In this document: one piece after another, positions 1 to 64,000 of the stretch
Numbering within the stretch: the stretch's first letter is position 1
Layout of the letters: the number at the start of each line of letters is the position of its first letter
Origin: a virus
DNA length: 64,000 nt
Reading direction: 5' to 3' (one strand)
Virus record (IMG/VR): IMGVR_UViG_3300044615_001997
The notes under the pieces: generated by a model
What the model saw: only the letters and a program-made list of their open reading frames with translations
What the model was told of the DNA's origin: nothing
The model's database searches: none
Position numbers and translations under genes: made by a program

Positions 1-239
1 TAGAACGCCCTGATTTAGAGAAACGTTATTGGGAGGCCATGCCCGACGACAACTTCTTTGATCAATTTGAAAAAACCGTAGACGAAAATGGGCAAGTAGT
101 CTACAAAACAAAAGGAGACCCTAAACAATGTTACAACGAAAGATACGGAAAAGTAGACAAAATAGAACAAGAAATATTCGAGAGAGATACTTTGATCTTG
201 AAGGAGATCGTGGAGAAGAGAGACAGGTTCTGGACTTAG
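1..239 (+). CDS. hypothetical protein, 5-prime truncated by window
   Basis: Frame open from window start to TAG at 237-239; phage-like charged composition. Confidence 0.6.
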   Translation, partial: ERPDLEKRYWEAMPDDNFFDQFEKTVDENGQVVYKTKGDPKQCYNERYGKVDKIEQEIFERDTLILKEIVEKRDRFWT

Positions 240-247
240 CTGCAAAG

Positions 248-658
248 ATGCTAGTTATTGGCTGCGTTTTCTTTGCCTTTGTTCTAGGATTAATCCTCGG
301 AACAATATTCTATCAAAACATTAAAAATATCTTATTGCCGTTAGATCCGGTGGCTCTTTCGATAGAGCATAACCTCACTATGCTTGCGGTAGGTAAACCA
401 GAGTTTAATGGAAAGCAAACAGTCATTACCCATATGTTTAAGGGTAAACCAAATCATGTTTACACCATTCAACATACTTCTGATCTCTCAGAAGATTGGG
501 AAAACGGAGACAAACACCATACAACAGATGACGGCATTTTCCATGTCACATTTGACAAGAATGGAGATCAATCAGAAAAATGGAATCGACACATGTTTTT
601 TCGAGTAACCGAAATCACCAAACCAGAAACCACACACATAGCCAACAATGTCAACTAG
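248..658 (+). CDS. membrane-anchored protein with Verrucomicrobia-type C-terminal beta module
   Basis: Likely ATG 248; N-terminal hydrophobic helix; YTIQHTSDLSEDW...MFFRV pattern. Confidence 0.6.
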   Translation: MLVIGCVFFAFVLGLILGTIFYQNIKNILLPLDPVALSIEHNLTMLAVGKPEFNGKQTVITHMFKGKPNHVYTIQHTSDLSEDWENGDKHHTTDDGIFHVTFDKNGDQSEKWNRHMFFRVTEITKPETTHIANNVN

Positions 659-860
659 AACTCTAACCATGATTAAGTTTATTGCCTTTATTTCACTCCT
701 TAATTTATTGATAGGAATATCGATACTTTTGGGGGCAGATTTAGGAACTAAAAAATTAGTTATGTTTGAGCGTGAAGTAGATCCTGTTGGTAACACTGTA
801 GCATTAACACCTATCTATGCCTACTCTTCCTGCCACGATTGTAAATGCAAAAATAAGTAA
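648..860 (+). CDS. small membrane protein with Cys-rich C-terminus
   Basis: Hydrophobic N-terminal helix, CHDCKC tail, overlaps previous stop. Confidence 0.55.
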   Translation: MSTRTLTMIKFIAFISLLNLLIGISILLGADLGTKKLVMFEREVDPVGNTVALTPIYAYSSCHDCKCKNK

Positions 861-861
861 A

Positions 862-1047
862 ATGCCTCAAAGCATTTTTGATCCTATGCCTCAGATAGAA
901 GCTATATTCAGTGATGGTAAAACTGGCACACTGTTCTCGTATTACCCAGATGAAATAAGCTTTACTGCTGAAGAATTTATAGGATTAACTAGAGGCGAAG
1001 CAATGGCACTGAAGCATAAAAAAGACGTAGCCTATTTGCAATCATGA
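862..1047 (+). CDS. hypothetical phage protein
   Basis: ATG just after previous stop; ATGA coupling to next gene; LFSYYPDEISF segment. Confidence 0.6.
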   Translation: MPQSIFDPMPQIEAIFSDGKTGTLFSYYPDEISFTAEEFIGLTRGEAMALKHKKDVAYLQS

Positions 1048-1319
1048 TTCCTTTACAGATAAGAAAGCTAGTTTTAATTAGAGCTAAAGCTGGTTGTGAA
1101 GCCTGTGGAGAATCCTGGAATTCTGTGATTGGTTTCAGTCCAGAGTTACATCACCTTCACTATAATACTGTAGGTAACGAATCTCCAGAAGATTTGGCTG
1201 TTCTATGCCGTGAATGCCATTATGGTAGACACATGGCTCCTAGTGGATTTGAGCGTGATCCTGAGATAGTTGATGATCAATGGGAATGTTATTTACATGC
1301 TTTATGGAAGAATGATTGA
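1044..1319 (+). CDS. HNH endonuclease (McrA-like, zinc-binding)
   Basis: CEAC...LHHLHY...LAVLCRECH motif. Confidence 0.8.
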   Translation: MIPLQIRKLVLIRAKAGCEACGESWNSVIGFSPELHHLHYNTVGNESPEDLAVLCRECHYGRHMAPSGFERDPEIVDDQWECYLHALWKND

Positions 1320-1321
1320 AT

Positions 1322-1561
1322 ATGATCGTAGATAAAAACTCGCCCATAAAAACAATAAGGTTTATTCCCACAGATGACGATGCGTTTTGGGGAACCAAAA
1401 AATCTTATGTGTTTAAATGTAGAGCTGAATTAAACTACGAAACAAAAACCATAGATATAGATATGGTTTTTGATACCGAGGAAGAACGTCACGAATACGA
1501 AGAGTTCGAGCAAAACAGAAAAAACGGCATAGAGTATTATTCAGAAATACCTGACTTATGA
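1322..1561 (+). CDS. hypothetical protein
   Basis: Tightly packed ORF, ATGA overlap with next gene. Confidence 0.55.
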   Translation: MIVDKNSPIKTIRFIPTDDDAFWGTKKSYVFKCRAELNYETKTIDIDMVFDTEEERHEYEEFEQNRKNGIEYYSEIPDL

Positions 1562-1758
1562 AACCGGTTAAAAAAAAGATTAAAATTACTAATTATAAAA
1601 AAGCTTACGAAGACCTGTTGGTCAAACACACCTATGTCTGTCGTCAAGCCAATGCCTGTCTTCAATGGATAGGTGCACTGAAAGCTGCAAGAAAAATTGA
1701 ATTTGCAGCTTTTGAAGAAATGGATAAGTCTCACGCAGAGCTTATTAAATTTGACTAA
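1558..1758 (+). CDS. hypothetical protein
   Basis: Coupled ORF followed by terminator. Confidence 0.55.
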   Translation: MKPVKKKIKITNYKKAYEDLLVKHTYVCRQANACLQWIGALKAARKIEFAAFEEMDKSHAELIKFD

Positions 1759-1763
1759 CCAAG

Positions 1764-1803
1764 AGGCACTCACCTAACAAGTGGGTGCCTTTTTTAGCTA
1801 TCA
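1764..1803 (+). terminator. Rho-independent terminator followed by AGCTATCA
   Basis: AGGCACTCAC-ctaacaa-GTGGGTGCCT stem then T-run. Confidence 0.8.
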
Positions 1804-1809
1804 ACTAAT

Positions 1810-2259
1810 ATGGATATAATAGAACAATTACAACGAGCCGTAGACTCTCTCAGACATGACAACTCTATGTTGAAACTAGAGTTAATGCGGCGTGTAGAAG
1901 AAGGAAAAAAACAAAAAATGAAAGAGCCTGTAGAATACACATTTAAACAATACCAAGAAGATGCACAAAAAACTGCAATATACAACGAAGGACTCCGAGT
2001 TATCTATCCAACTATGGGGTTGGGAGAAGTGGGAGAGGTCCAGGGAAAAATTAAAAAAGTCTTCCGAGATAAGGAGGGCAAATTTGATGAAACTACAAAA
2101 AAAGAAATCGGTAAAGAGCTAGGAGATGTCCTGTGGTATCTCGCAGTACTGGCAAGAGATTTAGACCTAGATCTAGAAACAATTGCCAAGGAGAATGTAG
2201 CCAAACTGAAGAGTCGTCAAGAACGTGGAGTTCTGGGCGGATCAGGAGACAACCGGTAA
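1810..2259 (+). CDS. MazG-like nucleoside triphosphate pyrophosphohydrolase
   Basis: GEVGEVQGKIKK and KELGDVLWYLA (ExxE/ExxD) motifs; NVAKLKSRQERG tail. Confidence 0.85.
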   Translation: MDIIEQLQRAVDSLRHDNSMLKLELMRRVEEGKKQKMKEPVEYTFKQYQEDAQKTAIYNEGLRVIYPTMGLGEVGEVQGKIKKVFRDKEGKFDETTKKEIGKELGDVLWYLAVLARDLDLDLETIAKENVAKLKSRQERGVLGGSGDNR

Positions 2260-2487
2260 ATGCAAACATACCAAACCATACTGCTAGGGGTTGCCATCAT
2301 TAATATGGTGGCAGGCCTCTGGGCACCAAAACAAACAAAAACATTCTTTATGTGTAAAGATGCCGTACTGTTTACTCTAGCTTTTCTAGTTTTTTTAATC
2401 GGCAATATAAAAATTACACAGCCTAAAGAAGACTTACTCTATCGCGAAACAATAGAAAAGTCTAAACTTGTGAGAATCACATTTTAA
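2260..2487 (+). CDS. small membrane protein
   Basis: Two hydrophobic segments; starts right after previous stop. Confidence 0.55.
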   Translation: MQTYQTILLGVAIINMVAGLWAPKQTKTFFMCKDAVLFTLAFLVFLIGNIKITQPKEDLLYRETIEKSKLVRITF

Positions 2488-2499
2488 CCCTCCATAACA

Positions 2500-2685
2500 A
2501 TGCACGATGTAAATATTATAAATTCAAAAAAGCATAATGCAGATTATGATGATTCGCTAGATAGTGCGTATTGGCAATCAGATATATTTGTACGTGAAAA
2601 AAACCTAGTTGATCATTTGAAGAAAGTGTTCTACTTTCTAGACGAACGTGAAATACTCGGTGTAATTCACGCACAGAGAAAATAA
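2500..2685 (+). CDS. hypothetical protein
   Basis: In-operon ORF. Confidence 0.5.
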   Translation: MHDVNIINSKKHNADYDDSLDSAYWQSDIFVREKNLVDHLKKVFYFLDEREILGVIHAQRK

Positions 2686-2686
2686 A

Positions 2687-2854
2687 ATGCGTAAACTAAT
2701 AAACAGATTAAAGGGAGACATTGCATTATTCTTTTTGTTTCCTGTACAACGAATAAGGGAGCGTGTGTGGACATTTGAAACAAAGTGTCCGCTACGCCGA
2801 TTTCCCAGAACTATGGAGCTCTGGTTACTCAACATAATAACTAAAAACATGTAA
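2687..2854 (+). CDS. small hypothetical protein (55 aa, below ORF-track cutoff)
   Basis: Fills the gap exactly; TAATG coupling to next gene. Confidence 0.45.
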   Translation: MRKLINRLKGDIALFFLFPVQRIRERVWTFETKCPLRRFPRTMELWLLNIITKNM

Positions 2855-3453
2855 TGAACGAAGCAATTAATAACTTTATAGGAAGCATAATCGAAACCTG
2901 CGAAAAAAATGGAAAGCACTTCAAGTTGGTGGGACTACCTCATTTGCGCTACGCTGGGGCACGCTGTAGCGGTTTTTGTGACGTCCACGGGCTAACCGTA
3001 GCCATTAAAAAACCTATGGAAGAATGGCTACTTGTCTTGATACACGAGTCAGCTCACCTAGACCAGGCAATAGAGAAATCTCCACTCTGGTTTAATGACT
3101 ACGCTGAAACAAATGATATAGATACATGGATCCAGAGCAAAAGGAAGAGAACTAAGCGAATTGATAAATGTTTCGAAGCAGCTACTGCTCTCGAGCTAGA
3201 CTGTGAAAAACGTTCCGTAGCTAAAATTAAAAAATATAAGTTACCTGTAAATGTAGGAGAGTACATACAAAAATCCAACGCTTACCTGTTCTCATACATG
3301 GTAACAAAGCGGAATCGTCGCTGGTTCGAGTTTCCTTATAAAATACCTGAAATATGGAAAAAGATGCCGAAGCGGTTTTTAAAGTTGGAAGACTACCTGA
3401 ACCCAAAACATCCTCTCCTTGCGTTATACAACTATAGCTTAACACATAAATAA
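2854..3453 (+). CDS. HExxH metallopeptidase-like protein
   Basis: LIHESAHLD with downstream ELDCE. Confidence 0.6.
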   Translation: MNEAINNFIGSIIETCEKNGKHFKLVGLPHLRYAGARCSGFCDVHGLTVAIKKPMEEWLLVLIHESAHLDQAIEKSPLWFNDYAETNDIDTWIQSKRKRTKRIDKCFEAATALELDCEKRSVAKIKKYKLPVNVGEYIQKSNAYLFSYMVTKRNRRWFEFPYKIPEIWKKMPKRFLKLEDYLNPKHPLLALYNYSLTHK

Positions 3454-3454
3454 T

Positions 3455-3751
3455 ATGGAAAATTTAACAGACAAACATGTAGGTCGCCGCCTACTTATAA
3501 AAGCAAACCACACTTGGGGAAAAATTGAAGAAGCCGGAGTAATGGAAGTATCCCCATCAGGTAAGTATATTAAAATACAATTTATTAGAACTGATAACAG
3601 TGCTTATTACGACTGGGTAAAGCAAGATGAATATGTCCTGGTAGAAGAGCTTGGTTCGGTTATGAATAAAATAACTGAAGCGGTAGAGCGATTTGAACGT
3701 TTAAAGCTTGATGGGAAAACCATTAAAAATAAAAAAACTAAAGTAAGATGA
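3455..3751 (+). CDS. hypothetical protein
   Basis: Coupled ORF. Confidence 0.6.
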   Translation: MENLTDKHVGRRLLIKANHTWGKIEEAGVMEVSPSGKYIKIQFIRTDNSAYYDWVKQDEYVLVEELGSVMNKITEAVERFERLKLDGKTIKNKKTKVR

Positions 3752-4395
3752 AGTATAAAATCAAAGAAGCAGCTCCTGATGTCTTTGCCGTTGTGGTGAA
3801 AGATAAATACAACAGAGCTATGCTTTTTTGTAGGGCTCAGGAATATTATGAATCCCCCAATCCTAAGTTCCGAAATAAAACTTTTTCCATATGGGACTAC
3901 ATGAAATGGTACCATGAAAAATATGGTAAGGGTTTTAGCTACGGAGCTGATTGGTCGGGATTTAATATACCTCTCAAGGTAATTACTACGTGTTACAACA
4001 AGCTGGGTAAATTCGAAACGCCTTATGATAAAATGATGTATGATATCGTTGTAAAGATTAACAAACAATCACTATTTAGTGATGGCTATGTTATTGCTTG
4101 CGAAGATATGAAAGGTGCTACATTTAAACACGAGGTGGCTCATGCTCTTTATTATACAGACAAAGATTATAAAAAAAGAATGGATACCATAACTCATTCT
4201 CTTCCCAAAGAGCACTATGATATCTTTAAACAGAATATTTTAGGGATGGGCTACGCAGCAAAAGTTGTCGATGATGAGATCCAAGCTTATCTTCAACATA
4301 CTTATGATAACGCAGCTTTTGGGAAAGGCGTTCCTATGAAGGCTAAAAAAAAATACAACAAGTTATATGTTGACGAAAGAAAAATTAAAAGATAA
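3748..4395 (+). CDS. HExxH-containing conserved phage protein
   Basis: RAQEYYESP and FKHEVAHALY, DDEIQAY. Confidence 0.65.
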   Translation: MKYKIKEAAPDVFAVVVKDKYNRAMLFCRAQEYYESPNPKFRNKTFSIWDYMKWYHEKYGKGFSYGADWSGFNIPLKVITTCYNKLGKFETPYDKMMYDIVVKINKQSLFSDGYVIACEDMKGATFKHEVAHALYYTDKDYKKRMDTITHSLPKEHYDIFKQNILGMGYAAKVVDDEIQAYLQHTYDNAAFGKGVPMKAKKKYNKLYVDERKIKR

Positions 4396-4450
4396 ATATC
4401 ATGATTGTGGTCACCGACCCAGAAACACTGATAAGAGAAAAAGAATCGCC

Positions 4451-4651
4451 ATGTCTAAAAAAAAAATAGAAGATTCTCTAGCTCTAACTATAGGTGCTAG
4501 TGGAGTCGATAAAGAAAAAGTCAATTTAATCGTACAAATGTTTGTCGAGGAAGTTGAATATAGAGCTGAAGAGAAAATGCTGAAAACTGGCAAATTAGAG
4601 GGTGCTCACTACGCAGCCATGAAGCAGCTTCTTCAAGAATGGAAAAATTAA
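4451..4651 (+). CDS. hypothetical protein
   Basis: Probable ATG 4451 within track ORF 4367-4651. Confidence 0.5.
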   Translation: MSKKKIEDSLALTIGASGVDKEKVNLIVQMFVEEVEYRAEEKMLKTGKLEGAHYAAMKQLLQEWKN

Positions 4652-4654
4652 AAG

Positions 4655-4744
4655 ATGAAAGAGGATACCGTTAAACTCATCGTAGGAACAATGGTACTCC
4701 TCATCATCGTGATATTATTTATTACACCAATACTAAAACAATGA
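4655..4744 (+). CDS. 29-aa single-helix membrane peptide
   Basis: MKEDTVKLIVGTMVLLIIVILFITPILKQ; ATGA overlap with ligase. Confidence 0.45.
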   Translation: MKEDTVKLIVGTMVLLIIVILFITPILKQ

Positions 4745-5886
4745 TAACCGCATTACCGACATTATATAAAAGAACCGTTACCGGAGACATTCAAACCTGG
4801 TGGATTGGAATTCAGGGAGATAGTTACCACACTGTAAGTGGTAAAATTGATGGAAAGAAAGTAAAGAGTGCGCCTGTACGCTGCGAAGCTAAAAACGTTA
4901 GAAGAGCTAATTCTACTACTCCAGTAGAGCAAGCCCTAGCTGAAGCCCAAGCTAAATGGGTAAAGAAAAAGAACGAGGGATATACAGAAAATACAGCCGA
5001 GGTGGATGACGTCGTAAAAGATGTGGTTAAGCCTACATTGGCTAAAGACTACGCTGACTACAAACATAAAATAGTCTATCCAATTTATAGCCAGCCTAAG
5101 CTGGATGGACTTCGTTGTATCATCACTCGTGAAGGTGCTTGGAGTCGTAACTGGAAACGTTTTGTGACTGTGGGACATATTCAAGAATTGTTAAAACCTG
5201 TGTTTGAAAAGTACCCCAACATCGTAGCATTTGATGGTGAAGTTTATAATCATGAATACAAGGATGATTTTAATTCCATTGTATCACTAGTTAAACAAAC
5301 CAAAGTTACTGAAGAAGATCTGGCTAAATCTCGAGAAAAAATAGAATATCACGTTTACGATTATGTAGATCGTAACGGAGAAATTCCATTTGTTGAAAGA
5401 TCTACACAACTACTCAATTATCTGGATGACGTTCTCGCAGCCGGGAATGAAGTTAGATTTGTTGAAACTATTTTGTGCAAGACTCAAACCGAACTAGACG
5501 ACTTAATGGGTAGCTATATCGAAGCTGGCTATGAGGGTCAAATGCTTCGTTATATGAATAATCCTTACGAGCATAAAAGAACTAATAAACTCCTAAAAAG
5601 AAAAGAGTTTATTGATGGGGAGTTTGAGATAGTCGGGTTTAGGGAGGGTAAAGGTAATAGGGTAGGTTGTGCAGTATTACGCTGCAAAACAGCTGAGGGT
5701 AAAGAGTTCGACTCGTCCATAAAGGGGTCAGTCGAATATACTCGTAAACTATACGAGATTGGGGACAAACTCGTTGGTTTATTTGCCACCATAAAATATC
5801 AAAGACTTACTCCTGACGGCATACCTAAATTCTTGACTTGTATTAAATTTAGAAATGCTGCAGGTGAAGAAGTGATCTTCGAGTAA
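4741..5886 (+). CDS. ATP-dependent DNA ligase
   Basis: QPKLDGLR (KxDG motif I), FDGEVY, YEGQMLR, LLKRK, C-terminal OB-fold segment. Confidence 0.93.
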   Translation: MITALPTLYKRTVTGDIQTWWIGIQGDSYHTVSGKIDGKKVKSAPVRCEAKNVRRANSTTPVEQALAEAQAKWVKKKNEGYTENTAEVDDVVKDVVKPTLAKDYADYKHKIVYPIYSQPKLDGLRCIITREGAWSRNWKRFVTVGHIQELLKPVFEKYPNIVAFDGEVYNHEYKDDFNSIVSLVKQTKVTEEDLAKSREKIEYHVYDYVDRNGEIPFVERSTQLLNYLDDVLAAGNEVRFVETILCKTQTELDDLMGSYIEAGYEGQMLRYMNNPYEHKRTNKLLKRKEFIDGEFEIVGFREGKGNRVGCAVLRCKTAEGKEFDSSIKGSVEYTRKLYEIGDKLVGLFATIKYQRLTPDGIPKFLTCIKFRNAAGEEVIFE

Positions 5887-5928
5887 CCCCCTATACAAAT
5901 AAAGGTATTCGAGCGGTATAATGCTTTG

Positions 5929-6321
5929 ATGAAAACCTTATACTTCGGATTGTGCTCGTTGATACTTTTTAGTGTATCTTACGGGCAAGATTATCTTAAT
6001 GGTGCCAGGATAGAACTGCGCACCTCTCCATCAAGATTAGGAACACCCCATTCATCCAGTGGGATAACTCCTAAACCTTCCACACAACAGGTCAGCTCTG
6101 GGAATATTTTCTCGTCAGGAAATGCAGATAATTGCCCTGACGGTAAATGTTTCAATCTGGCTCCTGTTGCTTCTGTTGACGAAGATATGTTGGCACGTCT
6201 TGTTGAAATTCGTGCAGCCATATTAAAGCTTCCTAACTTTAACAAGTATCCCCAATTAACAAGGGCGAACGCAGACTTGTCTGATTTAATAGGAAGAATT
6301 AAAGTTAAACAAAACCAATAA
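5929..6321 (+). CDS. putative secreted protein
   Basis: Signal-peptide-like N-terminus; TATAAT 6 nt upstream of ATG. Confidence 0.6.
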   Translation: MKTLYFGLCSLILFSVSYGQDYLNGARIELRTSPSRLGTPHSSSGITPKPSTQQVSSGNIFSSGNADNCPDGKCFNLAPVASVDEDMLARLVEIRAAILKLPNFNKYPQLTRANADLSDLIGRIKVKQNQ

Positions 6322-6322
6322 C

Positions 6323-6361
6323 AAAAAGGGCCTCTTCGGAGGCTCTTTTTTTTAGCTATCA
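6323..6361 (+). terminator. Rho-independent terminator followed by AGCTATCA
   Basis: AAAAAGGGCCTC-TTCG-GAGGCTCTTTTT hairpin plus T-run. Confidence 0.85.
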
Positions 6362-6522
6362 GTTATTTAAAATCTTTAAATTTTAAATTTAACGAGGTAT
6401 AATAATTAATAGTTAACGTGAAATGAATTTTAAGGAAACTCTTCTATATCAGTATTTTAGTAAATTTCAGCTGTTAAACCGAGAAGAACGCCGTAACCTC
6501 TACCTTAACCTCATTAAGAAGT

Positions 6523-7290
6523 ATGCAACCTCCAAAAAAGAAAAAGCAGAAACCGAAGCCGAAACCGGACACCTCTCCTCAAGTTTACCAGAGAGAAAAA
6601 ATTAACTGGGATCTCAAAATTAGGGAGCTTCCTTGGACAGAAAAACAGAAAGCTTTCCTGACACTAACTAATGACAAAAATACCAAGATTGTATTTTTAA
6701 CAGGTCCTGCAGGTACAAGTAAAACAACTGTAGCTGTTAGAGCTGGGTTAGAGCTCATGAATCAAAAAAAGGTGAGCGATCTCATCTTTATTCGTGCAGC
6801 TGTAGAGAGTGCTGATTCTAAGCTGGGAATGCTCCCAGGAGACATCGATCATAAGGTTGGTGAGTACATGACGCCCTTTGACGATAAATTAGAAGAAATG
6901 CTGTGTGCAGCTGATAGAGCTAAGTTAAAGGCAGAAAAGCGTATTATTTATAAACCAGTAAACTTTTGTCGTGGAGCCAGCTGGACTGCTCGCTGCATTA
7001 TAGTCGACGAAGCACAAAACCTAACACTGAACGAGCTTCAAACTATTCTCACTAGAGTAGGTATGTTTAGTAAAATAATTATATGCGCAGATCCTGACCA
7101 GAGCGACTTACCGACTAATAAGCAGGGAGGATTTAAAACCTGTAGCGAAATATTCGATACTGATAAAGCTCAGGAGATAGGTATTTATTCTGTGCATTTC
7201 AACAATGATGACATTGTGAGATCAGAACTCTGCAAGTTTATTGTAGAGACCTTTGAGGTGTTTAAAAAGGAACACCCCCCTAAAAAATAA
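6523..7290 (+). CDS. phoH: PhoH-like ATPase
   Basis: GPAGTSKT Walker A, LGMLPGD, RGASW, IVDEAQN, DIVRS. Confidence 0.92.
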   Translation: MQPPKKKKQKPKPKPDTSPQVYQREKINWDLKIRELPWTEKQKAFLTLTNDKNTKIVFLTGPAGTSKTTVAVRAGLELMNQKKVSDLIFIRAAVESADSKLGMLPGDIDHKVGEYMTPFDDKLEEMLCAADRAKLKAEKRIIYKPVNFCRGASWTARCIIVDEAQNLTLNELQTILTRVGMFSKIIICADPDQSDLPTNKQGGFKTCSEIFDTDKAQEIGIYSVHFNNDDIVRSELCKFIVETFEVFKKEHPPKK

Positions 7291-7292
7291 AC

Positions 7293-7367
7293 TGGCATCC
7301 CCGAGGGGATTTGAACCCCTGATAGCTCCGTGAAAGGGAGCTGTGATGACCGCTTCACTACGAGGAC
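7293..7367 (-). tRNA. tRNA-Glu(TTC), CCA encoded
   Basis: Cloverleaf on minus strand, anticodon loop CTTTCAC, GGTTCAAAT T-arm. Confidence 0.9.
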
Positions 7368-7528
7368 AGGTTAATCTGCAAGATTATAATTCCTTTTAAT
7401 CTTGTCATTCCAACGATCAAATTCTCTGCATTCGTAAGAAGCAGATACCACTATGTAAACAGCATAGCCTATTTGTACGAGGATGCAAACGCCTAATAAA
7501 AAAAATGAAATAATACCTAACATGATAA

Positions 7529-7735
7529 TTAATTTTTAACTTTGTTGGTGTAGATTTGCGCCTGTTTTAAAAATCCCTTTATAAAGGCAGCAATTAAATT
7601 AGTGTCAGAAGCTTTTTTAGGTAACTTTTTACCTTTGGAAGATTTATTCCATTCGTCTACATCCACACCCTGGTGTTCCAGCTCTTTTCTGTGTATGTTG
7701 AAATAAGCTGCTTGTGCTTTAGATTTATAAGGCAT
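7529..7735 (-). CDS. small putative virion protein (MPYKSKAQ type)
   Basis: MPYKSKAQ N-terminus; FIKGFLKQA motif shared with head-module proteins. Confidence 0.65.
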   Translation of the reverse strand: MPYKSKAQAAYFNIHRKELEHQGVDVDEWNKSSKGKKLPKKASDTNLIAAFIKGFLKQAQIYTNKVKN

Positions 7736-7804
7736 AATGTGTTATCTTTTAAATATCCTTTAAATTACATTCTAGTAGATATCGTTAAAAAACAAAAGCT
7801 TTAA

Positions 7805-7877
7805 TCGGGATGGCGGGGCTCGAACTCGCAATCTCCTGCTCCCAAAGCAGGCGCCTTAACCATTGGGCTACATCCCG
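7805..7877 (-). tRNA. tRNA-Pro(TGG)
   Basis: CGGGATG acceptor stem, loop TTTGGGA, TTCGA; no encoded CCA. Confidence 0.9.
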
Positions 7878-7919
7878 AAAACTATTTCATGATCATATCT
7901 ATTTTACACTGTTAAAACC

Positions 7920-7993
7920 CGGAGTCGACGGGACTCGAACCCGCAATCCCTGCCGTGACAGGGCAGTGCTTCAACCAATTAAGCTACGACTCC
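7920..7993 (-). tRNA. tRNA-Asp(GTC)
   Basis: GGAGTCG acceptor stem, loop CTGTCAC, GGTTCGAGTCC. Confidence 0.92.
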
Positions 7994-8006
7994 TTGTTAA
8001 ATTAAA

Positions 8007-8082
8007 TGGAGCCCCCGATCGGATTCGAACCGATGACATCCTCATTACAAGTGAGGTGCTCTACCAACTGAGCTACAAGGGC
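8007..8082 (-). tRNA. tRNA-Thr(TGT), CCA encoded
   Basis: GCCCTTG acceptor stem, loop CTTGTAA, GGTTCGAATCC. Confidence 0.92.
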
Positions 8083-8127
8083 GTTGAAACAATCTATACC
8101 CAAAAAATAACGAGAGCAAGTATATAG

Positions 8128-9135
8128 TTACTTCTCTGTTTCTTTTTGTTGCCGAGCGTAAATCTCTTTTTCTACCGGAGACATTCCTGTAACCATAGGT
8201 TTATCTAATTTAACAAAAGATAATTTTTTAGGTCTTTCTACTTCTTCTTCTTTTATTGCTTCAGTCGCAGGTAAAGGTTTTTCTTCTGTTATAGCCTCAG
8301 TCTTTTTTTCTTTTACCGGTGTAGGAGGATCCTCATGAAAATAGTCTTTCTCTCTCAACTTAGTTTCACGATCTTTATGCGTTCTTTTTTTTAGATCTCG
8401 GAGCTCTACCAGCTGATTTAGGGCCAATACTAGAGCTACAGCTAAAGGGTCGAACACAAATACTAAAGAAAGAATAAAATATTTAACTGCAGTGTCTACA
8501 TCTGTACCTATCGCATCAGCGATGAACTGGAAAGAACCTATATCTGTTTTGGTATTTAATTCTTTAGCAATTTCTGCTTTTTTAAACTCTAATGCAGATA
8601 ATTGAGTTCTTAGCTCTACCTGGCGAGATTCTTTTACCTGCATCTCCTGATTAGCTGTTTCTATGGCCTTATACGCCTGCTCACGAGGAGCTTTGTAGTT
8701 GCCTGCAGCATTGACCCTAGCTTCCTGCTCTTTACGTAATTCCTGAAGAGAAACAATACGCTCCTGATTCGCAGTCAACTCATCGTTAACACCTTTTTGC
8801 TGCAATTCTAGAGAATTAAGATCTGTTTGATAGACTGCTACTTTGCCTTTATGTATTTGATAGGCATTTGTTAAAAAACCAAATATACCTAGAGAAGTTA
8901 TAAACATCAAAATGCCCACAGCCACAGTTAGGTAAGTCTTTAGAAAGAAGCTGCTGGTTTTCCAGTTTCTGTGCAGAAAGCTGGCGGCGACTAACTTACC
9001 CACTTCAAGAGCGGAAGCCATGATAGCCACAGAGATCGCGCTACCTGCGAACAAGATCATTAATCCCTTAACAGAGAAAAAAGCTGCGCAGGCAGCAATA
9101 AAGAAAGCAGACGCTGCTACAATAAATATAAACAT
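8128..9135 (-). CDS. membrane protein with central coiled coil
   Basis: Three N-terminal TM helices, ITSLGIFGFL, coiled coil, LVFVFDPLAVAL helix. Confidence 0.75.
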   Translation of the reverse strand: MFIFIVAASAFFIAACAAFFSVKGLMILFAGSAISVAIMASALEVGKLVAASFLHRNWKTSSFFLKTYLTVAVGILMFITSLGIFGFLTNAYQIHKGKVAVYQTDLNSLELQQKGVNDELTANQERIVSLQELRKEQEARVNAAGNYKAPREQAYKAIETANQEMQVKESRQVELRTQLSALEFKKAEIAKELNTKTDIGSFQFIADAIGTDVDTAVKYFILSLVFVFDPLAVALVLALNQLVELRDLKKRTHKDRETKLREKDYFHEDPPTPVKEKKTEAITEEKPLPATEAIKEEEVERPKKLSFVKLDKPMVTGMSPVEKEIYARQQKETEK

Positions 9136-9175
9136 AGATAGTCATTATAACTCAATTTTAAAGTTTGTGGCTAGT

Positions 9176-9208
9176 AATAAAATGGGCTAGCCCTTTCGAG
9201 CTAGCCCA
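9176..9208 (-). terminator. hairpin terminator
   Basis: TGGGCTAGC..GCTAGCCCA inverted repeat, T-rich tail on minus strand. Confidence 0.65.
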
Positions 9209-9233
9209 AGTTTTATCAATCAACAATTAACAA

Positions 9234-9437
9234 CTAAACTAGATGAAATGTAAGCTCATCATCTAAAATACTTAACTGAATAGGACAACTAAAACAATTT
9301 CTTACGTCTTGTACTGCCTCTTGTGGGCAATCTACAACATGTAAATTTTCTACTGAAATATCTTTTTTAATAATTACTTCTGTTAAAAGGTCGCTATAAG
9401 ATTTATCTGTGGGCTTGAAATAGGTTTTTGTGATCAT
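9234..9437 (-). CDS. hypothetical protein
   Basis: Probable ATG 9437 downstream of guaC. Confidence 0.5.
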   Translation of the reverse strand: MITKTYFKPTDKSYSDLLTEVIIKKDISVENLHVVDCPQEAVQDVRNCFSCPIQLSILDDELTFHLV

Positions 9438-9456
9438 AACGTTTCTCCAATATAGC

Positions 9457-10425
9457 TCAAAAAGTTGACCATGCAACTTCTTTGAATGCGGTTAAATTTT
9501 CACCACCAGCATAGCTGATTGCAGATGTTAAGTCTTGCTTAATTTCTAACATTTTTTCTTCGTAACGCATCCCGTTCATAGGTAATGAGATAGTTTTTCC
9601 TTCAATGTTTTTATTATTTCCATTCATTCGGCTAGCAGACCCAAAATACAATTTTTTAGTTGGATCGGTTGGATCGACTAGCGCAGGTGAGTCAAGACAT
9701 TGAGCAAATGCACTACCTATCATAACCATATCCGCTCCGGCAACTAACGCCTTAGCAATATCTCCGTTGTTTGATACACCGCCATCAGCAATAATGAAAG
9801 GCTTTTTTTCTAGGTCTTCTCTAGCTACGGCAATCTCGTTTAATGTACTGAACATAGGAGAAAGAAAACCTGTTTTATTGTAGGTGATACAGGATCTTCC
9901 TGGACCAATACCGACTTTTACAGCGTCTACGAATGGAGCCATTCTAACAAGGGCGCTGGTTGTTGCAATATTTCCACCAACAATAAACATATTAGGAAAA
10001 TGCTTAGTTTTTATCTCATGCAAATGTTTAAGCATAGATATTGTTTCACCGTGGTCTCCATGAGCAACATCTACCGTGATGTAGTGAATGCTGATTCCTT
10101 GCACCATCATTGCCTGTTGAATTAAGTCGTAGTCTCTATCTTTAATCCCTACAGAAATAGATATAGGAAAATTTAGATATTTAGATTTATTCAACCATTC
10201 TAAAATTTCTACATAATCATAGAATCTATGCAAAATATAAAAATAACCTGAGCGTCCCAAGTATTCTGCTTTTTCAAAGTCTATAGTTGAAGCCATGTTC
10301 GATGGAGTAACTGGTAACTTAAATGTAAAGTCACCAAATTTAATCGAAGTATCGGCGTCATCTCTAGAGACTAATGTAGAATAATTGGGTATAAGATGTA
10401 TGTCTTTGTAACTGAGCGATTTCAT
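9457..10425 (-). CDS. guaC: GMP reductase
   Basis: VDVAHG, KVGIGPGRSCIT catalytic Cys loop, IIADGG, YFGSAS; no CBS domains. Confidence 0.88.
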   Translation of the reverse strand: MKSLSYKDIHLIPNYSTLVSRDDADTSIKFGDFTFKLPVTPSNMASTIDFEKAEYLGRSGYFYILHRFYDYVEILEWLNKSKYLNFPISISVGIKDRDYDLIQQAMMVQGISIHYITVDVAHGDHGETISMLKHLHEIKTKHFPNMFIVGGNIATTSALVRMAPFVDAVKVGIGPGRSCITYNKTGFLSPMFSTLNEIAVAREDLEKKPFIIADGGVSNNGDIAKALVAGADMVMIGSAFAQCLDSPALVDPTDPTKKLYFGSASRMNGNNKNIEGKTISLPMNGMRYEEKMLEIKQDLTSAISYAGGENLTAFKEVAWSTF

Positions 10426-10434
10426 TGTGTGTTG

Positions 10435-10551
10435 TTAATAAACAAAAAGATATTTATTTGCTTTTTCTGTGTTTCCCATTGACTTAGTGCTGTAGCAGCC
10501 AGACATAAAAGCTAAAGCTGCGCTAGCTAAAATTAAAATAATAAGTTTCAT
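10435..10551 (-). CDS. small lipoprotein (38 aa)
   Basis: MKLIILILASAALAFMSG-C lipobox-like signal. Confidence 0.55.
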   Translation of the reverse strand: MKLIILILASAALAFMSGCYSTKSMGNTEKANKYLFVY

Positions 10552-10566
10552 ATGTATGTGAATAAC

Positions 10567-10638
10567 CTGACACACTTGGATTCGAACCAAGAACCGATCG
10601 GTTAACAGCCGATTGCTCTACCGTTGAGCTATGTGTCA
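10567..10638 (-). tRNA. tRNA-Asn(GTT)
   Basis: TGACACA acceptor stem, loop CTGTTAA, GGTTCGAATCC. Confidence 0.9.
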
Positions 10639-10647
10639 AAAATAATA

Positions 10648-11055
10648 TTAAAGTTTAATTTTAATATTGAGGTAGTGTGCGTTGTCTTCAGGTGACCAGC
10701 TACGGAAAGCGAAAATATTATCTAGTGACCAATCGCTTTTATTAGCTGAATATGAGATATCTCCTTTACTGCAAGCCGAATTAGCACAACTAGAGTTAGT
10801 TGAGCTGTCTTCTTTTTTGTAGACGTCTTGTTCGAGTTTAAGCAGTCTATCAAACACAGCAGACAATGACGGCATAGAAACTTTGCAACAGTCATCAGTC
10901 GCACAACAAGCTTCTGTCTTTGTAATTTTTTCTCTGTTAGCTTTACGCAATGCTTCTTTAGCTTCTTTAATATTTTTAAATCCGGCTTGTTTTACAGCAC
11001 GGGATACGGCTTTTTGTTGCTTGGCTTTTGTTTTTATTGTTGTATTTTTAGTCAT
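10648..11055 (-). CDS. basic, Cys-containing hypothetical protein
   Basis: Lys/Ala-rich N-terminus, CCATDDCC. Confidence 0.55.
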   Translation of the reverse strand: MTKNTTIKTKAKQQKAVSRAVKQAGFKNIKEAKEALRKANREKITKTEACCATDDCCKVSMPSLSAVFDRLLKLEQDVYKKEDSSTNSSCANSACSKGDISYSANKSDWSLDNIFAFRSWSPEDNAHYLNIKIKL

Positions 11056-11079
11056 ATTATTATTTATATTTAAGTTAAA

Positions 11080-11247
11080 TTATTCTTCTACAGCGGCTCG
11101 AAACTCTTTGAGTAAAGCATCAAGACGCTCAAGTGCACCGCTTTCTGGAGAGGAAATTGTTATCGGCCAATCGGCGGTCTCCCCGGTGTTGGTACGGATA
11201 AAGTCGTGCAGTTTAATTCCTGCATGTATCGCTTTGTCTTTGTTCAT
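11080..11247 (-). CDS. hypothetical protein
   Basis: Probable ATG 11247 (MNKDKA). Confidence 0.5.
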   Translation of the reverse strand: MNKDKAIHAGIKLHDFIRTNTGETADWPITISSPESGALERLDALLKEFRAAVEE

Positions 11248-11476
11248 GCTCCCAAGCTCCGCACCAATCACTTTCAGAAGTAATGGGATGCCCTGAATAT
11301 GTTTTCTCGTCTTGAACTAGCATAGCTGGAGGATTCTTTTTGCATTTACCAAAATGTGGCAATCCAGTATTAGGTTCGTTTTCTTTTAATTCAAACCAAT
11401 AACGGCAATTAAGGCAATTTTCACCTTCTGTGCTTTTTGGCAATTCTACGTCTTTGTCTTTGATTTCTGTGCTCAT
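11213..11476 (-). CDS. small four-Cys metal-binding phage protein
   Basis: CLNCRYW...GKCKKNPP...DWCGAW. Confidence 0.65.
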   Translation of the reverse strand: MSTEIKDKDVELPKSTEGENCLNCRYWFELKENEPNTGLPHFGKCKKNPPAMLVQDEKTYSGHPITSESDWCGAWEHEQRQSDTCRN

Positions 11477-11656
11477 AAATTTTATTCTTCGTAATACTCT
11501 AAATACTCGTCGTAATCGTCTTTGTCAATATTTTGTAGTGATTTAATTTTTTTAAGAGCTTTTTTATTTTGTTTATCTTCTTTAATAGCTCGCTCTTTTT
11601 TTAACTTATTAGGTTTACCTTCGTTCTGTTTCATAATATTGTCAAATTTTTTTTTG

Positions 11657-11729
11657 GTTGCTCGAAGGGGATCGAACCCTCACCGACAGAATCACAACCT
11701 GTAATGCTAACCTTTACACCACGAGCAAC
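11657..11729 (-). tRNA. tRNA-His(GTG) with encoded G-1
   Basis: G-1 pairs with C73, loop TTGTGAT, GGTTCGATCC. Confidence 0.88.
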
Positions 11730-11734
11730 ATTAA

Positions 11735-13711
11735 TTATTTAATAGGACAAGCCCCTCCCTCGCATTCTAGTCCTTCTAGAGCATCATTGCCGATATTTGA
11801 TTCAATATTTTTAAGTGGCTTTACTTTGGCTTTGAGCTTTTCGTATTGCTCCTGGTTTATCTCTTCATATGGCGCTTGCTTAAATCCATGATTTTGTCTC
11901 AAAAGAAAGCTGACAGATTTAATATTATTTTTATAGTTGTCTTTTAGCCAACCTTTTAATTCAGGTAACTCAGCTTCAGTATAATAAGCGGTAACACTAA
12001 CGGCATTATCTGACCAAATTTCTTGAAGGCGTTTAACCATCTCGAGTTGTTTGATAACTCCCATATCATCAGCATAGAGAGAGCCTTCTGGAGTTTCGCA
12101 AGGAAACTCTACAACTACCGTATCGTGGTTTTCTGAGCCGTCGAAATTAACAGCATATTCAACATGGTAGCCCAATTCTCTACAATATTTTGCAAGCTGA
12201 TCATTGCTAGCCATACGCACACGACGAATATAATATTTAGAATAAGCTGGGTGTACTCCTGGAGTAGATCCTGCTAATAGACTCAGTGTTCCACTGGGTT
12301 TAATCGTTGTTAACTTGATACTGCGGCTCCAACCACGCTGCTTACTCCAATCTTTATCAAACTTACGTAATTCTTTGTAGCAAGTATCCAACCATTCGAT
12401 TTTATCGATAGATTGACACACTCCAGTAACGCCAAGGCCCAGGCGCATATTTTTATGTACAACTTTATTTGTTTCCTCGTGAATAAATGGAAGAGCTGCG
12501 ATAGCTTTTTGAGTTTTATAAAGAAGTTTAGCACAGTCTACTAATTCTTCTTTAGATGTGATGTTGTTCAAATAGAGCTCTGATAGATTGCAACATTCGT
12601 ATGAGGCCAAGCTAATTTCTCCACAAGGGTTAGTTCCACATACGTTATCTTCATCTGTTGGGTATAGGCTAGAATCTTCCATAGGCCCGTCAGAAATTCT
12701 ACCGTATTTTTGTGACAAGGGTAGGTTAAAGAATCCATATGGTTCGCCTTTAGCAAAGCCTGTTTTATTGTCTACTAAATAACCATTATTCCAAATTTCT
12801 TCAGAGATATGGCTGTAGTCGTCAGCATAAATGGTGTTGTTGCTCATGGCTCTCCAGTTGGGAATATTTCCCAAAGACCAATTTTTAGCTCTCAGGAAAA
12901 GGTAGTCGTCAGGATCTCCCAGGGCTATTTGAGCAGAACGGCGTACGTTACCGGAAACCACGATAGCTCCGATGATGTTGCAAATGTCTAGGACGTCTAT
13001 GGAACGCAGTTTTTTGCCTTCACGTGATTGCATGATTTTAACGATTTTGTCAATACCGTCGATTAATATTTGAGGTCCGCTAGCTAACCCACCAAAACCG
13101 CTAATTTTTTCACCTGCTCCACGAACTAGAATAGTTGAATAATTAAAAGATTTTCCTGTAACGTAAAAAGCATTAAGAGTATTTTCTAAAAGCTTGATCC
13201 ATCCCTCACGGCTATCAGGAACTATAAAATCTGCATCTTTGGTTGATTGATGTACTACGTTTACATTCTTTTTAACTTTGGGAAGTTCATGAATATCTTC
13301 ACGGCGAATAGAGAAACCTACTCCACCTCCCAACATTAAATTTTCAAAAAGGAAAAGAAAAGCTTTTGGCTCGTTTATAGAAACATTCCAGCAGTTCAAT
13401 AGAGAGTTGGCTCCGAACCGATCCACTGTACTTGTTCCAAGTTGCCAGAGCATGCGTCCTGCAAAATTGCACTTGAGATTAAATATGAGATCGAAAAGTC
13501 TTTCTGCTTCTTCCCTGGTGTATTCAGCTCCCAGCTTTTGGGCACCGTTGATACAACGTTGTATGGTTTCGTACCATTCTTCTTTTTGTCCATTATCTTT
13601 GACACGGGCGTAAGTTCTTTTATAGACAATATACCCGAGACCGTTAAAGCCCCAAGCAGGTTTTTTGTCTTGATACTGTTTTGCAAATTCATTGGTGATA
13701 ATTGTTGTCAT
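11735..13711 (-). CDS. nrdJ: class II (adenosylcobalamin-dependent) ribonucleotide reductase, monomeric RTPR type
   Basis: SLLNC, GNVRRSA, TNPCGEI, TTIKPSGT, C-terminal CEGGACPIK; likely ATG 13711. Confidence 0.92.
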   Translation of the reverse strand: MTTIITNEFAKQYQDKKPAWGFNGLGYIVYKRTYARVKDNGQKEEWYETIQRCINGAQKLGAEYTREEAERLFDLIFNLKCNFAGRMLWQLGTSTVDRFGANSLLNCWNVSINEPKAFLFLFENLMLGGGVGFSIRREDIHELPKVKKNVNVVHQSTKDADFIVPDSREGWIKLLENTLNAFYVTGKSFNYSTILVRGAGEKISGFGGLASGPQILIDGIDKIVKIMQSREGKKLRSIDVLDICNIIGAIVVSGNVRRSAQIALGDPDDYLFLRAKNWSLGNIPNWRAMSNNTIYADDYSHISEEIWNNGYLVDNKTGFAKGEPYGFFNLPLSQKYGRISDGPMEDSSLYPTDEDNVCGTNPCGEISLASYECCNLSELYLNNITSKEELVDCAKLLYKTQKAIAALPFIHEETNKVVHKNMRLGLGVTGVCQSIDKIEWLDTCYKELRKFDKDWSKQRGWSRSIKLTTIKPSGTLSLLAGSTPGVHPAYSKYYIRRVRMASNDQLAKYCRELGYHVEYAVNFDGSENHDTVVVEFPCETPEGSLYADDMGVIKQLEMVKRLQEIWSDNAVSVTAYYTEAELPELKGWLKDNYKNNIKSVSFLLRQNHGFKQAPYEEINQEQYEKLKAKVKPLKNIESNIGNDALEGLECEGGACPIK

Positions 13712-14156
13712 ATTGTTTGTAGTATTCTTGTGCATTAAATGTTAAGTGTTCCATAGATATACCATACACTCGAGCGATGTCAAACGATAAGGTATCTCTA
13801 TCGTAAATTTTTGGATAAACTATTCTACTTATTCCAAAAGCTCCGATTGTTTTGATACACTCTGAGCATGGTGAAAGAGTTACATATAGTGTTTTTGCCT
13901 CTCCTGGCTTTATATACCGTAAGCAGTTTAGCTCGGCATGACAAACGTATTTTCTTCGTTCGTCTCTATCGCTCCACGAAATTTCTACGTTGGGAGGAGC
14001 GCCGTTATATCCAGTGGCAGCTATACTATGGTCTTCTCGGAAAGCTGCAGCTCCGACTTTTATAAAAGGATCTTGTGAACGCAATGAGGCAGCATAAGCC
14101 ATCGACATTCCATACAGATCCCATGTAGGACGTGTGAATGTTTCTTTGTGAAGCAT
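13689..14156 (-). CDS. dCMP deaminase
   Basis: RSQDP, TGYNG, HAELN, LSPCSEC zinc-deaminase motifs. Confidence 0.9.
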   Translation of the reverse strand: MLHKETFTRPTWDLYGMSMAYAASLRSQDPFIKVGAAAFREDHSIAATGYNGAPPNVEISWSDRDERRKYVCHAELNCLRYIKPGEAKTLYVTLSPCSECIKTIGAFGISRIVYPKIYDRDTLSFDIARVYGISMEHLTFNAQEYYKQYDNNYHQ

Positions 14157-14159
14157 TCC

Positions 14160-14348
14160 CTAAGTTAGCACATCAAAGGTATGTTTGCACAAGTTTTTTA
14201 AGAGATTCTCGATGTCTTCGTCCTCGATTTTTTCAAAGTGGAAAAACCTCAGTTTTCCGTTATCTACATAGGCTTTGAGCGGAGCATAATTATCATAAAT
14301 TATACTTATTTCTTCAGACTCAGGATCGTAGTTAAATTCAAACGTCAT
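14160..14348 (-). CDS. hypothetical protein
   Basis: First gene of leftward operon. Confidence 0.55.
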   Translation of the reverse strand: MTFEFNYDPESEEISIIYDNYAPLKAYVDNGKLRFFHFEKIEDEDIENLLKNLCKHTFDVLT

Positions 14349-14393
14349 ATTTTATTGTTTGTTATTTGTCACTTATCTAATATATTAATGTAT

Positions 14394-15086
14394 ATGAATA
14401 ATTTGTCAAAGCAAGAAAAGGTTTCAAAAATTCGTGAGTATTTTAACAATATTAGACTTGACGCTTCTGTGATGGGTAAAACAATAGGTACCCCTACGAA
14501 CAGGTTAACTCCTCTCATAATGTTTCAAAGCACAGGAAAACTTTTAAAAATTTACAGTCGTGAAATGCCCCAAGACGATAGAGATAATTTGTCTTTTTCA
14601 AAATTTTTAGGAGCCGAAGATTATGTGAAAGAACATATCGAATACGATGCCGGTAAGTTGCAATTAAAAGCCAAAAATAAGCTTCGTCAAAAGCGAAATC
14701 TTTCTTGGCTACACTCAGGCTTTTTCACGCCGCAAGTTAAGTCTGTATTTGTAGGTAATGCCCTAAGCCAAAACATCGAAGGGGTTAATCCTGTAGAGCA
14801 ATACATGCTAGCCCATAAAGTTACAAAAATGGGTGAGGGAGGAATAGGTAGTACTGTTGGAATTCCTGACAGCTCTCGTGGAGTTAATGAATCTCAATTT
14901 GGATTAATGGATCCTATTCAGACTGTAGAATCTGAAGCTATTGGAGTGGTTAACTTTTTTGTTAAAAATACTCGTAAGGGTGAAGATGGAAAACTTTATC
15001 GCCTAGTAGAAACACCAGAAGGTAAAGAAGTTTGGATTGACCATCAAGAATTTCTTAACTCAGTTATTGAAGTTCCTGAAAATTAA
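14394..15086 (+). CDS. rpoB: RNA polymerase beta subunit, middle (rifampicin/fork) fragment
   Basis: LSQNIEGVNPV...KMGEGG...SRGVNESQFGLMDPIQTVESEAIG aligns to RpoB LSQFMDQNNPL...ALGPGG...[24 protein letters not shown]; likely ATG 14394. Confidence 0.88.
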   Translation: MNNLSKQEKVSKIREYFNNIRLDASVMGKTIGTPTNRLTPLIMFQSTGKLLKIYSREMPQDDRDNLSFSKFLGAEDYVKEHIEYDAGKLQLKAKNKLRQKRNLSWLHSGFFTPQVKSVFVGNALSQNIEGVNPVEQYMLAHKVTKMGEGGIGSTVGIPDSSRGVNESQFGLMDPIQTVESEAIGVVNFFVKNTRKGEDGKLYRLVETPEGKEVWIDHQEFLNSVIEVPEN

Positions 15087-15091
15087 TGGTT

Positions 15092-17875
15092 TTAACATCC
15101 ATTTGCGTTTGGGAATTGTATCTGTACAATAGGTTGTTGTGATTGTGATTGTACTTGAGCTGTAAATGGTGAGCATGGAAAATTATTCGGTGAAGAGCAG
15201 CAAACAACCATCACAACTTCTTCAACATTTCCATTTGCACAAATTCTTACCCGCTTACAACAAAATCTAAGAGTGATTTGAATAGTTTGATTTAACTCTA
15301 TACCTATATTACCGTTTATTCGTACGTCGTTACAACCTACCTCTAATGAAATACTTCCTGAGAGAGGACTATTAACTGTAACAGATCCTCCTCCAGTTAA
15401 ACACGGTACGTCTACACTAGCAGACAGATCAATATTGCAGTTTGGTCCACCAGTGACAGTAGCATAAGAAGTTGTGCTGGCTTGACCAGTTCCAGTTAAC
15501 TCAAAAGACGCGCCGATAGTTTTACAAAAGTCAGGAATTAAACCAAGGTTTCCGTTAATTGTGACTCCGCAATTTGGGGCATTTGTAGGACTTAACGTGA
15601 TGCTGCCTGTTAAAGGTGAACTAACTATTACCTGTCCTGAAGCTTCAAAAGTTTCACAAATAGGAGGCATCGCAATATTTAAGCCAATGTCTAGTCCGCA
15701 GTTAGGTCTTCCGGTAGAGCCCACCGTTAAGCCTCCACTCATTGGAGACGGTACAACATTGCTTGTTAATCTTGCAGTAAACTCTTCACAAGCATTAACG
15801 TTTAAATTGCCACTTAAGTCGACTCCACACGCATTCGTTCCTCTAGCAGTTAAAGCCACATTGCCAGTTATTTGATTTGTGAGTGTGAGGCTGTTCGAAA
15901 CATCAAAACTTTCACATACGGGACCAATACCTATATTTCCACCGATGGTTACACCACATTGGTTAGCTCCTTGAGCAGTCAGTGTGAGACTTCCATTCAA
16001 CGGAGAGCTGACTGTAAAACTTCCTCCGGCAGTAAAACTTTCACATACAGGGCCTATCCCAATATTTCCTTGCAGTTCTACCCCGCAACCAGGCGTGCTT
16101 CTAGGTACAAGAGTAACAGAGCCGTTCAAAGGTGCGGCTGGGGTAATTTGTCCACCTGCATCAAAGCTTTCACAAACTGCAGGTAACTGTAGTTGTAAAC
16201 TTAATCCAGCCCCACAATCAGGTTTACTATTTGGGGTAAAATTGCCAGTTAAATTTCCAAATGTCGGCCCGCTAACGGTTCCTGTAACTCCCGAGAAAGT
16301 AGCCTGTTCGCAAATCGTGGGGAGAGTGATATCTAGGTCTAGCGTTCCTCCACAGTCAGGTTTACCGTTTGGTTGAAATACACCTAAAAATTGTGCTCCA
16401 GATATGCCAGTTATATTGGGAGTTACATTCATTGTAAACTCTTCGCAAACATCGAGCTGTAAACTTAGATCAAGGTCTACTCCACAATCAGGAATAGACG
16501 TAGGAGTTACAGTAAATATAGACCCTCCCATAGCTGGGGGGAAACTTTGATTGACTGAAGTTGTGAAACTCTCACAAACTTGTAAGTTTAAATCCAGATC
16601 TAAATCTACGCCGCAGTCTGGCCAAGAACGACTTGTAGCTAAGGGAGTTATGGTATGCGCTCCATTTATGCTAGCTGTAAAGGAAGATTCAAAACTTTCG
16701 CAAACTTGCAGGACCAAAGACAGATCCATATCCAATCCGCAATTTGGTGCTGTTTTGCCGGTAGTCGAAAAACTCGAACCCGCCATAGCTGATGGAAAGC
16801 TTCGTGTTGCTGATACGGAGAACTCTTCACAAACAGGTTCCATATTTAACTGCAACGCTAAATCCAACCCGCAGTTTGGTCGATTTTTAGGTACTAGTGC
16901 AATGGAAGATCCTGCCATTATAGGTGGAAAACTTTGCTGTGTTACATTAGCTGTAAACTCTTCGCAAACAGGAATATTTAAATTGAAGTCTAATGATGCT
17001 CCACAATCAGGAGCATTACGGGGGATTACAGTTCCTAAAAATACTCCGGTAGAAATTCCTGTTATTTCGCCAGTGATATTAAAAGTAGCCTCTTCACAAA
17101 CATCTAGATCTAAATTTAAATCCAGATTAATGCCGCAGTCAGGAGAATTGTTTGTTGTGGCAGTGAAAGAAGATCCCACCATAGCCGGATGAAAATTTCG
17201 AGTGAGGTTGGCTGAAAAAGTTTCACAAACATCTAACTGTAAATTTAAATCAAGATCCAGGCCACAGTCAGGAGCACTACTAGCCCTAGCAGAAAAACTA
17301 GAACCTAGCATGCTGGGAGGGAAAGATTGATTGACTGAAGTTGTGAACTGTACACAAGCCTCTAAGTTTAAATCCAGTTCTAAGTCTAGACTACAGTTTG
17401 GAGTACCTTGAGCAGTTGCGCGCAATCCTCCGGAGAGTCCTGACCCTGTGATATTTGATAGGACTCTGGAATTAAACGTTTCACAGGCAATAACATCAAT
17501 TTTACCTGTAATGTCTAAACCACAAATACGAGGGCCTGCAGCTTGTGCTGTAAAAAATCCTGTAGCTGCCCCAGTTTGTTCTACCAGCACAGTAGCTCTA
17601 AAATCTTCACAAGACTCGGGAATAACCGTTGGAGGGTTATAAATAGGAGGAGTTAGAAAGACTTGAGGAAACGCAAATTTACAATTTAAGTCTAGTTCCT
17701 CTAAAGGAGAAAGTGGCGGCGCTTCTCGTTCTATTTCTTCAACAATAGAACATAGGACAGGCTTATCCTCTGGATTAGGATAAGCAGGTTTATACTCTGA
17801 AGTATACTCTAGTTTTCCCGAACTAGCAGATTCTTCACCTAAACTAATTTTATCTGGATCGACTTCTAGGCCCAT
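15092..17875 (-). CDS. 927-aa protein of about 18 tandem Cys-pair beta repeats (putative fibre or appendage)
   Basis: Repeat unit CExF-x24-28-P[DN]CG-x-[DN]L of 42-46 aa. Confidence 0.8.
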   Translation of the reverse strand: MGLEVDPDKISLGEESASSGKLEYTSEYKPAYPNPEDKPVLCSIVEEIEREAPPLSPLEELDLNCKFAFPQVFLTPPIYNPPTVIPESCEDFRATVLVEQTGAATGFFTAQAAGPRICGLDITGKIDVIACETFNSRVLSNITGSGLSGGLRATAQGTPNCSLDLELDLNLEACVQFTTSVNQSFPPSMLGSSFSARASSAPDCGLDLDLNLQLDVCETFSANLTRNFHPAMVGSSFTATTNNSPDCGINLDLNLDLDVCEEATFNITGEITGISTGVFLGTVIPRNAPDCGASLDFNLNIPVCEEFTANVTQQSFPPIMAGSSIALVPKNRPNCGLDLALQLNMEPVCEEFSVSATRSFPSAMAGSSFSTTGKTAPNCGLDMDLSLVLQVCESFESSFTASINGAHTITPLATSRSWPDCGVDLDLDLNLQVCESFTTSVNQSFPPAMGGSIFTVTPTSIPDCGVDLDLSLQLDVCEEFTMNVTPNITGISGAQFLGVFQPNGKPDCGGTLDLDITLPTICEQATFSGVTGTVSGPTFGNLTGNFTPNSKPDCGAGLSLQLQLPAVCESFDAGGQITPAAPLNGSVTLVPRSTPGCGVELQGNIGIGPVCESFTAGGSFTVSSPLNGSLTLTAQGANQCGVTIGGNIGIGPVCESFDVSNSLTLTNQITGNVALTARGTNACGVDLSGNLNVNACEEFTARLTSNVVPSPMSGGLTVGSTGRPNCGLDIGLNIAMPPICETFEASGQVIVSSPLTGSITLSPTNAPNCGVTINGNLGLIPDFCKTIGASFELTGTGQASTTSYATVTGGPNCNIDLSASVDVPCLTGGGSVTVNSPLSGSISLEVGCNDVRINGNIGIELNQTIQITLRFCCKRVRICANGNVEEVVMVVCCSSPNNFPCSPFTAQVQSQSQQPIVQIQFPNANGC

Positions 17876-18228
17876 TAGACAAGCTTATTAAAAAGCCCAT
17901 AGAAAAACAACCCTAAAGGAAGGACTAGTAGATAAGCTGGGGATAGCAGTAAAAAAGGTAAACCTAACCAAAAACCGAAGCAAACTGGACAGGTTGTTAG
18001 TCTCACGACAAAGTAATCGTGATAATATTCTCTTAAAAATTCTGTGTAGGTTCCGCTGTAGCCGTTTTGCACGAGTTCATTATAGTTAGAAATATAAAAA
18101 AATCGTGAAAGTTTAAATAAAGTCAAATATTCTACAAAGGCATTTGTTTTAAACCAAATAACCAGAGCATAGCTAACTAATAGGGAGAACCCTAACACGT
18201 TTATGATAATGTCAGGGTTCCCCCACAT
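17875..18228 (-). CDS. membrane protein with CxxC (DUF1360-like)
   Basis: TM helices, TTCPVCFGFW. Confidence 0.6.
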   Translation of the reverse strand: MWGNPDIIINVLGFSLLVSYALVIWFKTNAFVEYLTLFKLSRFFYISNYNELVQNGYSGTYTEFLREYYHDYFVVRLTTCPVCFGFWLGLPFLLLSPAYLLVLPLGLFFYGLFNKLV

Positions 18229-18240
18229 AGCTTTGGTTAA

Positions 18241-18549
18241 TTAGGCATTGCTGGCGGCTGCCAACTGTTGCCCTTCTAGCTCACCGATTTTATTTTTTAG
18301 TTCGGCCAGCAGATTTTTTTGTGCAGTAATAGCAATTTTACGAGATTGCAATTGTGTCATTCTCTCGTTCAATTGTTGGGCAGAAGTATTCACTTCTACA
18401 ATACCTTCTTCAATGGTTTTCAGCTGGTCTTCGACTTGCGCAAGACCATCATCTACCAAAAGTAGAGATACGTGTTTGTTAACTTCTGTTCCAGTAACTA
18501 CAGGCAGTTCTACTCTGCCTTCAGGTTTTGTTGTTGTGTTTTCACTCAT
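18241..18549 (-). CDS. coiled-coil protein
   Basis: Heptad-rich C-terminal half. Confidence 0.6.
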   Translation of the reverse strand: MSENTTTKPEGRVELPVVTGTEVNKHVSLLLVDDGLAQVEDQLKTIEEGIVEVNTSAQQLNERMTQLQSRKIAITAQKNLLAELKNKIGELEGQQLAAASNA

Positions 18550-18556
18550 AATAGTA

Positions 18557-18703
18557 TTAGTCTTCGTTTATTAGTTCTTTAATTTCGCTGTTAAGTCTTT
18601 TAATTTCATCGTTATAGGCTCGCATTTGATCTTTTTTATTTTTACGAACATCTTCGAGTTCTACAACAAGTTGATAGATTTTAGCTTCTTTACTTTGTTC
18701 CAT
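18557..18703 (-). CDS. small coiled-coil protein (48 aa)
   Basis: MEQSKEAKIYQLVVELEDVRK...; fills operon gap. Confidence 0.5.
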   Translation of the reverse strand: MEQSKEAKIYQLVVELEDVRKNKKDQMRAYNDEIKRLNSEIKELINED

Positions 18704-18721
18704 ATAGATAGTTAGGTCAAA

Positions 18722-18835
18722 TTATTTTTTACAAGTTACTACAGCTTTATTGCATGGCGAAGTACATTTTTTACCTGCGCAGCCTGCCACAGTAATAATA
18801 ATTAAACTTAACATTAGTGTTGTGATTACTTTCAT
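18722..18835 (-). CDS. small Cys-rich lipoprotein (37 aa)
   Basis: MKVITTLMLSLIIITVAG-C lipobox plus three further Cys. Confidence 0.6.
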   Translation of the reverse strand: MKVITTLMLSLIIITVAGCAGKKCTSPCNKAVVTCKK

Positions 18836-18873
18836 AAGAATTCAATTTAGCTATTTTTTAAGCCGAGTCAAAT

Positions 18874-18912
18874 AAAAAAAAGAGAGGCATGAGATTTTTC
18901 TCACACCTCTCT
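18874..18912 (-). terminator. Rho-independent terminator
   Basis: AGAGAGG..GAGA / TCTC..CCTCTCT hairpin with T-run on minus strand. Confidence 0.7.
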
Positions 18913-18932
18913 AAGACTACCACAAACAATCA

Positions 18933-19169
18933 CTATTTATGCGAGTTACTCACAAATTCGTAGAACATCTCGGCGGTATCTAAAATATCCTTTTTAGTGG
19001 GATAAATTTTTTCGATATCTTCGAGTGTCACATTAGTTTTCTGGTCGTTGGCTTTGAGCTGTAATGCAGCAACTTTTTCTTCAAAAAGACTCATACAATA
19101 AGTATGTGCGCTGATAAGTACATCAAGCCTGATTTCATATGCGTTTTTATTCATGTGTGTATTCACCAC
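18933..19169 (-). CDS. conserved small phage protein (AYEIRL type)
   Basis: NAYEIRLDVL...YPT..DIL..A..FYEFV. Confidence 0.65.
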   Translation of the reverse strand: MVNTHMNKNAYEIRLDVLISAHTYCMSLFEEKVAALQLKANDQKTNVTLEDIEKIYPTKKDILDTAEMFYEFVSNSHK

Positions 19170-19190
19170 CTTTCTTTGTCTAGGGACAAA

Positions 19191-19844
19191 TTAATTTATA
19201 AATAACTTGTTATAAAGTTTATCTATTTCGTCTCCACGATAAGCCATTTTGTTGGCTTGTAAAATTTCTTTCCCCCACATCGCCTGCATTTGACTGTCAG
19301 AGATTCCCAACTCTTTTAAAAGTCCGTAAAGTCGAATTTGTGTGTTTTGAATCATCATTATGAAAAGCTGTTTGTCGGGTAAAAACAATATACGTGCAGC
19401 GACTCCTGTTTTAGGAGCCGGATTTATATGCGCTTCGGCTTCACCGCTTTGACGAATTCTGCTGTATATTCCTGGAAGTAGCCGCTGTTGATGAATAGGT
19501 TCATATTCACTCCCGTTATAAATAACGGTATTTCGCTCGGTAACGACAGGTAGATTAGCGATTGTTAAATTTTTTGATTCGAGTACTTTTCCTGACTTTT
19601 TATCCAGCAGCTCAACTGTTCCCTTTACAGGAATAGTAATGTCTTTCTTTTCTAAAACTGCCTGTTTTTGATCTTGAATAGTGAATTGCTTAGGAACAAC
19701 CTCTATTTTTTTAACTTCAATTTTATGGTCGTTTGTTTCAATCTCATTTAACTTTTTCTTAAAAGCTTCTACAGCATAATTTTGAATGAGCTTGTTTAAT
19801 GCCGGAGGATCAAAAAAATCGCGAGTATTTTCAGGAGGTTTCAT
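19191..19844 (-). CDS. rpoB: RNA polymerase beta subunit, N-terminal fragment
   Basis: IANLPVVTERNTVIYNGSEYEPIHQQRLLPGIY aligns to RpoB [33 protein letters not shown]. Confidence 0.85.
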   Translation of the reverse strand: MKPPENTRDFFDPPALNKLIQNYAVEAFKKKLNEIETNDHKIEVKKIEVVPKQFTIQDQKQAVLEKKDITIPVKGTVELLDKKSGKVLESKNLTIANLPVVTERNTVIYNGSEYEPIHQQRLLPGIYSRIRQSGEAEAHINPAPKTGVAARILFLPDKQLFIMMIQNTQIRLYGLLKELGISDSQMQAMWGKEILQANKMAYRGDEIDKLYNKLFIN

Positions 19845-20043
19845 CTTTCAACTTTTTTTTAACTGCTTTTGTTACAGCTATCCAAGTGTTGTGATAGTCT
19901 TCTTCGCTTTCAAAGTCTTCTTGAGATAACTCTAATTCAAAAGTTTTACCTGGGTACAGAACTCTGTCGTTCTCTCCACCAATTTCTTCGATATATGTCC
20001 CTTTTACTTTAAGGGAAGGAATGTAAATTTGTTTAAGTCCCAT
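19831..20043 (-). CDS. hypothetical protein
   Basis: Probable ATG 20043; coupled to both neighbours. Confidence 0.55.
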   Translation of the reverse strand: MGLKQIYIPSLKVKGTYIEEIGGENDRVLYPGKTFELELSQEDFESEEDYHNTWIAVTKAVKKKLKDETS

Positions 20044-20686
20044 AACCAGTTTTGTTTGTGAGTAGAGATTCAAGATACGCTCTTGATTGTGGGTCTGCAA
20101 GTATTTTTTCCATCTCGGGATACTTAGTGGTTAATTCTAACTGTTCTTTGTGCGGTGCATTTACAATGGGGGAAGTTTCAGGATTCTTCTTATCGGTATG
20201 CACAGTATCAATCATGTCGTTTGCTGTTCTAGCAGTTAAAACCGTTCTTAGTAAATTCAAGTCTAGTAAGCCTCCGGTTTTTACTCCTTTAGTAGCCATT
20301 CCTGCAAAACTCTGCACACTTCCTGGTTGAATACCTAGTGGATTACTATTGCCGCCTAAATTTATATTTATGTTGGGTGAGGCACCAGCGCCTGCTGCAC
20401 CTTTACCTCCGCCACCAAACATGCCTAATAAGGGTAAAGCCGAGGTAGCTACACTTCCCAAATCATCCATTAAACCGCCACCAGTAACGTAATTTAACCC
20501 TTTATTAACTTGATTGTATTGTTTGAGTCCTGGCAAATTACCTGCCCAATTTTTACCTGATTCCCAAGCTCGTCCGGCAGCTCGCCCAGCTCGCCCTAAG
20601 GTGCTGTCATATAATCCACCTAGAAAAGCATCTTTTTCAAGACCTTCATCAAATCCACGCTCAAGTTCCTGTAAGTCTAATTTCAT
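20033..20686 (-). CDS. Gly-rich putative internal virion protein
   Basis: RGFDEGLEKDA N-terminus, Gly-rich hydrophobic helix. Confidence 0.6.
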   Translation of the reverse strand: MKLDLQELERGFDEGLEKDAFLGGLYDSTLGRAGRAAGRAWESGKNWAGNLPGLKQYNQVNKGLNYVTGGGLMDDLGSVATSALPLLGMFGGGGKGAAGAGASPNININLGGNSNPLGIQPGSVQSFAGMATKGVKTGGLLDLNLLRTVLTARTANDMIDTVHTDKKNPETSPIVNAPHKEQLELTTKYPEMEKILADPQSRAYLESLLTNKTGYGT

Positions 20687-21414
20687 TTGAGGTAATAGGG
20701 TTCTAACTCTACACGAGTAGGTAATTCAGATTCCATAAAACTATCTTGGTCTTTCTCGCGCATTTTCTTTTTCAAGATGTAGGCAAGATAACCTGTTCCG
20801 CCTGCGGTACCAAGAAGACCTGTGGCACCTAGATCGATGGCAGGTTGCACTGGCTTGGCGGCGACACCTAAAGTTTTTTTAATGAGTCTTTTTATGCTGC
20901 CGTCACCAATCTCTACGTTTTCTGCAGTAGCACTGGTTTTAGCTAATTCAGGAATTAATAATTCTGTAGCCATACCGTTGCAGAAAGCGTCTACCATAGG
21001 TGTTTCTTCACCTTGTTTAATTTTTTGCAAAGTAGCTAGATAATTTTCCTGTGCGAGTCTTAGTGCTTTGTGAATTTCTTGTTTCTCCATCTCATAGTAT
21101 TCGCGACGTGCTTCACTGAATCCAGCTTCACCACCAACAAGTGTGCGAATAGGATTACGATTGAACCGTAGTGCGCGCCCAATAATGCCTGGTGGTTTTC
21201 CCTCTAAATCATCTGCCTGCTTCTCCTCACTCATCTTTTGGATAGGGAGAGGAATTTTTAAAACCTCGTTAGCTTTGTGCTGTTCCACCTCTTTCATCCT
21301 ATCCATCTCCTTAGTGAGTTGAATAGCGCTGAATAAGCTTTTACCTAGCAACTTGGAGGCCAGGTAAGCTTCTTCAGGTGAGAGAGGAGTTGGAGTATTA
21401 GCTAGGTTGTTCAT
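20683..21414 (-). CDS. putative internal virion protein with glycine-zipper helix
   Basis: EEKQA, LAKTS, LGATGLLGTAGGTGYLAY. Confidence 0.6.
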   Translation of the reverse strand: MNNLANTPTPLSPEEAYLASKLLGKSLFSAIQLTKEMDRMKEVEQHKANEVLKIPLPIQKMSEEKQADDLEGKPPGIIGRALRFNRNPIRTLVGGEAGFSEARREYYEMEKQEIHKALRLAQENYLATLQKIKQGEETPMVDAFCNGMATELLIPELAKTSATAENVEIGDGSIKRLIKKTLGVAAKPVQPAIDLGATGLLGTAGGTGYLAYILKKKMREKDQDSFMESELPTRVELEPYYLK

Positions 21415-21772
21415 TTTTGTCTTTCTTCTTTCCGTAAATTATAAAAATACAATAGTTGCCTTGAGCGGTCCAGTTGTCCTTGTAATAGGAAATAATATAT
21501 TGTGGATCATTCAGCAATTTATTCAGTAGTTCTCTGTCTTTATCTTTTTCAGGAGCTAAAGTGATGTTGTTGAAATTATAGTCGGCCATGTTGACACGTG
21601 GCTTTTTAATAATCCCTTTGGCTTGTTCAAATGCAGTGATTTCACGCTCGGTATCCAGAAGGTCGTTCTTGATTTCCCTCTGAACATTGCGCTTGGGTTT
21701 GGATAGGTCTTCTCCCATCCCACCGAACATATAGTGTGGGGTTTCGAAATTTTTTTCTTTAGTTGATGCCAT
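21398..21772 (-). CDS. hypothetical protein
   Basis: Coupled ORF in putative virion operon. Confidence 0.6.
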   Translation of the reverse strand: MASTKEKNFETPHYMFGGMGEDLSKPKRNVQREIKNDLLDTEREITAFEQAKGIIKKPRVNMADYNFNNITLAPEKDKDRELLNKLLNDPQYIISYYKDNWTAQGNYCIFIIYGKKKDKNEQPS

Positions 21773-22130
21773 ATTCTTTCCTGATGTTTTCTGTTAATTT
21801 TTTTACCATGTGTACTTTTTCACGCTCACGATCAAGAGCTCGATTCAAATCTACCACAGAGCTTTCTAGTTCGTCAAATGTGAGACCTGCGGCGGCTCCG
21901 CCAGCAGCACTGGCGTTGAGCGCCCAACCAGGAAGACTTGTAACCGCACCAGCAAGGGGTTTTGCCACAAAGTCTTGAACTAGGCTCAATTCTCCTGCGA
22001 CTTTTAGAACTCCCTCGCCGGTATTTAAATTTTTCAAACCCATCTCTAAATCTGAAAGTGTGCTGCCGTGCTTGGCTAATTCAAGCGCAAGCTCGTTTTT
22101 AATCATTTGTGCATATTTTGAAAGTTTCAT
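21759..22130 (-). CDS. putative internal virion protein
   Basis: ATG 22130 (ATGA overlap); SKYA, LKVA, AAGGAAAG helix. Confidence 0.6.
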   Translation of the reverse strand: MKLSKYAQMIKNELALELAKHGSTLSDLEMGLKNLNTGEGVLKVAGELSLVQDFVAKPLAGAVTSLPGWALNASAAGGAAAGLTFDELESSVVDLNRALDREREKVHMVKKLTENIRKEYGIN

Positions 22131-22498
22131 AGAAGTACCTTGTTTCTTGCTGTGGCTGAATCCCATTGAGTAAATTTTCCTGGCTGAGTCAAGCTATTCA
22201 TTATTATATTTCCTAACCCAAAGCCTGCCAAGCTCATAAGTGTTTGAGCTGTTCCGCTCATCTCCCTATATTTAGCCACTGCTAAACCTATGGCTCCACC
22301 GGCAACTCCAGCAAACAACTGTTCGGCTACATTAGGTGAGTTTAGAATAGCGAATAGGTTTTGTTTCTTTTCTTGTGAGAGTCCAAAGTCGCCCTGTATG
22401 GCTTTTTTTAAATCTTCGGGTGTGAGGTGAGGTCCAGGACCTATCAACCCCTGAAAGTCTTGCGGAAGGTTCATACCTATAGTGGTGATGGGATTCAT
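22127..22498 (-). CDS. glycine-zipper membrane-type protein
   Basis: AGVAGGAIGLAV and LAGFGLG helices. Confidence 0.6.
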   Translation of the reverse strand: MNPITTIGMNLPQDFQGLIGPGPHLTPEDLKKAIQGDFGLSQEKKQNLFAILNSPNVAEQLFAGVAGGAIGLAVAKYREMSGTAQTLMSLAGFGLGNIIMNSLTQPGKFTQWDSATARNKVLL

Positions 22499-22499
22499 A

Positions 22500-24011
22500 T
22501 CAAGTTAATTTGTTCCCTAATGCAGCCAAAGTTAATCCTCCCAGAGCAGGTAGAGCAATTTCGCGATTGAATCGTTTTCCTGGGGTTTCATCCATGTTTT
22601 CCCTATGCTTCTCACTCACGGCTTCACGCAACTTGTTTAACCCAATCCCGCCACCAACCGCCACTGCAGTTGTGAGTCCGGGATTCTCGCCAGCTCTCCT
22701 TAAACCTCCCGATATGAGATTTTTCAAGCCGTCTACTCCACCGTTAATAAATCTGGCGGCTTCTGATGGACCACTAAAAAAGCCATCAAAATTAGAACGT
22801 TTGTAGAGGGCTTCTTCGGGCGAGCCACCTACCCCATAATTATGGAAAAATTGTGAAGTTCCTAGAGGATTTTTAATAGCCATGTCGGCTCCAGATCTTA
22901 AATTTCTACCTAAGTTAAAATCTCGGGATAATGGCGATCTTAACCCTCCAGCGGCTATGGGACTTTGAAATCCGTGTTCCCACTGATTATACTTTTGTGG
23001 GATGACTTGCTGCATTTTACTGGTGATTCCCTGGGCTGCGGCATTTACCTTATCTCTTCCGCCTAGGGCAAAATTGTTGGCTTTGTCCTGTATGTTCAAA
23101 GCTGTAGGGCTCTGGGCAATTTGCCCGACTCTATTCCCTGCTGTTTCTGCCAGATTTGAAATTGTTTTGCCTGTTTGCCCCATCCTACTTACCCCTTTGG
23201 TGCCTAGACGTGTTAATGCTCCTAGCCCCTTACCTCCGAGGCTCAGGGCACCACGAGCCACACTACCAGCACCAGGGATAAAGCTCAATGCTCCCATACC
23301 TGCAGACCCCAAGGCCGAGAGGAATCGTCCGTTCATAAGGTGTTTACCTGTGTCATGTAGCCCTGTGGCCACACCAGTAAATGGATTGCTGTAGAGTGCC
23401 ATGTCGGTGGCTAGACCTCTTGCCGCAGGATCCGCTACACTCGACAAGCCTTTTCCAAAAAGAAACTCACCCACTCCAGCAGTTTTGACTTGGTCAGTTC
23501 CTCCCTGCATCAAAGCCTCTAAATTTACTTTAGGTGTAGACACATGCTCAGGTCCCTTCTGGTCGCCATGACTACGGAGTTGCTGCAGTCTGGCTATCAT
23601 CTTCTTTGATGGGATGTACTTCCAATTTTTACCCTCCTCATGCTCGAGTCTGAATGTGGGATTCTTGCGCCCATCAGCCAGTGTGAGGTAGATGGAGTCA
23701 GGACTGGCACGATGCACTTGTGCAGTTCCGCCACCCACCCTCTCATTCTCAAAGTCTAGTATAGGAATATCATCGAGTTTAGCTACACGGGCTGTTTCAT
23801 CACCTAATTGACCCATACCAAAGCTGTAAACACGATCACCATCAGAGAGTCTCAAACTTTCAGGAGTTTGAACATATTTCCAATTTCTCTGACCCTGAAA
23901 CGATGGGAGAATGTTTTCATTCGCCATGGCTTCTAGAATGCTGGTGCTCCCACGTTTCTCCTTGAGATAGTCGTGGGCTCCCAGAGCAAAAGCTTCGATA
24001 TCTAGATTCAT
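22500..24011 (-). CDS. large Gly-rich putative internal virion or ejection protein
   Basis: Probable ATG 24011; VKTAG, ALGSAGMGALSFIPGAG, C-terminal glycine zippers. Confidence 0.65.
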   Translation of the reverse strand: MNLDIEAFALGAHDYLKEKRGSTSILEAMANENILPSFQGQRNWKYVQTPESLRLSDGDRVYSFGMGQLGDETARVAKLDDIPILDFENERVGGGTAQVHRASPDSIYLTLADGRKNPTFRLEHEEGKNWKYIPSKKMIARLQQLRSHGDQKGPEHVSTPKVNLEALMQGGTDQVKTAGVGEFLFGKGLSSVADPAARGLATDMALYSNPFTGVATGLHDTGKHLMNGRFLSALGSAGMGALSFIPGAGSVARGALSLGGKGLGALTRLGTKGVSRMGQTGKTISNLAETAGNRVGQIAQSPTALNIQDKANNFALGGRDKVNAAAQGITSKMQQVIPQKYNQWEHGFQSPIAAGGLRSPLSRDFNLGRNLRSGADMAIKNPLGTSQFFHNYGVGGSPEEALYKRSNFDGFFSGPSEAARFINGGVDGLKNLISGGLRRAGENPGLTTAVAVGGGIGLNKLREAVSEKHRENMDETPGKRFNREIALPALGGLTLAALGNKLT

Positions 24012-24012
24012 A

Positions 24013-25380
24013 TTAGGGCTGTGTTCTATATCCAAAAGTAGCTGCGTTTCCTCCACGCTGAATTTCAGGAATGCTGTTCGCTCCTACACCTTTAGGATCA
24101 CTCCAACTGTTTATCAAGCCAGGAAGCATCTTGTATCCTGCCACGCCACCCAAAGCAGGAAGTAGCCATGAAAGCGGACCCTGTAGACCCATCTCACGAC
24201 CTATAATAGATGCCAGCAAGGCTCCACCTATTCCGCCTGCCCAGTTGTTGCTCATGAATGGTAGAACACGATTTCTATCTTGTGGTAACCCTGTTGGGTC
24301 GGTTTGTGGTGCCCCGCCTCCCAAGAGTTTAGATGCACCGTACAAACCTCCTGCGGCAAGTGCAGTTCCGCCTGTTCCTAATGTTCCAGTAGCTAGTCCA
24401 CCAGCACCACCCAGAAGGCCGCCAACAGGTCCGCCAATCATAGTACCTAGACCAGCCCCAATCAATCCACGACCCAGCCCACGACCAGGAGTGAATCGCA
24501 CATGTCCAGTCCCGCCAGTAGCCAGTGGCTTCATTGAGTTAGGGGACTTTATTCCCATAGCGGCTTGTGCCTTGGCCTGTTCCATGGCGTTTGCACTCAC
24601 AGCACCAGGAACCATGTTCTTGTTTCCTGGACGTAAATTCTTGAATCTCTCCATCTCCTTCATTGTCCCGGGAGTCACACCGCCAGCCTGACGACTCTCC
24701 TGCACCATGCTTTTTGCTGTTTGGTTAAACTTGTCCTGGAACGCACGTGTGTTCACGTTGGTGGCTTGACGCCCCATTGCCCGCTCACCACTCCTTGTCA
24801 GCATTTCTCCTACACCACCAAACGGTGTTTTTTCACTCAGTAAATTTCCCAACCCCATTCTCAAGCTCCCACGATGGACTTGATCCAGTGCTTTACCTGA
24901 GGTGGGAAGTCCTGGTGCCACGCCACGTATCATCTTGTTCACGGCCTTGTCGGCAGTCATCAAGTTCTGTGGACCTGCACCGAAGAATCCACGACCTTTA
25001 GCCACCCCTTCCAGTATAGGCTGCTTCAATCCACGCATCCCCATGTTGAGTGTGCTCATCAACCCGCCTCCAGCTAGTCGAGCCAGTGGGTTTGCCACTT
25101 TCTCCAGACCCTCCATGTACTGTGAGAGAATCTCTTCTGACTCCTTGAAAAATCCCTCGATAACAGCTTCTTCTACTCCCTCCTGGAGCATAGCCTCCTT
25201 CAGTCCACGACGAAATTCCTGACTCTCCTTCTGGGCTTCCTCTATAAACTGGTGCATGCTCCATTTCTCCATTCCTACTTTCTGGAGCCATTCCCTCTCC
25301 GCAGACAGTTTGAGCAGTGGACTCTCGCTCCCTGCCAGCTCGTCTCCCACACCGATTAAAAAGTCTTCTTGGTTTTTCAT
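24013..25380 (-). CDS. Gly-rich putative internal virion or ejection protein
   Basis: Probable ATG 25380 with GAGGA SD; YMEGLEKVA; long GxxxG arrays (GAGLGTMIGGPVGGLLGGAGG). Confidence 0.7.
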   Translation of the reverse strand: MKNQEDFLIGVGDELAGSESPLLKLSAEREWLQKVGMEKWSMHQFIEEAQKESQEFRRGLKEAMLQEGVEEAVIEGFFKESEEILSQYMEGLEKVANPLARLAGGGLMSTLNMGMRGLKQPILEGVAKGRGFFGAGPQNLMTADKAVNKMIRGVAPGLPTSGKALDQVHRGSLRMGLGNLLSEKTPFGGVGEMLTRSGERAMGRQATNVNTRAFQDKFNQTAKSMVQESRQAGGVTPGTMKEMERFKNLRPGNKNMVPGAVSANAMEQAKAQAAMGIKSPNSMKPLATGGTGHVRFTPGRGLGRGLIGAGLGTMIGGPVGGLLGGAGGLATGTLGTGGTALAAGGLYGASKLLGGGAPQTDPTGLPQDRNRVLPFMSNNWAGGIGGALLASIIGREMGLQGPLSWLLPALGGVAGYKMLPGLINSWSDPKGVGANSIPEIQRGGNAATFGYRTQP

Positions 25381-26323
25381 AAATATAGTTATCCTCAAGT
25401 ATTTTATTCCCTTCCCCAACTGAAGGCAAGCTGACATTTTTCACTGCCCCAGAACGAAAACCCAGCTCGCCAACACGCTTTACACCATTGAATACCCAAC
25501 GAGCATTCTCTACCCAGTCCCAGGCCTTTTGATTCAGCTTCTTGAGAGGTACAACACCAACCTCACGACTGTAGGCTTTAATGGGAGTATAGACAGCATA
25601 GAGATACCTCACCAAGTTCTTGATATTTCTCACTCTACCGCCACCCATAACATCCTCTGTAGTGAATACCTGGTTGAATCTCTCGATGGGATCCTCGCCA
25701 CGATAGAAGTATATAACATGGGTATGAGGGTAGTAGATGTCGTCACCCAGAGATGCCACACTCAATTCATGACTATATAAAACCTTGATCTTCCCGTTAC
25801 GAGTAATGCGCTTCAACCCCTTAACAGTAGCCCCCCAGAAGCGGTAACAGTTCTCGGTCCAATCACCCTCACTAACATCTATATATCCATTACTAACCAC
25901 ACATGTAGAAGCCCGCCAACCAGAGGCTAATAAATCTGGTATTGCACGACCAGCACTCCTACTCCAAAACTTACTTTTACATTGCTGGGCAGTTTTAGGG
26001 TTAGTGATCCTGCAATATTTACTGCGATGAGACCATTCATCACGATTAACATTACCCTCTACAATACCAAACTCCTCACTGGAGCGTGTGGCAAGAAGCA
26101 TAAGGAGAAAAGTAAGCTCATCACGTTCCTTACACCCAGAGGATACATCTTTACTGTCACTATTTAAAATTTCTCTCAAGCGGTTCTTTGTCCCGAGTTC
26201 TTCTAGGGGAAGTTCACGACTCTTCATCAATACTTGTAGAGGGTCTGTGAAATCCATCTCATAACGAGCATCATAGCGACCTATCTGAGGGAGTTTAAAT
26301 TCTTCCATAGGGTGTGTGACCAT
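24998..26323 (-). CDS. HUH endonuclease, rolling-circle Rep_1-like
   Basis: YSHELSV...YYPHTHVIYF (HUH), NLVRYLY (motif III-like), FNGVKRVGELG; probable ATG 26323. Confidence 0.6.
   Translation of the reverse strand: MVTHPMEEFKLPQIGRYDARYEMDFTDPLQVLMKSRELPLEELGTKNRLREILNSDSKDVSSGCKERDELTFLLMLLATRSSEEFGIVEGNVNRDEWSHRSKYCRITNPKTAQQCKSKFWSRSAGRAIPDLLASGWRASTCVVSNGYIDVSEGDWTENCYRFWGATVKGLKRITRNGKIKVLYSHELSVASLGDDIYYPHTHVIYFYRGEDPIERFNQVFTTEDVMGGGRVRNIKNLVRYLYAVYTPIKAYSREVGVVPLKKLNQKAWDWVENARWVFNGVKRVGELGFRSGAVKNVSLPSVGEGNKILEDNYIYEKPRRLFNRCGRRAGRERESTAQTVCGEGMAPESRNGEMEHAPVYRGSPEGESGISSWTEGGYAPGGSRRSCYRGIFQGVRRDSLTVHGGSGESGKPTGSTSWRRVDEHTQHGDAWIEAAYTGRGG
25400..25429 (-). promoter_or_regulatory. 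sigma70-like promoter TTGCCT-17-TAAAAT
   Basis: Canonical spacing upstream of ATG 25380; lies inside the HUH ORF. Confidence 0.6.
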
Positions 26324-26331
26324 ACTTGATG

Positions 26332-26360
26332 AAGATACTTTCATTCTGTGGGTGTGTCAA
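26332..26360 (-). promoter_or_regulatory. sigma70-like promoter TTGACA-17-TATCTT, probably leaderless
   Basis: Perfect -35 box; ATG 26323 lies 8 nt after the -10 box. Confidence 0.65.
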
Positions 26361-26430
26361 TGGAGAGAGTGCGTGCTATGAGAGTGGAAACATAGATTAT
26401 ACTCAAGAGGCGGTGCACGGGTCTTTTTAT

Positions 26431-26459
26431 TTGCTTATTTACAGCTTCAGGAGTATGCT
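26431..26459 (+). promoter_or_regulatory. sigma70-like promoter TTGCTT-17-TATGCT, leaderless
   Basis: ATG 26466 lies 6 nt after the -10 box; divergent from the leftward promoter. Confidence 0.6.
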
Positions 26460-26465
26460 ATCGAG

Positions 26466-26783
26466 ATGAGCGGACATAAGTATAAAGAAATGAGGAAAAT
26501 CGATTCTGTCACTATACGTGGCAGACGTTATAAATTTCTCGTTAAGAAGAACTTAATAAAACGTGAAGAAGCCCATGGGTTAACCGATCCACCCAACAAG
26601 AAGGGTAAAGCTGTAATGATTGACCCTGACCAGAGTCCTAAAGAGTTATTAGCCACCTTGATAGACGAATTTATACATTGCGGCTTGTGGGAACTTGATA
26701 ACCAAGTCGTAGATGAAGTGTCGGATGACTTAGCCCATGCATTGTGGCGTTGCGGCTTGCGATTTGTTGACGAAGAAGAATAA
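26466..26783 (+). CDS. zincin-like protein with degenerate DExxH motif
   Basis: ATLIDEFIHCGLW. Confidence 0.6.
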   Translation: MSGHKYKEMRKIDSVTIRGRRYKFLVKKNLIKREEAHGLTDPPNKKGKAVMIDPDQSPKELLATLIDEFIHCGLWELDNQVVDEVSDDLAHALWRCGLRFVDEEE

Positions 26784-26801
26784 TGCCTATAAAATATTTG
26801 T

Positions 26802-27089
26802 ATGAATGAACAACCCGACAAAAACGGCATCTCTACATTAGGTTCCGCCGCAAAAGCCCTACTCTCAAAAGCAGCAGCTACGGTTTTTAATCCTGCGCTT
26901 ACCCAGTCCCAACCTAAACCTCAAAGTTTAAGTAGCCTAATTCAAGGAATCAAACCTCCTGACTTTTCGAATAGGCCCATACCTACAAATTTATCAAAAT
27001 TAAATACAACAAGTTATAAGCCCTCAATACCCACAATTAACTTACCAGACTTTAAAAGTATTATTCCATCATTTAAATTTGATAAATAA
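26802..27089 (+). CDS. Pro/Ser-rich low-complexity protein
   Basis: In-strand ORF filling the gap. Confidence 0.5.
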   Translation: MNEQPDKNGISTLGSAAKALLSKAAATVFNPALTQSQPKPQSLSSLIQGIKPPDFSNRPIPTNLSKLNTTSYKPSIPTINLPDFKSIIPSFKFDK

Positions 27090-27124
27090 TAGATTTTGTA
27101 TAGCTCTGTGCTACAATAGCCCTA

Positions 27125-30112
27125 ATGGCTAAAAAAGAAAAATATGTTTTAATGCAGGGAAAGTTGAGGCGCGTCGCCGCCACAACTCGTGTAGACTACC
27201 GCATACCTAGCACCACAGACTTTTTTAGTCCTGTGACTAACCTTATTCCTAACCTAGGTTCGGTGTCAGGAGCCCGTGTTTTGATTGGTGATAAAAGCAG
27301 TTTGCAGGCAATGACACTTGTTAATCGCGAAGCTCCGTTAGTGCAAGCATCAGCAGATAAAAAAACAAAGAGCTTTATCGAAGAATTTGGCGAAAAACTA
27401 GTGAGTATAAAAGCCACTGTTGCAGGTAAAGTAACAAGTATAACTCCAGTTGAAATTAAAATAAAGGGAGTCGGAGGAATTACCACCATACCACTTTATG
27501 AAAACTATTTAGTGGGGAGAGAAAGCTATATTCATCACAGACCTGTAGTGAGTGTGGGAGATAGTGTGAAAGTAGGAGATCTTCTAGCTACTTCAAATTA
27601 CTCCGACAGTAAAGGTAATTTGGCTCTTGGCATGAATTTAAAAACTGCTGTGATGCCGTTTCGTTCTTATAACTTCGAAGATGCTCTCGTGATTTCCGAA
27701 GACGCAGCCAAGAAGTTGGAAGGGGAGCAATTAATTCCGCTACGTTTAGAGGTAGGTCGAGGCATTGAAACAGATAAAAACAAATTTATATCCCTATTCC
27801 CAAACCGCTACTATAACGACCAGTTATCAAAGTTAGACTCTGATGGTGTTATTAAACGTGGCATGCGCGTTAAAACAGGTGATCCGCTGGTGCTGGCCTT
27901 TCAACCCAAAACACTTAAATCTCTAGAACTTCAATTAGGAAAACTTTCTCGAGCTTTAAAGAATGCCTATACAGATATTTCTAAAGAGTGGGAGTACGAA
28001 CATGACGGTGAAGTTGTGGACGTAGCTAACACTGGAAAATTAATAACTGTCACCATTAAAACTACCCGCCCCATGGCGCAGGGCGACAAGCTGTCTAATC
28101 CTTTCGGTGCCAAGGGAGTCGTGAGAATTGTGTCTAATAGTGAAATGCCTCAAGATGAAAACGGTAAACCTGTAGACGTTATATTAAACTCAATGAGTGT
28201 TACATCGCGTGTTGCTCCAGGGTTAATAACTACTATGGCAATGGGTAAGCTAGCTGAAAAAAAGAACAAGTCTTTAAAATTAACTCCCTTTGTTTCAGGA
28301 TCGTCAGTTGAACAGACCATTAAAGCTTTAGATAAAGAAGGAATAAAAGATACAGAAAAGCTATATGACCCAGCTACTGGAAAATACATCGAGGTATTTA
28401 CAGGGCCTTCGTATTACACAAGACTACATCATATAGCCGAAGATAAAATTTCATCACGGTCTGCAGGCACAACATACGATATAAACATGCAGCCCTCTAA
28501 AGCTGGGACAGAGGAGAAAAGCAAACGTTTAGGTAATTTAGCTACGACAGTAGCTCTTTCCAATGACGCTAAAGCTGTTTTGAGAGATGTGGCAGTAATA
28601 CGCAGTACAAAAAACGACGATTTCTGGACAGCTATTAAATTGGGGCTAACACCACCACCACCTAAAGTTCCTTTTATATTTAACAAGTTTATTTCTCATT
28701 TAGAGGGTGCGGGTGTGACTGTACATCAAGATGGACCTAAATTTAATATTCTGCCACAAATAGATAAAGACATTGAAAAACTTTCTCAGGGAGAGATTAA
28801 AATTCCTCTCACATATAAATTACGTGGAGGAGATTTAGTTCCTGAGGATGGAGGATTGTTTGATCCTGTTAATACCGGCATTTATGGAGATGCTTATAAT
28901 CACTTAAATCTTTCTTTTAAAATTCCCAATCCTGTGTCTGAAGAACCGCTGAGAAAGTTGCTAGGACTGACAAAAGCAAAGTATGAAGACTTAGTTATTA
29001 CTGGAGGATTAGAACAGAAGTTAAAAGGTATAGATCTAGATAAAAAAATTGAGGAGTTTAAAGGATATATAAAATCTAATAGAAAAACAGGAAGAGATGA
29101 CGCAATAAAAGTTTTAAACTTTTTATTGATGTTGAAGAAAAACAATATGACTCCTTCGAGCTTGATTCTTTCTAAGGTCCCTATTATTCCGGCACAATAT
29201 CGACCAATCATGGCTCAAGGCAATCAAGTCATGTCGGCGGATGTTAATGAGTTGTATAAAGATTTAATGTTGGTTAATAAATCTTTGGGAGATATTCCTG
29301 AAGAAACTCCCGAGGAGTTAATGAGTGCAGCTAGAAAACAACTTTATGACGGTGTTAAAGCTGTCTATGGTTTGGGAGAACCGATTTCCATTAGAAGCAA
29401 AGAGAAGAAGTTTAAAGGTCTTTTAGCCACAACGCTAGGTACTATGGGAGGTAGCGCAAAAGAGTCCATGTTTCAAGCCAAGGTTGTGAATAAGCCTATA
29501 GATCTTGTAGGTAGAGGTGTATTAATTCCAGATGGAAATTTAAATCTTAACGAAGCCTCTATACCTCAAGCAATACTGTGGAATGTCTATACTCCATTTA
29601 TAATGCGTCGTTTAGTTCGCCAAGGAATACAGGCAACTAAAGCTAGAGAATATGTACAAAATAAACATCCTCTAGCTAGTCAAGCCCTACAGGAAGAGTT
29701 AAAAGATAGGCCCGGCATAGTTACTCGTGACCCACAATTAAGTAAATATAATTTTCAAGGGTTTTATTTAAAGCCTAACGCTGATCCAAAAGATTTTTCT
29801 ATTAAGTTAAACCCTCTTGTATTTAAAGGTTATGGGGCAGATTCTGATGGAGATCAATTAAACGTCCAAATTCCGGCTTCAGATGACGCAAAAGAAGAAA
29901 TAAAAGAAAAGTTATTGCCGGAAAAAAACTTAATTTATCACAGAACTTTTTCACCTATATTCACACCTTCTAATGAAGCTGCTGTGGGGTTGTTCGCAGC
30001 TTCTTATGAAGATAATAAAAACAAGGCTATAAAATATGGTAATGTTGCGGAAATTGTGAGAGATTTTAAAGCAGGTAAACTTGACGTAGGGGATAGAGTT
30101 GAATTACCTTAA
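27125..30112 (+). CDS. rpoBC: RNA polymerase fusion: beta C-terminal half plus beta-prime N-terminal half (catalytic subunit)
   Basis: beta: SYNFEDA, GDKLSNPFGAKGVV, SVTSRV, RLHHIAEDK; beta-prime: PEDGGLFDP, IPAQYRP, KPIDLVGRGVL, TRDPQL, GADSDGDQ. Confidence 0.93.
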   Translation: MAKKEKYVLMQGKLRRVAATTRVDYRIPSTTDFFSPVTNLIPNLGSVSGARVLIGDKSSLQAMTLVNREAPLVQASADKKTKSFIEEFGEKLVSIKATVAGKVTSITPVEIKIKGVGGITTIPLYENYLVGRESYIHHRPVVSVGDSVKVGDLLATSNYSDSKGNLALGMNLKTAVMPFRSYNFEDALVISEDAAKKLEGEQLIPLRLEVGRGIETDKNKFISLFPNRYYNDQLSKLDSDGVIKRGMRVKTGDPLVLAFQPKTLKSLELQLGKLSRALKNAYTDISKEWEYEHDGEVVDVANTGKLITVTIKTTRPMAQGDKLSNPFGAKGVVRIVSNSEMPQDENGKPVDVILNSMSVTSRVAPGLITTMAMGKLAEKKNKSLKLTPFVSGSSVEQTIKALDKEGIKDTEKLYDPATGKYIEVFTGPSYYTRLHHIAEDKISSRSAGTTYDINMQPSKAGTEEKSKRLGNLATTVALSNDAKAVLRDVAVIRSTKNDDFWTAIKLGLTPPPPKVPFIFNKFISHLEGAGVTVHQDGPKFNILPQIDKDIEKLSQGEIKIPLTYKLRGGDLVPEDGGLFDPVNTGIYGDAYNHLNLSFKIPNPVSEEPLRKLLGLTKAKYEDLVITGGLEQKLKGIDLDKKIEEFKGYIKSNRKTGRDDAIKVLNFLLMLKKNNMTPSSLILSKVPIIPAQYRPIMAQGNQVMSADVNELYKDLMLVNKSLGDIPEETPEELMSAARKQLYDGVKAVYGLGEPISIRSKEKKFKGLLATTLGTMGGSAKESMFQAKVVNKPIDLVGRGVLIPDGNLNLNEASIPQAILWNVYTPFIMRRLVRQGIQATKAREYVQNKHPLASQALQEELKDRPGIVTRDPQLSKYNFQGFYLKPNADPKDFSIKLNPLVFKGYGADSDGDQLNVQIPASDDAKEEIKEKLLPEKNLIYHRTFSPIFTPSNEAAVGLFAASYEDNKNKAIKYGNVAEIVRDFKAGKLDVGDRVELP

Positions 30113-30142
30113 TGCTTTATTATTTAAACTTTTCATGCTACC

Positions 30143-30343
30143 ATGATCGATGAAAACATATGGTTCAGTTTAACTGACGAACAAAAGTTAAATGAGCTAG
30201 AAGCTTATCTCACCGAGTATAGACTATTAGACTCTGGAGAGCATGAGCTCTCAAAAACACGAGAAGCGGGAAAAATAAAACTTTTAAAATCTGAACTTAA
30301 AACTAAAATAAATAAAATTATAGATTTGGAGCACATCAAATGA
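30143..30343 (+). CDS. hypothetical protein
   Basis: ATGA coupled to next gene. Confidence 0.55.
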   Translation: MIDENIWFSLTDEQKLNELEAYLTEYRLLDSGEHELSKTREAGKIKLLKSELKTKINKIIDLEHIK

Positions 30344-30954
30344 ACATTCAAGAACTCATCACTTCGTATAACTCTCTAGTTAAAGAGGCGTTTATACCTA
30401 ATCCTGAACAGCAAGGCCAGGAAGGTCAATTAGAGCAGGCTTATCAACAACTATCTCAACTGCTCTCAGGAATGCCTCCAGAGGTTCAGGGGCAGATTGA
30501 GCCCATGCTTCAACAGTTACAACAGCTGCCACCTACAGACCAATTAAGTCAAATTAGTGGACTGATACAGCAGCTGAGTCAGGGAGGCGCACAACAAGAG
30601 CAACCACAAGAACAAGCCCAACCACAAGAAGAGCAGAGTGGGATGGTTCCTGAAGGTGGCCATGTGAACGCTGAAAACAGTTTAGACAATACAAAAGTAA
30701 CTCTCTCAGTTAGAGAGTTGTTAGATCTTTCAAGCGGCGGTAAGGCTACTCAAAGTTTACTTAAAGTTAAACAAATGGCAGAAACACATAATAAAAAAAT
30801 GGAAGCTGTACAGCAACAAGCAGAGCAAGAGCAAGTTACTCAACAGCAGCAACAGCAACAACAAGAGGCTATGGGTCAGGGAGGAATTTATTCTCAACCT
30901 ATGAATGCTAAGCCAGGTCAACCTGCACAACCTGCACCTACCCCTGCAATGTAA
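30340..30954 (+). CDS. Gln-rich putative virion protein
   Basis: LVKEA then Q/P-rich tracts. Confidence 0.65.
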   Translation: MNIQELITSYNSLVKEAFIPNPEQQGQEGQLEQAYQQLSQLLSGMPPEVQGQIEPMLQQLQQLPPTDQLSQISGLIQQLSQGGAQQEQPQEQAQPQEEQSGMVPEGGHVNAENSLDNTKVTLSVRELLDLSSGGKATQSLLKVKQMAETHNKKMEAVQQQAEQEQVTQQQQQQQQEAMGQGGIYSQPMNAKPGQPAQPAPTPAM

Positions 30955-30955
30955 T

Positions 30956-31285
30956 ATGACATCTTTGGAAAAAGTCAGTACTTATTTAGCTGCGTTTCAA
31001 CCAGGCGACGCTAATTACGATTTTGCCTGTTTTATAAAAGAAAAATTAGCTCAAGCTGGTGTAGGTTATGGTTTTGGAGACACACCTATTCACGAAGAAG
31101 AAAATAACGATGCTCAAGAGGTAGAAACTGCAGGACTTGACAAAACCGAAGAAAATCTAGAAGGTAAAATTATGGAGCCAGCTTTTCAAGATTTAGAGGC
31201 TTTAAACCAGATAGATAAAGAAAAACAAGAAGTTAAAACTGCTCAAACCATAAAAGCTTTTTTGGATAAGTTAAGGAGTCTTTAA
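30956..31285 (+). CDS. acidic putative virion protein
   Basis: Probable ATG 30956; EKVS, EKLA, VKTA. Confidence 0.6.
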   Translation: MTSLEKVSTYLAAFQPGDANYDFACFIKEKLAQAGVGYGFGDTPIHEEENNDAQEVETAGLDKTEENLEGKIMEPAFQDLEALNQIDKEKQEVKTAQTIKAFLDKLRSL

Positions 31286-31286
31286 C

Positions 31287-33149
31287 ATGGCCATCACTAC
31301 TGTAGGACGTATACTTTTAAAGCAGTATACGCCTAAACATTTACATCATTTAATAGATACTGAAATTTTAGATAAAAAAGGTATTACAACACTTTTTTCT
31401 AAATTAGTAGAATTAGAGCCTGACAATTATAGCAAGATAGCTTCTGATTTAACTAGACTAGGCTTCGAAGTTGCTACAAGACAAGGTACATCTATCACTT
31501 TAAAAGATCTTGTTTCACCGATAGACAAAGATAAAGTTTACGAAAAGTTTGAAGAATTTAAGGATAAGGTAGAAAAATCTGACGATCCGCTCAATATTAA
31601 ACAACAGCGTATTTTTGATAAGTATAATACGATGATGGAAGATATAAATAAGTCTATTTTAGACGAAGGATTAAAAAGCAATAAATCTTTGGCTAAAATT
31701 ATTTTAGCAGGTTCTAGAGGATCACCATCTCAATACCGTTTCACCATCGCTACTCAGGGTGTGGTGGTTGACGCAGAAGGTAATCCAAAAATGGATATTC
31801 CTGTAAAAAGTTCGTATGCTGAAGGGCTGAGCTTACCAGAATATCTTGTGACTTCATTCGGTACACGTACTGGCGAAGTAGTCAAAAAGGTAGGTGTGGC
31901 TCAGGGCGGATATTCAAGCAAGCAATTTTCTAGAGCTTTGATGAATCTGCAAGTAACACAGGCAGATTGCGGAACACCTACAGGCATAACAGTGACAGTG
32001 GAAGACAAAGATTCCATAGGAGCCTTTTTAGCCGCCCCCGCAGGTAGCTATAATCGTAATAACGAAATAACCGCCAAGATGTTGAGCGACTTGAGAAATA
32101 AAGGAATTAAATCTATATTAGTTAGATCTCCTATGACTTGTCGCGCAGGAAAACACGGACATTTTGGTTCAGTGTGTCAACTATGCGTAGGACAACGTGA
32201 AAAAGGGCTACCTGCCCCAGATACCTATATAGGTTTAGTAGCCGCAACAGCAGTTAGTGAGCCTCTAACAGAATATGCCATGAAATTGAGACACGGCGGC
32301 GGCGCAGCAACTTCTTTAGGTGGAACTGGAGGCTTTAAAGCAATAGATCAGCTAGCAAACATACCGAAAACTTTTTTAAATAAATCCCCTTTAGCTCAGG
32401 AAGATGGAATCGTTACTTCTGTGAGGCCAGCTTCAGCTGGTGGTTATTTTATTAATGTTGGAGAAAAAGAATACTATATAGGTATAGGACTTCAACCAAA
32501 AGTTAAAGAAGGTGATCGTGTTGAGCAAGGAGATTCTTTAAGTACAGGGCTTATAGACCCACGTGAAGTAGTTATGTATAAAGGTATCGGTGAAGGTAGA
32601 AAGTATTATGCTACTGCAATGAAGAGGGCTTTTGATGATGGTAATTTACATGTGAACCGTAGAAATTTTGAATTAATTGCTAGATCTGCAATAGACCATG
32701 TTAAAATTACGGACTCTGAGGGTTTGGGTAATTTTTTACCTGATGAAATTGTTTCATACACAGCCATGGAAAAAAACTATAAAACACGACCCTCTAGTAA
32801 AGATATGCGCGCAGATTTAACATATGGAAAATATTTAGAAAAACCTATATTGCATTATACTATAGGGACTAAAATAAATAGTCATGTAATAAAAGATTTA
32901 AAAGATCAAGGAATTGAGGCTGTTACAGTAAACGATAATCCTCCTAATTTTGAGCCTGTAATGGTTAGACTGTTAGACGTTCCTGAGCATGTTGATGATT
33001 TTATGCATATTCTTTACAGTACTAACTTAGCTAAGCGCTTTAGTAATGCTGTTAACCAAGGAGCAGAGACAGATATCCGAGGACCTAGCCCTATACCTGG
33101 ATTGGCTTACGGGGTAGGCTTTGGAGAAACAAGCGCCTTTAAGAATTAG
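31287..33149 (+). CDS. rpoC: RNA polymerase beta-prime subunit, C-terminal half
   Basis: TTVGRIL, AGSRGS, SYAEGLSLPEY...GY bridge helix, DCGT, RSPMTC...VCQLC zinc site, SEPLTEYAMKLRHGGG trigger loop, HVNRRNFELI. Confidence 0.92.
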   Translation: MAITTVGRILLKQYTPKHLHHLIDTEILDKKGITTLFSKLVELEPDNYSKIASDLTRLGFEVATRQGTSITLKDLVSPIDKDKVYEKFEEFKDKVEKSDDPLNIKQQRIFDKYNTMMEDINKSILDEGLKSNKSLAKIILAGSRGSPSQYRFTIATQGVVVDAEGNPKMDIPVKSSYAEGLSLPEYLVTSFGTRTGEVVKKVGVAQGGYSSKQFSRALMNLQVTQADCGTPTGITVTVEDKDSIGAFLAAPAGSYNRNNEITAKMLSDLRNKGIKSILVRSPMTCRAGKHGHFGSVCQLCVGQREKGLPAPDTYIGLVAATAVSEPLTEYAMKLRHGGGAATSLGGTGGFKAIDQLANIPKTFLNKSPLAQEDGIVTSVRPASAGGYFINVGEKEYYIGIGLQPKVKEGDRVEQGDSLSTGLIDPREVVMYKGIGEGRKYYATAMKRAFDDGNLHVNRRNFELIARSAIDHVKITDSEGLGNFLPDEIVSYTAMEKNYKTRPSSKDMRADLTYGKYLEKPILHYTIGTKINSHVIKDLKDQGIEAVTVNDNPPNFEPVMVRLLDVPEHVDDFMHILYSTNLAKRFSNAVNQGAETDIRGPSPIPGLAYGVGFGETSAFKN

Positions 33150-33151
33150 AG

Positions 33152-33180
33152 TTGCTTTTAGTATTTAAAAAACTTAAACT
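33152..33180 (+). promoter_or_regulatory. sigma70-like promoter TTGCTT-17-TAAACT
   Basis: Canonical spacing; AGGA SD before ATG 33214. Confidence 0.55.
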
Positions 33181-33213
33181 ATTCATGAAGTAATGCAATA
33201 ATAGGATAATACT

Positions 33214-35406
33214 ATGATTAAAACAGCTGCAGAAGAGTCATTAGAACAAGCTTTTTTTCAATTAGCTTATGGGAAACTACAAGATAGTTTAAAGAATTTA
33301 TTACCTTTTCTTATTGGTTTTGAAATTGTTAAGAAAAATGACGCAAATACCAAAGCTCTAGGTGTTTTCGGCTTTCGCTCACAGTCAGGACAAATTTTAT
33401 ACGTTCCTGCTTTTTTTGTTAACGGTAAAGTTAAAAATCTTGATCTACTTTATTCTAAAAATAACGAACAATTTTATCCCCTAACAGAAGACTTTGCTGA
33501 GCTATTTTTAAAGGATGATTTAGTGGATTTTGGTGGGGTCAGCAATGAACCTAGAAATAAGGTATTGCAAGATATCCCACAAGGAGACTTCAGACAGATG
33601 GCTGTTCCTCCCAGAACAGGCAAATACTCTGTAGCTTCCGTCATAGACTATGTTAAAGACTCAGACAATAAAACTAAACAAGCCTTCAAGGGATTGATTG
33701 AGAAGGACGCCGAGTTTTGTGAAGCAGTTCTTAGATTTTATCCTATAGAGAAAGTTGCCGAAGCTTTGGTAGAACAAGCCGAGGAGAAGAAGGCAGAAGA
33801 AAACGACTTGAAAGTTGTTTCAGTTCAAGACAAAGACGAAGTTGCCAAATTAACTCCTAAGCAAAAAGAAACTTTATTGACTCAAGGCTTTATTGTTATC
33901 GACAATCGTCCTACAGATAAAAAGTCTAAGTTTGGTGTTGTGGACTACATCAAGAAGTTTCAAAATCCCACAGAGTCAGGATTTTATCCTTATGTGACTA
34001 AGGTTGGAACTCTTAACTATGGTTTAATACTTGTCCGTCCTAAACAACTTCAGCAAAATTTTGCTACAGATGATGCTATAGTTATCAATTTAGATGCTAA
34101 AGAAAAAGGAATGGCCTATTTGACGGATGTTTCTGATGTTTTTGTTAAAGATCAGATTAAAGTCGACGACTACTCCCAAGTGCACAAAATGATGGTTAAT
34201 CCTGCTGAGGCCAAGCCCAGTTATTCAAACGTTTATGTTCTCTTGAACGAAAAGATGCAGGCTTCGCAACCATTTCGCGTTAACGCTAATTTTAAAGACG
34301 CTGACGGTATTCGTCGTTTGAGTGTTGAGCCTTATACCTGTTATTGTCATTCTGATTGGGAAAACCGTAAAGGAGTTAAAGACCGTCCAGGTAGCGCACA
34401 TGATTTACCTAGAGGTAACTTCTATGAGCATCCTAAAAAAGGTAATGAATTTTTGTTAGTGATGACCAAAAAATCCGGAGATGCTTTGAGCTACAGCGGT
34501 AAGACTGTTTATGTTCCAGCTGGCTATAAATTGTTGGAAGTTAATCTTGATCATCACTTCCATACAGCCGTTTCTGCCGATAACGCTGATAATGACGCTA
34601 GAGTAAAAGCAGAAGCCGCTAAGCGTGAAGAATGTGAAAACGGCAAACCTGGTCGTATTTGTGACCTCAACGCTTTCTTGAGAGACAAGAACGTATTTCC
34701 AATGACTGTAAATACCAATGGTAGTGAATATTTTGTAAATATTGCAGGAGCTAAGAAGCGTTACGACGATCCCATCAAGGCTAAGATAGCCATGACGATT
34801 GAGCACGGATTAGATTATAAAGAAGCTTGCGAGCTAATTGATGGCTTGATTATCGACAAGACTATCAATGGACATATCAAGTTGGCTTACACTGGAGACA
34901 TGTATCCTACCCCATACGAAGAGACTCCATACACCAACGAAATGGGTCAGCCTACTTATGTTGGTATAGGGCAAGAAAACAGGTTAGGAGGGGAAGAATC
35001 CTATACTGGTAACCCTGCACAACTAGGCCTTGGTGTAATGCCTGAAATCGAGGGAATTGACCCAGCATATGTCCGTCAAGCAATTCAACTAGCTCAAAGC
35101 GGTCAAAAGGAAATCTTTGATGTACAATCAATGTCAACTTTAGCTAAGTATGTCGGAGTTAACGATAAAATTACTGAGTATCTTCCTTCAATGATAGAAT
35201 CTATGGACCGTCTCGGTAGAATTTTATTTTTAATGCACTGGGATACTGAAAAGTTTGTTGATATGTATGGAAGAGGAGATTTACCGGAGTTAGTTGAATT
35301 GGTTACCAACGTATTTAAAAACATTGGGGATCTCATTATTTTCTTAAAACGCAAATCTCCCGAGCTGTCGATAAACATGAATTCTAACGACGCGCTCGAT
35401 GTCTAA
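33214..35406 (+). CDS. large head-module protein, function unknown
   Basis: 730 aa; IKTA, TKQA, EKVA, IKLA motifs. Confidence 0.7.
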   Translation: MIKTAAEESLEQAFFQLAYGKLQDSLKNLLPFLIGFEIVKKNDANTKALGVFGFRSQSGQILYVPAFFVNGKVKNLDLLYSKNNEQFYPLTEDFAELFLKDDLVDFGGVSNEPRNKVLQDIPQGDFRQMAVPPRTGKYSVASVIDYVKDSDNKTKQAFKGLIEKDAEFCEAVLRFYPIEKVAEALVEQAEEKKAEENDLKVVSVQDKDEVAKLTPKQKETLLTQGFIVIDNRPTDKKSKFGVVDYIKKFQNPTESGFYPYVTKVGTLNYGLILVRPKQLQQNFATDDAIVINLDAKEKGMAYLTDVSDVFVKDQIKVDDYSQVHKMMVNPAEAKPSYSNVYVLLNEKMQASQPFRVNANFKDADGIRRLSVEPYTCYCHSDWENRKGVKDRPGSAHDLPRGNFYEHPKKGNEFLLVMTKKSGDALSYSGKTVYVPAGYKLLEVNLDHHFHTAVSADNADNDARVKAEAAKREECENGKPGRICDLNAFLRDKNVFPMTVNTNGSEYFVNIAGAKKRYDDPIKAKIAMTIEHGLDYKEACELIDGLIIDKTINGHIKLAYTGDMYPTPYEETPYTNEMGQPTYVGIGQENRLGGEESYTGNPAQLGLGVMPEIEGIDPAYVRQAIQLAQSGQKEIFDVQSMSTLAKYVGVNDKITEYLPSMIESMDRLGRILFLMHWDTEKFVDMYGRGDLPELVELVTNVFKNIGDLIIFLKRKSPELSINMNSNDALDV

Positions 35407-36334
35407 TGAAATAAACAATGTTAATCCTTTAGAAAAATACTTAGCTCTAAGAACTATTAGAGATAATGTATTTTATCAAAAGCCATTAACATATAATGCG
35501 TTAGATATTTCTGACGATATACCTGGACCTGCAAGAGGTACAACTTTTTGGTTTTCTGATTTACCTCCCTCATTAGGAGTAATTTCAAAATCACCAGAGA
35601 AAAGGAAAGAGCAAATTGCCAAGGCAATAGCTGCCGCAAAAGAGACAAAGCAGTCTACTGGTGCCACAGCGTCACAAGCATTAAGAAACGCTGCCTCTGT
35701 AGGACTTACAGCTTTGCCAACATCCGCAGCTGTTTCTTCTTTATTTAGACTTTTAAATCCTCGCTCTCCACTAGTAAGAGGAAAATTACGAAACCCTTTC
35801 ACTCCAGGTAAAACAGTGGCAGCTTTAAAGGGTAGTCGTGATTATCGCAAACAAATGCTTAAAGAAATTTTAAATGATTCTATAACTGGAGGAATTTTTT
35901 CAGCTACTTCGGCTGCAGCTACACCCATTATTTCAGGAACCTCAAAACCTTCTGATAAAGCTCTGGAGCAGGCTGGGAAAGTTATACAAGAAGCACCCAT
36001 AGCTTCAGCTATCCCTGGGGCAGATATTGTGGCTGCACTCGATACAGGAAATAATTCTTCAAGAGTTAAAAATACTGCTCTAGGGGCAGGTATAGGAGCT
36101 TCGATGGGCACCGCTGGCGCATTTTTACCAGCCATTTTAAATTTACCTAAACATTTAATTACAGGCTTGATAAAACGTAAGCTATCATTACAAAATATAG
36201 CTAAAGATTTTTCTTCTAGCGCTAAGAAAGGGGTTCCTATAAACGCAGCAATCTTAGGAACTACAGGAGCACTGGGAGGATTTTTGTTACCTAAAACACA
36301 CCAAACAACCAATGAGCAAACGAGCAATAATTAG
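35399..36334 (+). CDS. glycine-zipper putative internal virion protein
   Basis: ALGAGIGASMGTAGA, ILGTTGALGG. Confidence 0.65.
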   Translation: MSNEINNVNPLEKYLALRTIRDNVFYQKPLTYNALDISDDIPGPARGTTFWFSDLPPSLGVISKSPEKRKEQIAKAIAAAKETKQSTGATASQALRNAASVGLTALPTSAAVSSLFRLLNPRSPLVRGKLRNPFTPGKTVAALKGSRDYRKQMLKEILNDSITGGIFSATSAAATPIISGTSKPSDKALEQAGKVIQEAPIASAIPGADIVAALDTGNNSSRVKNTALGAGIGASMGTAGAFLPAILNLPKHLITGLIKRKLSLQNIAKDFSSSAKKGVPINAAILGTTGALGGFLLPKTHQTTNEQTSNN

Positions 36335-37391
36335 CTTAAATAAAGTAGGATCTTTTTATAATTTTCCTAACTGGAGATATCAAATTTATTTAAATCCATC
36401 AAAAGCTGGGTTGGCAGCTTGTTGTAAATTTCCTAAAAGTGGTGATAGTAGTCTGAGGAGATACTTACAATATCGTGACGTTAGAGAAACTTTAGAAGTA
36501 AACTGGTCTTTTCCTCCTAGATTTCAAAAAACCGTAGACTCGTTGAGTTTAAAGAACCGACAAGTATTTTATAAATTGTTTGGTAAAAAGTTAAAGGCTC
36601 AAAACACTAAAAAACTTTTTTGCGCCACTTTTTCAAAAAAGCATCAAATATGGGGCATCGATAAAATTAATTCTCTGAGCGATGCATTTTTAAGAAGACT
36701 GCTTCACCATGTATCTAATTATATTTTTGATGAATATATTCAGTTTGCGGTAGGGTTAAAACACTCAAAAGAGCACGAGCATATTTTTAGGGCTATAGGT
36801 TACCACATATATGCTGGACTAAATGACCAAGAAATTTCAAAAAGGTTTAAACTTTATCGACAACAAATTGAAGCTATAAGATTTTTATTTTTTGATTTTA
36901 CTCATTCTCCGCAAGAACCCACAGCTAGAGCAGCTTATTTTACACAGTTAGTAGATAATGAAATAATAACAGATTTAGACAGGCGTTTTTACAAATTAAT
37001 TGCTGAGCTAGGAGAAATAGGATTAAAGGCACACTCTAACTATCATTCTCTGACTCCGGAAGAAAAAGTGATTGTTGAAGATTATTTAGGAAATACTATG
37101 CTAGATAATGTATTATCATTAAATTTTGCTGTTACAGATATGAAAGATGCGCTAAACTTCAATTCAGTAATAAACAATCTAGCTTCTTTCTATATTAAGA
37201 AAGAAGAAGTTAATTATTATCGAGCAAAGGTTAGAAATTTAGATGCTAGCACGCAAAGAATTTCTAGTGAGCATAACGCAGAACTTTTAAATATTGATCC
37301 CGAGGACGAAGAAGCATTAAAATTAATTGGTAAGTTGGCTTTACAAGAAAACTCACTTCCAACCTACCCTGCAATTACTGAATTGAAATAA
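36312..37391 (+). CDS. hypothetical protein, possible HTH-containing
   Basis: GLNDQEISKRFKL..QQIEA helix-turn-helix-like segment; basic N-terminus. Confidence 0.55.
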   Translation: MSKRAIISLNKVGSFYNFPNWRYQIYLNPSKAGLAACCKFPKSGDSSLRRYLQYRDVRETLEVNWSFPPRFQKTVDSLSLKNRQVFYKLFGKKLKAQNTKKLFCATFSKKHQIWGIDKINSLSDAFLRRLLHHVSNYIFDEYIQFAVGLKHSKEHEHIFRAIGYHIYAGLNDQEISKRFKLYRQQIEAIRFLFFDFTHSPQEPTARAAYFTQLVDNEIITDLDRRFYKLIAELGEIGLKAHSNYHSLTPEEKVIVEDYLGNTMLDNVLSLNFAVTDMKDALNFNSVINNLASFYIKKEEVNYYRAKVRNLDASTQRISSEHNAELLNIDPEDEEALKLIGKLALQENSLPTYPAITELK

Positions 37392-37424
37392 TTTGAAAAA
37401 CCTGATATAAATAGAAACAAACTT

Positions 37425-38831
37425 ATGGAACAGCCTAACGCACTTGTTAAAATAGCTTTAAACGAAGTTGTAGCGAATATCAACAGCGGGTCAACACCTA
37501 CCTCTGCCTTGAAAAAAGTTGCCTCTGATCTTGATCTTAATCCAAATTATATCCATAGGGTAGGGGAAGCTTTAAATGTAGCTCTACATTACAACCACTT
37601 TAAAAAGGCTGAAGATAGATCGGCTCAATTTGAAATAGCCGACATACCAGGAACAATTAAAGATTTGTTTGATGGAACTGAAAAAACTAGTGCTCAGAAA
37701 AAAGCTGAAACTTTTTCTGATAACGGAGGAGAAGATACTGTTTTTAATTACAACAGAATTTTGAATAACCCTAAGTATAAAAAAGCTTATTTGGAGATTG
37801 TTAACGCTACTGAAACTCACGATAGCTTTCCTTTAAGTTTAAAGGGAGCATTTGAAAAATCTGCCAATTTATTAAAAGACTTGGAGCGTGAATTAGACGA
37901 AGTCAAAACAGATAAGGTTGGGGCCGAGATAGCATTAAACCAGAAGTTTTCTTCTTTATCAGACCATTTCAGAAAAGATTCGAATTATCGTATTTCTTTT
38001 GATGAGTTTGAATCTCAGGTGTATTCTAAGCACGGAGAACAAGCCGTACCTTATTTAGACTTAATTCATAAAACGTCTAAAACCGCAGAAGACAGAGGTG
38101 TGCATGACTCAGGTTATCAAATGTTCGAACCTTCAAAAGAACTGCAATTATTTGATTCTTTTATAAAAGCTGCAGAAATTTTTGCAAAGTCAGACGAGGT
38201 CTTAAAAGAGGCTGAAGAAAAATTTAACTTTGAAAAAGAATATTATTCTGAGATAGGAAAACTTGTGGCAAATAATGGAAGTCTTTCCAAGAACGCAGAA
38301 CAACAAGATCCTGTTAAAGTTAAAAAAAAAAATAAACAGAGCAAAGTTGCTGAGGAGCGAGATCCTGTTCTCTTAAGAATAGAGAAAAAGGCAAAATTTA
38401 AAAAGTCTGCAGATGTTGTAAGTTTGTTTGCTTTAACGAGACTTTTAAACCAATCTCAAACACAAGACGGATTGGCAAAAAATATGGGCGAACGGTTCAT
38501 CCGTTCTAGAGATGGAGATGCACCTAAACATAATTTGGCGTTAGAAAATATGGAGAGACAGCTCTTATTGCAAGAGTTGATAATGACAGATCCTATTTTA
38601 TCTAAAGCTAACCCACAAAAAGTTGCAAAAGCCTATGAGCAAATTTTGAGGCTTTCTCCTCAAGTATCTAAAGAAAAAGAAGTAGTTCGTGCTATGTTAC
38701 GTCAATCAGTAGCAGCGCAAGCTATAGCTCCATACGATGCCGATCAATGGACTAAATTGGACACAGATATTTTAAAACGCAAAATAGTTTCTGAAAACTA
38801 TTTAAAAGGAAAAACTGACATTAAATTTTAA
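37425..38831 (+). CDS. helical head-module protein rich in K-x-A motifs
   Basis: More than ten KxA sites (VKIA, KKVA, EKSA, SKTA, SKNA, SKVA, KKSA). Confidence 0.7.
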   Translation: MEQPNALVKIALNEVVANINSGSTPTSALKKVASDLDLNPNYIHRVGEALNVALHYNHFKKAEDRSAQFEIADIPGTIKDLFDGTEKTSAQKKAETFSDNGGEDTVFNYNRILNNPKYKKAYLEIVNATETHDSFPLSLKGAFEKSANLLKDLERELDEVKTDKVGAEIALNQKFSSLSDHFRKDSNYRISFDEFESQVYSKHGEQAVPYLDLIHKTSKTAEDRGVHDSGYQMFEPSKELQLFDSFIKAAEIFAKSDEVLKEAEEKFNFEKEYYSEIGKLVANNGSLSKNAEQQDPVKVKKKNKQSKVAEERDPVLLRIEKKAKFKKSADVVSLFALTRLLNQSQTQDGLAKNMGERFIRSRDGDAPKHNLALENMERQLLLQELIMTDPILSKANPQKVAKAYEQILRLSPQVSKEKEVVRAMLRQSVAAQAIAPYDADQWTKLDTDILKRKIVSENYLKGKTDIKF

Positions 38832-38835
38832 TATT

Positions 38836-39357
38836 ATGAGTGCTATATTGAGAATAACCCGAAGTATAGATAACCATATTTGGAAAATAACTTTTAGGTT
38901 AGACCCATCCAACTTTGCTGAGTTAGATGAACAACTTATGGCTAGGTTTGGTGAACCTGAAATTAACGTTGGTAACGTTATCGGAGGTCTGGACGCGTTG
39001 ACTTCATATACTCTTCCAGAAAAATATATAAAGATACGTTCTGGGCTACCCTATACTCAAGAGTTTGATTCTCGTACTCCACCATTTGATACTTTTACTC
39101 GGAAAAAAGCAGAAGCTTATCAAGCCGCTTTTGTAACTCGTTATACACAGGCTCTAGCCGACTTGAGAGCGAACACGTTGTACTCGGCAGAATTGCTGTC
39201 AGCTCTCGAACATGCCTCCATTATCGACCAGCTACCAGTGCCCGCACCCGCACCCCTGCCCTCGGGTACCGGCGGCGGCGGAGGTGGCGGAGGTTCCGAA
39301 GGACCTGAAGAACCTCCTTTTTCTGGAGATTACGAATATTCAATAAATTTAAATTAA
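38836..39357 (+). CDS. virion protein paralogue A with Pro/Gly insert
   Basis: Closely similar to the next gene plus about 45 extra residues. Confidence 0.7.
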   Translation: MSAILRITRSIDNHIWKITFRLDPSNFAELDEQLMARFGEPEINVGNVIGGLDALTSYTLPEKYIKIRSGLPYTQEFDSRTPPFDTFTRKKAEAYQAAFVTRYTQALADLRANTLYSAELLSALEHASIIDQLPVPAPAPLPSGTGGGGGGGGSEGPEEPPFSGDYEYSINLN

Positions 39358-39388
39358 TTATGTACAAACAACAACCTTTAAAATTATT

Positions 39389-39775
39389 ATGAGCGCTATA
39401 TTAAAAGTAACCAGAAACATAGATAACGATATTTGGAAAATAACTTTTTCCATAGACCCATTAAAACTCTCAGAAGCCGATAAGCAATTAATGGCTAAGT
39501 TTGGTGAACCTGAAATTAACGTAGGAGGTACTATCGATGGACCTACTATACAGGGAGAAGAAACTGAATACACTCTTCCAGCCAAGTATATAAAAATTCG
39601 CTCGGGTTTACCCTATACTCGAGAGTTTGATTCAAAAACGACTCCGTTCAATACGCATACACAAGAAAAGGCAGAGGCTTATCAAGCTGCGTTTGTTTCT
39701 CGCTATACTCAAGCTTTGGTGGAATTGAGAGCTAACGAAGACACCTTTTCTGGGGAATTTTTAGTAAATATTTAA
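39389..39775 (+). CDS. virion protein paralogue B
   Basis: Shared IWKITF, FGEPEINVG, YIKIRSGLPYT, KAEAYQAAFV. Confidence 0.75.
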   Translation: MSAILKVTRNIDNDIWKITFSIDPLKLSEADKQLMAKFGEPEINVGGTIDGPTIQGEETEYTLPAKYIKIRSGLPYTREFDSKTTPFNTHTQEKAEAYQAAFVSRYTQALVELRANEDTFSGEFLVNI

Positions 39776-39778
39776 TTT

Positions 39779-40681
39779 ATGGAAAACGATAAGAGAGCTT
39801 TTCTTATGCCTCTTTTAGGTGGCGCAATTCCCTTTGTTGGAGGACTGTATGGCAGCACAAAGGCCATGAAATATCTTACTCCCAAAATAATGCGGTCAGC
39901 TAAACGTAATTTAAAGCGCAGGATAGCTACCGGAAAAAAACCTACATATTTAGGAAAAAAAACAAATGCTTTATTGGGTTGGGCAGGTAAAAAAGTCAAC
40001 GCTGACAATCTTTCTAGCGGTTTAGGCTTCACCGCTGGCGGCACAGCTGGTAGTATTGTAGGAGCACCCTTATTAATGGATAATCGTACTGAAGAAGAAC
40101 AAAATATGAATAAATATAGCGAACATAAATTATTCGGATTTTTAAAAGCCGCTATGCTTTCTGAACTATCTCTCGAGGATACGACTAAGCTAACTAAACT
40201 TGCCTTTGGTGACTATGACTTAAAGCCTGAAGATATAGCTAGAATTAGAATGGCTCTTCAAGAAGAAGGCGTTCCTGCCCCGTATAATGATCCTTATGGC
40301 CAAGCTAACACTAACTATAATGAAAATATATTAAAAGCACGCGATACAAGCCTAGATCAAATTCCAGAAGTAGAGGGGTCTTTATCCGCCGTTAGAAAAG
40401 GCGCTATTGGCGCAGGTATAGGTGGAGCCGCTGGCTACGGGTTAGGCAGCGCTTTAAACTCTCCAAATATTTTAGGAGGTGGTGTACCCTATGGTTTAAA
40501 AAAACGCCTTCCTGGAGCCATGGGAACAAGTGGAGTTATTTTAGGAGCGCTTCTGAGTGCGCTACCTGCCTATAAACAAAAAGTAGACCAAGTTAAGGGT
40601 TTACAAAAATTAAATTATCCTGAAAATATGCAAACACTTATAAACAGTATAGACAAGGATAAAGCTTTATTAGCCAGCTAA
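39779..40681 (+). CDS. glycine-zipper putative internal virion protein
   Basis: DKRA, GFLKAA, TKLA; GAIGAGIGGAAGYGLG. Confidence 0.65.
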   Translation: MENDKRAFLMPLLGGAIPFVGGLYGSTKAMKYLTPKIMRSAKRNLKRRIATGKKPTYLGKKTNALLGWAGKKVNADNLSSGLGFTAGGTAGSIVGAPLLMDNRTEEEQNMNKYSEHKLFGFLKAAMLSELSLEDTTKLTKLAFGDYDLKPEDIARIRMALQEEGVPAPYNDPYGQANTNYNENILKARDTSLDQIPEVEGSLSAVRKGAIGAGIGGAAGYGLGSALNSPNILGGGVPYGLKKRLPGAMGTSGVILGALLSALPAYKQKVDQVKGLQKLNYPENMQTLINSIDKDKALLAS

Positions 40682-40683
40682 CT

Positions 40684-41988
40684 ATGCCACAGGAATTATC
40701 ATCATTTCAAAAAGATTTAGTTACGCCAGGGTCTGGAACAGACTCTGAGCTGTATCGTGCTATAGCCCCGCTCATAGATTTAAATCGTTTACCTCAACCT
40801 AAAACTAAATTTGATCAAGACAGACTAGAAAAATTAAAAAATGACTTTAGACAGGGAACTCTGGGGTTGGAGTATTTAACCGGCTTAAAAAATAATAAAG
40901 TTGAAACTTTTTTCGATTCACATCCTACAGAAGCAACTGTTTCTAACGTTTTGGGAAATTCTGGTAGAGTAGGCTTAGGTGTTGCCGCTGGAGGTCCCCT
41001 AGTTAATGCTTTGAGACAATGGAAAAATTTAAGGAGAGAAAACGCTTTTCATGCTAGAAGAAAAGATCCCGCTCAAGAGGCAGGCCAGCGCTTAACTCCA
41101 ACAACATCCGAAGGAAAAAGTAAACCTATAGACGAGGATATATTGCGCGTTTTTGGAGACGGAAGACCACAAAATGATCCAGATATAAAATTACCAGCCA
41201 ACGGTGGCGGAAGATCAGTAAAAACACTCGCTATTCAAAATCAAGATGCTTTAAAGCGTAGAGCCGAAGTTTTAGACTCGGTTAGTGGTAATTACGGTAA
41301 ACCAGCTACACAAAACTTCTCAGCAGAATTAAAAAAAGCTTTGAGTATTAAAGATCCAAAAAAACGGTTAGTGGCGGCTAAAGCTTTGATGGAAAAGAGC
41401 CGAGCTTCTAAGTCTTATGGAAATTTGAAGCATTATGTAGATTTGCACACAGATTTACAGAGTTTAAGAGATTCTGGAGGTTTGAAGGGTGGCTTTGGTT
41501 CTTCTATAGGAGATAAACTTTTTGCTAGCGATAAGTTTAATAACTTATTGAATAAGCTGCCTGCAGGATTACAATCTCCAATAAAATCAATTATTCCACA
41601 CAGTCAACAAGGGGCAGAGGATCTTATTAGAAAAAGAATACTGATGAGTCAGGCAGGTCCACATAGTGAGCCTATGCTTAGACAAATAGTTGAGGACGTG
41701 TATGGAGGTAACATCAGTGCACCTAAAACTAAGAATGATAAAATATTTCAGCGAGCTGTATTTGGCCCTACAGGATCACTCGACAATCAGCAAAGATACA
41801 GCAGATACCTTCGCATGTTTGGAGGACCTGCTTTAATGGGTGCGGGTATTGCAGGAGCTGGACTGGGGCTAAACGAAGTAATGAAATTAATACAATCTAA
41901 GGTATACGGAAAAGAAAAAATTAAAGACTGGAAACGTAACGCCTTGAAAGCCAAAGGTGAATTTGAGGAGGCCGACAGGATTAAATAA
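40684..41988 (+). CDS. basic Gly-rich putative internal virion protein
   Basis: VGLGVAAGG and LMGAGIAGAGLG helices. Confidence 0.65.
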   Translation: MPQELSSFQKDLVTPGSGTDSELYRAIAPLIDLNRLPQPKTKFDQDRLEKLKNDFRQGTLGLEYLTGLKNNKVETFFDSHPTEATVSNVLGNSGRVGLGVAAGGPLVNALRQWKNLRRENAFHARRKDPAQEAGQRLTPTTSEGKSKPIDEDILRVFGDGRPQNDPDIKLPANGGGRSVKTLAIQNQDALKRRAEVLDSVSGNYGKPATQNFSAELKKALSIKDPKKRLVAAKALMEKSRASKSYGNLKHYVDLHTDLQSLRDSGGLKGGFGSSIGDKLFASDKFNNLLNKLPAGLQSPIKSIIPHSQQGAEDLIRKRILMSQAGPHSEPMLRQIVEDVYGGNISAPKTKNDKIFQRAVFGPTGSLDNQQRYSRYLRMFGGPALMGAGIAGAGLGLNEVMKLIQSKVYGKEKIKDWKRNALKAKGEFEEADRIK

Positions 41989-43419
41989 ATGATTAAATTT
42001 AATTCTACCGCAGATTGGAGTTTTGACGTTCCTCCTGTAAGCATAGTTAATGATGCTCAAGACCTCAAGAAGGTAGCAGCAGTACAAGATGAGCTTAAGG
42101 TTGAAAAAACTGCAGGTCAGACAGATGTACACGTCATTGCCTTGGGGGCGTACGAAGGGATAGGGCAAAACAGAAATGGTGATTTGTTTAAAGAGGCGGA
42201 ATGCTTAAAACATTATAAAACTTTTGTTAAGTCCGGTGCCCGCAAAGCTGACGGTACTTATGATGGAAGGGCGTTGAACAGACACCATAAGAATAAACCT
42301 GAAGATCCTAAATACGGTAATATCAAGGCGGCGGCATATAACAAAGATATGCGTCGTATTGAGTTAGTTGTTGGGCTAGATAACAACAAATGTGCTGAAG
42401 AGATTCAACGACTTTCAAAAGGAGAACAAATCAACGTCTCTATGGCTGCTAAGGTAGCTAGCGACATTTGTACATGGTGCAAACATGAAGCTAAGGATGA
42501 TCGAGGTCGTTGCGAACACATTCCAACTAGTATAGGTGAATTAAACAAACAGGGAGAAATGTGCGGGATGGACAATGTTTCACCACGTTGGTTTGAACTG
42601 TCTATTGTTGGACGTCCTGCAGACAGAATAGGTATGTCGTTAAAATTGGCACATACTTACGCACCTAAGCTTGCCTCTGATTATATGCAAATATATACAG
42701 GTTTTGTTCCTCCGCAAGAAATGCACGAATTTTTAATTTCTAAAAAAGCTTCTGATAAGCGTGGGTTGTTGCACAAGCTTTCTGAGATGGAGAAGCGTAT
42801 CGAAGGCATAGCTAAAATAGGTCCAAAAGATTCTAAAGAAAAGTATATATCTAATGAGGCAGTTAAATTAAACTCTGGCGATAGGTTATCTCCAGAAGTC
42901 GTTGACGAGCTTAGAAAACACGATCCCTCAAAGCTACTAAAAGCTTTAGGAGAGCATGGAATAATATTTTCTCCTGAAGACTTTGTTGAATATCTTTTTG
43001 GAGATAAGTTAAAAGATAAATCTATAGTAGATAAGATGAAGGAACGTTTACCTCTAGGTTTTAGTAATTTAGCCGACGATGAAGTTTCTTGTGATCGCTC
43101 AGTCAACAATGAGAAATTCGATCCATCAGATTTCGGCGGTATACCTAAAGAATTAAAAGGTATACTTGGCAGTATATTCGATGAGCAATCTTTATTTGAC
43201 CAGCCAGCTCATGGAAGAATTATGAGAATTACTATAATCGGTAGATCTCCCAAAAAATTGAAAGCCAGCACCGATCCAGATAAGTTAGAAAAAGATGCGG
43301 CAGCCGAAGAACTAGCTCAGCAATATTTGACTTATAAATTAGCAGCCTTGCGTTATTTAGAAGAATGCGGTAGATTAGACGATCAGGTGCTTTTAAACGC
43401 CCTCATACAGAATCGATAA
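41989..43419 (+). CDS. prohead maturation serine protease with Cys-rich insert
   Basis: NRNGDLF, RHHKN, VSMAAKVASDICTWC...CEH, FELSIVGRPAD; upstream of scaffold and capsid genes. Confidence 0.75.
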   Translation: MIKFNSTADWSFDVPPVSIVNDAQDLKKVAAVQDELKVEKTAGQTDVHVIALGAYEGIGQNRNGDLFKEAECLKHYKTFVKSGARKADGTYDGRALNRHHKNKPEDPKYGNIKAAAYNKDMRRIELVVGLDNNKCAEEIQRLSKGEQINVSMAAKVASDICTWCKHEAKDDRGRCEHIPTSIGELNKQGEMCGMDNVSPRWFELSIVGRPADRIGMSLKLAHTYAPKLASDYMQIYTGFVPPQEMHEFLISKKASDKRGLLHKLSEMEKRIEGIAKIGPKDSKEKYISNEAVKLNSGDRLSPEVVDELRKHDPSKLLKALGEHGIIFSPEDFVEYLFGDKLKDKSIVDKMKERLPLGFSNLADDEVSCDRSVNNEKFDPSDFGGIPKELKGILGSIFDEQSLFDQPAHGRIMRITIIGRSPKKLKASTDPDKLEKDAAAEELAQQYLTYKLAALRYLEECGRLDDQVLLNALIQNR

Positions 43420-43426
43420 AAAAAAC

Positions 43427-43455
43427 TTGGAACCTATTAAAAATTAAGTTAGTAT
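43427..43455 (+). promoter_or_regulatory. sigma70-like promoter TTGGAA-17-TAGTAT
   Basis: Canonical spacing; GGAG SD downstream. Confidence 0.5.
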
Positions 43456-43482
43456 AAGAAATAATTATCTCGGAGAAACATT

Positions 43483-44499
43483 ATGAATGAACATTTTTTA
43501 AATGGCTTTGTTAAAGCCGCTCAAGCCGCAGGAATGTCAAATGCTGAAATTGAAGCATTGTTAAAACAAGCAGAACCTATGGCACCACAAGAAGAAGCTC
43601 CAATGGAAGAAGCTCCAATGGAAGAAGCTCCAATGCCCGAAGCTCCAATGGGTGAAGAAGGCGGAGAGGAAGAATTGAATCAACTACTCGCTCAGTTAAG
43701 CCCAGAAGAGATTGAACAATTAGCTCAAGAGCTTGCTGCCGAGATGGGTGGAGAATCCGCAGGCTCTAACGAATTAGAGCAAGTTCCTGAATTAGCCGCA
43801 GCCATAGAGCAACAGCTAGGCCAAAATCCTGAAGTAGCTGAAGCCACAGCTCCATCACCCGAGATGACAGAAGAAGTTATGGCTAAACAGAGTGCCATTA
43901 ATTTTATTAAATCTGCTGAATATGTAGAAGGCTTTTTAGAGCAGGCTATTGGTCGTGGAATGAATTTGAAGCAGGCTGTAGAATTGTACGACAGCGCATT
44001 TAGCACAACTTTTAATCAACTTAAAACAAGTGAGTTGAAAGGTAATCAGCACAAACTAGATGTTGATGGTGACGGTAAAATTGAAGCTGACGATCTTAAA
44101 AAACTTCGTGCAGGTAAAGCCGAAGTTAAAGAAGCCGAGCTCAAAGGCGACCAACACAAACTAGATGTTGATGGTGACGGTAAAATTGAAGCTGACGATC
44201 TTAAAAAACTTCGTGCAGGTAAAAAAAACGAAGTAGATGAAAAGACAGCTGCTTATTACGAAGGTGTTTTAGAACGCTGTCGTGAATACGGTATGACTGA
44301 TGTTCAAGCTTTGGAGCTCGTAAAAAACGCAAAAGCAGCAAAATCGTTATTTGAAGGAGCTAAAGATATCGGAAGAAAAGCCGTTAATTATGTAGCAGAA
44401 AGACCAGCTCGTGCTGCAGCCATTGGTACAGGAGTTACTGCTGCAGGCCTTGTCGGCTATAATGCTTTAAAAAAAGAAGATAAAGAAGACAAAGAATAA
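43483..44499 (+). CDS. acidic scaffold or internal head protein with two EF-hand-like loops
   Basis: EEAPM repeats, DVDGDGKIEADD twice, repeated GF-x-K-x-A helices. Confidence 0.7.
   Translation: MNEHFLNGFVKAAQAAGMSNAEIEALLKQAEPMAPQEEAPMEEAPMEEAPMPEAPMGEEGGEEELNQLLAQLSPEEIEQLAQELAAEMGGESAGSNELEQVPELAAAIEQQLGQNPEVAEATAPSPEMTEEVMAKQSAINFIKSAEYVEGFLEQAIGRGMNLKQAVELYDSAFSTTFNQLKTSELKGNQHKLDVDGDGKIEADDLKKLRAGKAEVKEAELKGDQHKLDVDGDGKIEADDLKKLRAGKKNEVDEKTAAYYEGVLERCREYGMTDVQALELVKNAKAAKSLFEGAKDIGRKAVNYVAERPARAAAIGTGVTAAGLVGYNALKKEDKEDKE
43591..43650 (+). repeat. 15-bp tandem repeat x4 (EEAPM)
   Basis: GAAGAAGCTCCAATG three times plus one variant. Confidence 0.9.
44050..44223 (+). repeat. 69-bp exact direct repeat x2, period 105 bp
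   Basis: 44050-44118 identical to 44155-44223. Confidence 0.9.
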
Positions 44500-44502
44500 C
44501 TA

Positions 44503-44531
44503 TTTACAAAAAACAAAACATTCAATATAAT
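44503..44531 (+). promoter_or_regulatory. sigma70-like promoter TTTACA-17-TATAAT
   Basis: Near-consensus; AGGAG SD before ATG 44555. Confidence 0.7.
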
Positions 44532-44554
44532 AAAAAAATAGGAGAAAATATATT

Positions 44555-45532
44555 ATGGGCAAATTAACAAAACACGCCGAAGTTTTAACTCAACTGCATT
44601 CTTTAGTTAAGAAGCAGGCTGAAGAGGCACAAAAAAATATTTCTGGAGTTCCTGGGGTTGAAACAAAACCTGAGAGCATTAAGGAAGAACACGAAACCAC
44701 CAATAAGAATTCTGTTGGTCCTGAGAACAATCCTCAAGGTTATTCTCAGAAACCCAGCTCAGATTCTTCTGAACCTGTGGCTTCACCTAAGACTGCTGAG
44801 AGTCTTGGTAATGAAATTTTAGACCTTATTCGTAAGCACGCAGATGCACAGGACTCCGCTACAGGCGTCCCAGGAAAAGACACCAATCCTGAAAAGATTG
44901 ACGAGAAGAACGAAACAACCGACAAGAACAGTGTCGGCCCAGAAAAAAATACTCCTCAAACAACCGGCGAGCAAAAAGAAAGCACCGACGACAGTAAGCC
45001 AGTAGCTTCTGCTAAGAGTGCTGGTGAAATGCCTGAAGCTTTAAAAGAGCACTTCGAAAAGAAGGAAGGCAAAAAAGAAGATAAAAGTGAAGATCATAAA
45101 GAAGATAAGAAGGCTGAAGATGAAGTTACAGAATTAGCTTCTAAAGTTGCCTCTTATGAGCTTGGTCGTCAATTCTGCGCCGCTCTTCTCAAAGCCGCCT
45201 CTGAAGGCGAGCAAGATGAAGCTCAAATGGCTAAAGAAGCTGGACGTAGAGACTTGGAACTTCTCATTGCTCAAGCTGCTCAAGATCTAACTCCAGCTGG
45301 TGAAAAACAAGCTGAGGCCGAAGGTGCTGCCTATTTTGAACAAGTTTTAAAGCAGGCCGCTTTTGACCAAGCTGTTAAAGAAAACGAAGAGCTCAAAGCT
45401 AAAGTTGCTGAACTTACCTCCAAGGAAGCTGCTGAGAAGCAGGCTGAGGAGCAAGCCAACGCGCAAGCTGAGCTGGCCGATAAAGTAGCCAGCATCGTTC
45501 TCGAAAAGCTTAAAGCTGCAGCACAAGAGTAA
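44555..45532 (+). CDS. prohead scaffolding protein (putative)
   Basis: Acidic, Ala/Glu/Lys-rich, about 15 KxA sites, internal duplication, between protease and capsid genes. Confidence 0.65.
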   Translation: MGKLTKHAEVLTQLHSLVKKQAEEAQKNISGVPGVETKPESIKEEHETTNKNSVGPENNPQGYSQKPSSDSSEPVASPKTAESLGNEILDLIRKHADAQDSATGVPGKDTNPEKIDEKNETTDKNSVGPEKNTPQTTGEQKESTDDSKPVASAKSAGEMPEALKEHFEKKEGKKEDKSEDHKEDKKAEDEVTELASKVASYELGRQFCAALLKAASEGEQDEAQMAKEAGRRDLELLIAQAAQDLTPAGEKQAEAEGAAYFEQVLKQAAFDQAVKENEELKAKVAELTSKEAAEKQAEEQANAQAELADKVASIVLEKLKAAAQE

Positions 45533-45535
45533 TTT

Positions 45536-45691
45536 ATGCAAGAGTCTCAAGGAGTTCAACCCTCTCTGGAACTCGAAGCTGTAAAAGCTCTAACACAACT
45601 TTCAGACGAAGATAAAAGAAAAGTATTAGAGTATATCGAAAGTTTAGTAATCTTAGAAACAACTGTAACCAATGAACAAGGAAGTATTTGA
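45536..45691 (+). CDS. small hypothetical protein (51 aa)
   Basis: Fills gap between scaffold-type genes. Confidence 0.45.
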   Translation: MQESQGVQPSLELEAVKALTQLSDEDKRKVLEYIESLVILETTVTNEQGSI

Positions 45692-46067
45692 AAAGTTTGA
45701 GGTTTTTACTAAAACTGCATTGGAAGAAATTGCAGACCTTAAACAGCAGTTGGGCAGTTTGAATGAAAAAGTCGCAGCAGAAAAAGAAGCTCGTGACGAA
45801 GAATTTGAACACGCTTTAAAAAAGGCAGCTACTGCCTTATACGATTCTGATTTTATTAATGACGAATACGATAAGCGTCGTTTTATAAAGAAGGCTAAAG
45901 AAGACAATAAATATTTAGCCGAAGTCATACAAAAAATTTGCCAAGCCTCGGATGTATCAGCTTTTGGATCAGTGGCTAATATTAAAACAGCCGGTGATCT
46001 TCAGGATGATCCCGTAATGCGTAAAGCATTTGGTTATGATGTAAATTATAATTTACTCGACGAATAA
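45672..46067 (+). CDS. coiled-coil head assembly protein
   Basis: TKTA, EKVA, KKAA, IKTA. Confidence 0.65.
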   Translation: MNKEVFEKFEVFTKTALEEIADLKQQLGSLNEKVAAEKEARDEEFEHALKKAATALYDSDFINDEYDKRRFIKKAKEDNKYLAEVIQKICQASDVSAFGSVANIKTAGDLQDDPVMRKAFGYDVNYNLLDE

Positions 46068-46204
46068 TGTTGACGTAAATTAAAAATTTTGAAATAATTT
46101 ATAGATAACTTCAGCAATACAACTAGAGCGGTCCTTGATCGGAAGCCAGTCTGAGAAGCAGAAGCAAAAATAAAAACAAACAACAATAAGGAGAAAAATA
46201 AAAT

Positions 46205-46669
46205 ATGATTAACTTCAAAAAAGGTCCAGCTCTGAGCTTGGGGCAATCAGATAAAGTTGCCAAGCCAGCTTCTGGCGAAGCTATTGAAGCGGGTCACGTT
46301 GTTCGTATTGCTTCCAATGGAGAGGCCTCACTCGGTGTGAGCGAAACTCCAGCTGCAGACTTACTCGGATTCGCTATTACAGACGTTACCGATGGTGATG
46401 CCATCGAGTCTGGCAAAATCGGCGTTTATCTTCTCGACGGTGCAACCATCGTTGAAACAGATAAAGCAGTCGGTGCAATCAACTCAACAAACTATCCTAT
46501 CGGCGCAGCTGTCACAGCTAGCGAAGCAGGTTTAGTAGCTGTTGCCAGCGAAGGCGACAGAGTAATCGGTCAAGTCGAAGGTATTCGCAACCTCCCATCG
46601 GTCGAAGTGGTCAATGGAAGAAAAATTCAAGGAACCAGAGCCTTTTTAGGTGTTAAGCTTTCTGCTTAA
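46205..46669 (+). CDS. capsid decoration or cement protein (putative)
   Basis: Small Gly/Ala beta protein directly upstream of MCP; high-expression codon bias. Confidence 0.65.
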   Translation: MINFKKGPALSLGQSDKVAKPASGEAIEAGHVVRIASNGEASLGVSETPAADLLGFAITDVTDGDAIESGKIGVYLLDGATIVETDKAVGAINSTNYPIGAAVTASEAGLVAVASEGDRVIGQVEGIRNLPSVEVVNGRKIQGTRAFLGVKLSA

Positions 46670-46692
46670 TCTAAACGGAGAAATTAAATATT

Positions 46693-47649
46693 ATGGAAAA
46701 AATCGCAGACGTTAAAGTATTCAACGATACATTCGTTGAAATGGTGAAAGCCGGTCAGGAAAAGCAAGCCGCTGTTTCTGCTCAGCAATTCACCCGTAAC
46801 AAACTTCGTGAAGAAAGCTTCGCAGAGAAAATCATCACCCCAATCGACATCAGCAATGATGAACTCGATAAGGCTGAGAATCCTGAGTTGCTCGTTAAGT
46901 GGAACGATCGTGAACCTGATACTGCTCCAGCAACAACTGTGCCCCTCGGCGTAGTTCCTGATGCTGTTCAGTTCTTCGGTACACGCTATCCTTCCTACTT
47001 CACACGCATTACTTCACCTAAGTTCAACAAAGATATCGATCATCTTCGCACATACGATTACGACATCCGTGCAATCATGCTCGAAATCAGCACAAAAGAT
47101 ATCGCTACAGAAATCGACACTCGTTTCATCGAGCGTGTTGACAGCGTTATCGGAACAGCTAACACAGCTAACCCTCTGAACGGTCTCGGCCTTCCTCAGA
47201 ATGTTACCATCGCTGGTGGTATCACTCGTGAGAACGTCGCCGATGCTTTCAAGGCCATCAAGCGTCTCCGTGTTCCTTTCGGACCTGCTCAGCCAGACGG
47301 CGGCGAGTCCAAGGGCGTCATGCTCATGAACACAGTTACTGCTGATGACTTCGTTAAGCTCGATCGTAGCGAAGCTGGTGGTGACCTCTCTCAGGAGATG
47401 TACATCAACGGTCTTCCTGCTAAGACCATCTACGGTGTCAAGCCCATCTATACAATCAAGCGTGACTTGATTCCTGATGGTGTTATTTACCTCTTCTCTT
47501 CTGAGGAGTTCTTCGGTAAATACTATCGCTTGCAGCCTCTCACAGTGTTCATGAAGAACGAAGCTTACTTCTTAGAGTACTTCCAATACATGAATATCTC
47601 GATGGCTATCGGTAACGTTAAAGGTGCCGTTAAAATCACCTTCAACTAA
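46693..47649 (+). CDS. major capsid protein (putative HK97 fold)
   Basis: Position, GGAG SD, very strong codon bias (TTC, ATC, AAC, CGT), N-terminal EKQA, followed by terminator. Confidence 0.78.
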   Translation: MEKIADVKVFNDTFVEMVKAGQEKQAAVSAQQFTRNKLREESFAEKIITPIDISNDELDKAENPELLVKWNDREPDTAPATTVPLGVVPDAVQFFGTRYPSYFTRITSPKFNKDIDHLRTYDYDIRAIMLEISTKDIATEIDTRFIERVDSVIGTANTANPLNGLGLPQNVTIAGGITRENVADAFKAIKRLRVPFGPAQPDGGESKGVMLMNTVTADDFVKLDRSEAGGDLSQEMYINGLPAKTIYGVKPIYTIKRDLIPDGVIYLFSSEEFFGKYYRLQPLTVFMKNEAYFLEYFQYMNISMAIGNVKGAVKITFN

Positions 47650-47674
47650 TCGTAGTTGACAGTAAAAAATTAGC

Positions 47675-47707
47675 AAGGGGGAGTGAATAACTCCCCCTTC
47701 GCTTTTT
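47675..47707 (+). terminator. Rho-independent terminator
   Basis: AAGGGGGAGT-gaata-ACTCCCCCTT then T-run. Confidence 0.85.
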
Positions 47708-47712
47708 ATGGG

Positions 47713-47741
47713 TTCACAACACAGGATAACTCATATATAAT
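47713..47741 (+). promoter_or_regulatory. sigma70-like promoter TTCACA-17-TATAAT, leaderless
   Basis: ATG 47748 lies 6 nt after the -10 box. Confidence 0.7.
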
Positions 47742-47747
47742 GTAGTT

Positions 47748-47963
47748 ATGAATGCTGAACATATATTAGAAGAATTTATAAAATTTGCCCAATTCAATAA
47801 CGCTATACCTGGACTAGGTCAATCAAATGTAATTCAACCTCAAATACTTTCTGGACAACCACCAAAAAGAACTTCAAATGTAACTATGGAATATGGTGGA
47901 GATAGAAATGGAAATACTGTTACCGTAAAACCTGCGACTAACTCAAAAAAGGTAAATATATAA
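47748..47963 (+). CDS. small putative virion protein
   Basis: EEFIKFA motif. Confidence 0.55.
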   Translation: MNAEHILEEFIKFAQFNNAIPGLGQSNVIQPQILSGQPPKRTSNVTMEYGGDRNGNTVTVKPATNSKKVNI

Positions 47964-47966
47964 TTT

Positions 47967-48410
47967 ATGGCGCTATCAATTTTAACTCCTGAAGAAATAA
48001 GATTATTTATGCTCGATAGAGCAGAAATGAATCCGCTTTTGTTAGGTATCAGATTCACTCCGGAAATGATCGAGCAGGCTGTAGTTAATACTGTAGATTA
48101 TTTTAATTTAATGAATCCTCCTATAAACGAATATTATACAATAGAGACATTTCCATTTAGGTCTCTTTTATTAATGGGAGCTGCTGGGTACTTATTACGC
48201 TCCGCAGCCATCAACGAAGCCTCCAATCAATTAAGCTATGCGTCAGATGGTGTTCAAGTTAACGACAAAGACAAAGCTCAGATATTTTTAACTATTGGCG
48301 GCAATTTATGGGAAGAGTTCAAACAGATGGCTACAAATATTAGAATAAATATTAATGTAGCTCAAGTATACGGAACTAAACACTCAGAATACATTTATAG
48401 AGTGAGATAA
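47967..48410 (+). CDS. head-tail adaptor (neck) protein, putative
   Basis: Size and position after MCP; helical with LSYASDGVQVND hairpin. Confidence 0.6.
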   Translation: MALSILTPEEIRLFMLDRAEMNPLLLGIRFTPEMIEQAVVNTVDYFNLMNPPINEYYTIETFPFRSLLLMGAAGYLLRSAAINEASNQLSYASDGVQVNDKDKAQIFLTIGGNLWEEFKQMATNIRININVAQVYGTKHSEYIYRVR

Positions 48411-48411
48411 T

Positions 48412-48630
48412 ATGGGTAGATTCGACCAAAATTGTAATAGTTTAGCGCATACGGTAGAGGTGAATACTCTAAATGAAAAATTAGTAAGAAAATTTAAAAA
48501 TATAAAAAAAAATAAAAGTTTAGGTTATAGTATAATGCAGCGCGTTATTGAAACTAATAATCCTGCAGTATTTGCCTTTAAAACAAGTTCTTGGTTTGTA
48601 CAAAAAATTAAAAATGTTTTTGATCAATGA
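48412..48630 (+). CDS. hypothetical basic protein
   Basis: Coupled ORF. Confidence 0.45.
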   Translation: MGRFDQNCNSLAHTVEVNTLNEKLVRKFKNIKKNKSLGYSIMQRVIETNNPAVFAFKTSSWFVQKIKNVFDQ

Positions 48631-49445
48631 AACACAACCAGACATTTTCAAAAATTTTTATGATCCCAGACTTTGTCCGTGGACATTTTATTCAATGGGA
48701 ATTAGATACTTTTTTTAATGGAGAAAAACCATATAACTTTATTTTACAGGTGAGTCAAACATTAGACTTTTCTGAAATTGCTTATGAACTGGAAGTGGGC
48801 GATAGCTTTTTTGCTATAGATAACAGTAATTATAAACAATCTTGGTCTATGAATTATAATTATAGGATTGTTTTAATTACTGGCGACTATAACCGGTATT
48901 ATTCTCCATCCTTGATATTTGGACAAACTGGTACATCTCAAAGAAAATATTCTATGGCCGGAGAAATCATCAGGAAAGAACTTTTGCTTTGTCGTTACGC
49001 AGGACATCAAGCTTGGCTATTAAAAAGAAAAACCTATGGAACTGTTTCAGCAAAAACAGCAGTATATTTAGATCCGGTATCTGGTGTACCTATAGCGGAT
49101 GAAAGAAATGTTGATTATGGTGTGGGCTTAGACGAAGGATTTTTTAAACCGGTAGCCTGTGCCTATACAATAGACAGGGCTCATATGGATAAGCAGTTAG
49201 ATCCTGCAGGATTAGGTGTGAAAGAAACCACAGATATGATTGTGAGAATGCCTGGCTACCCGTCAATAGATTCTAGAGACATTATTTGTCCTAATCTGGA
49301 TGGATGGCGTTATAATGTTTTAGCTAAAGATACGGTTTATTTTCCTGGCTCAGGTATACCTATAAGCCAGAAAGTTACCTTGCGTCTTATCCCACAAACA
49401 GATACTGTTTATAACATAGAAATACCTGCGAATTTAAATGAATAA
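48627..49445 (+). CDS. head closure or neck protein, putative
   Basis: Position between adaptor and tail terminator; beta-rich. Confidence 0.5.
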   Translation: MKHNQTFSKIFMIPDFVRGHFIQWELDTFFNGEKPYNFILQVSQTLDFSEIAYELEVGDSFFAIDNSNYKQSWSMNYNYRIVLITGDYNRYYSPSLIFGQTGTSQRKYSMAGEIIRKELLLCRYAGHQAWLLKRKTYGTVSAKTAVYLDPVSGVPIADERNVDYGVGLDEGFFKPVACAYTIDRAHMDKQLDPAGLGVKETTDMIVRMPGYPSIDSRDIICPNLDGWRYNVLAKDTVYFPGSGIPISQKVTLRLIPQTDTVYNIEIPANLNE

Positions 49446-50166
49446 CGAAAGTGATATTATTTTTAATACGGTCGGAGGAACAATAGAGCCATGTCCACCA
49501 CCGGTAGGTTATGTAAATCCTCAGTATAGGGACATAAATACTTGTGAAGATAAAAATAGAAAATTAATGTTGACTCCCTGGACGGTGCAGAACATTTGCT
49601 ATGAACTCATAGCTAATTATATGTTAACTAATGATCCTAAAGAACAGGGATATGTTTTTTCTCAACGCTACGATCGCGATCCCAGAAAAACTCAAATATT
49701 TTTAGATATTGTTTTAAATTATCGTGACGATGTGGTTCAAAAGAGACCGGCAGTGTTTGTTGGAAGAGGACCTGCACAATATAGATATCCTACAATGAAC
49801 CAACAAATAGGATCAAATTCACCCGAGTCAGAAAAAACAAAATTGGCTATTATTACTATGCCAATTGTAGTTACAGTTATAGGTACAAATGTGGGATTTA
49901 CAGAGCAAGTTGCCGAGTATATTTCAAATGGTTTTTTATTTTATTTAGAACAAATTAGAACAGATTTTAACTTTCGTATTTTTAGACTGGAAGATGTAGG
50001 TAATCCTACGCTATACTTAGAGTCTAAAGATCATTTCGCTATTCCATTAAATTTAATGACTTCTTTTGATCTGGGCTTTACAATCAAGGGAGATCATCTA
50101 AAATTAAAGACTATCGGATATACAGTGTTTACGAGTTGTGTGGAATCACCCCTTTTAAACCAGTAA
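49438..50166 (+). CDS. tail terminator or completion protein, putative
   Basis: QKRPAVFVGRG; immediately upstream of sheath. Confidence 0.55.
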   Translation: MNNESDIIFNTVGGTIEPCPPPVGYVNPQYRDINTCEDKNRKLMLTPWTVQNICYELIANYMLTNDPKEQGYVFSQRYDRDPRKTQIFLDIVLNYRDDVVQKRPAVFVGRGPAQYRYPTMNQQIGSNSPESEKTKLAIITMPIVVTVIGTNVGFTEQVAEYISNGFLFYLEQIRTDFNFRIFRLEDVGNPTLYLESKDHFAIPLNLMTSFDLGFTIKGDHLKLKTIGYTVFTSCVESPLLNQ

Positions 50167-50175
50167 AAAAAAGAT

Positions 50176-50204
50176 TTGCAAAGAACAATAAATTAACTTA
50201 ATAT
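50176..50204 (+). promoter_or_regulatory. sigma70-like promoter TTGCAA-17-TAATAT
   Basis: Canonical spacing; AGGAG SD before sheath ATG. Confidence 0.6.
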
Positions 50205-50233
50205 AACAAATAACAATTTAGGAGAAAAAAATT

Positions 50234-53200
50234 ATGGCATACATCGTACCAAAAGTATTAATTCAACAGGAGTTTACACAGGTTCCTGTCTATCGTGAGT
50301 TCCCAATGGCCGCTTTCATTATCGGCCCACAATACGCTCTTTTCCGCTATGACGTGGAAGACGAAAAAGAATTCACAAAAGTCATGCACCCAACCGATGA
50401 AGCTCTCGGTAACAAATATCAGAAATCTGATGATGTTACTTACAGCTTCCCCAACGTTCCTGCGGGTGGCAAAGTTGATAAAGATTATACAAAAGTTGTT
50501 TTTGAAGATGCTGCAGCTAAATATTTCCCTAACGCTGACCTCGGTACAGAAGATCTTCAAGAAGGCGCTGACGATGTTACATTAGTTCAAAACAGCGCAG
50601 GTGTTACATATAAAAACAGAGTTCGTTTTCCTCAGCACCTAACAGATGGTCACGGATATGCCCGTTCGTCTTGGTTCTCTAATCGTGACGTCCGCAAGGG
50701 CGACATGATTCGTTTGACTGATGAAAATGGTCTTCAGTTGACTAGCACAATTAAAGCCGTTCTTCCCGAAACTCCTATCCAGAACGAAGATCTGGCTTCT
50801 CAAGTCGGTACAGCTGCGGCTATCAAGAAGAGCAATATCGACCCAGGTCCAGACGGAACCGTTTATGCGGGAAGCAATCGCTTCACTGCAGAATCAGGTA
50901 ACTTCACAAAAGATCTCGAAGGAGAGTTTTTAACTATTCCTGGCGAAATCAACCAAACCTTCAAAATTCTTGCTGTTATCAGCCCAACAGAGCTTCTCCT
51001 TGATGAAGCTTCTACAGAAAACGAAGGTGGCCTTGCTTGGAGAATCGGTGGACAGTGGGCCGACACCAGCAACGCTGAGCCTCAGGTAGCTGACCTTGAT
51101 CTCGAATTTGAAAGCGATATCGCTGGCCAAGTTGCCGGTGGATGGATGCCAACAATCGATCCAGATGGAGATACCTACGTTGGTTACAAACATCTTCGCA
51201 TTGTTAACGACATTTATACAGTCGAATTGACCCATTTTGACGGTAACTTACCTACCGCCAGATTCACCATTTATTCCAATAGCGGTGCATTTGCTCCTAA
51301 GCAATTTCGCGCACTTTCAGGAACTAAGCTCACAGTTGATTCAGCTCGTGGCAATAACCTCGTGCTCGATTTCGCTCAGTCCTCAGATTGGGCAGTCGGC
51401 AAATCTGTTAAAGTTATTGCAAAAGCTCAAGTTGAGTCTGCAGGCTTCGACGCTTCTGCTCCTGGTGCTCTAGGCTACACAGGTACAGCTGATCTTGTTT
51501 ACAAGATTACAGTTATCCGTGGTGGACAATTCCTCAAAGCCGATAAATCCAATATCGACGTTGCTGCTAAAGTTGCAGTGACTTCCTCAGGTATTGATTC
51601 TTCTGGTTCTGTTTTGGTTGAGAAAAACGTTCCTTTCGCTATCGGTAGCTATGGCGTTTTCGCCACTTTCACAGCTGGTTCAGTTGGTGAAGGTCTCGAA
51701 GAAGGCTTGGTTGCTGGAGACGTTTTCTATCTCGGAGCTAAGGCTGCAAGACTTGGACCTTACACAATCATTGAATTGAATGATGAGCTTCCTGCTCCAT
51801 TCCTCTATTCCGATGAAGATCCAAATCTCGACGTAGAACTCTTTGCAGTTCTTCCTAAAGCTGAAATACCTGCACTGAGAGATTTAGTCGAAGGTACAGC
51901 TAACTGGACACAACTAGAAAATTATATCACTATTTATGCTGACTCTACTACATACTTGTCTAGCTTGGTAACTGGAGAAACTCCTGCGAGATTACCAGTC
52001 GAGCAAGCTCGTGTTTTCGTACAGCATAGAGATCTTTTACAAGACAACGTTGTCTCTATCGGAAGCGTCCGCTCTGGCGGTCAAATCGAGAAAACTCTCG
52101 GTCTTATCCATCCAGATAATCCACTCGCTCAGGGTGTTAATGACGCAGTTCTCAACGCAAACGGAGCAATCGTGTATTACATCGGTGTTGAAAGCGACGA
52201 CCTCGCTGGATATCTCGCCGCTATCGAAATTGCCAAGAAGTCTGACAAAGTTTATAGCTTTGCGCCAATGACTTTTGATCGTGCAATTCAAGATGCAGTT
52301 GTATCACATGTTAATGCCTACAGCACACCAGAAGTTGGTCGCTGGAGAATCGCATGGCTCTCTGCTAAAGACGACAAAACAAAAGTTATCTACGACAAGA
52401 AGGAAAATGGTTCACCATGGGTCGGAACAGTCACTGACGATCTTCAAGTTCCAGGTTCACAAAATAGATTAGTAACAATTCAAGGTGCTAAGTTTATTGA
52501 TGCCGGAATTCGTCCAAATGACTCAGTCAGATTCAACTTCCGTCTTAACCCAGATGGACAGCTTGCTTATGATGAGTTGTTCGTTGACGAAGTCAGAACT
52601 CAAACAACCCTAGCACTCACAACCAGTGTTTCAGCTCCTATCAACAGCCCAGTTAAGATGGAAATTGTCCGTCATTGGACTCGCGATGAAAGAGCAACAA
52701 ACCTCTCATTAATCGGTGGCGAATACAACAACCGTCGTGTACGCGTCGTGTTCCCTGACGAATACAAGTACGAGAGTGGTGATGGTGGCATGGTTACAAA
52801 GCAAGGCTACTTCATGGCCGCTGCTCTAGCCGGTCTCCGTTCTGGAGTTGTTCCTCACCAAGGTTTGACAAATACTCAAGTATTGGGTGCCTCTGACCTG
52901 AGCAAAGTTGTTAATGAATTCACTCCTGATCAGCTCAATGTAATGGCTGAACAAGGTATCTGGATCGTAACACAAGAAATTGTCGGTGCTACCCCATACG
53001 CCAGACATCAGCTTACAACAGATGAGAGAAGCCTCAATACCTCAGAAGATTCAATCACAACAAACGTTGACAATATCAGCTATGCCTTGAAACATACTCT
53101 CGAGCCATACATCGGTACTTACAACGTTAACCCAGAGAATCTGATCGTTATTAGAGATGCTATCGTCGGCGAACTGTCATTCCGTGCCACAAGCACAAGA

Positions 53201-53356
53201 ACAGTCCGTGCCGGTAATCAGCTCACCAGCTTCTCTGCTGAGGATGACATCCTCCTACTTCAACAAAATCCAACATACAAGGATCGCATTGATGTAGAAG
53301 TTAAGTTGAACGTTCCATATCCTCTGAACTACATCAACTTGAAGCTGATCGTATAA
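50234..53356 (+). CDS. contractile tail sheath protein
   Basis: MAYIVPKVLIQQ start, AAALAG..SG..PHQGLTN, C-terminal VPYPLNYINLKL; strong codon bias. Confidence 0.85.
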   Translation: MAYIVPKVLIQQEFTQVPVYREFPMAAFIIGPQYALFRYDVEDEKEFTKVMHPTDEALGNKYQKSDDVTYSFPNVPAGGKVDKDYTKVVFEDAAAKYFPNADLGTEDLQEGADDVTLVQNSAGVTYKNRVRFPQHLTDGHGYARSSWFSNRDVRKGDMIRLTDENGLQLTSTIKAVLPETPIQNEDLASQVGTAAAIKKSNIDPGPDGTVYAGSNRFTAESGNFTKDLEGEFLTIPGEINQTFKILAVISPTELLLDEASTENEGGLAWRIGGQWADTSNAEPQVADLDLEFESDIAGQVAGGWMPTIDPDGDTYVGYKHLRIVNDIYTVELTHFDGNLPTARFTIYSNSGAFAPKQFRALSGTKLTVDSARGNNLVLDFAQSSDWAVGKSVKVIAKAQVESAGFDASAPGALGYTGTADLVYKITVIRGGQFLKADKSNIDVAAKVAVTSSGIDSSGSVLVEKNVPFAIGSYGVFATFTAGSVGEGLEEGLVAGDVFYLGAKAARLGPYTIIELNDELPAPFLYSDEDPNLDVELFAVLPKAEIPALRDLVEGTANWTQLENYITIYADSTTYLSSLVTGETPARLPVEQARVFVQHRDLLQDNVVSIGSVRSGGQIEKTLGLIHPDNPLAQGVNDAVLNANGAIVYYIGVESDDLAGYLAAIEIAKKSDKVYSFAPMTFDRAIQDAVVSHVNAYSTPEVGRWRIAWLSAKDDKTKVIYDKKENGSPWVGTVTDDLQVPGSQNRLVTIQGAKFIDAGIRPNDSVRFNFRLNPDGQLAYDELFVDEVRTQTTLALTTSVSAPINSPVKMEIVRHWTRDERATNLSLIGGEYNNRRVRVVFPDEYKYESGDGGMVTKQGYFMAAALAGLRSGVVPHQGLTNTQVLGASDLSKVVNEFTPDQLNVMAEQGIWIVTQEIVGATPYARHQLTTDERSLNTSEDSITTNVDNISYALKHTLEPYIGTYNVNPENLIVIRDAIVGELSFRATSTRTVRAGNQLTSFSAEDDILLLQQNPTYKDRIDVEVKLNVPYPLNYINLKLIV

Positions 53357-53610
53357 TGGATCACTTTAAAGCAGGGTTTCTAAAATATGCAACAGAGTGT
53401 GGAGTGCCTGAAAATCGGGCACTCCACCTTTGGAAAAGAGCTCTAGCTTATCCTGGTACAGAAGGAGTATTCAAAAACTTAAATATTTCTACTTCAAATA
53501 CACCAGAGCAAGCACAGACTCCAGAAGAATTAGACTCTTTGTCAAAATTGATGGAGCAGGAAAAAATAAACGCAGAATTACAACAAATTAAAACTCAATT
53601 AGGAATTTAA
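53356..53610 (+). CDS. small putative virion protein
   Basis: DHFKAGFLKYA motif. Confidence 0.6.
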   Translation: MDHFKAGFLKYATECGVPENRALHLWKRALAYPGTEGVFKNLNISTSNTPEQAQTPEELDSLSKLMEQEKINAELQQIKTQLGI

Positions 53611-53819
53611 TGAAAGTTGTAGTAACAGGAGATTTTAAAAATCCCGTATTATTAGACACTAAAGAAGCTACCGGAATATTGATATACTCAGACAACGGAG
53701 AACCAAATACAATATACCGAATAGTTGGAAATGGTGTGGGATGGATAAGACTTACTAAGGGAGAAGATAAAAATTTTTACGATGTTGCTAGACAATTAGG
53801 TTTAATTAATATAGAATAA
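53610..53819 (+). CDS. hypothetical protein
   Basis: TAATG coupling. Confidence 0.55.
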   Translation: MKVVVTGDFKNPVLLDTKEATGILIYSDNGEPNTIYRIVGNGVGWIRLTKGEDKNFYDVARQLGLINIE

Positions 53820-53825
53820 AATAAT

Positions 53826-53855
53826 AACAATCAAACAATCAAACAATCAACAATT
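53826..53855 (+). repeat. AACAATCA x3 short tandem repeat in tail tube leader
   Basis: Directly visible before the AGGAG SD. Confidence 0.8.
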
Positions 53856-53866
53856 AGGAGAAATAT

Positions 53867-54289
53867 ATGGCTGATTTATTCAAACGCGAGGCCGCTACTT
53901 ACAAAGCGCCAATTACCGCAGATAAAGTTAAAATTAACTGGGGAGGCATAGTTACTGCCGGTATCCAAGTACAGATTGCTTATGCTCAACAAGTATCAAG
54001 ACGTCGCTCAATCGGAAATCAAGATATGGTAATTTTCGCCAGCTACCCAGTTGGACAAATCACCATAGCTAGAATGATTTGTGACGGAGCAGGAGATATT
54101 TTCGATAAGCCAGGTTGGGATCATTGCGAACCAGGAACAATTTCTATTAACCAAGAAGGTTGCGGTAGTGGATTTACATTAACAGCTAAAAATTGCGTTG
54201 TTTCTCAGTATACCCTCAGCGCTGAAGCCGAAGGTTTAACAGTTATCGATAATATCGTAATTGAGTTCCTTGAGTTGGAAAAAGGCTAG
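53867..54289 (+). CDS. tail tube protein, putative
   Basis: 140-aa beta protein after sheath, strong SD, followed by terminator. Confidence 0.7.
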   Translation: MADLFKREAATYKAPITADKVKINWGGIVTAGIQVQIAYAQQVSRRRSIGNQDMVIFASYPVGQITIARMICDGAGDIFDKPGWDHCEPGTISINQEGCGSGFTLTAKNCVVSQYTLSAEAEGLTVIDNIVIEFLELEKG

Positions 54290-54321
54290 TATTTATTTAT
54301 ATTACACTTCGTAAAATAATT

Positions 54322-54355
54322 AGAAACCCTAGGTAAAACTAGGGTTTCTTTTTTT
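54322..54355 (+). terminator. Rho-independent terminator
   Basis: AGAAACCCTAG-gtaaaa-CTAGGGTTTCT plus T-run. Confidence 0.85.
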
Positions 54356-54390
54356 GTTGCAATGCCTAAGTAGCTAGATATATTAAATGA

Positions 54391-56790
54391 ATGGACTTAT
54401 ACTCTAAAAACCCAGATTTTAACACAATATCCAATAGATTTGAAAAAGGTTTTAACGTTTTTACTGGGCTCGTAATTACTTCTACTGCAGGTAGCTACAC
54501 GGTCACTGTCATTAGAGAAGGCTTTGCAGGTCCTACTGGTGATGGCGGAAGCATGATGCAGGGCATTATGCTAGCGAGTCAATTATCTTCCTTTTTGGGT
54601 TTTAAAGAAGTAATTGTTCCTCAGCCCGGCTCTCGAGTTCTTTGTGCTCAGGTAGGAGCCAATAGTTGTTATATTCTCGGGGTTATTCCACAGAATAACA
54701 TGACATCCGAAAATATTCCTGGACGTAGTATGACAGGTGCAGGCGATCCACATATGGATCAAGCAAACCAAAAAGGTCACGTAGATAAAAATTCTATTTT
54801 ACCTATTAATAGAAGACCTTCAGATATAGTCGACGGAGAATACGCTATTGGTGATGAGTTTGGAACTATGTTGGCGTTTTTTCAGCAGATGATTACGTTG
54901 AAGGGAAGCGAGTTGGCGCAAGTTCAATGTTTTTTGATGGACGATTTAGTAAGAATTATTAGTCATAATTTTCAACATTACACTGCTCTTGGCGAATACA
55001 ATATATGGCATGACGGTAAGTCTATAATGGCTGAATTTGGGGCAACACATCAACCAGGAGAGTCTTATGGGAGGCCTTTAGTGGAATCTGATAGCGGGGC
55101 TCCAATGTTTACTAAAACAGGCTCTAACGATGTAAAAGATGACTCAGATTTTTACAAAATAGCTGAAGATGAACGAACTAGAGCTATTGAAAGGCTTAAA
55201 ATTTTTCTAGGTAGGTTGGGAGATTTCTTGCATGTTTATATGGTAAGACCTGATCCTCAAGAAACTAGAGGATTTGATAAAAAACCAAGTAAGCCAGACA
55301 CCGGACTTTTTGATTTTCACTTGGGTCTAGATGGCGGTGCGCATATTCGTAGTGTTAAAGAAGTCTTTATCGAAAAGACTAATTGGATTCGCGTTCCTCA
55401 TCGTTGTAAAGACCCTGCAGACAAACAAGAGGGTGACGTTGAATACGAAAAAAATTACGAAGAAAAAAAGAAGTTTGAGTGGAAAAAAGAGTATAAGTAT
55501 TTAGAGAATCCACATTACTACTTTTTACAACTTCGCGATTATGTAGCTTACGTATGCGAAAAGAAAAATTATGAAAATTTTAAAAAGTTAGAAAAAGACT
55601 TTTACGTAAATGATAACATAGGGCAAGAAAACAGTTTAAAGCAGATAGATAAAGTAGATAAATGGACTAAGCTGGAGCAAGAAGACTATGAGTTGAGAAC
55701 TGCCGGTATTTATTTAATGCCTAACGGCGGAATTGTGATACGTGATGCATGGAACTCAGCTATTGTCATGGAAGGTGGTCAAATATTTTTACAACCTGCC
55801 AAAGATCTGCATATGCAACCATTACGCAATCTAGTGGCTAAGGTAGGTGGATTTACCAGTATTGCATCTAGATATGACGTAGACTTTTCTTCATCGGAAA
55901 AAGGATTTAGACTTAAAACTGAAAAAGCTCAATATTTTTATAGTAATAAGTCTGGTGTTGTTTTCGAGGCTAATCCTGAAAAGAAAGTTCCGTATATTCC
56001 TAATCCTAAGGATAGCGACGATGCGGTTGAAGATGTGGGTGGCATAGTATTTAAATCTACTCACGGCATATACAACTATGCTGCAAAAGAATATAAGGTT
56101 CAGTCGGAAGATCGAGCCATTATTATGAGTAAGATGATTCAGGTTAAAGCTACTCAATTATTAAGCTTACATTCTGATCAAGCATGGATAGGTACGTCAG
56201 ATACTTCTATGATTTTACACGGCGAGACTGCAGCTCTTCTTTTATCGTTGAGCGGGGCATGCATAGCTTCAGGTAAAACTGTTTCTGCTTATGGCATGAA
56301 AGACATTTATTTGGGTGTTATGTACGACGATAAAAGTCCTTTTATAGATCCATTGAAAGGAATAGTTCCATTAGACGAAGTTGAGGCTCAATTACGACCA
56401 GGACTAAAGGACTTAAAAAAATTCGAAGAAGCCTTTATGTTTGATAAAATTAAAACTTTTACAGACTTAGAATTTAGATTTTTAAAATCTCATAAATACG
56501 GTAATTTAGATAAACAGAAAGACGCAATTCCTATGACTATGGCCCAGCAAGAAGAAAAAGCTAGTGGCTTATTTAAGCTGGAGACCTGGAAGGAAAAGGA
56601 AGTTAAAAATTCTTATCCTTATCCAGGTAAAGATAAGTGGGAAGAATTTTATTTGGAGGGAGAAAAACCAAAAAATTTAGAAACAAATCAATTAGGCAAA
56701 GATTCAAATAACAAGGCAGATTCAGAGGAGAAACCTGCGGAAATAACATTTAAATCATTAGGAGAATACAAAGTACAAAAGAAAAGCTAA
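54391..56790 (+). CDS. baseplate hub/spike protein (gp5/VgrG-like), putative
   Basis: N-terminal OB-like VPQPGSRVLC..YILG, short beta-strand repeats toward the C-terminus. Confidence 0.6.
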   Translation: MDLYSKNPDFNTISNRFEKGFNVFTGLVITSTAGSYTVTVIREGFAGPTGDGGSMMQGIMLASQLSSFLGFKEVIVPQPGSRVLCAQVGANSCYILGVIPQNNMTSENIPGRSMTGAGDPHMDQANQKGHVDKNSILPINRRPSDIVDGEYAIGDEFGTMLAFFQQMITLKGSELAQVQCFLMDDLVRIISHNFQHYTALGEYNIWHDGKSIMAEFGATHQPGESYGRPLVESDSGAPMFTKTGSNDVKDDSDFYKIAEDERTRAIERLKIFLGRLGDFLHVYMVRPDPQETRGFDKKPSKPDTGLFDFHLGLDGGAHIRSVKEVFIEKTNWIRVPHRCKDPADKQEGDVEYEKNYEEKKKFEWKKEYKYLENPHYYFLQLRDYVAYVCEKKNYENFKKLEKDFYVNDNIGQENSLKQIDKVDKWTKLEQEDYELRTAGIYLMPNGGIVIRDAWNSAIVMEGGQIFLQPAKDLHMQPLRNLVAKVGGFTSIASRYDVDFSSSEKGFRLKTEKAQYFYSNKSGVVFEANPEKKVPYIPNPKDSDDAVEDVGGIVFKSTHGIYNYAAKEYKVQSEDRAIIMSKMIQVKATQLLSLHSDQAWIGTSDTSMILHGETAALLLSLSGACIASGKTVSAYGMKDIYLGVMYDDKSPFIDPLKGIVPLDEVEAQLRPGLKDLKKFEEAFMFDKIKTFTDLEFRFLKSHKYGNLDKQKDAIPMTMAQQEEKASGLFKLETWKEKEVKNSYPYPGKDKWEEFYLEGEKPKNLETNQLGKDSNNKADSEEKPAEITFKSLGEYKVQKKS

Positions 56791-56802
56791 GGAAATAACA
56801 AT

Positions 56803-57312
56803 ATGGAAGAAATAAGCGCATCATTAAAAGAAAGGTCTGCAGAAGCAGTCAAAACACCAGAACTCACGGATGAGGACAAAGAAAAGTTTCTTAAAGCCGT
56901 ATTAACAGATCAACCGTTTCAAGAAACAATAAATTTGTTTGATGGCCAATTAAAGGTAACTTTTAGAACTATGAGTGTGGAGGAGAATAACGATATCGTT
57001 AATCAAATAGCCAAAGATAAGGAGCACGGTATTGCTGAAAATACTGATGCTTATTTTATAACTATATCTACATATAGATTGGCTCTTTGTCTATTGTCTA
57101 TAGACGATAAAGACTACTCGGACATAGTTAAAAGCTCATTTAAATCAGAAGACGCAGCAATAACTTATATTAGGTCCAGATCTTTAAAGGTTAGAGAATG
57201 GCCTACGTTTAAACTTTCTGCATTTTTAGACGCTTTCAATAAATTTGAGGCTAAGGTAGTTAAATTGACTAATGCTGTGCAACAGCAAAATTTTTGGAAA
57301 GCCAGCGCGTAA
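56803..57312 (+). CDS. tail assembly chaperone (G-like)
   Basis: Upstream of tape measure; slippery heptamer near 3-prime end. Confidence 0.7.
   Translation: MEEISASLKERSAEAVKTPELTDEDKEKFLKAVLTDQPFQETINLFDGQLKVTFRTMSVEENNDIVNQIAKDKEHGIAENTDAYFITISTYRLALCLLSIDDKDYSDIVKSSFKSEDAAITYIRSRSLKVREWPTFKLSAFLDAFNKFEAKVVKLTNAVQQQNFWKASA
57288..57294 (+). other. -1 programmed ribosomal frameshift site A AAT TTT
   Basis: X XXY YYZ in frame; the -1 frame is ORF 57294-57665. Confidence 0.7.
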
Positions 57313-57665
57313 AGCTATTACTCAGGGGATATCTACGTGGTTGGCTAGATTTCAAATACGTCAATAAAACTTCCAAGCTTCGGGAAAATCTCATTATTTA
57401 TAACCTTGAAAATGAGGCTTATGAGGATGCTTTATCCCATAAGCTAATGCTGGATTCTGCCTTGATAGGAGGACATCAGAATAAAACCAGAGAGATGCTG
57501 GCCTCCCTGAATAAGACCTATAATCTATATATAGGTTTGAAATTGCCAGATTTATCTACAAAGGATACAATGGAAGAAAATTCTAAGATAACTAAAGATA
57601 CTCTAGCAGATTATAAAAAGTTGTTAGAAGAAATGAAGAAGCAACAAGAAGAGAAAAATGCCTGA
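57294..57665 (+). CDS. tail assembly chaperone frameshift extension (T-like)
   Basis: Only a TTG start; -1 frame relative to upstream gene. Confidence 0.65.
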   Translation: MESQRVKLLLRGYLRGWLDFKYVNKTSKLRENLIIYNLENEAYEDALSHKLMLDSALIGGHQNKTREMLASLNKTYNLYIGLKLPDLSTKDTMEENSKITKDTLADYKKLLEEMKKQQEEKNA

Positions 57666-60600
57666 AGTCTCATCACTACCAGCTAACCCTGATGTAAGCC
57701 AATACTCTCCCTACGGTAGAAATTACGGTAACGGATTATTAAATTTATTGGCCTTTAGTGCTTTTGGTTTTAACTACGCCCCTAAGCCTGAGGGCGCGCA
57801 AGGAATGTATGACGCCTACTACCAGAGGGAGCGGTCTAGGCAGTTTATGAATATTCAAACAGACGCCTTTGCAAACAACATGCTTTTTAAGGCAGCTGGG
57901 TTTGATCCTGAAAATAATATGTTGCAGTTTGCCGGAAAGGCTTTTGGTTCGCCTGACGGCATGGTAGCTAGAATGCTTTCTCCGTTAATAGGCGGTAACC
58001 CTATGGCTGCACAAATGCAGCTCTATGCAGGGCTTTCTGGAGCGAGTGTGATGGGTGCCTTTGGTAGGATTGGAGACGTCTCAAAAGGAGAAACTGACGA
58101 GATGATGCGAGTTATAGAAAAAAATTTCTATAGAACTACACCTATCGAGCAAGTCTCTGAGGACATGAATAAAGATTTTGTTAATGAACTTAAAAAAAAT
58201 CCACAACTAGCCGAGCAATTAGGTATAGGTGTTCCAATAACAGAAACCGGGGAAATAGACCAAGAAGCTTCACAAAACCTAAAATCTCGAGGTATCGAAC
58301 GTGAAAAGAAAGCTGCAGATTTATTAAAACTAGAACAAGAATTTAAAATTAATGAACAAGATTTAAAACGTCCATATAATCCTGAGTTAACTATTAACGC
58401 TTCTAATAGACTTCAAGGTGTTTTAAAAAACATAGGTTTATCTGAAAAAGATATTGAAGGACTAAAAAATACTCCTACCGGCGAAATCAATTTAACTTCA
58501 ACTAGAGCAAATTTAAATAAGGCAGCTGAAAGACTTAAAACTCCTGAAAAATATACTACCCAAATAGCTGATCGTATGGCTGAGATGATGGGTATGCCAT
58601 TTAAAAAGAATTTTATTTCCAGAGAAATTCAATCTGAGGGAGGCGTACCAATTAAAATTGATGGCCGTGATGTTCCCGTAGAATTACATACACAAGAACA
58701 AAGAGACAAGATAGCTGCCGCAAGACAAACTGCTAGCGCTATTAATTCTCCTTTACCTACCACAAAAGATCTAGTCGATAAAAGCAACACTACCCAAAGA
58801 AGACAACAGGCTTTTGAAGAATTGGATGTAGCTAAAGATTTAGCTAAAAAAATGGGTATAGAAGATATAAATAAACTAAGCTACGAACAAAATCAGGGAG
58901 TAATTACCAACATCAATGGAAAAAATGTACCTACCGAACTTATTTCCGCACAAAAGACAGCTATATCGACCACAGATCAGCCTAATCTCAATCAGCCTAA
59001 TCAGCCTAATCTCAATCAGCCTAACCAGCCTAGTTTAGATAATGAAGGACAGAGTAGAATACCTCCGGCTGACCCAAGTTTATATGCAGATATTGTAAAG
59101 CCTGAGGAAAATGAAAAGCGTAGAAAAGAATTAAACATAAATATACAAGAAGGGTTTAAATTAATAGATGCAATTCAGACAAATGAAAAAGGCAAACCTT
59201 ACAATAAAGCGTTACAAGAAGAATTATCAGGTAGCCTAGAAAGCAGGTTGGTTGATCTAGGTGTATCGGCTGACGCTTTAGAAAATAATCGTACAAACTT
59301 AAATAGTTTTACTCCTGAATTTATTAAACAGCTGGAGGAGACTAATCAAGCAAGCACACAGAAGGTAAATGCTTTTAATGAACAGTTGAAAACAAATCAG
59401 TTTAAGATAAATACTCCTGATTACGATATAGAAAAATCTAAACAACTCACAGCAGACATTAAAAAAATATTAAGAGAAGATTTAAATGTATCTGATGATG
59501 AACTGCAATCTGCCACTGGAAACACTGGAGTAATAAATACAGACTTTGTTAAACAAGCAGTAGAAAAAAGAGACCAAAACATACAAGACGTTTCTGGTCT
59601 TTTTAAAGACTTAGAAACTTTAAATAATAAGAGACCTGTATCGAAAAAAGAGCTTAACGCCATATCTTCCAGCATAGAAGAACAAATAGTCCAAACAGGC
59701 AGCTTGTCTCAAGATCAAATTTCTTCAGGTAAAACAGAAGAAGGCCGGGTTTCTTCCGACTTGATGCAAACACTCGAAAATGTAAACGAGACAGCTATTC
59801 AGGATATAAAAAACTTGGCAGGAGGATTAGAGAATAATGAATTAAAATCGGCAGCTAAAAATTATGATAAAGAATTGTCCAAGGTTATTTCTGATAAAAT
59901 TAAAGAAAAGCTAGAAAAGGCTTTTGGCGCTACCGAGGCAGAACTATCCGCAGCTACAAATCAGCAAGGTGTAGTCGACCCGCAGTATGTAAGGAATAAA
60001 TTAGCGGAGCAGGAGAAAAAAGTTCAAGGTATAAAACAGGAGTTTAATAGGTTGGAAGAACTGCATAAAGCTCAAGAAAAGCCTGGAGAGTTTTCAGACC
60101 CTGCCCAAATCGAAGCCAATAACGAGCGCCAAGCTGAAATACGAAAAATATTAAAAGACACTTATGGTGTTACCCAAGAACAATTAGATAAAGCAACAGA
60201 TGAACAAGGAAATATTAAGTCTGAGTTTATAAAAGAAGTTTACGATAAAGAAATAGAACGCGCAGAGGTGGAAAAGGCGGGACTAGAGTTTGACAAAGTC
60301 GAAGAATTTAAACTCAGTGAGGAAGCGCCTAAAATTCGTGCTAGATACTTTGATAGACAAATGCAGGCTCAAGAATTGGGTAATTTGCAGCTAGAATTAA
60401 AAGAAGTTCAGAAGATAGATACGGAAGCAGGCAGAGCACGAGCAGTTGAGATAAACGAACAAATAGTAACTAAGCTAAAAGCTTTAGGTGTTTCAGATAA
60501 AGAAATAGAAGAAAACTCAACATCTCAAGGAGGATTTCTAGGCATCGGGGATACAAGTTATCTGAACGAAGACTTTATACAAAACAAGCAGCAGGAGCTG

Positions 60601-62730
60601 ACTAAACAGACTTATGCCGATGTCGAAGCTCAGCGGATGGTGCAGTATCAACAAGCAGGCGTTAAATATGGCGGTATAAATTTTGAAAAAACTAGAGGAT
60701 TTAATATTGAAGATTTTACCTCTGCATTTACAGCAGCCAGCGACTTAAGACTCATTGGCGGCAAAGGTACACCTGTTGAAAAGATGGAGGGTTTTATGCA
60801 AAATGCTGGTGGTGCGATGTCCGCAGCTCGCAGTGTCTTTGGAGACGATTTGTCTGGGGGTCAGCTCGTAGGTAAAATAAGTGATTTGCTGGGCGGTAAA
60901 GCTCAAAACTTAACCTCTAGTCAAGGTTCGGAAGAAGTAGAAAAAATGCTCAGAGATGTAAAAGCAACAGCTAGAGTTGCAGGTATAAGTATAGATGCTT
61001 TGTTAGGGGTTATAGATGCTGCTAAGGAGGTGGCTAGAAATAACCCTAGATTGCGCATGATGAGTTCAGCAGCAATAACAGATATGACTATGAAAGCCTT
61101 GTCTACAACAGCATCCATGGCAGGTGTTATGAATGCTGAAGAATACCGTAGATCTGGCGGAACACAGCAAATGACTGCACAAAAAATAGGAGAAGATCAA
61201 AAACTTCTATCTTCAGATATAGGTCAATCTGTTATGGCGTTACAGCAAAAGTTTTCAGCTAATCCCGCACAGATGGCTGCGTTTGAAAGAGTCATGGAGG
61301 AGGGAGGTTATAACGAAACAGGCATAACTGAAAGAGATATTCCACGATTATTAAATGACTTAGCCTCTCAGCCTGAAATGGAGGGTATGAGTGCTTACGA
61401 TATGGCATTTGTCATGAACGATCCGACTTTAAGAGAGTTTGCATCTAAAAATGATGAAATAGTTAATAATACCCGTAGGGTGATGCAAAAAGCTGCAGGA
61501 TCACAATTTTTTAGAAGAGTAGAGTCTAGTACAGGACTCTCTAGAGAAGATTTAATAAACGAATTTACAGAGCGTAGAAAAACTGATGAAAATTTAACTC
61601 TTTCTGGATTTATAAGTGAGAAAGTGGGAGGTGTAGATCCAGCGGCTATGGGATTGTTTAAAGAATTGCAGCAAACAATATCTGAAGATTTTTATAGGGC
61701 AGTGGACCCAGAATATTTTAACAAGATTGACGAAACAAGAAAAAATCAAGCTGCTCTCGACGCTGAATTAGATAAAAAATTGGGTGGAAGAAATGCTCCA
61801 CTCATTACACAAATTGTCGACGAACTAGCTAGAGGTGATCAGCTCGACACATCAAAAACTGAAAAAATAATGCGGTTATTCGCAGATGAAGGCGTTTATA
61901 AGGATAAGGCTGAAATGGATAGACTCCAAACAGGCTTTACGCAAGCTATTGGAGCAGCTGCCACACAAGATGTCGAGGGAGCTGCTGAAGGGCTGTCTGA
62001 GGCGTTAAATGTAGATATCTCAGAACGAGATATTAACGATATAGTTGCTGGTGGAAAAGTTACTGGAAATTATAAAGAGGCGCAAAATGAATTTAGGCGA
62101 TTACTTGAAAATGGTCCTCAAAACGAACAAGAGGAAGTAAGATTAAGAGCTTATCAAGCAATGGAAGAATTGGGTTTGATAGACACTGATTCATCTTCTA
62201 CAGCTAAACAAAAAGCCTTTGAAGTATTTCAATCTGGTGAGGGAGCCGCTGGAGTTGTAGCCGGTGCCGTAGAGGCTGAGAAAAATAAAAAGAACCAAGA
62301 GCAGCTGCAGGAAGTTAAAACTCAAGTAGCTACTGGTTTAATGGACGAACTCCAGGTACGAGCAAGAGAGGGTTCTGGTTTAGGTGCTGTAGATGCGGCA
62401 GAGACACAAAAATTGTTAGATTATTATAGTGATAAAGGCGGGGCGGAACAGATGATGAAAGATGCCGCCGCAGGCACGGGCGCTTTTGATAAAGAGAGTG
62501 ATGTAGGAAAAACTTTCAACCAGGAAGAAGGAAGCACTATTAGCCAAGTAAAAGAGAGAATCAATACGGCTAATGAGCAAATTAATGAAACTGAGAAAAA
62601 GATTCAGGGTGAAGGTTCAGCATCTCCCGAAGAGGACGTAGCTAAACAATTAAAATCCTTGATTAAGGCTTTAGATGACAGTAAATTAACATCAGCTATT
62701 CAAAATTTAGCAGCTAACATTTCATCATAA
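57658..62730 (+). CDS. tape measure protein
   Basis: 1690 aa, helical, follows the G/GT-like pair. Confidence 0.8.
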   Translation: MPEVSSLPANPDVSQYSPYGRNYGNGLLNLLAFSAFGFNYAPKPEGAQGMYDAYYQRERSRQFMNIQTDAFANNMLFKAAGFDPENNMLQFAGKAFGSPDGMVARMLSPLIGGNPMAAQMQLYAGLSGASVMGAFGRIGDVSKGETDEMMRVIEKNFYRTTPIEQVSEDMNKDFVNELKKNPQLAEQLGIGVPITETGEIDQEASQNLKSRGIEREKKAADLLKLEQEFKINEQDLKRPYNPELTINASNRLQGVLKNIGLSEKDIEGLKNTPTGEINLTSTRANLNKAAERLKTPEKYTTQIADRMAEMMGMPFKKNFISREIQSEGGVPIKIDGRDVPVELHTQEQRDKIAAARQTASAINSPLPTTKDLVDKSNTTQRRQQAFEELDVAKDLAKKMGIEDINKLSYEQNQGVITNINGKNVPTELISAQKTAISTTDQPNLNQPNQPNLNQPNQPSLDNEGQSRIPPADPSLYADIVKPEENEKRRKELNINIQEGFKLIDAIQTNEKGKPYNKALQEELSGSLESRLVDLGVSADALENNRTNLNSFTPEFIKQLEETNQASTQKVNAFNEQLKTNQFKINTPDYDIEKSKQLTADIKKILREDLNVSDDELQSATGNTGVINTDFVKQAVEKRDQNIQDVSGLFKDLETLNNKRPVSKKELNAISSSIEEQIVQTGSLSQDQISSGKTEEGRVSSDLMQTLENVNETAIQDIKNLAGGLENNELKSAAKNYDKELSKVISDKIKEKLEKAFGATEAELSAATNQQGVVDPQYVRNKLAEQEKKVQGIKQEFNRLEELHKAQEKPGEFSDPAQIEANNERQAEIRKILKDTYGVTQEQLDKATDEQGNIKSEFIKEVYDKEIERAEVEKAGLEFDKVEEFKLSEEAPKIRARYFDRQMQAQELGNLQLELKEVQKIDTEAGRARAVEINEQIVTKLKALGVSDKEIEENSTSQGGFLGIGDTSYLNEDFIQNKQQELTKQTYADVEAQRMVQYQQAGVKYGGINFEKTRGFNIEDFTSAFTAASDLRLIGGKGTPVEKMEGFMQNAGGAMSAARSVFGDDLSGGQLVGKISDLLGGKAQNLTSSQGSEEVEKMLRDVKATARVAGISIDALLGVIDAAKEVARNNPRLRMMSSAAITDMTMKALSTTASMAGVMNAEEYRRSGGTQQMTAQKIGEDQKLLSSDIGQSVMALQQKFSANPAQMAAFERVMEEGGYNETGITERDIPRLLNDLASQPEMEGMSAYDMAFVMNDPTLREFASKNDEIVNNTRRVMQKAAGSQFFRRVESSTGLSREDLINEFTERRKTDENLTLSGFISEKVGGVDPAAMGLFKELQQTISEDFYRAVDPEYFNKIDETRKNQAALDAELDKKLGGRNAPLITQIVDELARGDQLDTSKTEKIMRLFADEGVYKDKAEMDRLQTGFTQAIGAAATQDVEGAAEGLSEALNVDISERDINDIVAGGKVTGNYKEAQNEFRRLLENGPQNEQEEVRLRAYQAMEELGLIDTDSSSTAKQKAFEVFQSGEGAAGVVAGAVEAEKNKKNQEQLQEVKTQVATGLMDELQVRAREGSGLGAVDAAETQKLLDYYSDKGGAEQMMKDAAAGTGAFDKESDVGKTFNQEEGSTISQVKERINTANEQINETEKKIQGEGSASPEEDVAKQLKSLIKALDDSKLTSAIQNLAANISS
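58978..59031 (+). repeat. 24-bp tandem repeat (QPNLNQPN)
   Basis: CAGCCTAATCTCAATCAGCCTAA twice plus partial copy. Confidence 0.85.
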
Positions 62731-62731
62731 T

Positions 62732-63175
62732 ATGGGTGCAGTATTTGTAACGCTTAAGGGAGGAGACATTTTTAAAGGTGTTTCAGGCATATCTCATTTA
62801 ATTAAGGTACCTAAAATAGACGACATTTTAGGACAATCTGGACTAGCGCTCTATACTCAAGTGAGTGTGCAATTAGGAGAAACGTTGCAATACTTTTTAA
62901 CGTTTGATGATGTTATTAAATTTATACATTTTGGCAAGGGCCTAGGTAATATTGTAGCTGACGGAATAATGTTTTCTGAGAGAAATGGAGATTTACCTGG
63001 ATTACCGCAATTTTTTCAAGCGTTTAGTTCTTTAAGAGGTAAAAAAGAAACTATTACTGTAGGGGGTGAAGCTTTCACTGTGGTTATTTCCAGCGCTAAT
63101 ATTACAGCTATAGGAGAGCCTGACACTATGGCGTATTTTCAAGCTGTCTTCACAATTGTAGATCATCAATTATAA
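62732..63175 (+). CDS. tail tube initiator or baseplate protein, putative
   Basis: Tube-like beta protein directly after tape measure. Confidence 0.55.
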   Translation: MGAVFVTLKGGDIFKGVSGISHLIKVPKIDDILGQSGLALYTQVSVQLGETLQYFLTFDDVIKFIHFGKGLGNIVADGIMFSERNGDLPGLPQFFQAFSSLRGKKETITVGGEAFTVVISSANITAIGEPDTMAYFQAVFTIVDHQL

Positions 63176-63177
63176 TT

Positions 63178-64000
63178 ATGGTTAATCACTACGCATCCTT
63201 ACTTTTGAATTTATCTGGAGAGAATGAGGTTAATGAAAATAAATCTTATTTTACCGACCATAGCTATAGCCAGTTGGAATTACCTTCAGCTTTAAAAGAA
63301 TTTTATAACCTGCTGTTTCCAGTAGGAAGTTCTTTTTATTATAGACAATTTTTATGTTATTGTTTTTTAAGGGTATTGCATTCTGCTAATATGCAAAATG
63401 AGATTATTAAATACGATAAACGAGTTTCTTATGACTTAGATCTTCTAAAGGAATATTTTAGATTGAAAAGATCTTCAGTTCCAACAACGTCTAACCCAAG
63501 TTTCACATTGACGTTATTGGGAGAATATACTGTTACTGGAGCAAATAATTATTATTTTAATTCTTATACAATTGCCCAAAATGGAGCTCTTCCTGAGGTA
63601 TACGTATATTCTGACGTGGATAAGCTTTTTTTAAAAAAGGACAAAGTGTCCCCGGTTAAATCAGATGAAATGCGAATACCGTTGATACCTACGTCTTCTC
63701 TTAGTATCGGAGGTAATTTTTATGCAGGAGGAGACTATATTCCTTACAGAATGACAAAAGCGGTACCGATTGGAACAACCGGACTAAGCTTTGTTTTATT
63801 GGGTAATTTTGATGATAATGTTTTTCCTGGAGGTAAGTTTACTGACACTCCTGATAAGTATTGGAACTTTATAGTCGAAAGCCCTTTTATATTCGAATTT
63901 ATGGATTTTTTTAATAAATTAGTTATGAGAGATACTGTCGTGGCTAGGATGATAAACTATGGTGAAAGTAATGTTACTAATTTAAATATTTTTAATAATC
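63178..64000 (+). CDS. baseplate-region protein, 3-prime truncated by window
   Basis: ATG 63178 (MVNHYASLLLNL...), frame appears open to window end. Confidence 0.6.
   Translation, partial: MVNHYASLLLNLSGENEVNENKSYFTDHSYSQLELPSALKEFYNLLFPVGSSFYYRQFLCYCFLRVLHSANMQNEIIKYDKRVSYDLDLLKEYFRLKRSSVPTTSNPSFTLTLLGEYTVTGANNYYFNSYTIAQNGALPEVYVYSDVDKLFLKKDKVSPVKSDEMRIPLIPTSSLSIGGNFYAGGDYIPYRMTKAVPIGTTGLSFVLLGNFDDNVFPGGKFTDTPDKYWNFIVESPFIFEFMDFFNKLVMRDTVVARMINYGESNVTNLNIFNN

What the first reader, a model, noticed from the sequence alone, without database searches (positions are those of the whole stretch)
14394..33149. Four-gene bacterial-type RNA polymerase with a beta/beta-prime junction fusion, scattered among virion genes
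Seen: RpoB/RpoC motifs spread over four non-adjacent genes on both strands, out of order: beta N-terminus (19191-19844, -), beta Rif/fork region (14394-15086, +), beta C-half fused in frame to beta-prime N-half carrying DxDGD (27125-30112, +), and beta-prime C-half (31287-33149, +). Known: phiKZ-type enzymes split beta and beta-prime into separate, highly diverged halves, and whole rpoBC fusions occur in Helicobacter and Wolbachia. Here both double-psi barrels lie in one 995-aa chain that still aligns by eye to bacterial RNAP, with the periphery supplied in trans. No alpha, omega or sigma gene is recognisable in the window. Inference: an independent capture of a bacterial rpoBC operon, re-cut into an alpha-independent and probably virion-packaged enzyme.
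Basis: partly seen in the sequence, partly recalled or inferred. Interest (0 to 1): 0.9.

Follow-up and report, generated by a model that had tools for sequence, protein, structure and literature searches.

The report
Phage RNA polymerase in four genes
An uncultured lake-water phage encodes one bacterial-type RNA polymerase cut into four genes, with both catalytic barrels on a single chain. This is a further-split variant of a widespread phage enzyme that I found described in no paper, and it comes with its own sigma factor.

Summary
Four genes tile a bacterial beta/beta-prime pair without gaps:
- beta-N1, 19191-19844 (-)
- beta-N2, 14394-15086 (+)
- beta C-half fused in frame to beta-prime N-half, 27125-30112 (+)
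- beta-prime C-half, 31287-33149 (+)

They align colinearly on Salmonella phage Arash gp206 (1525 aa, residues 12-221, 230-469, 492-1517) and gp216.

The layout is not an assembly artefact. The identical beta-N2 protein lies on at least 11 contigs from at least five samples. All 11 IMG/VR relatives with enough upstream sequence keep the four-gene layout, down to about 50% identity.

The fusion is not special to this window. It marks a large metagenomic clade: all 150 best 50%-identity representatives carry it. Of these, 110 are Arash-type (whole beta plus beta-prime N-half), 4 are whole beta-beta-prime fusions and 23 have the fused part alone, as here. The window sits in a 13-row clade that is all of the fused-part-only type (support 100). 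Relatives carry inteins and homing endonucleases in and beside these genes.

A conserved sigma70-family gene, a homologue of virion-detected Arash gp10, lies about 1.7 kb past the window end. It is modelled onto the beta-prime clamp helices. Complete relatives have no alpha or omega gene and no second polymerase set.

Virion packaging and an independent capture from bacteria remain inferences. The scan had already noted this fusion on other DNA.

The parts
19191..19844 (-). beta-N1, 217 aa: N-terminus of beta (protrusion and start of the lobe)
   Evidence: Matches Arash gp206 residues 12-221 at E 1e-19 and solved bacterial beta chains at residues about 54-196, E 6.4e-7. It ends exactly at Arash residue 227. 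Open orthologues at 48-70% identity in 11 relatives.
14394..15086 (+). beta-N2, 230 aa: rest of the lobe plus the fork/rifampicin-region segment
   Evidence: Rpb2_3 match. Aligns to E. coli beta 499-588 and Arash gp206 230-469. The identical protein lies on at least 11 contigs from at least five samples, always with the same neighbours. Orthologues at 48-75% identity.
27125..28735 (+). beta C-half of the fused gene (residues 1-537): beta double-psi barrel, flap, C-terminal clamp
   Evidence: Rpb2_6 E 1.4e-55. Residues 20-554 align to bacterial beta from E. coli residue 647 to the end. K322, K330 and NFED 183-186 are invariant.
28736..30112 (+). beta-prime N-half of the same frame (residues 538-995): zinc ribbon deleted, clamp helices, barrel with DSDGD
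   Evidence: Rpb1_1 and Rpb1_2. Alignment to Salmonella RpoB-end plus RpoC-start shows a direct joint and loss of the four-Cys zinc ribbon. The chain has no cysteine at all.
29840..29854 (+). catalytic triad DSDGD (canonical NADFDGD reads GADSDGD)
   Evidence: D906, D908 and D910 are invariant in 12 relatives.
29231..29374 (+). clamp helices (residues about 703-750), the predicted docking site of the phage sigma-like protein
   Evidence: Aligns to E. coli beta-prime 260-309. Modelled interface residues are 694-739 and 754-764.
31287..33149 (+). beta-prime C-half, 620 aa: bridge helix, trigger loop, second zinc site (C228, C285, C297, C300)
   Evidence: Rpb1_5. Aligns to E. coli beta-prime from residue 572 onward and to Arash gp216 at E 9e-61. 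Orthologues at 47-79% identity.
30143..31285 (+). three small genes between the fused gene and beta-prime C: 66 aa, a Q/P-rich 204 aa, and an acidic protein of about 109 aa starting at 30956. Role unknown
   Evidence: Kept at this position in the four-gene clade. No family match.
26345..26465 (.). divergent intergenic region from which the leftward gene run (ending with beta-N1) and the rightward run (holding the fused gene) both start
   Evidence: Gene map and sequence. This is an inference from layout; no promoter was shown.
18881..18912 (-). terminator-like hairpin (14 pairs plus a T run) just downstream of beta-N1 and one small gene
   Evidence: This is a consensus match only.

Best explanation
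The four genes encode the catalytic core of the phage's single bacterial-type multisubunit RNA polymerase.

Ancestry (inferred). The ancestral enzyme of this phage lineage had whole beta fused head-to-tail to the N-half of beta-prime, with the C-half of beta-prime as a second chain, as in phage Arash. In the window's sub-clade the beta N-terminus was cut off cleanly at two surface-permissive points and moved. This gave beta-N1 on the opposite strand and beta-N2 as a lone gene. Mobile elements are the likely cause, since inteins and homing endonucleases lie in and beside these genes in relatives.

Mechanism (inferred). The four chains reassemble into the usual two-barrel cleft. The covalent beta/beta-prime tether takes over part of the assembly role of the missing alpha dimer. 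A phage sigma70-family protein, encoded about 1.7 kb past the window end inside the tail/baseplate module, docks on the retained clamp helices and gives promoter specificity. The enzyme is made late and is probably carried in the virion to start the next infection.

Shown here: the homology, the tiling, the conservation, the single copy, the absence of alpha and omega genes, and the presence of sigma.

Inferred: assembly, independence from alpha, use of sigma by this enzyme rather than by the host's, and packaging.
For: Anatomy:
- Domain matches and solved-structure alignments place each piece on beta or beta-prime.
- The pieces tile Arash gp206 and gp216 colinearly and without gaps.
- The joint runs directly from the beta end to the beta-prime start, with the zinc ribbon deleted.
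- The catalytic residues are invariant.

The genes are real and functional:
- The identical beta-N2 lies on at least 11 contigs from at least five samples.
- Open orthologues of all four genes keep the same order and strands in 11 of 11 relatives with enough contig.

Polarity of the split:
- Among the 150 best 50%-identity representatives, 110 have N1+N2+fusion in one chain, 4 are whole fusions and 23 have the fusion alone.
- The window lies in a 13-row clade that is all fusion-only, SH-like support 100.
- Vibrio phage D181 is split 46 residues away, with a homing endonuclease gene in the gap. That is an independent fission.
- Inteins with LAGLIDADG domains occur in relatives.

Gene complement in relatives:
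- One Rpb2_6 match per relative genome, so one polymerase set.
- No RpoA or omega families in a complete relative and three relatives at least 93% complete.

Sigma:
- A Sigma70_r3 protein of 212 aa lies on contigs 99.98-100% identical to the window end.
- Orthologues lie 34-37 kb downstream of the fused gene in the five relatives searched for Sigma70_r3, and in a sixth by tblastn.
- It is homologous to Arash gp10 (E 7e-15).
- The complex model of fusion residues 540-995 with the sigma-like protein supports binding; it does not show it. Score 0.79, best of 3 controls 0.01. That mark was reached by 58 of 80 solved complexes and 2 of 110 mismatched pairs; these counts hold only roughly, because my own alignments were used. 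The runs agree in at least 54% of contacts and the partner's pLDDT is at least 74. The interface is sigma residues 26-43 on the clamp helices. Sigma on clamp helices is a solved textbook pair, so the pass may come from likeness to known structures.

Packaging: Arash gp206, gp216 and gp10 were all found in purified particles.
Against: - No experiment exists on any four-gene member.
- The Arash proteome was permissive. It detected 116 proteins, including nucleotide-metabolism enzymes, and its authors allow carry-over.
- The single-chain fold of the fusion came out poor (pLDDT 54.6, pTM 0.32), so co-folding of the four chains is not shown.
- The sigma-like protein could instead redirect the host polymerase.
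- Host alpha and omega could still be recruited.
- The tree is unrooted (midpoint for drawing only). The polarity therefore rests on parsimony and on the unsplit state of bacterial beta.
Confidence: 0.8

Rival explanations
1. The core is not independent of alpha. The phage chains assemble on the host's alpha dimer and omega, so the enzyme is a hybrid of phage catalytic subunits and host platform.
For: No phage alpha or omega gene exists. The enzyme stays close enough to bacterial beta and beta-prime to align at E 1e-41, so the alpha-contact surfaces could be retained.
Against: A packaged enzyme would then need host alpha in the virion. PhiKZ/AR9-type enzymes work without alpha (PMC7598289). 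The beta/beta-prime tether is a plausible substitute. None of this was tested here.
Confidence: 0.2
2. The enzyme is an intracellular middle/late polymerase that is not packaged. Early genes are read by the host polymerase, and the phage sigma-like proteins redirect the host enzyme.
For: Sequences resembling host -10 boxes, some with an extended TG, stand upstream of several nucleotide-metabolism genes at 5.9-9.2 kb. The Arash particle preparation contained many non-structural enzymes.
Against: The polymerase and sigma genes are embedded in and co-oriented with the virion module in every relative. Arash gp206 gave the highest spectral count of all proteins. The sigma-like protein is modelled on the phage clamp helices.
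Confidence: 0.3
3. The beta-N genes are decaying remnants, or the splits are assembly or frameshift artefacts, and the real enzyme lacks them.
For: Beta-N1 has no Pfam match.
Against: The frames stay open at 48-75% identity in 11 relatives, with order and strand kept. The identical gene occurs in at least five samples. The junctions are seamless, each with its own start and stop codon.
Confidence: 0.02
4. The lineage's polymerase shares an ancestor with phiKZ-type phage enzymes rather than being a separate capture from bacteria.
For: The beta-prime split falls just after the barrel, as in phiKZ-type enzymes and cyanobacteria (PMC7598289). Weaker matches exist to phiKZ-type PHROG families.
Against: Scores are much stronger to bacterial chains than to phiKZ-type families. 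No Chimalliviridae record matched in tblastn against 50,697 phage records. The beta-to-beta-prime joint follows rpoB-rpoC gene order. This lineage uses a sigma, which phiKZ-type phages lack (PMC7824862). No tree was built to test the question.
Confidence: 0.2

Closest known systems
Salmonella phage Arash gp206 + gp216 (OQ632216; PMC10585845)
   Same: The same beta-end to beta-prime-start fusion, zinc ribbon deletion, beta-prime cut after the barrel and gp10-type sigma. Gene order with the structural module is shared.
   Different: Arash keeps the whole beta N-terminus in the fused chain (1525 aa, two genes). Identity is only 27-32%. The paper annotates gp206 simply as the beta subunit and does not mention the fusion.
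Vibrio phages D69, D148 and D181 (OZ195729, OZ196545, OZ196140)
   Same: Fused beta C-half/beta-prime N-half chain of 1006 aa, with a separate beta-prime C-half and a sigma gene.
   Different: Three genes. Beta-N is one 514-aa chain, adjacent to and co-oriented with the fusion. It is cut 46 residues further in, with a homing endonuclease gene in the gap. All are annotated as hypothetical.
phiKZ/AR9-type virion and non-virion polymerases (Chimalliviridae; PMC7598289)
   Same: Phage multisubunit enzyme without alpha or omega, with beta and beta-prime in pieces and the beta-prime cut after the barrel.
   Different: Those phages carry two paralogous sets, have no beta/beta-prime fusion, have no sigma70-family factor and are far more diverged from bacteria. 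Here there is one set, a fusion and a sigma.
Whole rpoB-rpoC fusions of Helicobacter and Wolbachia (recalled knowledge)
   Same: The same joint: beta C-terminus to beta-prime N-terminus.
   Different: Those are full-length cellular enzymes with alpha, omega and the zinc ribbon. Here the two ends of the fusion are cut off. Whole fusions do occur inside this phage clade (P0222, P0246, P0250, P0267).
mReC phages (PMC7481178) and Kleczkowskaviridae such as Rhizobium phage RHph_Y65
   Same: Tailed phages with a bacterial-like beta and beta-prime.
   Different: Their large subunits are separate and unsplit: the mReC filter required at least 800 aa and NADxDGD, and RHph_Y65 beta-prime is 1127 aa. The capsid is T4-like. 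This clade's GADSDGD would fail the mReC filter.

Membership tests
Bacterial-type two-barrel multisubunit RNA polymerase | Beta barrel with the two catalytic lysines and the NFED motif | tested here: met
   Rpb2_6 E 1.4e-55. K322, K330 and N183-D186 are invariant.
Bacterial-type two-barrel multisubunit RNA polymerase | Beta-prime barrel with DxDGD | tested here: met
   DSDGD at residues 906-910, all three Asp invariant. The flanking N and F of NADFDGD are G and S.
Bacterial-type two-barrel multisubunit RNA polymerase | Beta-prime N-terminal four-Cys zinc ribbon | tested here: not met
   Deleted in the alignment to Salmonella RpoC. The fused chain has no cysteine.
Bacterial-type two-barrel multisubunit RNA polymerase | Alpha dimer and omega subunits | tested here: not met
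   PF01193, PF01000 and PF01192 are absent from the complete relative G013 and from three relatives at least 93% complete. Controls were positive. The window's own genome is not held.
Bacterial-type two-barrel multisubunit RNA polymerase | Sigma70-family initiation factor | tested here: met
   A Sigma70_r3 protein on contigs identical to the window end. A complex model supports docking on the clamp helices: 0.79 against a best control of 0.01. Use by this enzyme is inferred.
Arash-type phage polymerase | Beta C-terminus fused in frame to the beta-prime N-half, with the beta-prime C-half separate | tested here: met
Arash-type phage polymerase | Whole beta N-terminus on the fused chain | tested here: not met
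   Two separate, relocated genes.
Arash-type phage polymerase | Presence in virions | not testable with these tools
   Only the Arash proteome exists.
phiKZ-type phage polymerases | Two paralogous sets (virion and non-virion) | tested here: not met
   One Rpb2_6 match in each of five relative genomes.
phiKZ-type phage polymerases | No sigma70-family factor | tested here: not met
   A sigma-like gene is conserved.
mReC phages (PMC7481178) | Separate beta and beta-prime of at least 800 aa, with NADxDGD | tested here: not met
   Fusion, splits and GADSDGD.

The most novel reading that the evidence does not exclude
This lineage is a third major class of phage multisubunit RNA polymerase. It is dependent on sigma but free of alpha and omega, is held together by a beta/beta-prime tether, and is packaged with its sigma into virions. 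Its natural one-, two-, three- and four-chain versions form a ready-made series for studying how the two-barrel enzyme assembles and which cuts it tolerates.
Probability: 0.4. Interest if true: 0.75.

Novelty: new variant of a known kind. Interest (0 to 1): 0.6.

Why it matters
Phage multisubunit polymerases have been studied almost only in phiKZ/AR9-type phages. Those enzymes lack both alpha and sigma and are very diverged from bacterial ones.

This enzyme is abundant in metagenomes: 1475 clusters at 50% identity match at E 1e-30 or better, a count that also includes ordinary beta and beta-prime subunits. It still aligns well to bacterial enzymes, keeps the sigma-docking helices and comes with its own sigma. 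Yet it lacks alpha, omega and the zinc ribbon, and it puts both barrels on one chain.

Cultured members exist (Arash, Vibrio D69/D148/D181), so its assembly, promoter use and packaging can be tested directly. The four-gene form shows where beta can be cut in nature without losing function. The many inteins and homing endonucleases point to how such cuts arise.

Tried and rejected
- The whole genome of the window is not held. Relatives and identical contigs were used instead.
- Folding the 995-aa fusion alone on a 12-row alignment gave pLDDT 54.6 and pTM 0.32. That is too poor for a fold search, so none was run.
- Complex prediction was unreachable twice before it ran.
- Arash sigma gp196 and the D181 sigma have no match in the window or in relatives. 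Sigma70_r2 gave nothing in three relatives.
- Sigma70_r4 matches fell on proteins that are not orthologous to each other. Two of these proved to be real extra sigma-like proteins: G011 has r2 plus r4_2, and G013 has r4_2. One was an HTH/HNH-like protein.
- Pfam and PHROG searches of the genes between the pieces found nothing.
- The sigma70-type promoter and terminator scan of 13.6-33.4 kb was not above shuffles.
- The 'moraphage' lineage (PMC12619734) has no polymerase genes and is unrelated.
- Two reviews of jumbo phages, the mReC paper and a comparative genomics paper do not describe this fusion.
- The small acidic gene at 30956-31285 looked disordered in alignment, so the second fold job was not spent on it.
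Full report
**What is there**

The region holds four open frames with RNA polymerase homology.
- The 995-aa frame at 27125-30112 (+) matches RNA_pol_Rpb2_6 (E 1.4e-55) in its first half. It matches Rpb1_1 and Rpb1_2 in its second half.
- The frame at 31287-33149 (+) matches Rpb1_5.
- The frame ending at 15086 (+) matches Rpb2_3.
- The frame at 19191-19844 (-) has no Pfam match.

Against solved structures:
- Residues 20-554 of the fusion align to bacterial beta from E. coli residue 647 to its end.
- Residues 605-993 of the fusion align to beta-prime up to just past the barrel.
- The 620-aa protein continues from E. coli beta-prime residue 572.
- The 14394 gene covers the fork/rifampicin region, E. 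coli beta 499-588.
- The 19191 gene covers beta residues about 54-196.

The true start of beta-N2 is the ATG at 14394.

**The joint**

I aligned the fusion and relatives to the end of Salmonella RpoB followed by the start of RpoC.
- The beta C-terminus runs into beta-prime through a linker of a few residues. About four residues of the beta end and about 18 residues of the beta-prime start are missing.
- The four-Cys zinc ribbon of beta-prime is cleanly deleted in every clade member examined, Arash included. The fused chain has no cysteine at all.
- The clamp helices (residues about 703-750) are retained.
- The catalytic loop reads GADSDGD, with the three aspartates invariant.
- The beta-prime C-half keeps four cysteines at the second zinc site.

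**Relatives in published phages**

tblastn against 50,697 phage records found only four true relatives: Salmonella phage Arash and Vibrio phages D69, D148 and D181. The other matches were bacterial contaminants and unsplit beta-prime genes of Rhizobium phages.
- Arash gp206 is 1525 aa. The window's three beta-bearing pieces tile it colinearly at residues 12-221, 230-469 and 492-1517. The fourth piece matches gp216.
- A multiple alignment places the cuts at Arash residues 227|228 and 470|471, with no residue lost.
- D181 has a three-gene form: a 514-aa beta-N, then a homing endonuclease gene, then a 1006-aa fusion. Its cut lies 46 residues further in than the window's. Fission therefore happened at least twice, at different sites.
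- The window shares gene order with Arash through the structural module: gp218, gp222, major capsid gp226, gp236 and gp238.

**Is the layout real?**
- The identical beta-N2 protein occurs on at least 11 contigs from at least five samples, always between the same neighbours.
- IMG/VR holds relatives at 52-78% identity in the fusion.
- In all 11 with enough upstream contig, beta-N1 is an open frame on the opposite strand. Beta-N2 is an open frame on the same strand, further upstream.
- One of these relatives, G013, is a complete 204,454-bp genome with terminal repeats.
- The pieces are conserved about as well as the fusion itself.

Assembly artefact and gene decay are excluded.

**How common is the fusion?**
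- The word-indexed search found 368 clusters at E 1e-10 or better. The best 120 are all 52-94% identical, and nearly all are about 995 aa long.
- The exhaustive search of 50%-identity representatives found 1475 at E 1e-30 or better. That count also includes ordinary beta and beta-prime subunits.
- The best 150, all at E 1e-168 or better, sort as follows:

| Architecture | Count |
|---|---|
| N1+N2+fusion in one chain (Arash type, 1396-3038 aa) | 110 |
| Whole beta-beta-prime fusion | 4 |
| Fusion alone | 23 |
| N2+fusion | 13 |

- On a FastTree of the fused region (155 rows), the window falls in a 13-row clade that is all fusion-only, with support 100. The four whole fusions form one clade, with support 97.
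- Bacterial beta is unsplit at these points and most of the family is unsplit, so the four-gene form is most simply derived.
- Relatives carry inteins with LAGLIDADG endonucleases inside the beta barrel or next to the catalytic loop. Extra genes are inserted right after the fusion, one of them Cys-rich and resembling an HNH endonuclease by eye but without a Pfam match.

These elements are a plausible cause of the repeated cutting.

**Other subunits**
- A Pfam sweep of 65 window proteins found no sigma or alpha among the 25 of 38 matched families that were listed.
- Relatives have a single Rpb2_6 match each, so there is one polymerase set.
- They have no RpoA or omega families, while the controls were positive.
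- All five relatives searched for Sigma70_r3 have a 212-242-aa frame with that domain, 34-37 kb downstream of the fusion on the same strand.
- Two contigs that are 99.98-100% identical to the last 4.2-4.6 kb of the window extend past it. They carry this gene at a window-equivalent position of about 65,740-66,378 (30.7 bits against a cut-off of 25.3). Genes with weak baseplate likeness follow it.
- The gene is homologous to Arash gp10 (E 7e-15). Gp10 was detected in Arash particles together with gp206 and gp216.
- Its orthologues are 51-66% identical and show sigma regions 2, 3 and 4.
- Some relatives have further sigma-like genes.

**Does the sigma-like protein fit the phage enzyme?**

I modelled a complex of fusion residues 540-995 with the sigma-like protein. 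The model supports binding; it does not show it.
- The score was 0.79, and the best of 3 controls was 0.01.
- That mark was reached by 58 of 80 solved complexes and 2 of 110 mismatched pairs. These counts hold only roughly, because my own alignments were used.
- The runs agree in at least 54% of contacts, and the partner's pLDDT is at least 74.
- The contacts join sigma residues 26-43 and 74-84 to fusion residues 694-739 and 754-764. Those fusion residues are the clamp helices.
- Sigma on clamp helices is a solved textbook interface, so the pass may reflect likeness to known structures. It does not show that this copy binds, and it cannot tell phage polymerase from host polymerase as the target.

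**Packaging**

Only Arash has data. Gp206 gave the most spectra of any protein, and gp216 and gp10 were also abundant. However, the particles came from a sucrose gradient, 116 proteins were detected, and the authors allow carry-over.

In every relative examined, the fused, beta-prime C and sigma genes lie inside the virion module and point the same way as it does. That fits late expression and packaging, but it is only context.

**Literature**

I found no paper that describes the fusion.
- The Arash paper calls gp206 the beta subunit.
- The mReC study required separate subunits of at least 800 aa with NADxDGD, which excludes this clade.
- Two jumbo-phage reviews and a comparative genomics paper treat only phiKZ-type and YonO-type enzymes.

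Earlier notes of this scan describe the same fusion, the DSDGD loop, the zinc ribbon loss and a split intein on other genomes. I reached Arash and D181 before reading those notes, and I tested the fusion, DSDGD loop and zinc-ribbon claims here; inteins were seen only in relatives, and the split-intein claim itself was not tested.

**Verdict**

It is wrong on sigma, and it overstates the uniqueness of the fusion. The feature specific to this window's clade is the extra double fission and relocation of the beta N-terminus. I class it as a new variant of a known but essentially unstudied kind.

Noticed in passing
window 7293-11728, minus strand: Six tRNA genes (Glu, Pro, Asp, Thr, Asn, His) lie among small genes upstream of the ribonucleotide reductase.
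   Followed up: no
window 15092-17875, minus strand: A 927-aa protein without any family match. It is built of tandem units of about 45 aa, each with two cysteines and runs of alternating Asp/Asn and Leu. It lies between beta-N2 and beta-N1.
   Followed up: no
window 20033-26344, minus strand: A G+C-rich stretch (0.47-0.50 against about 0.38) that encodes Gly/Ala/Leu-rich proteins with no family match. Two long frames, 24013-25437 and 24998-26344, overlap by 440 nt. They could be internal virion or ejection proteins.
   Followed up: partly
window 29834-29854: The canonical NADFDGD reads GADSDGD. The Asn that contacts the incoming nucleotide's sugar in bacterial enzymes (recalled knowledge) is Gly across the clade. 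The effect on sugar selection is unknown.
   Followed up: partly
window 30143-31285: Three small genes are kept between the fusion and beta-prime C in the four-gene clade but not in Arash or D181. They are a 66-aa protein, a protein with a variable Q/P-rich linker, and a very acidic protein of about 109 aa. They may be polymerase accessory proteins.
   Followed up: partly
window 5890-9235: Sequences like host-type -10 boxes, some with an extended TG, stand upstream of several genes of the nucleotide-metabolism region, for example before 5926, 6423 and 9135 (-). No statistics were done.
   Followed up: no
L027:13002-14447 and L029:13194-13697: In two relatives an extra gene is inserted directly after the fused gene. 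One has DUF7487; the other is Cys-rich and resembles an HNH endonuclease by eye, without a Pfam match. Both may be mobile elements.
   Followed up: partly
L026 and L028 (IMGVR_UViG_3300035188_001379): This 184,465-bp contig begins and ends inside the fused gene, as expected for a circularly permuted or circular assembly.
   Followed up: no
window 1-14156: A nucleotide-metabolism set: DNA ligase (4741-5886), class II ribonucleotide reductase (11735-13735) and dCMP deaminase (13689-14156). PhoH, a GMP reductase/IMPDH-like protein and MazG also matched somewhere in the window but were not located.
   Followed up: no
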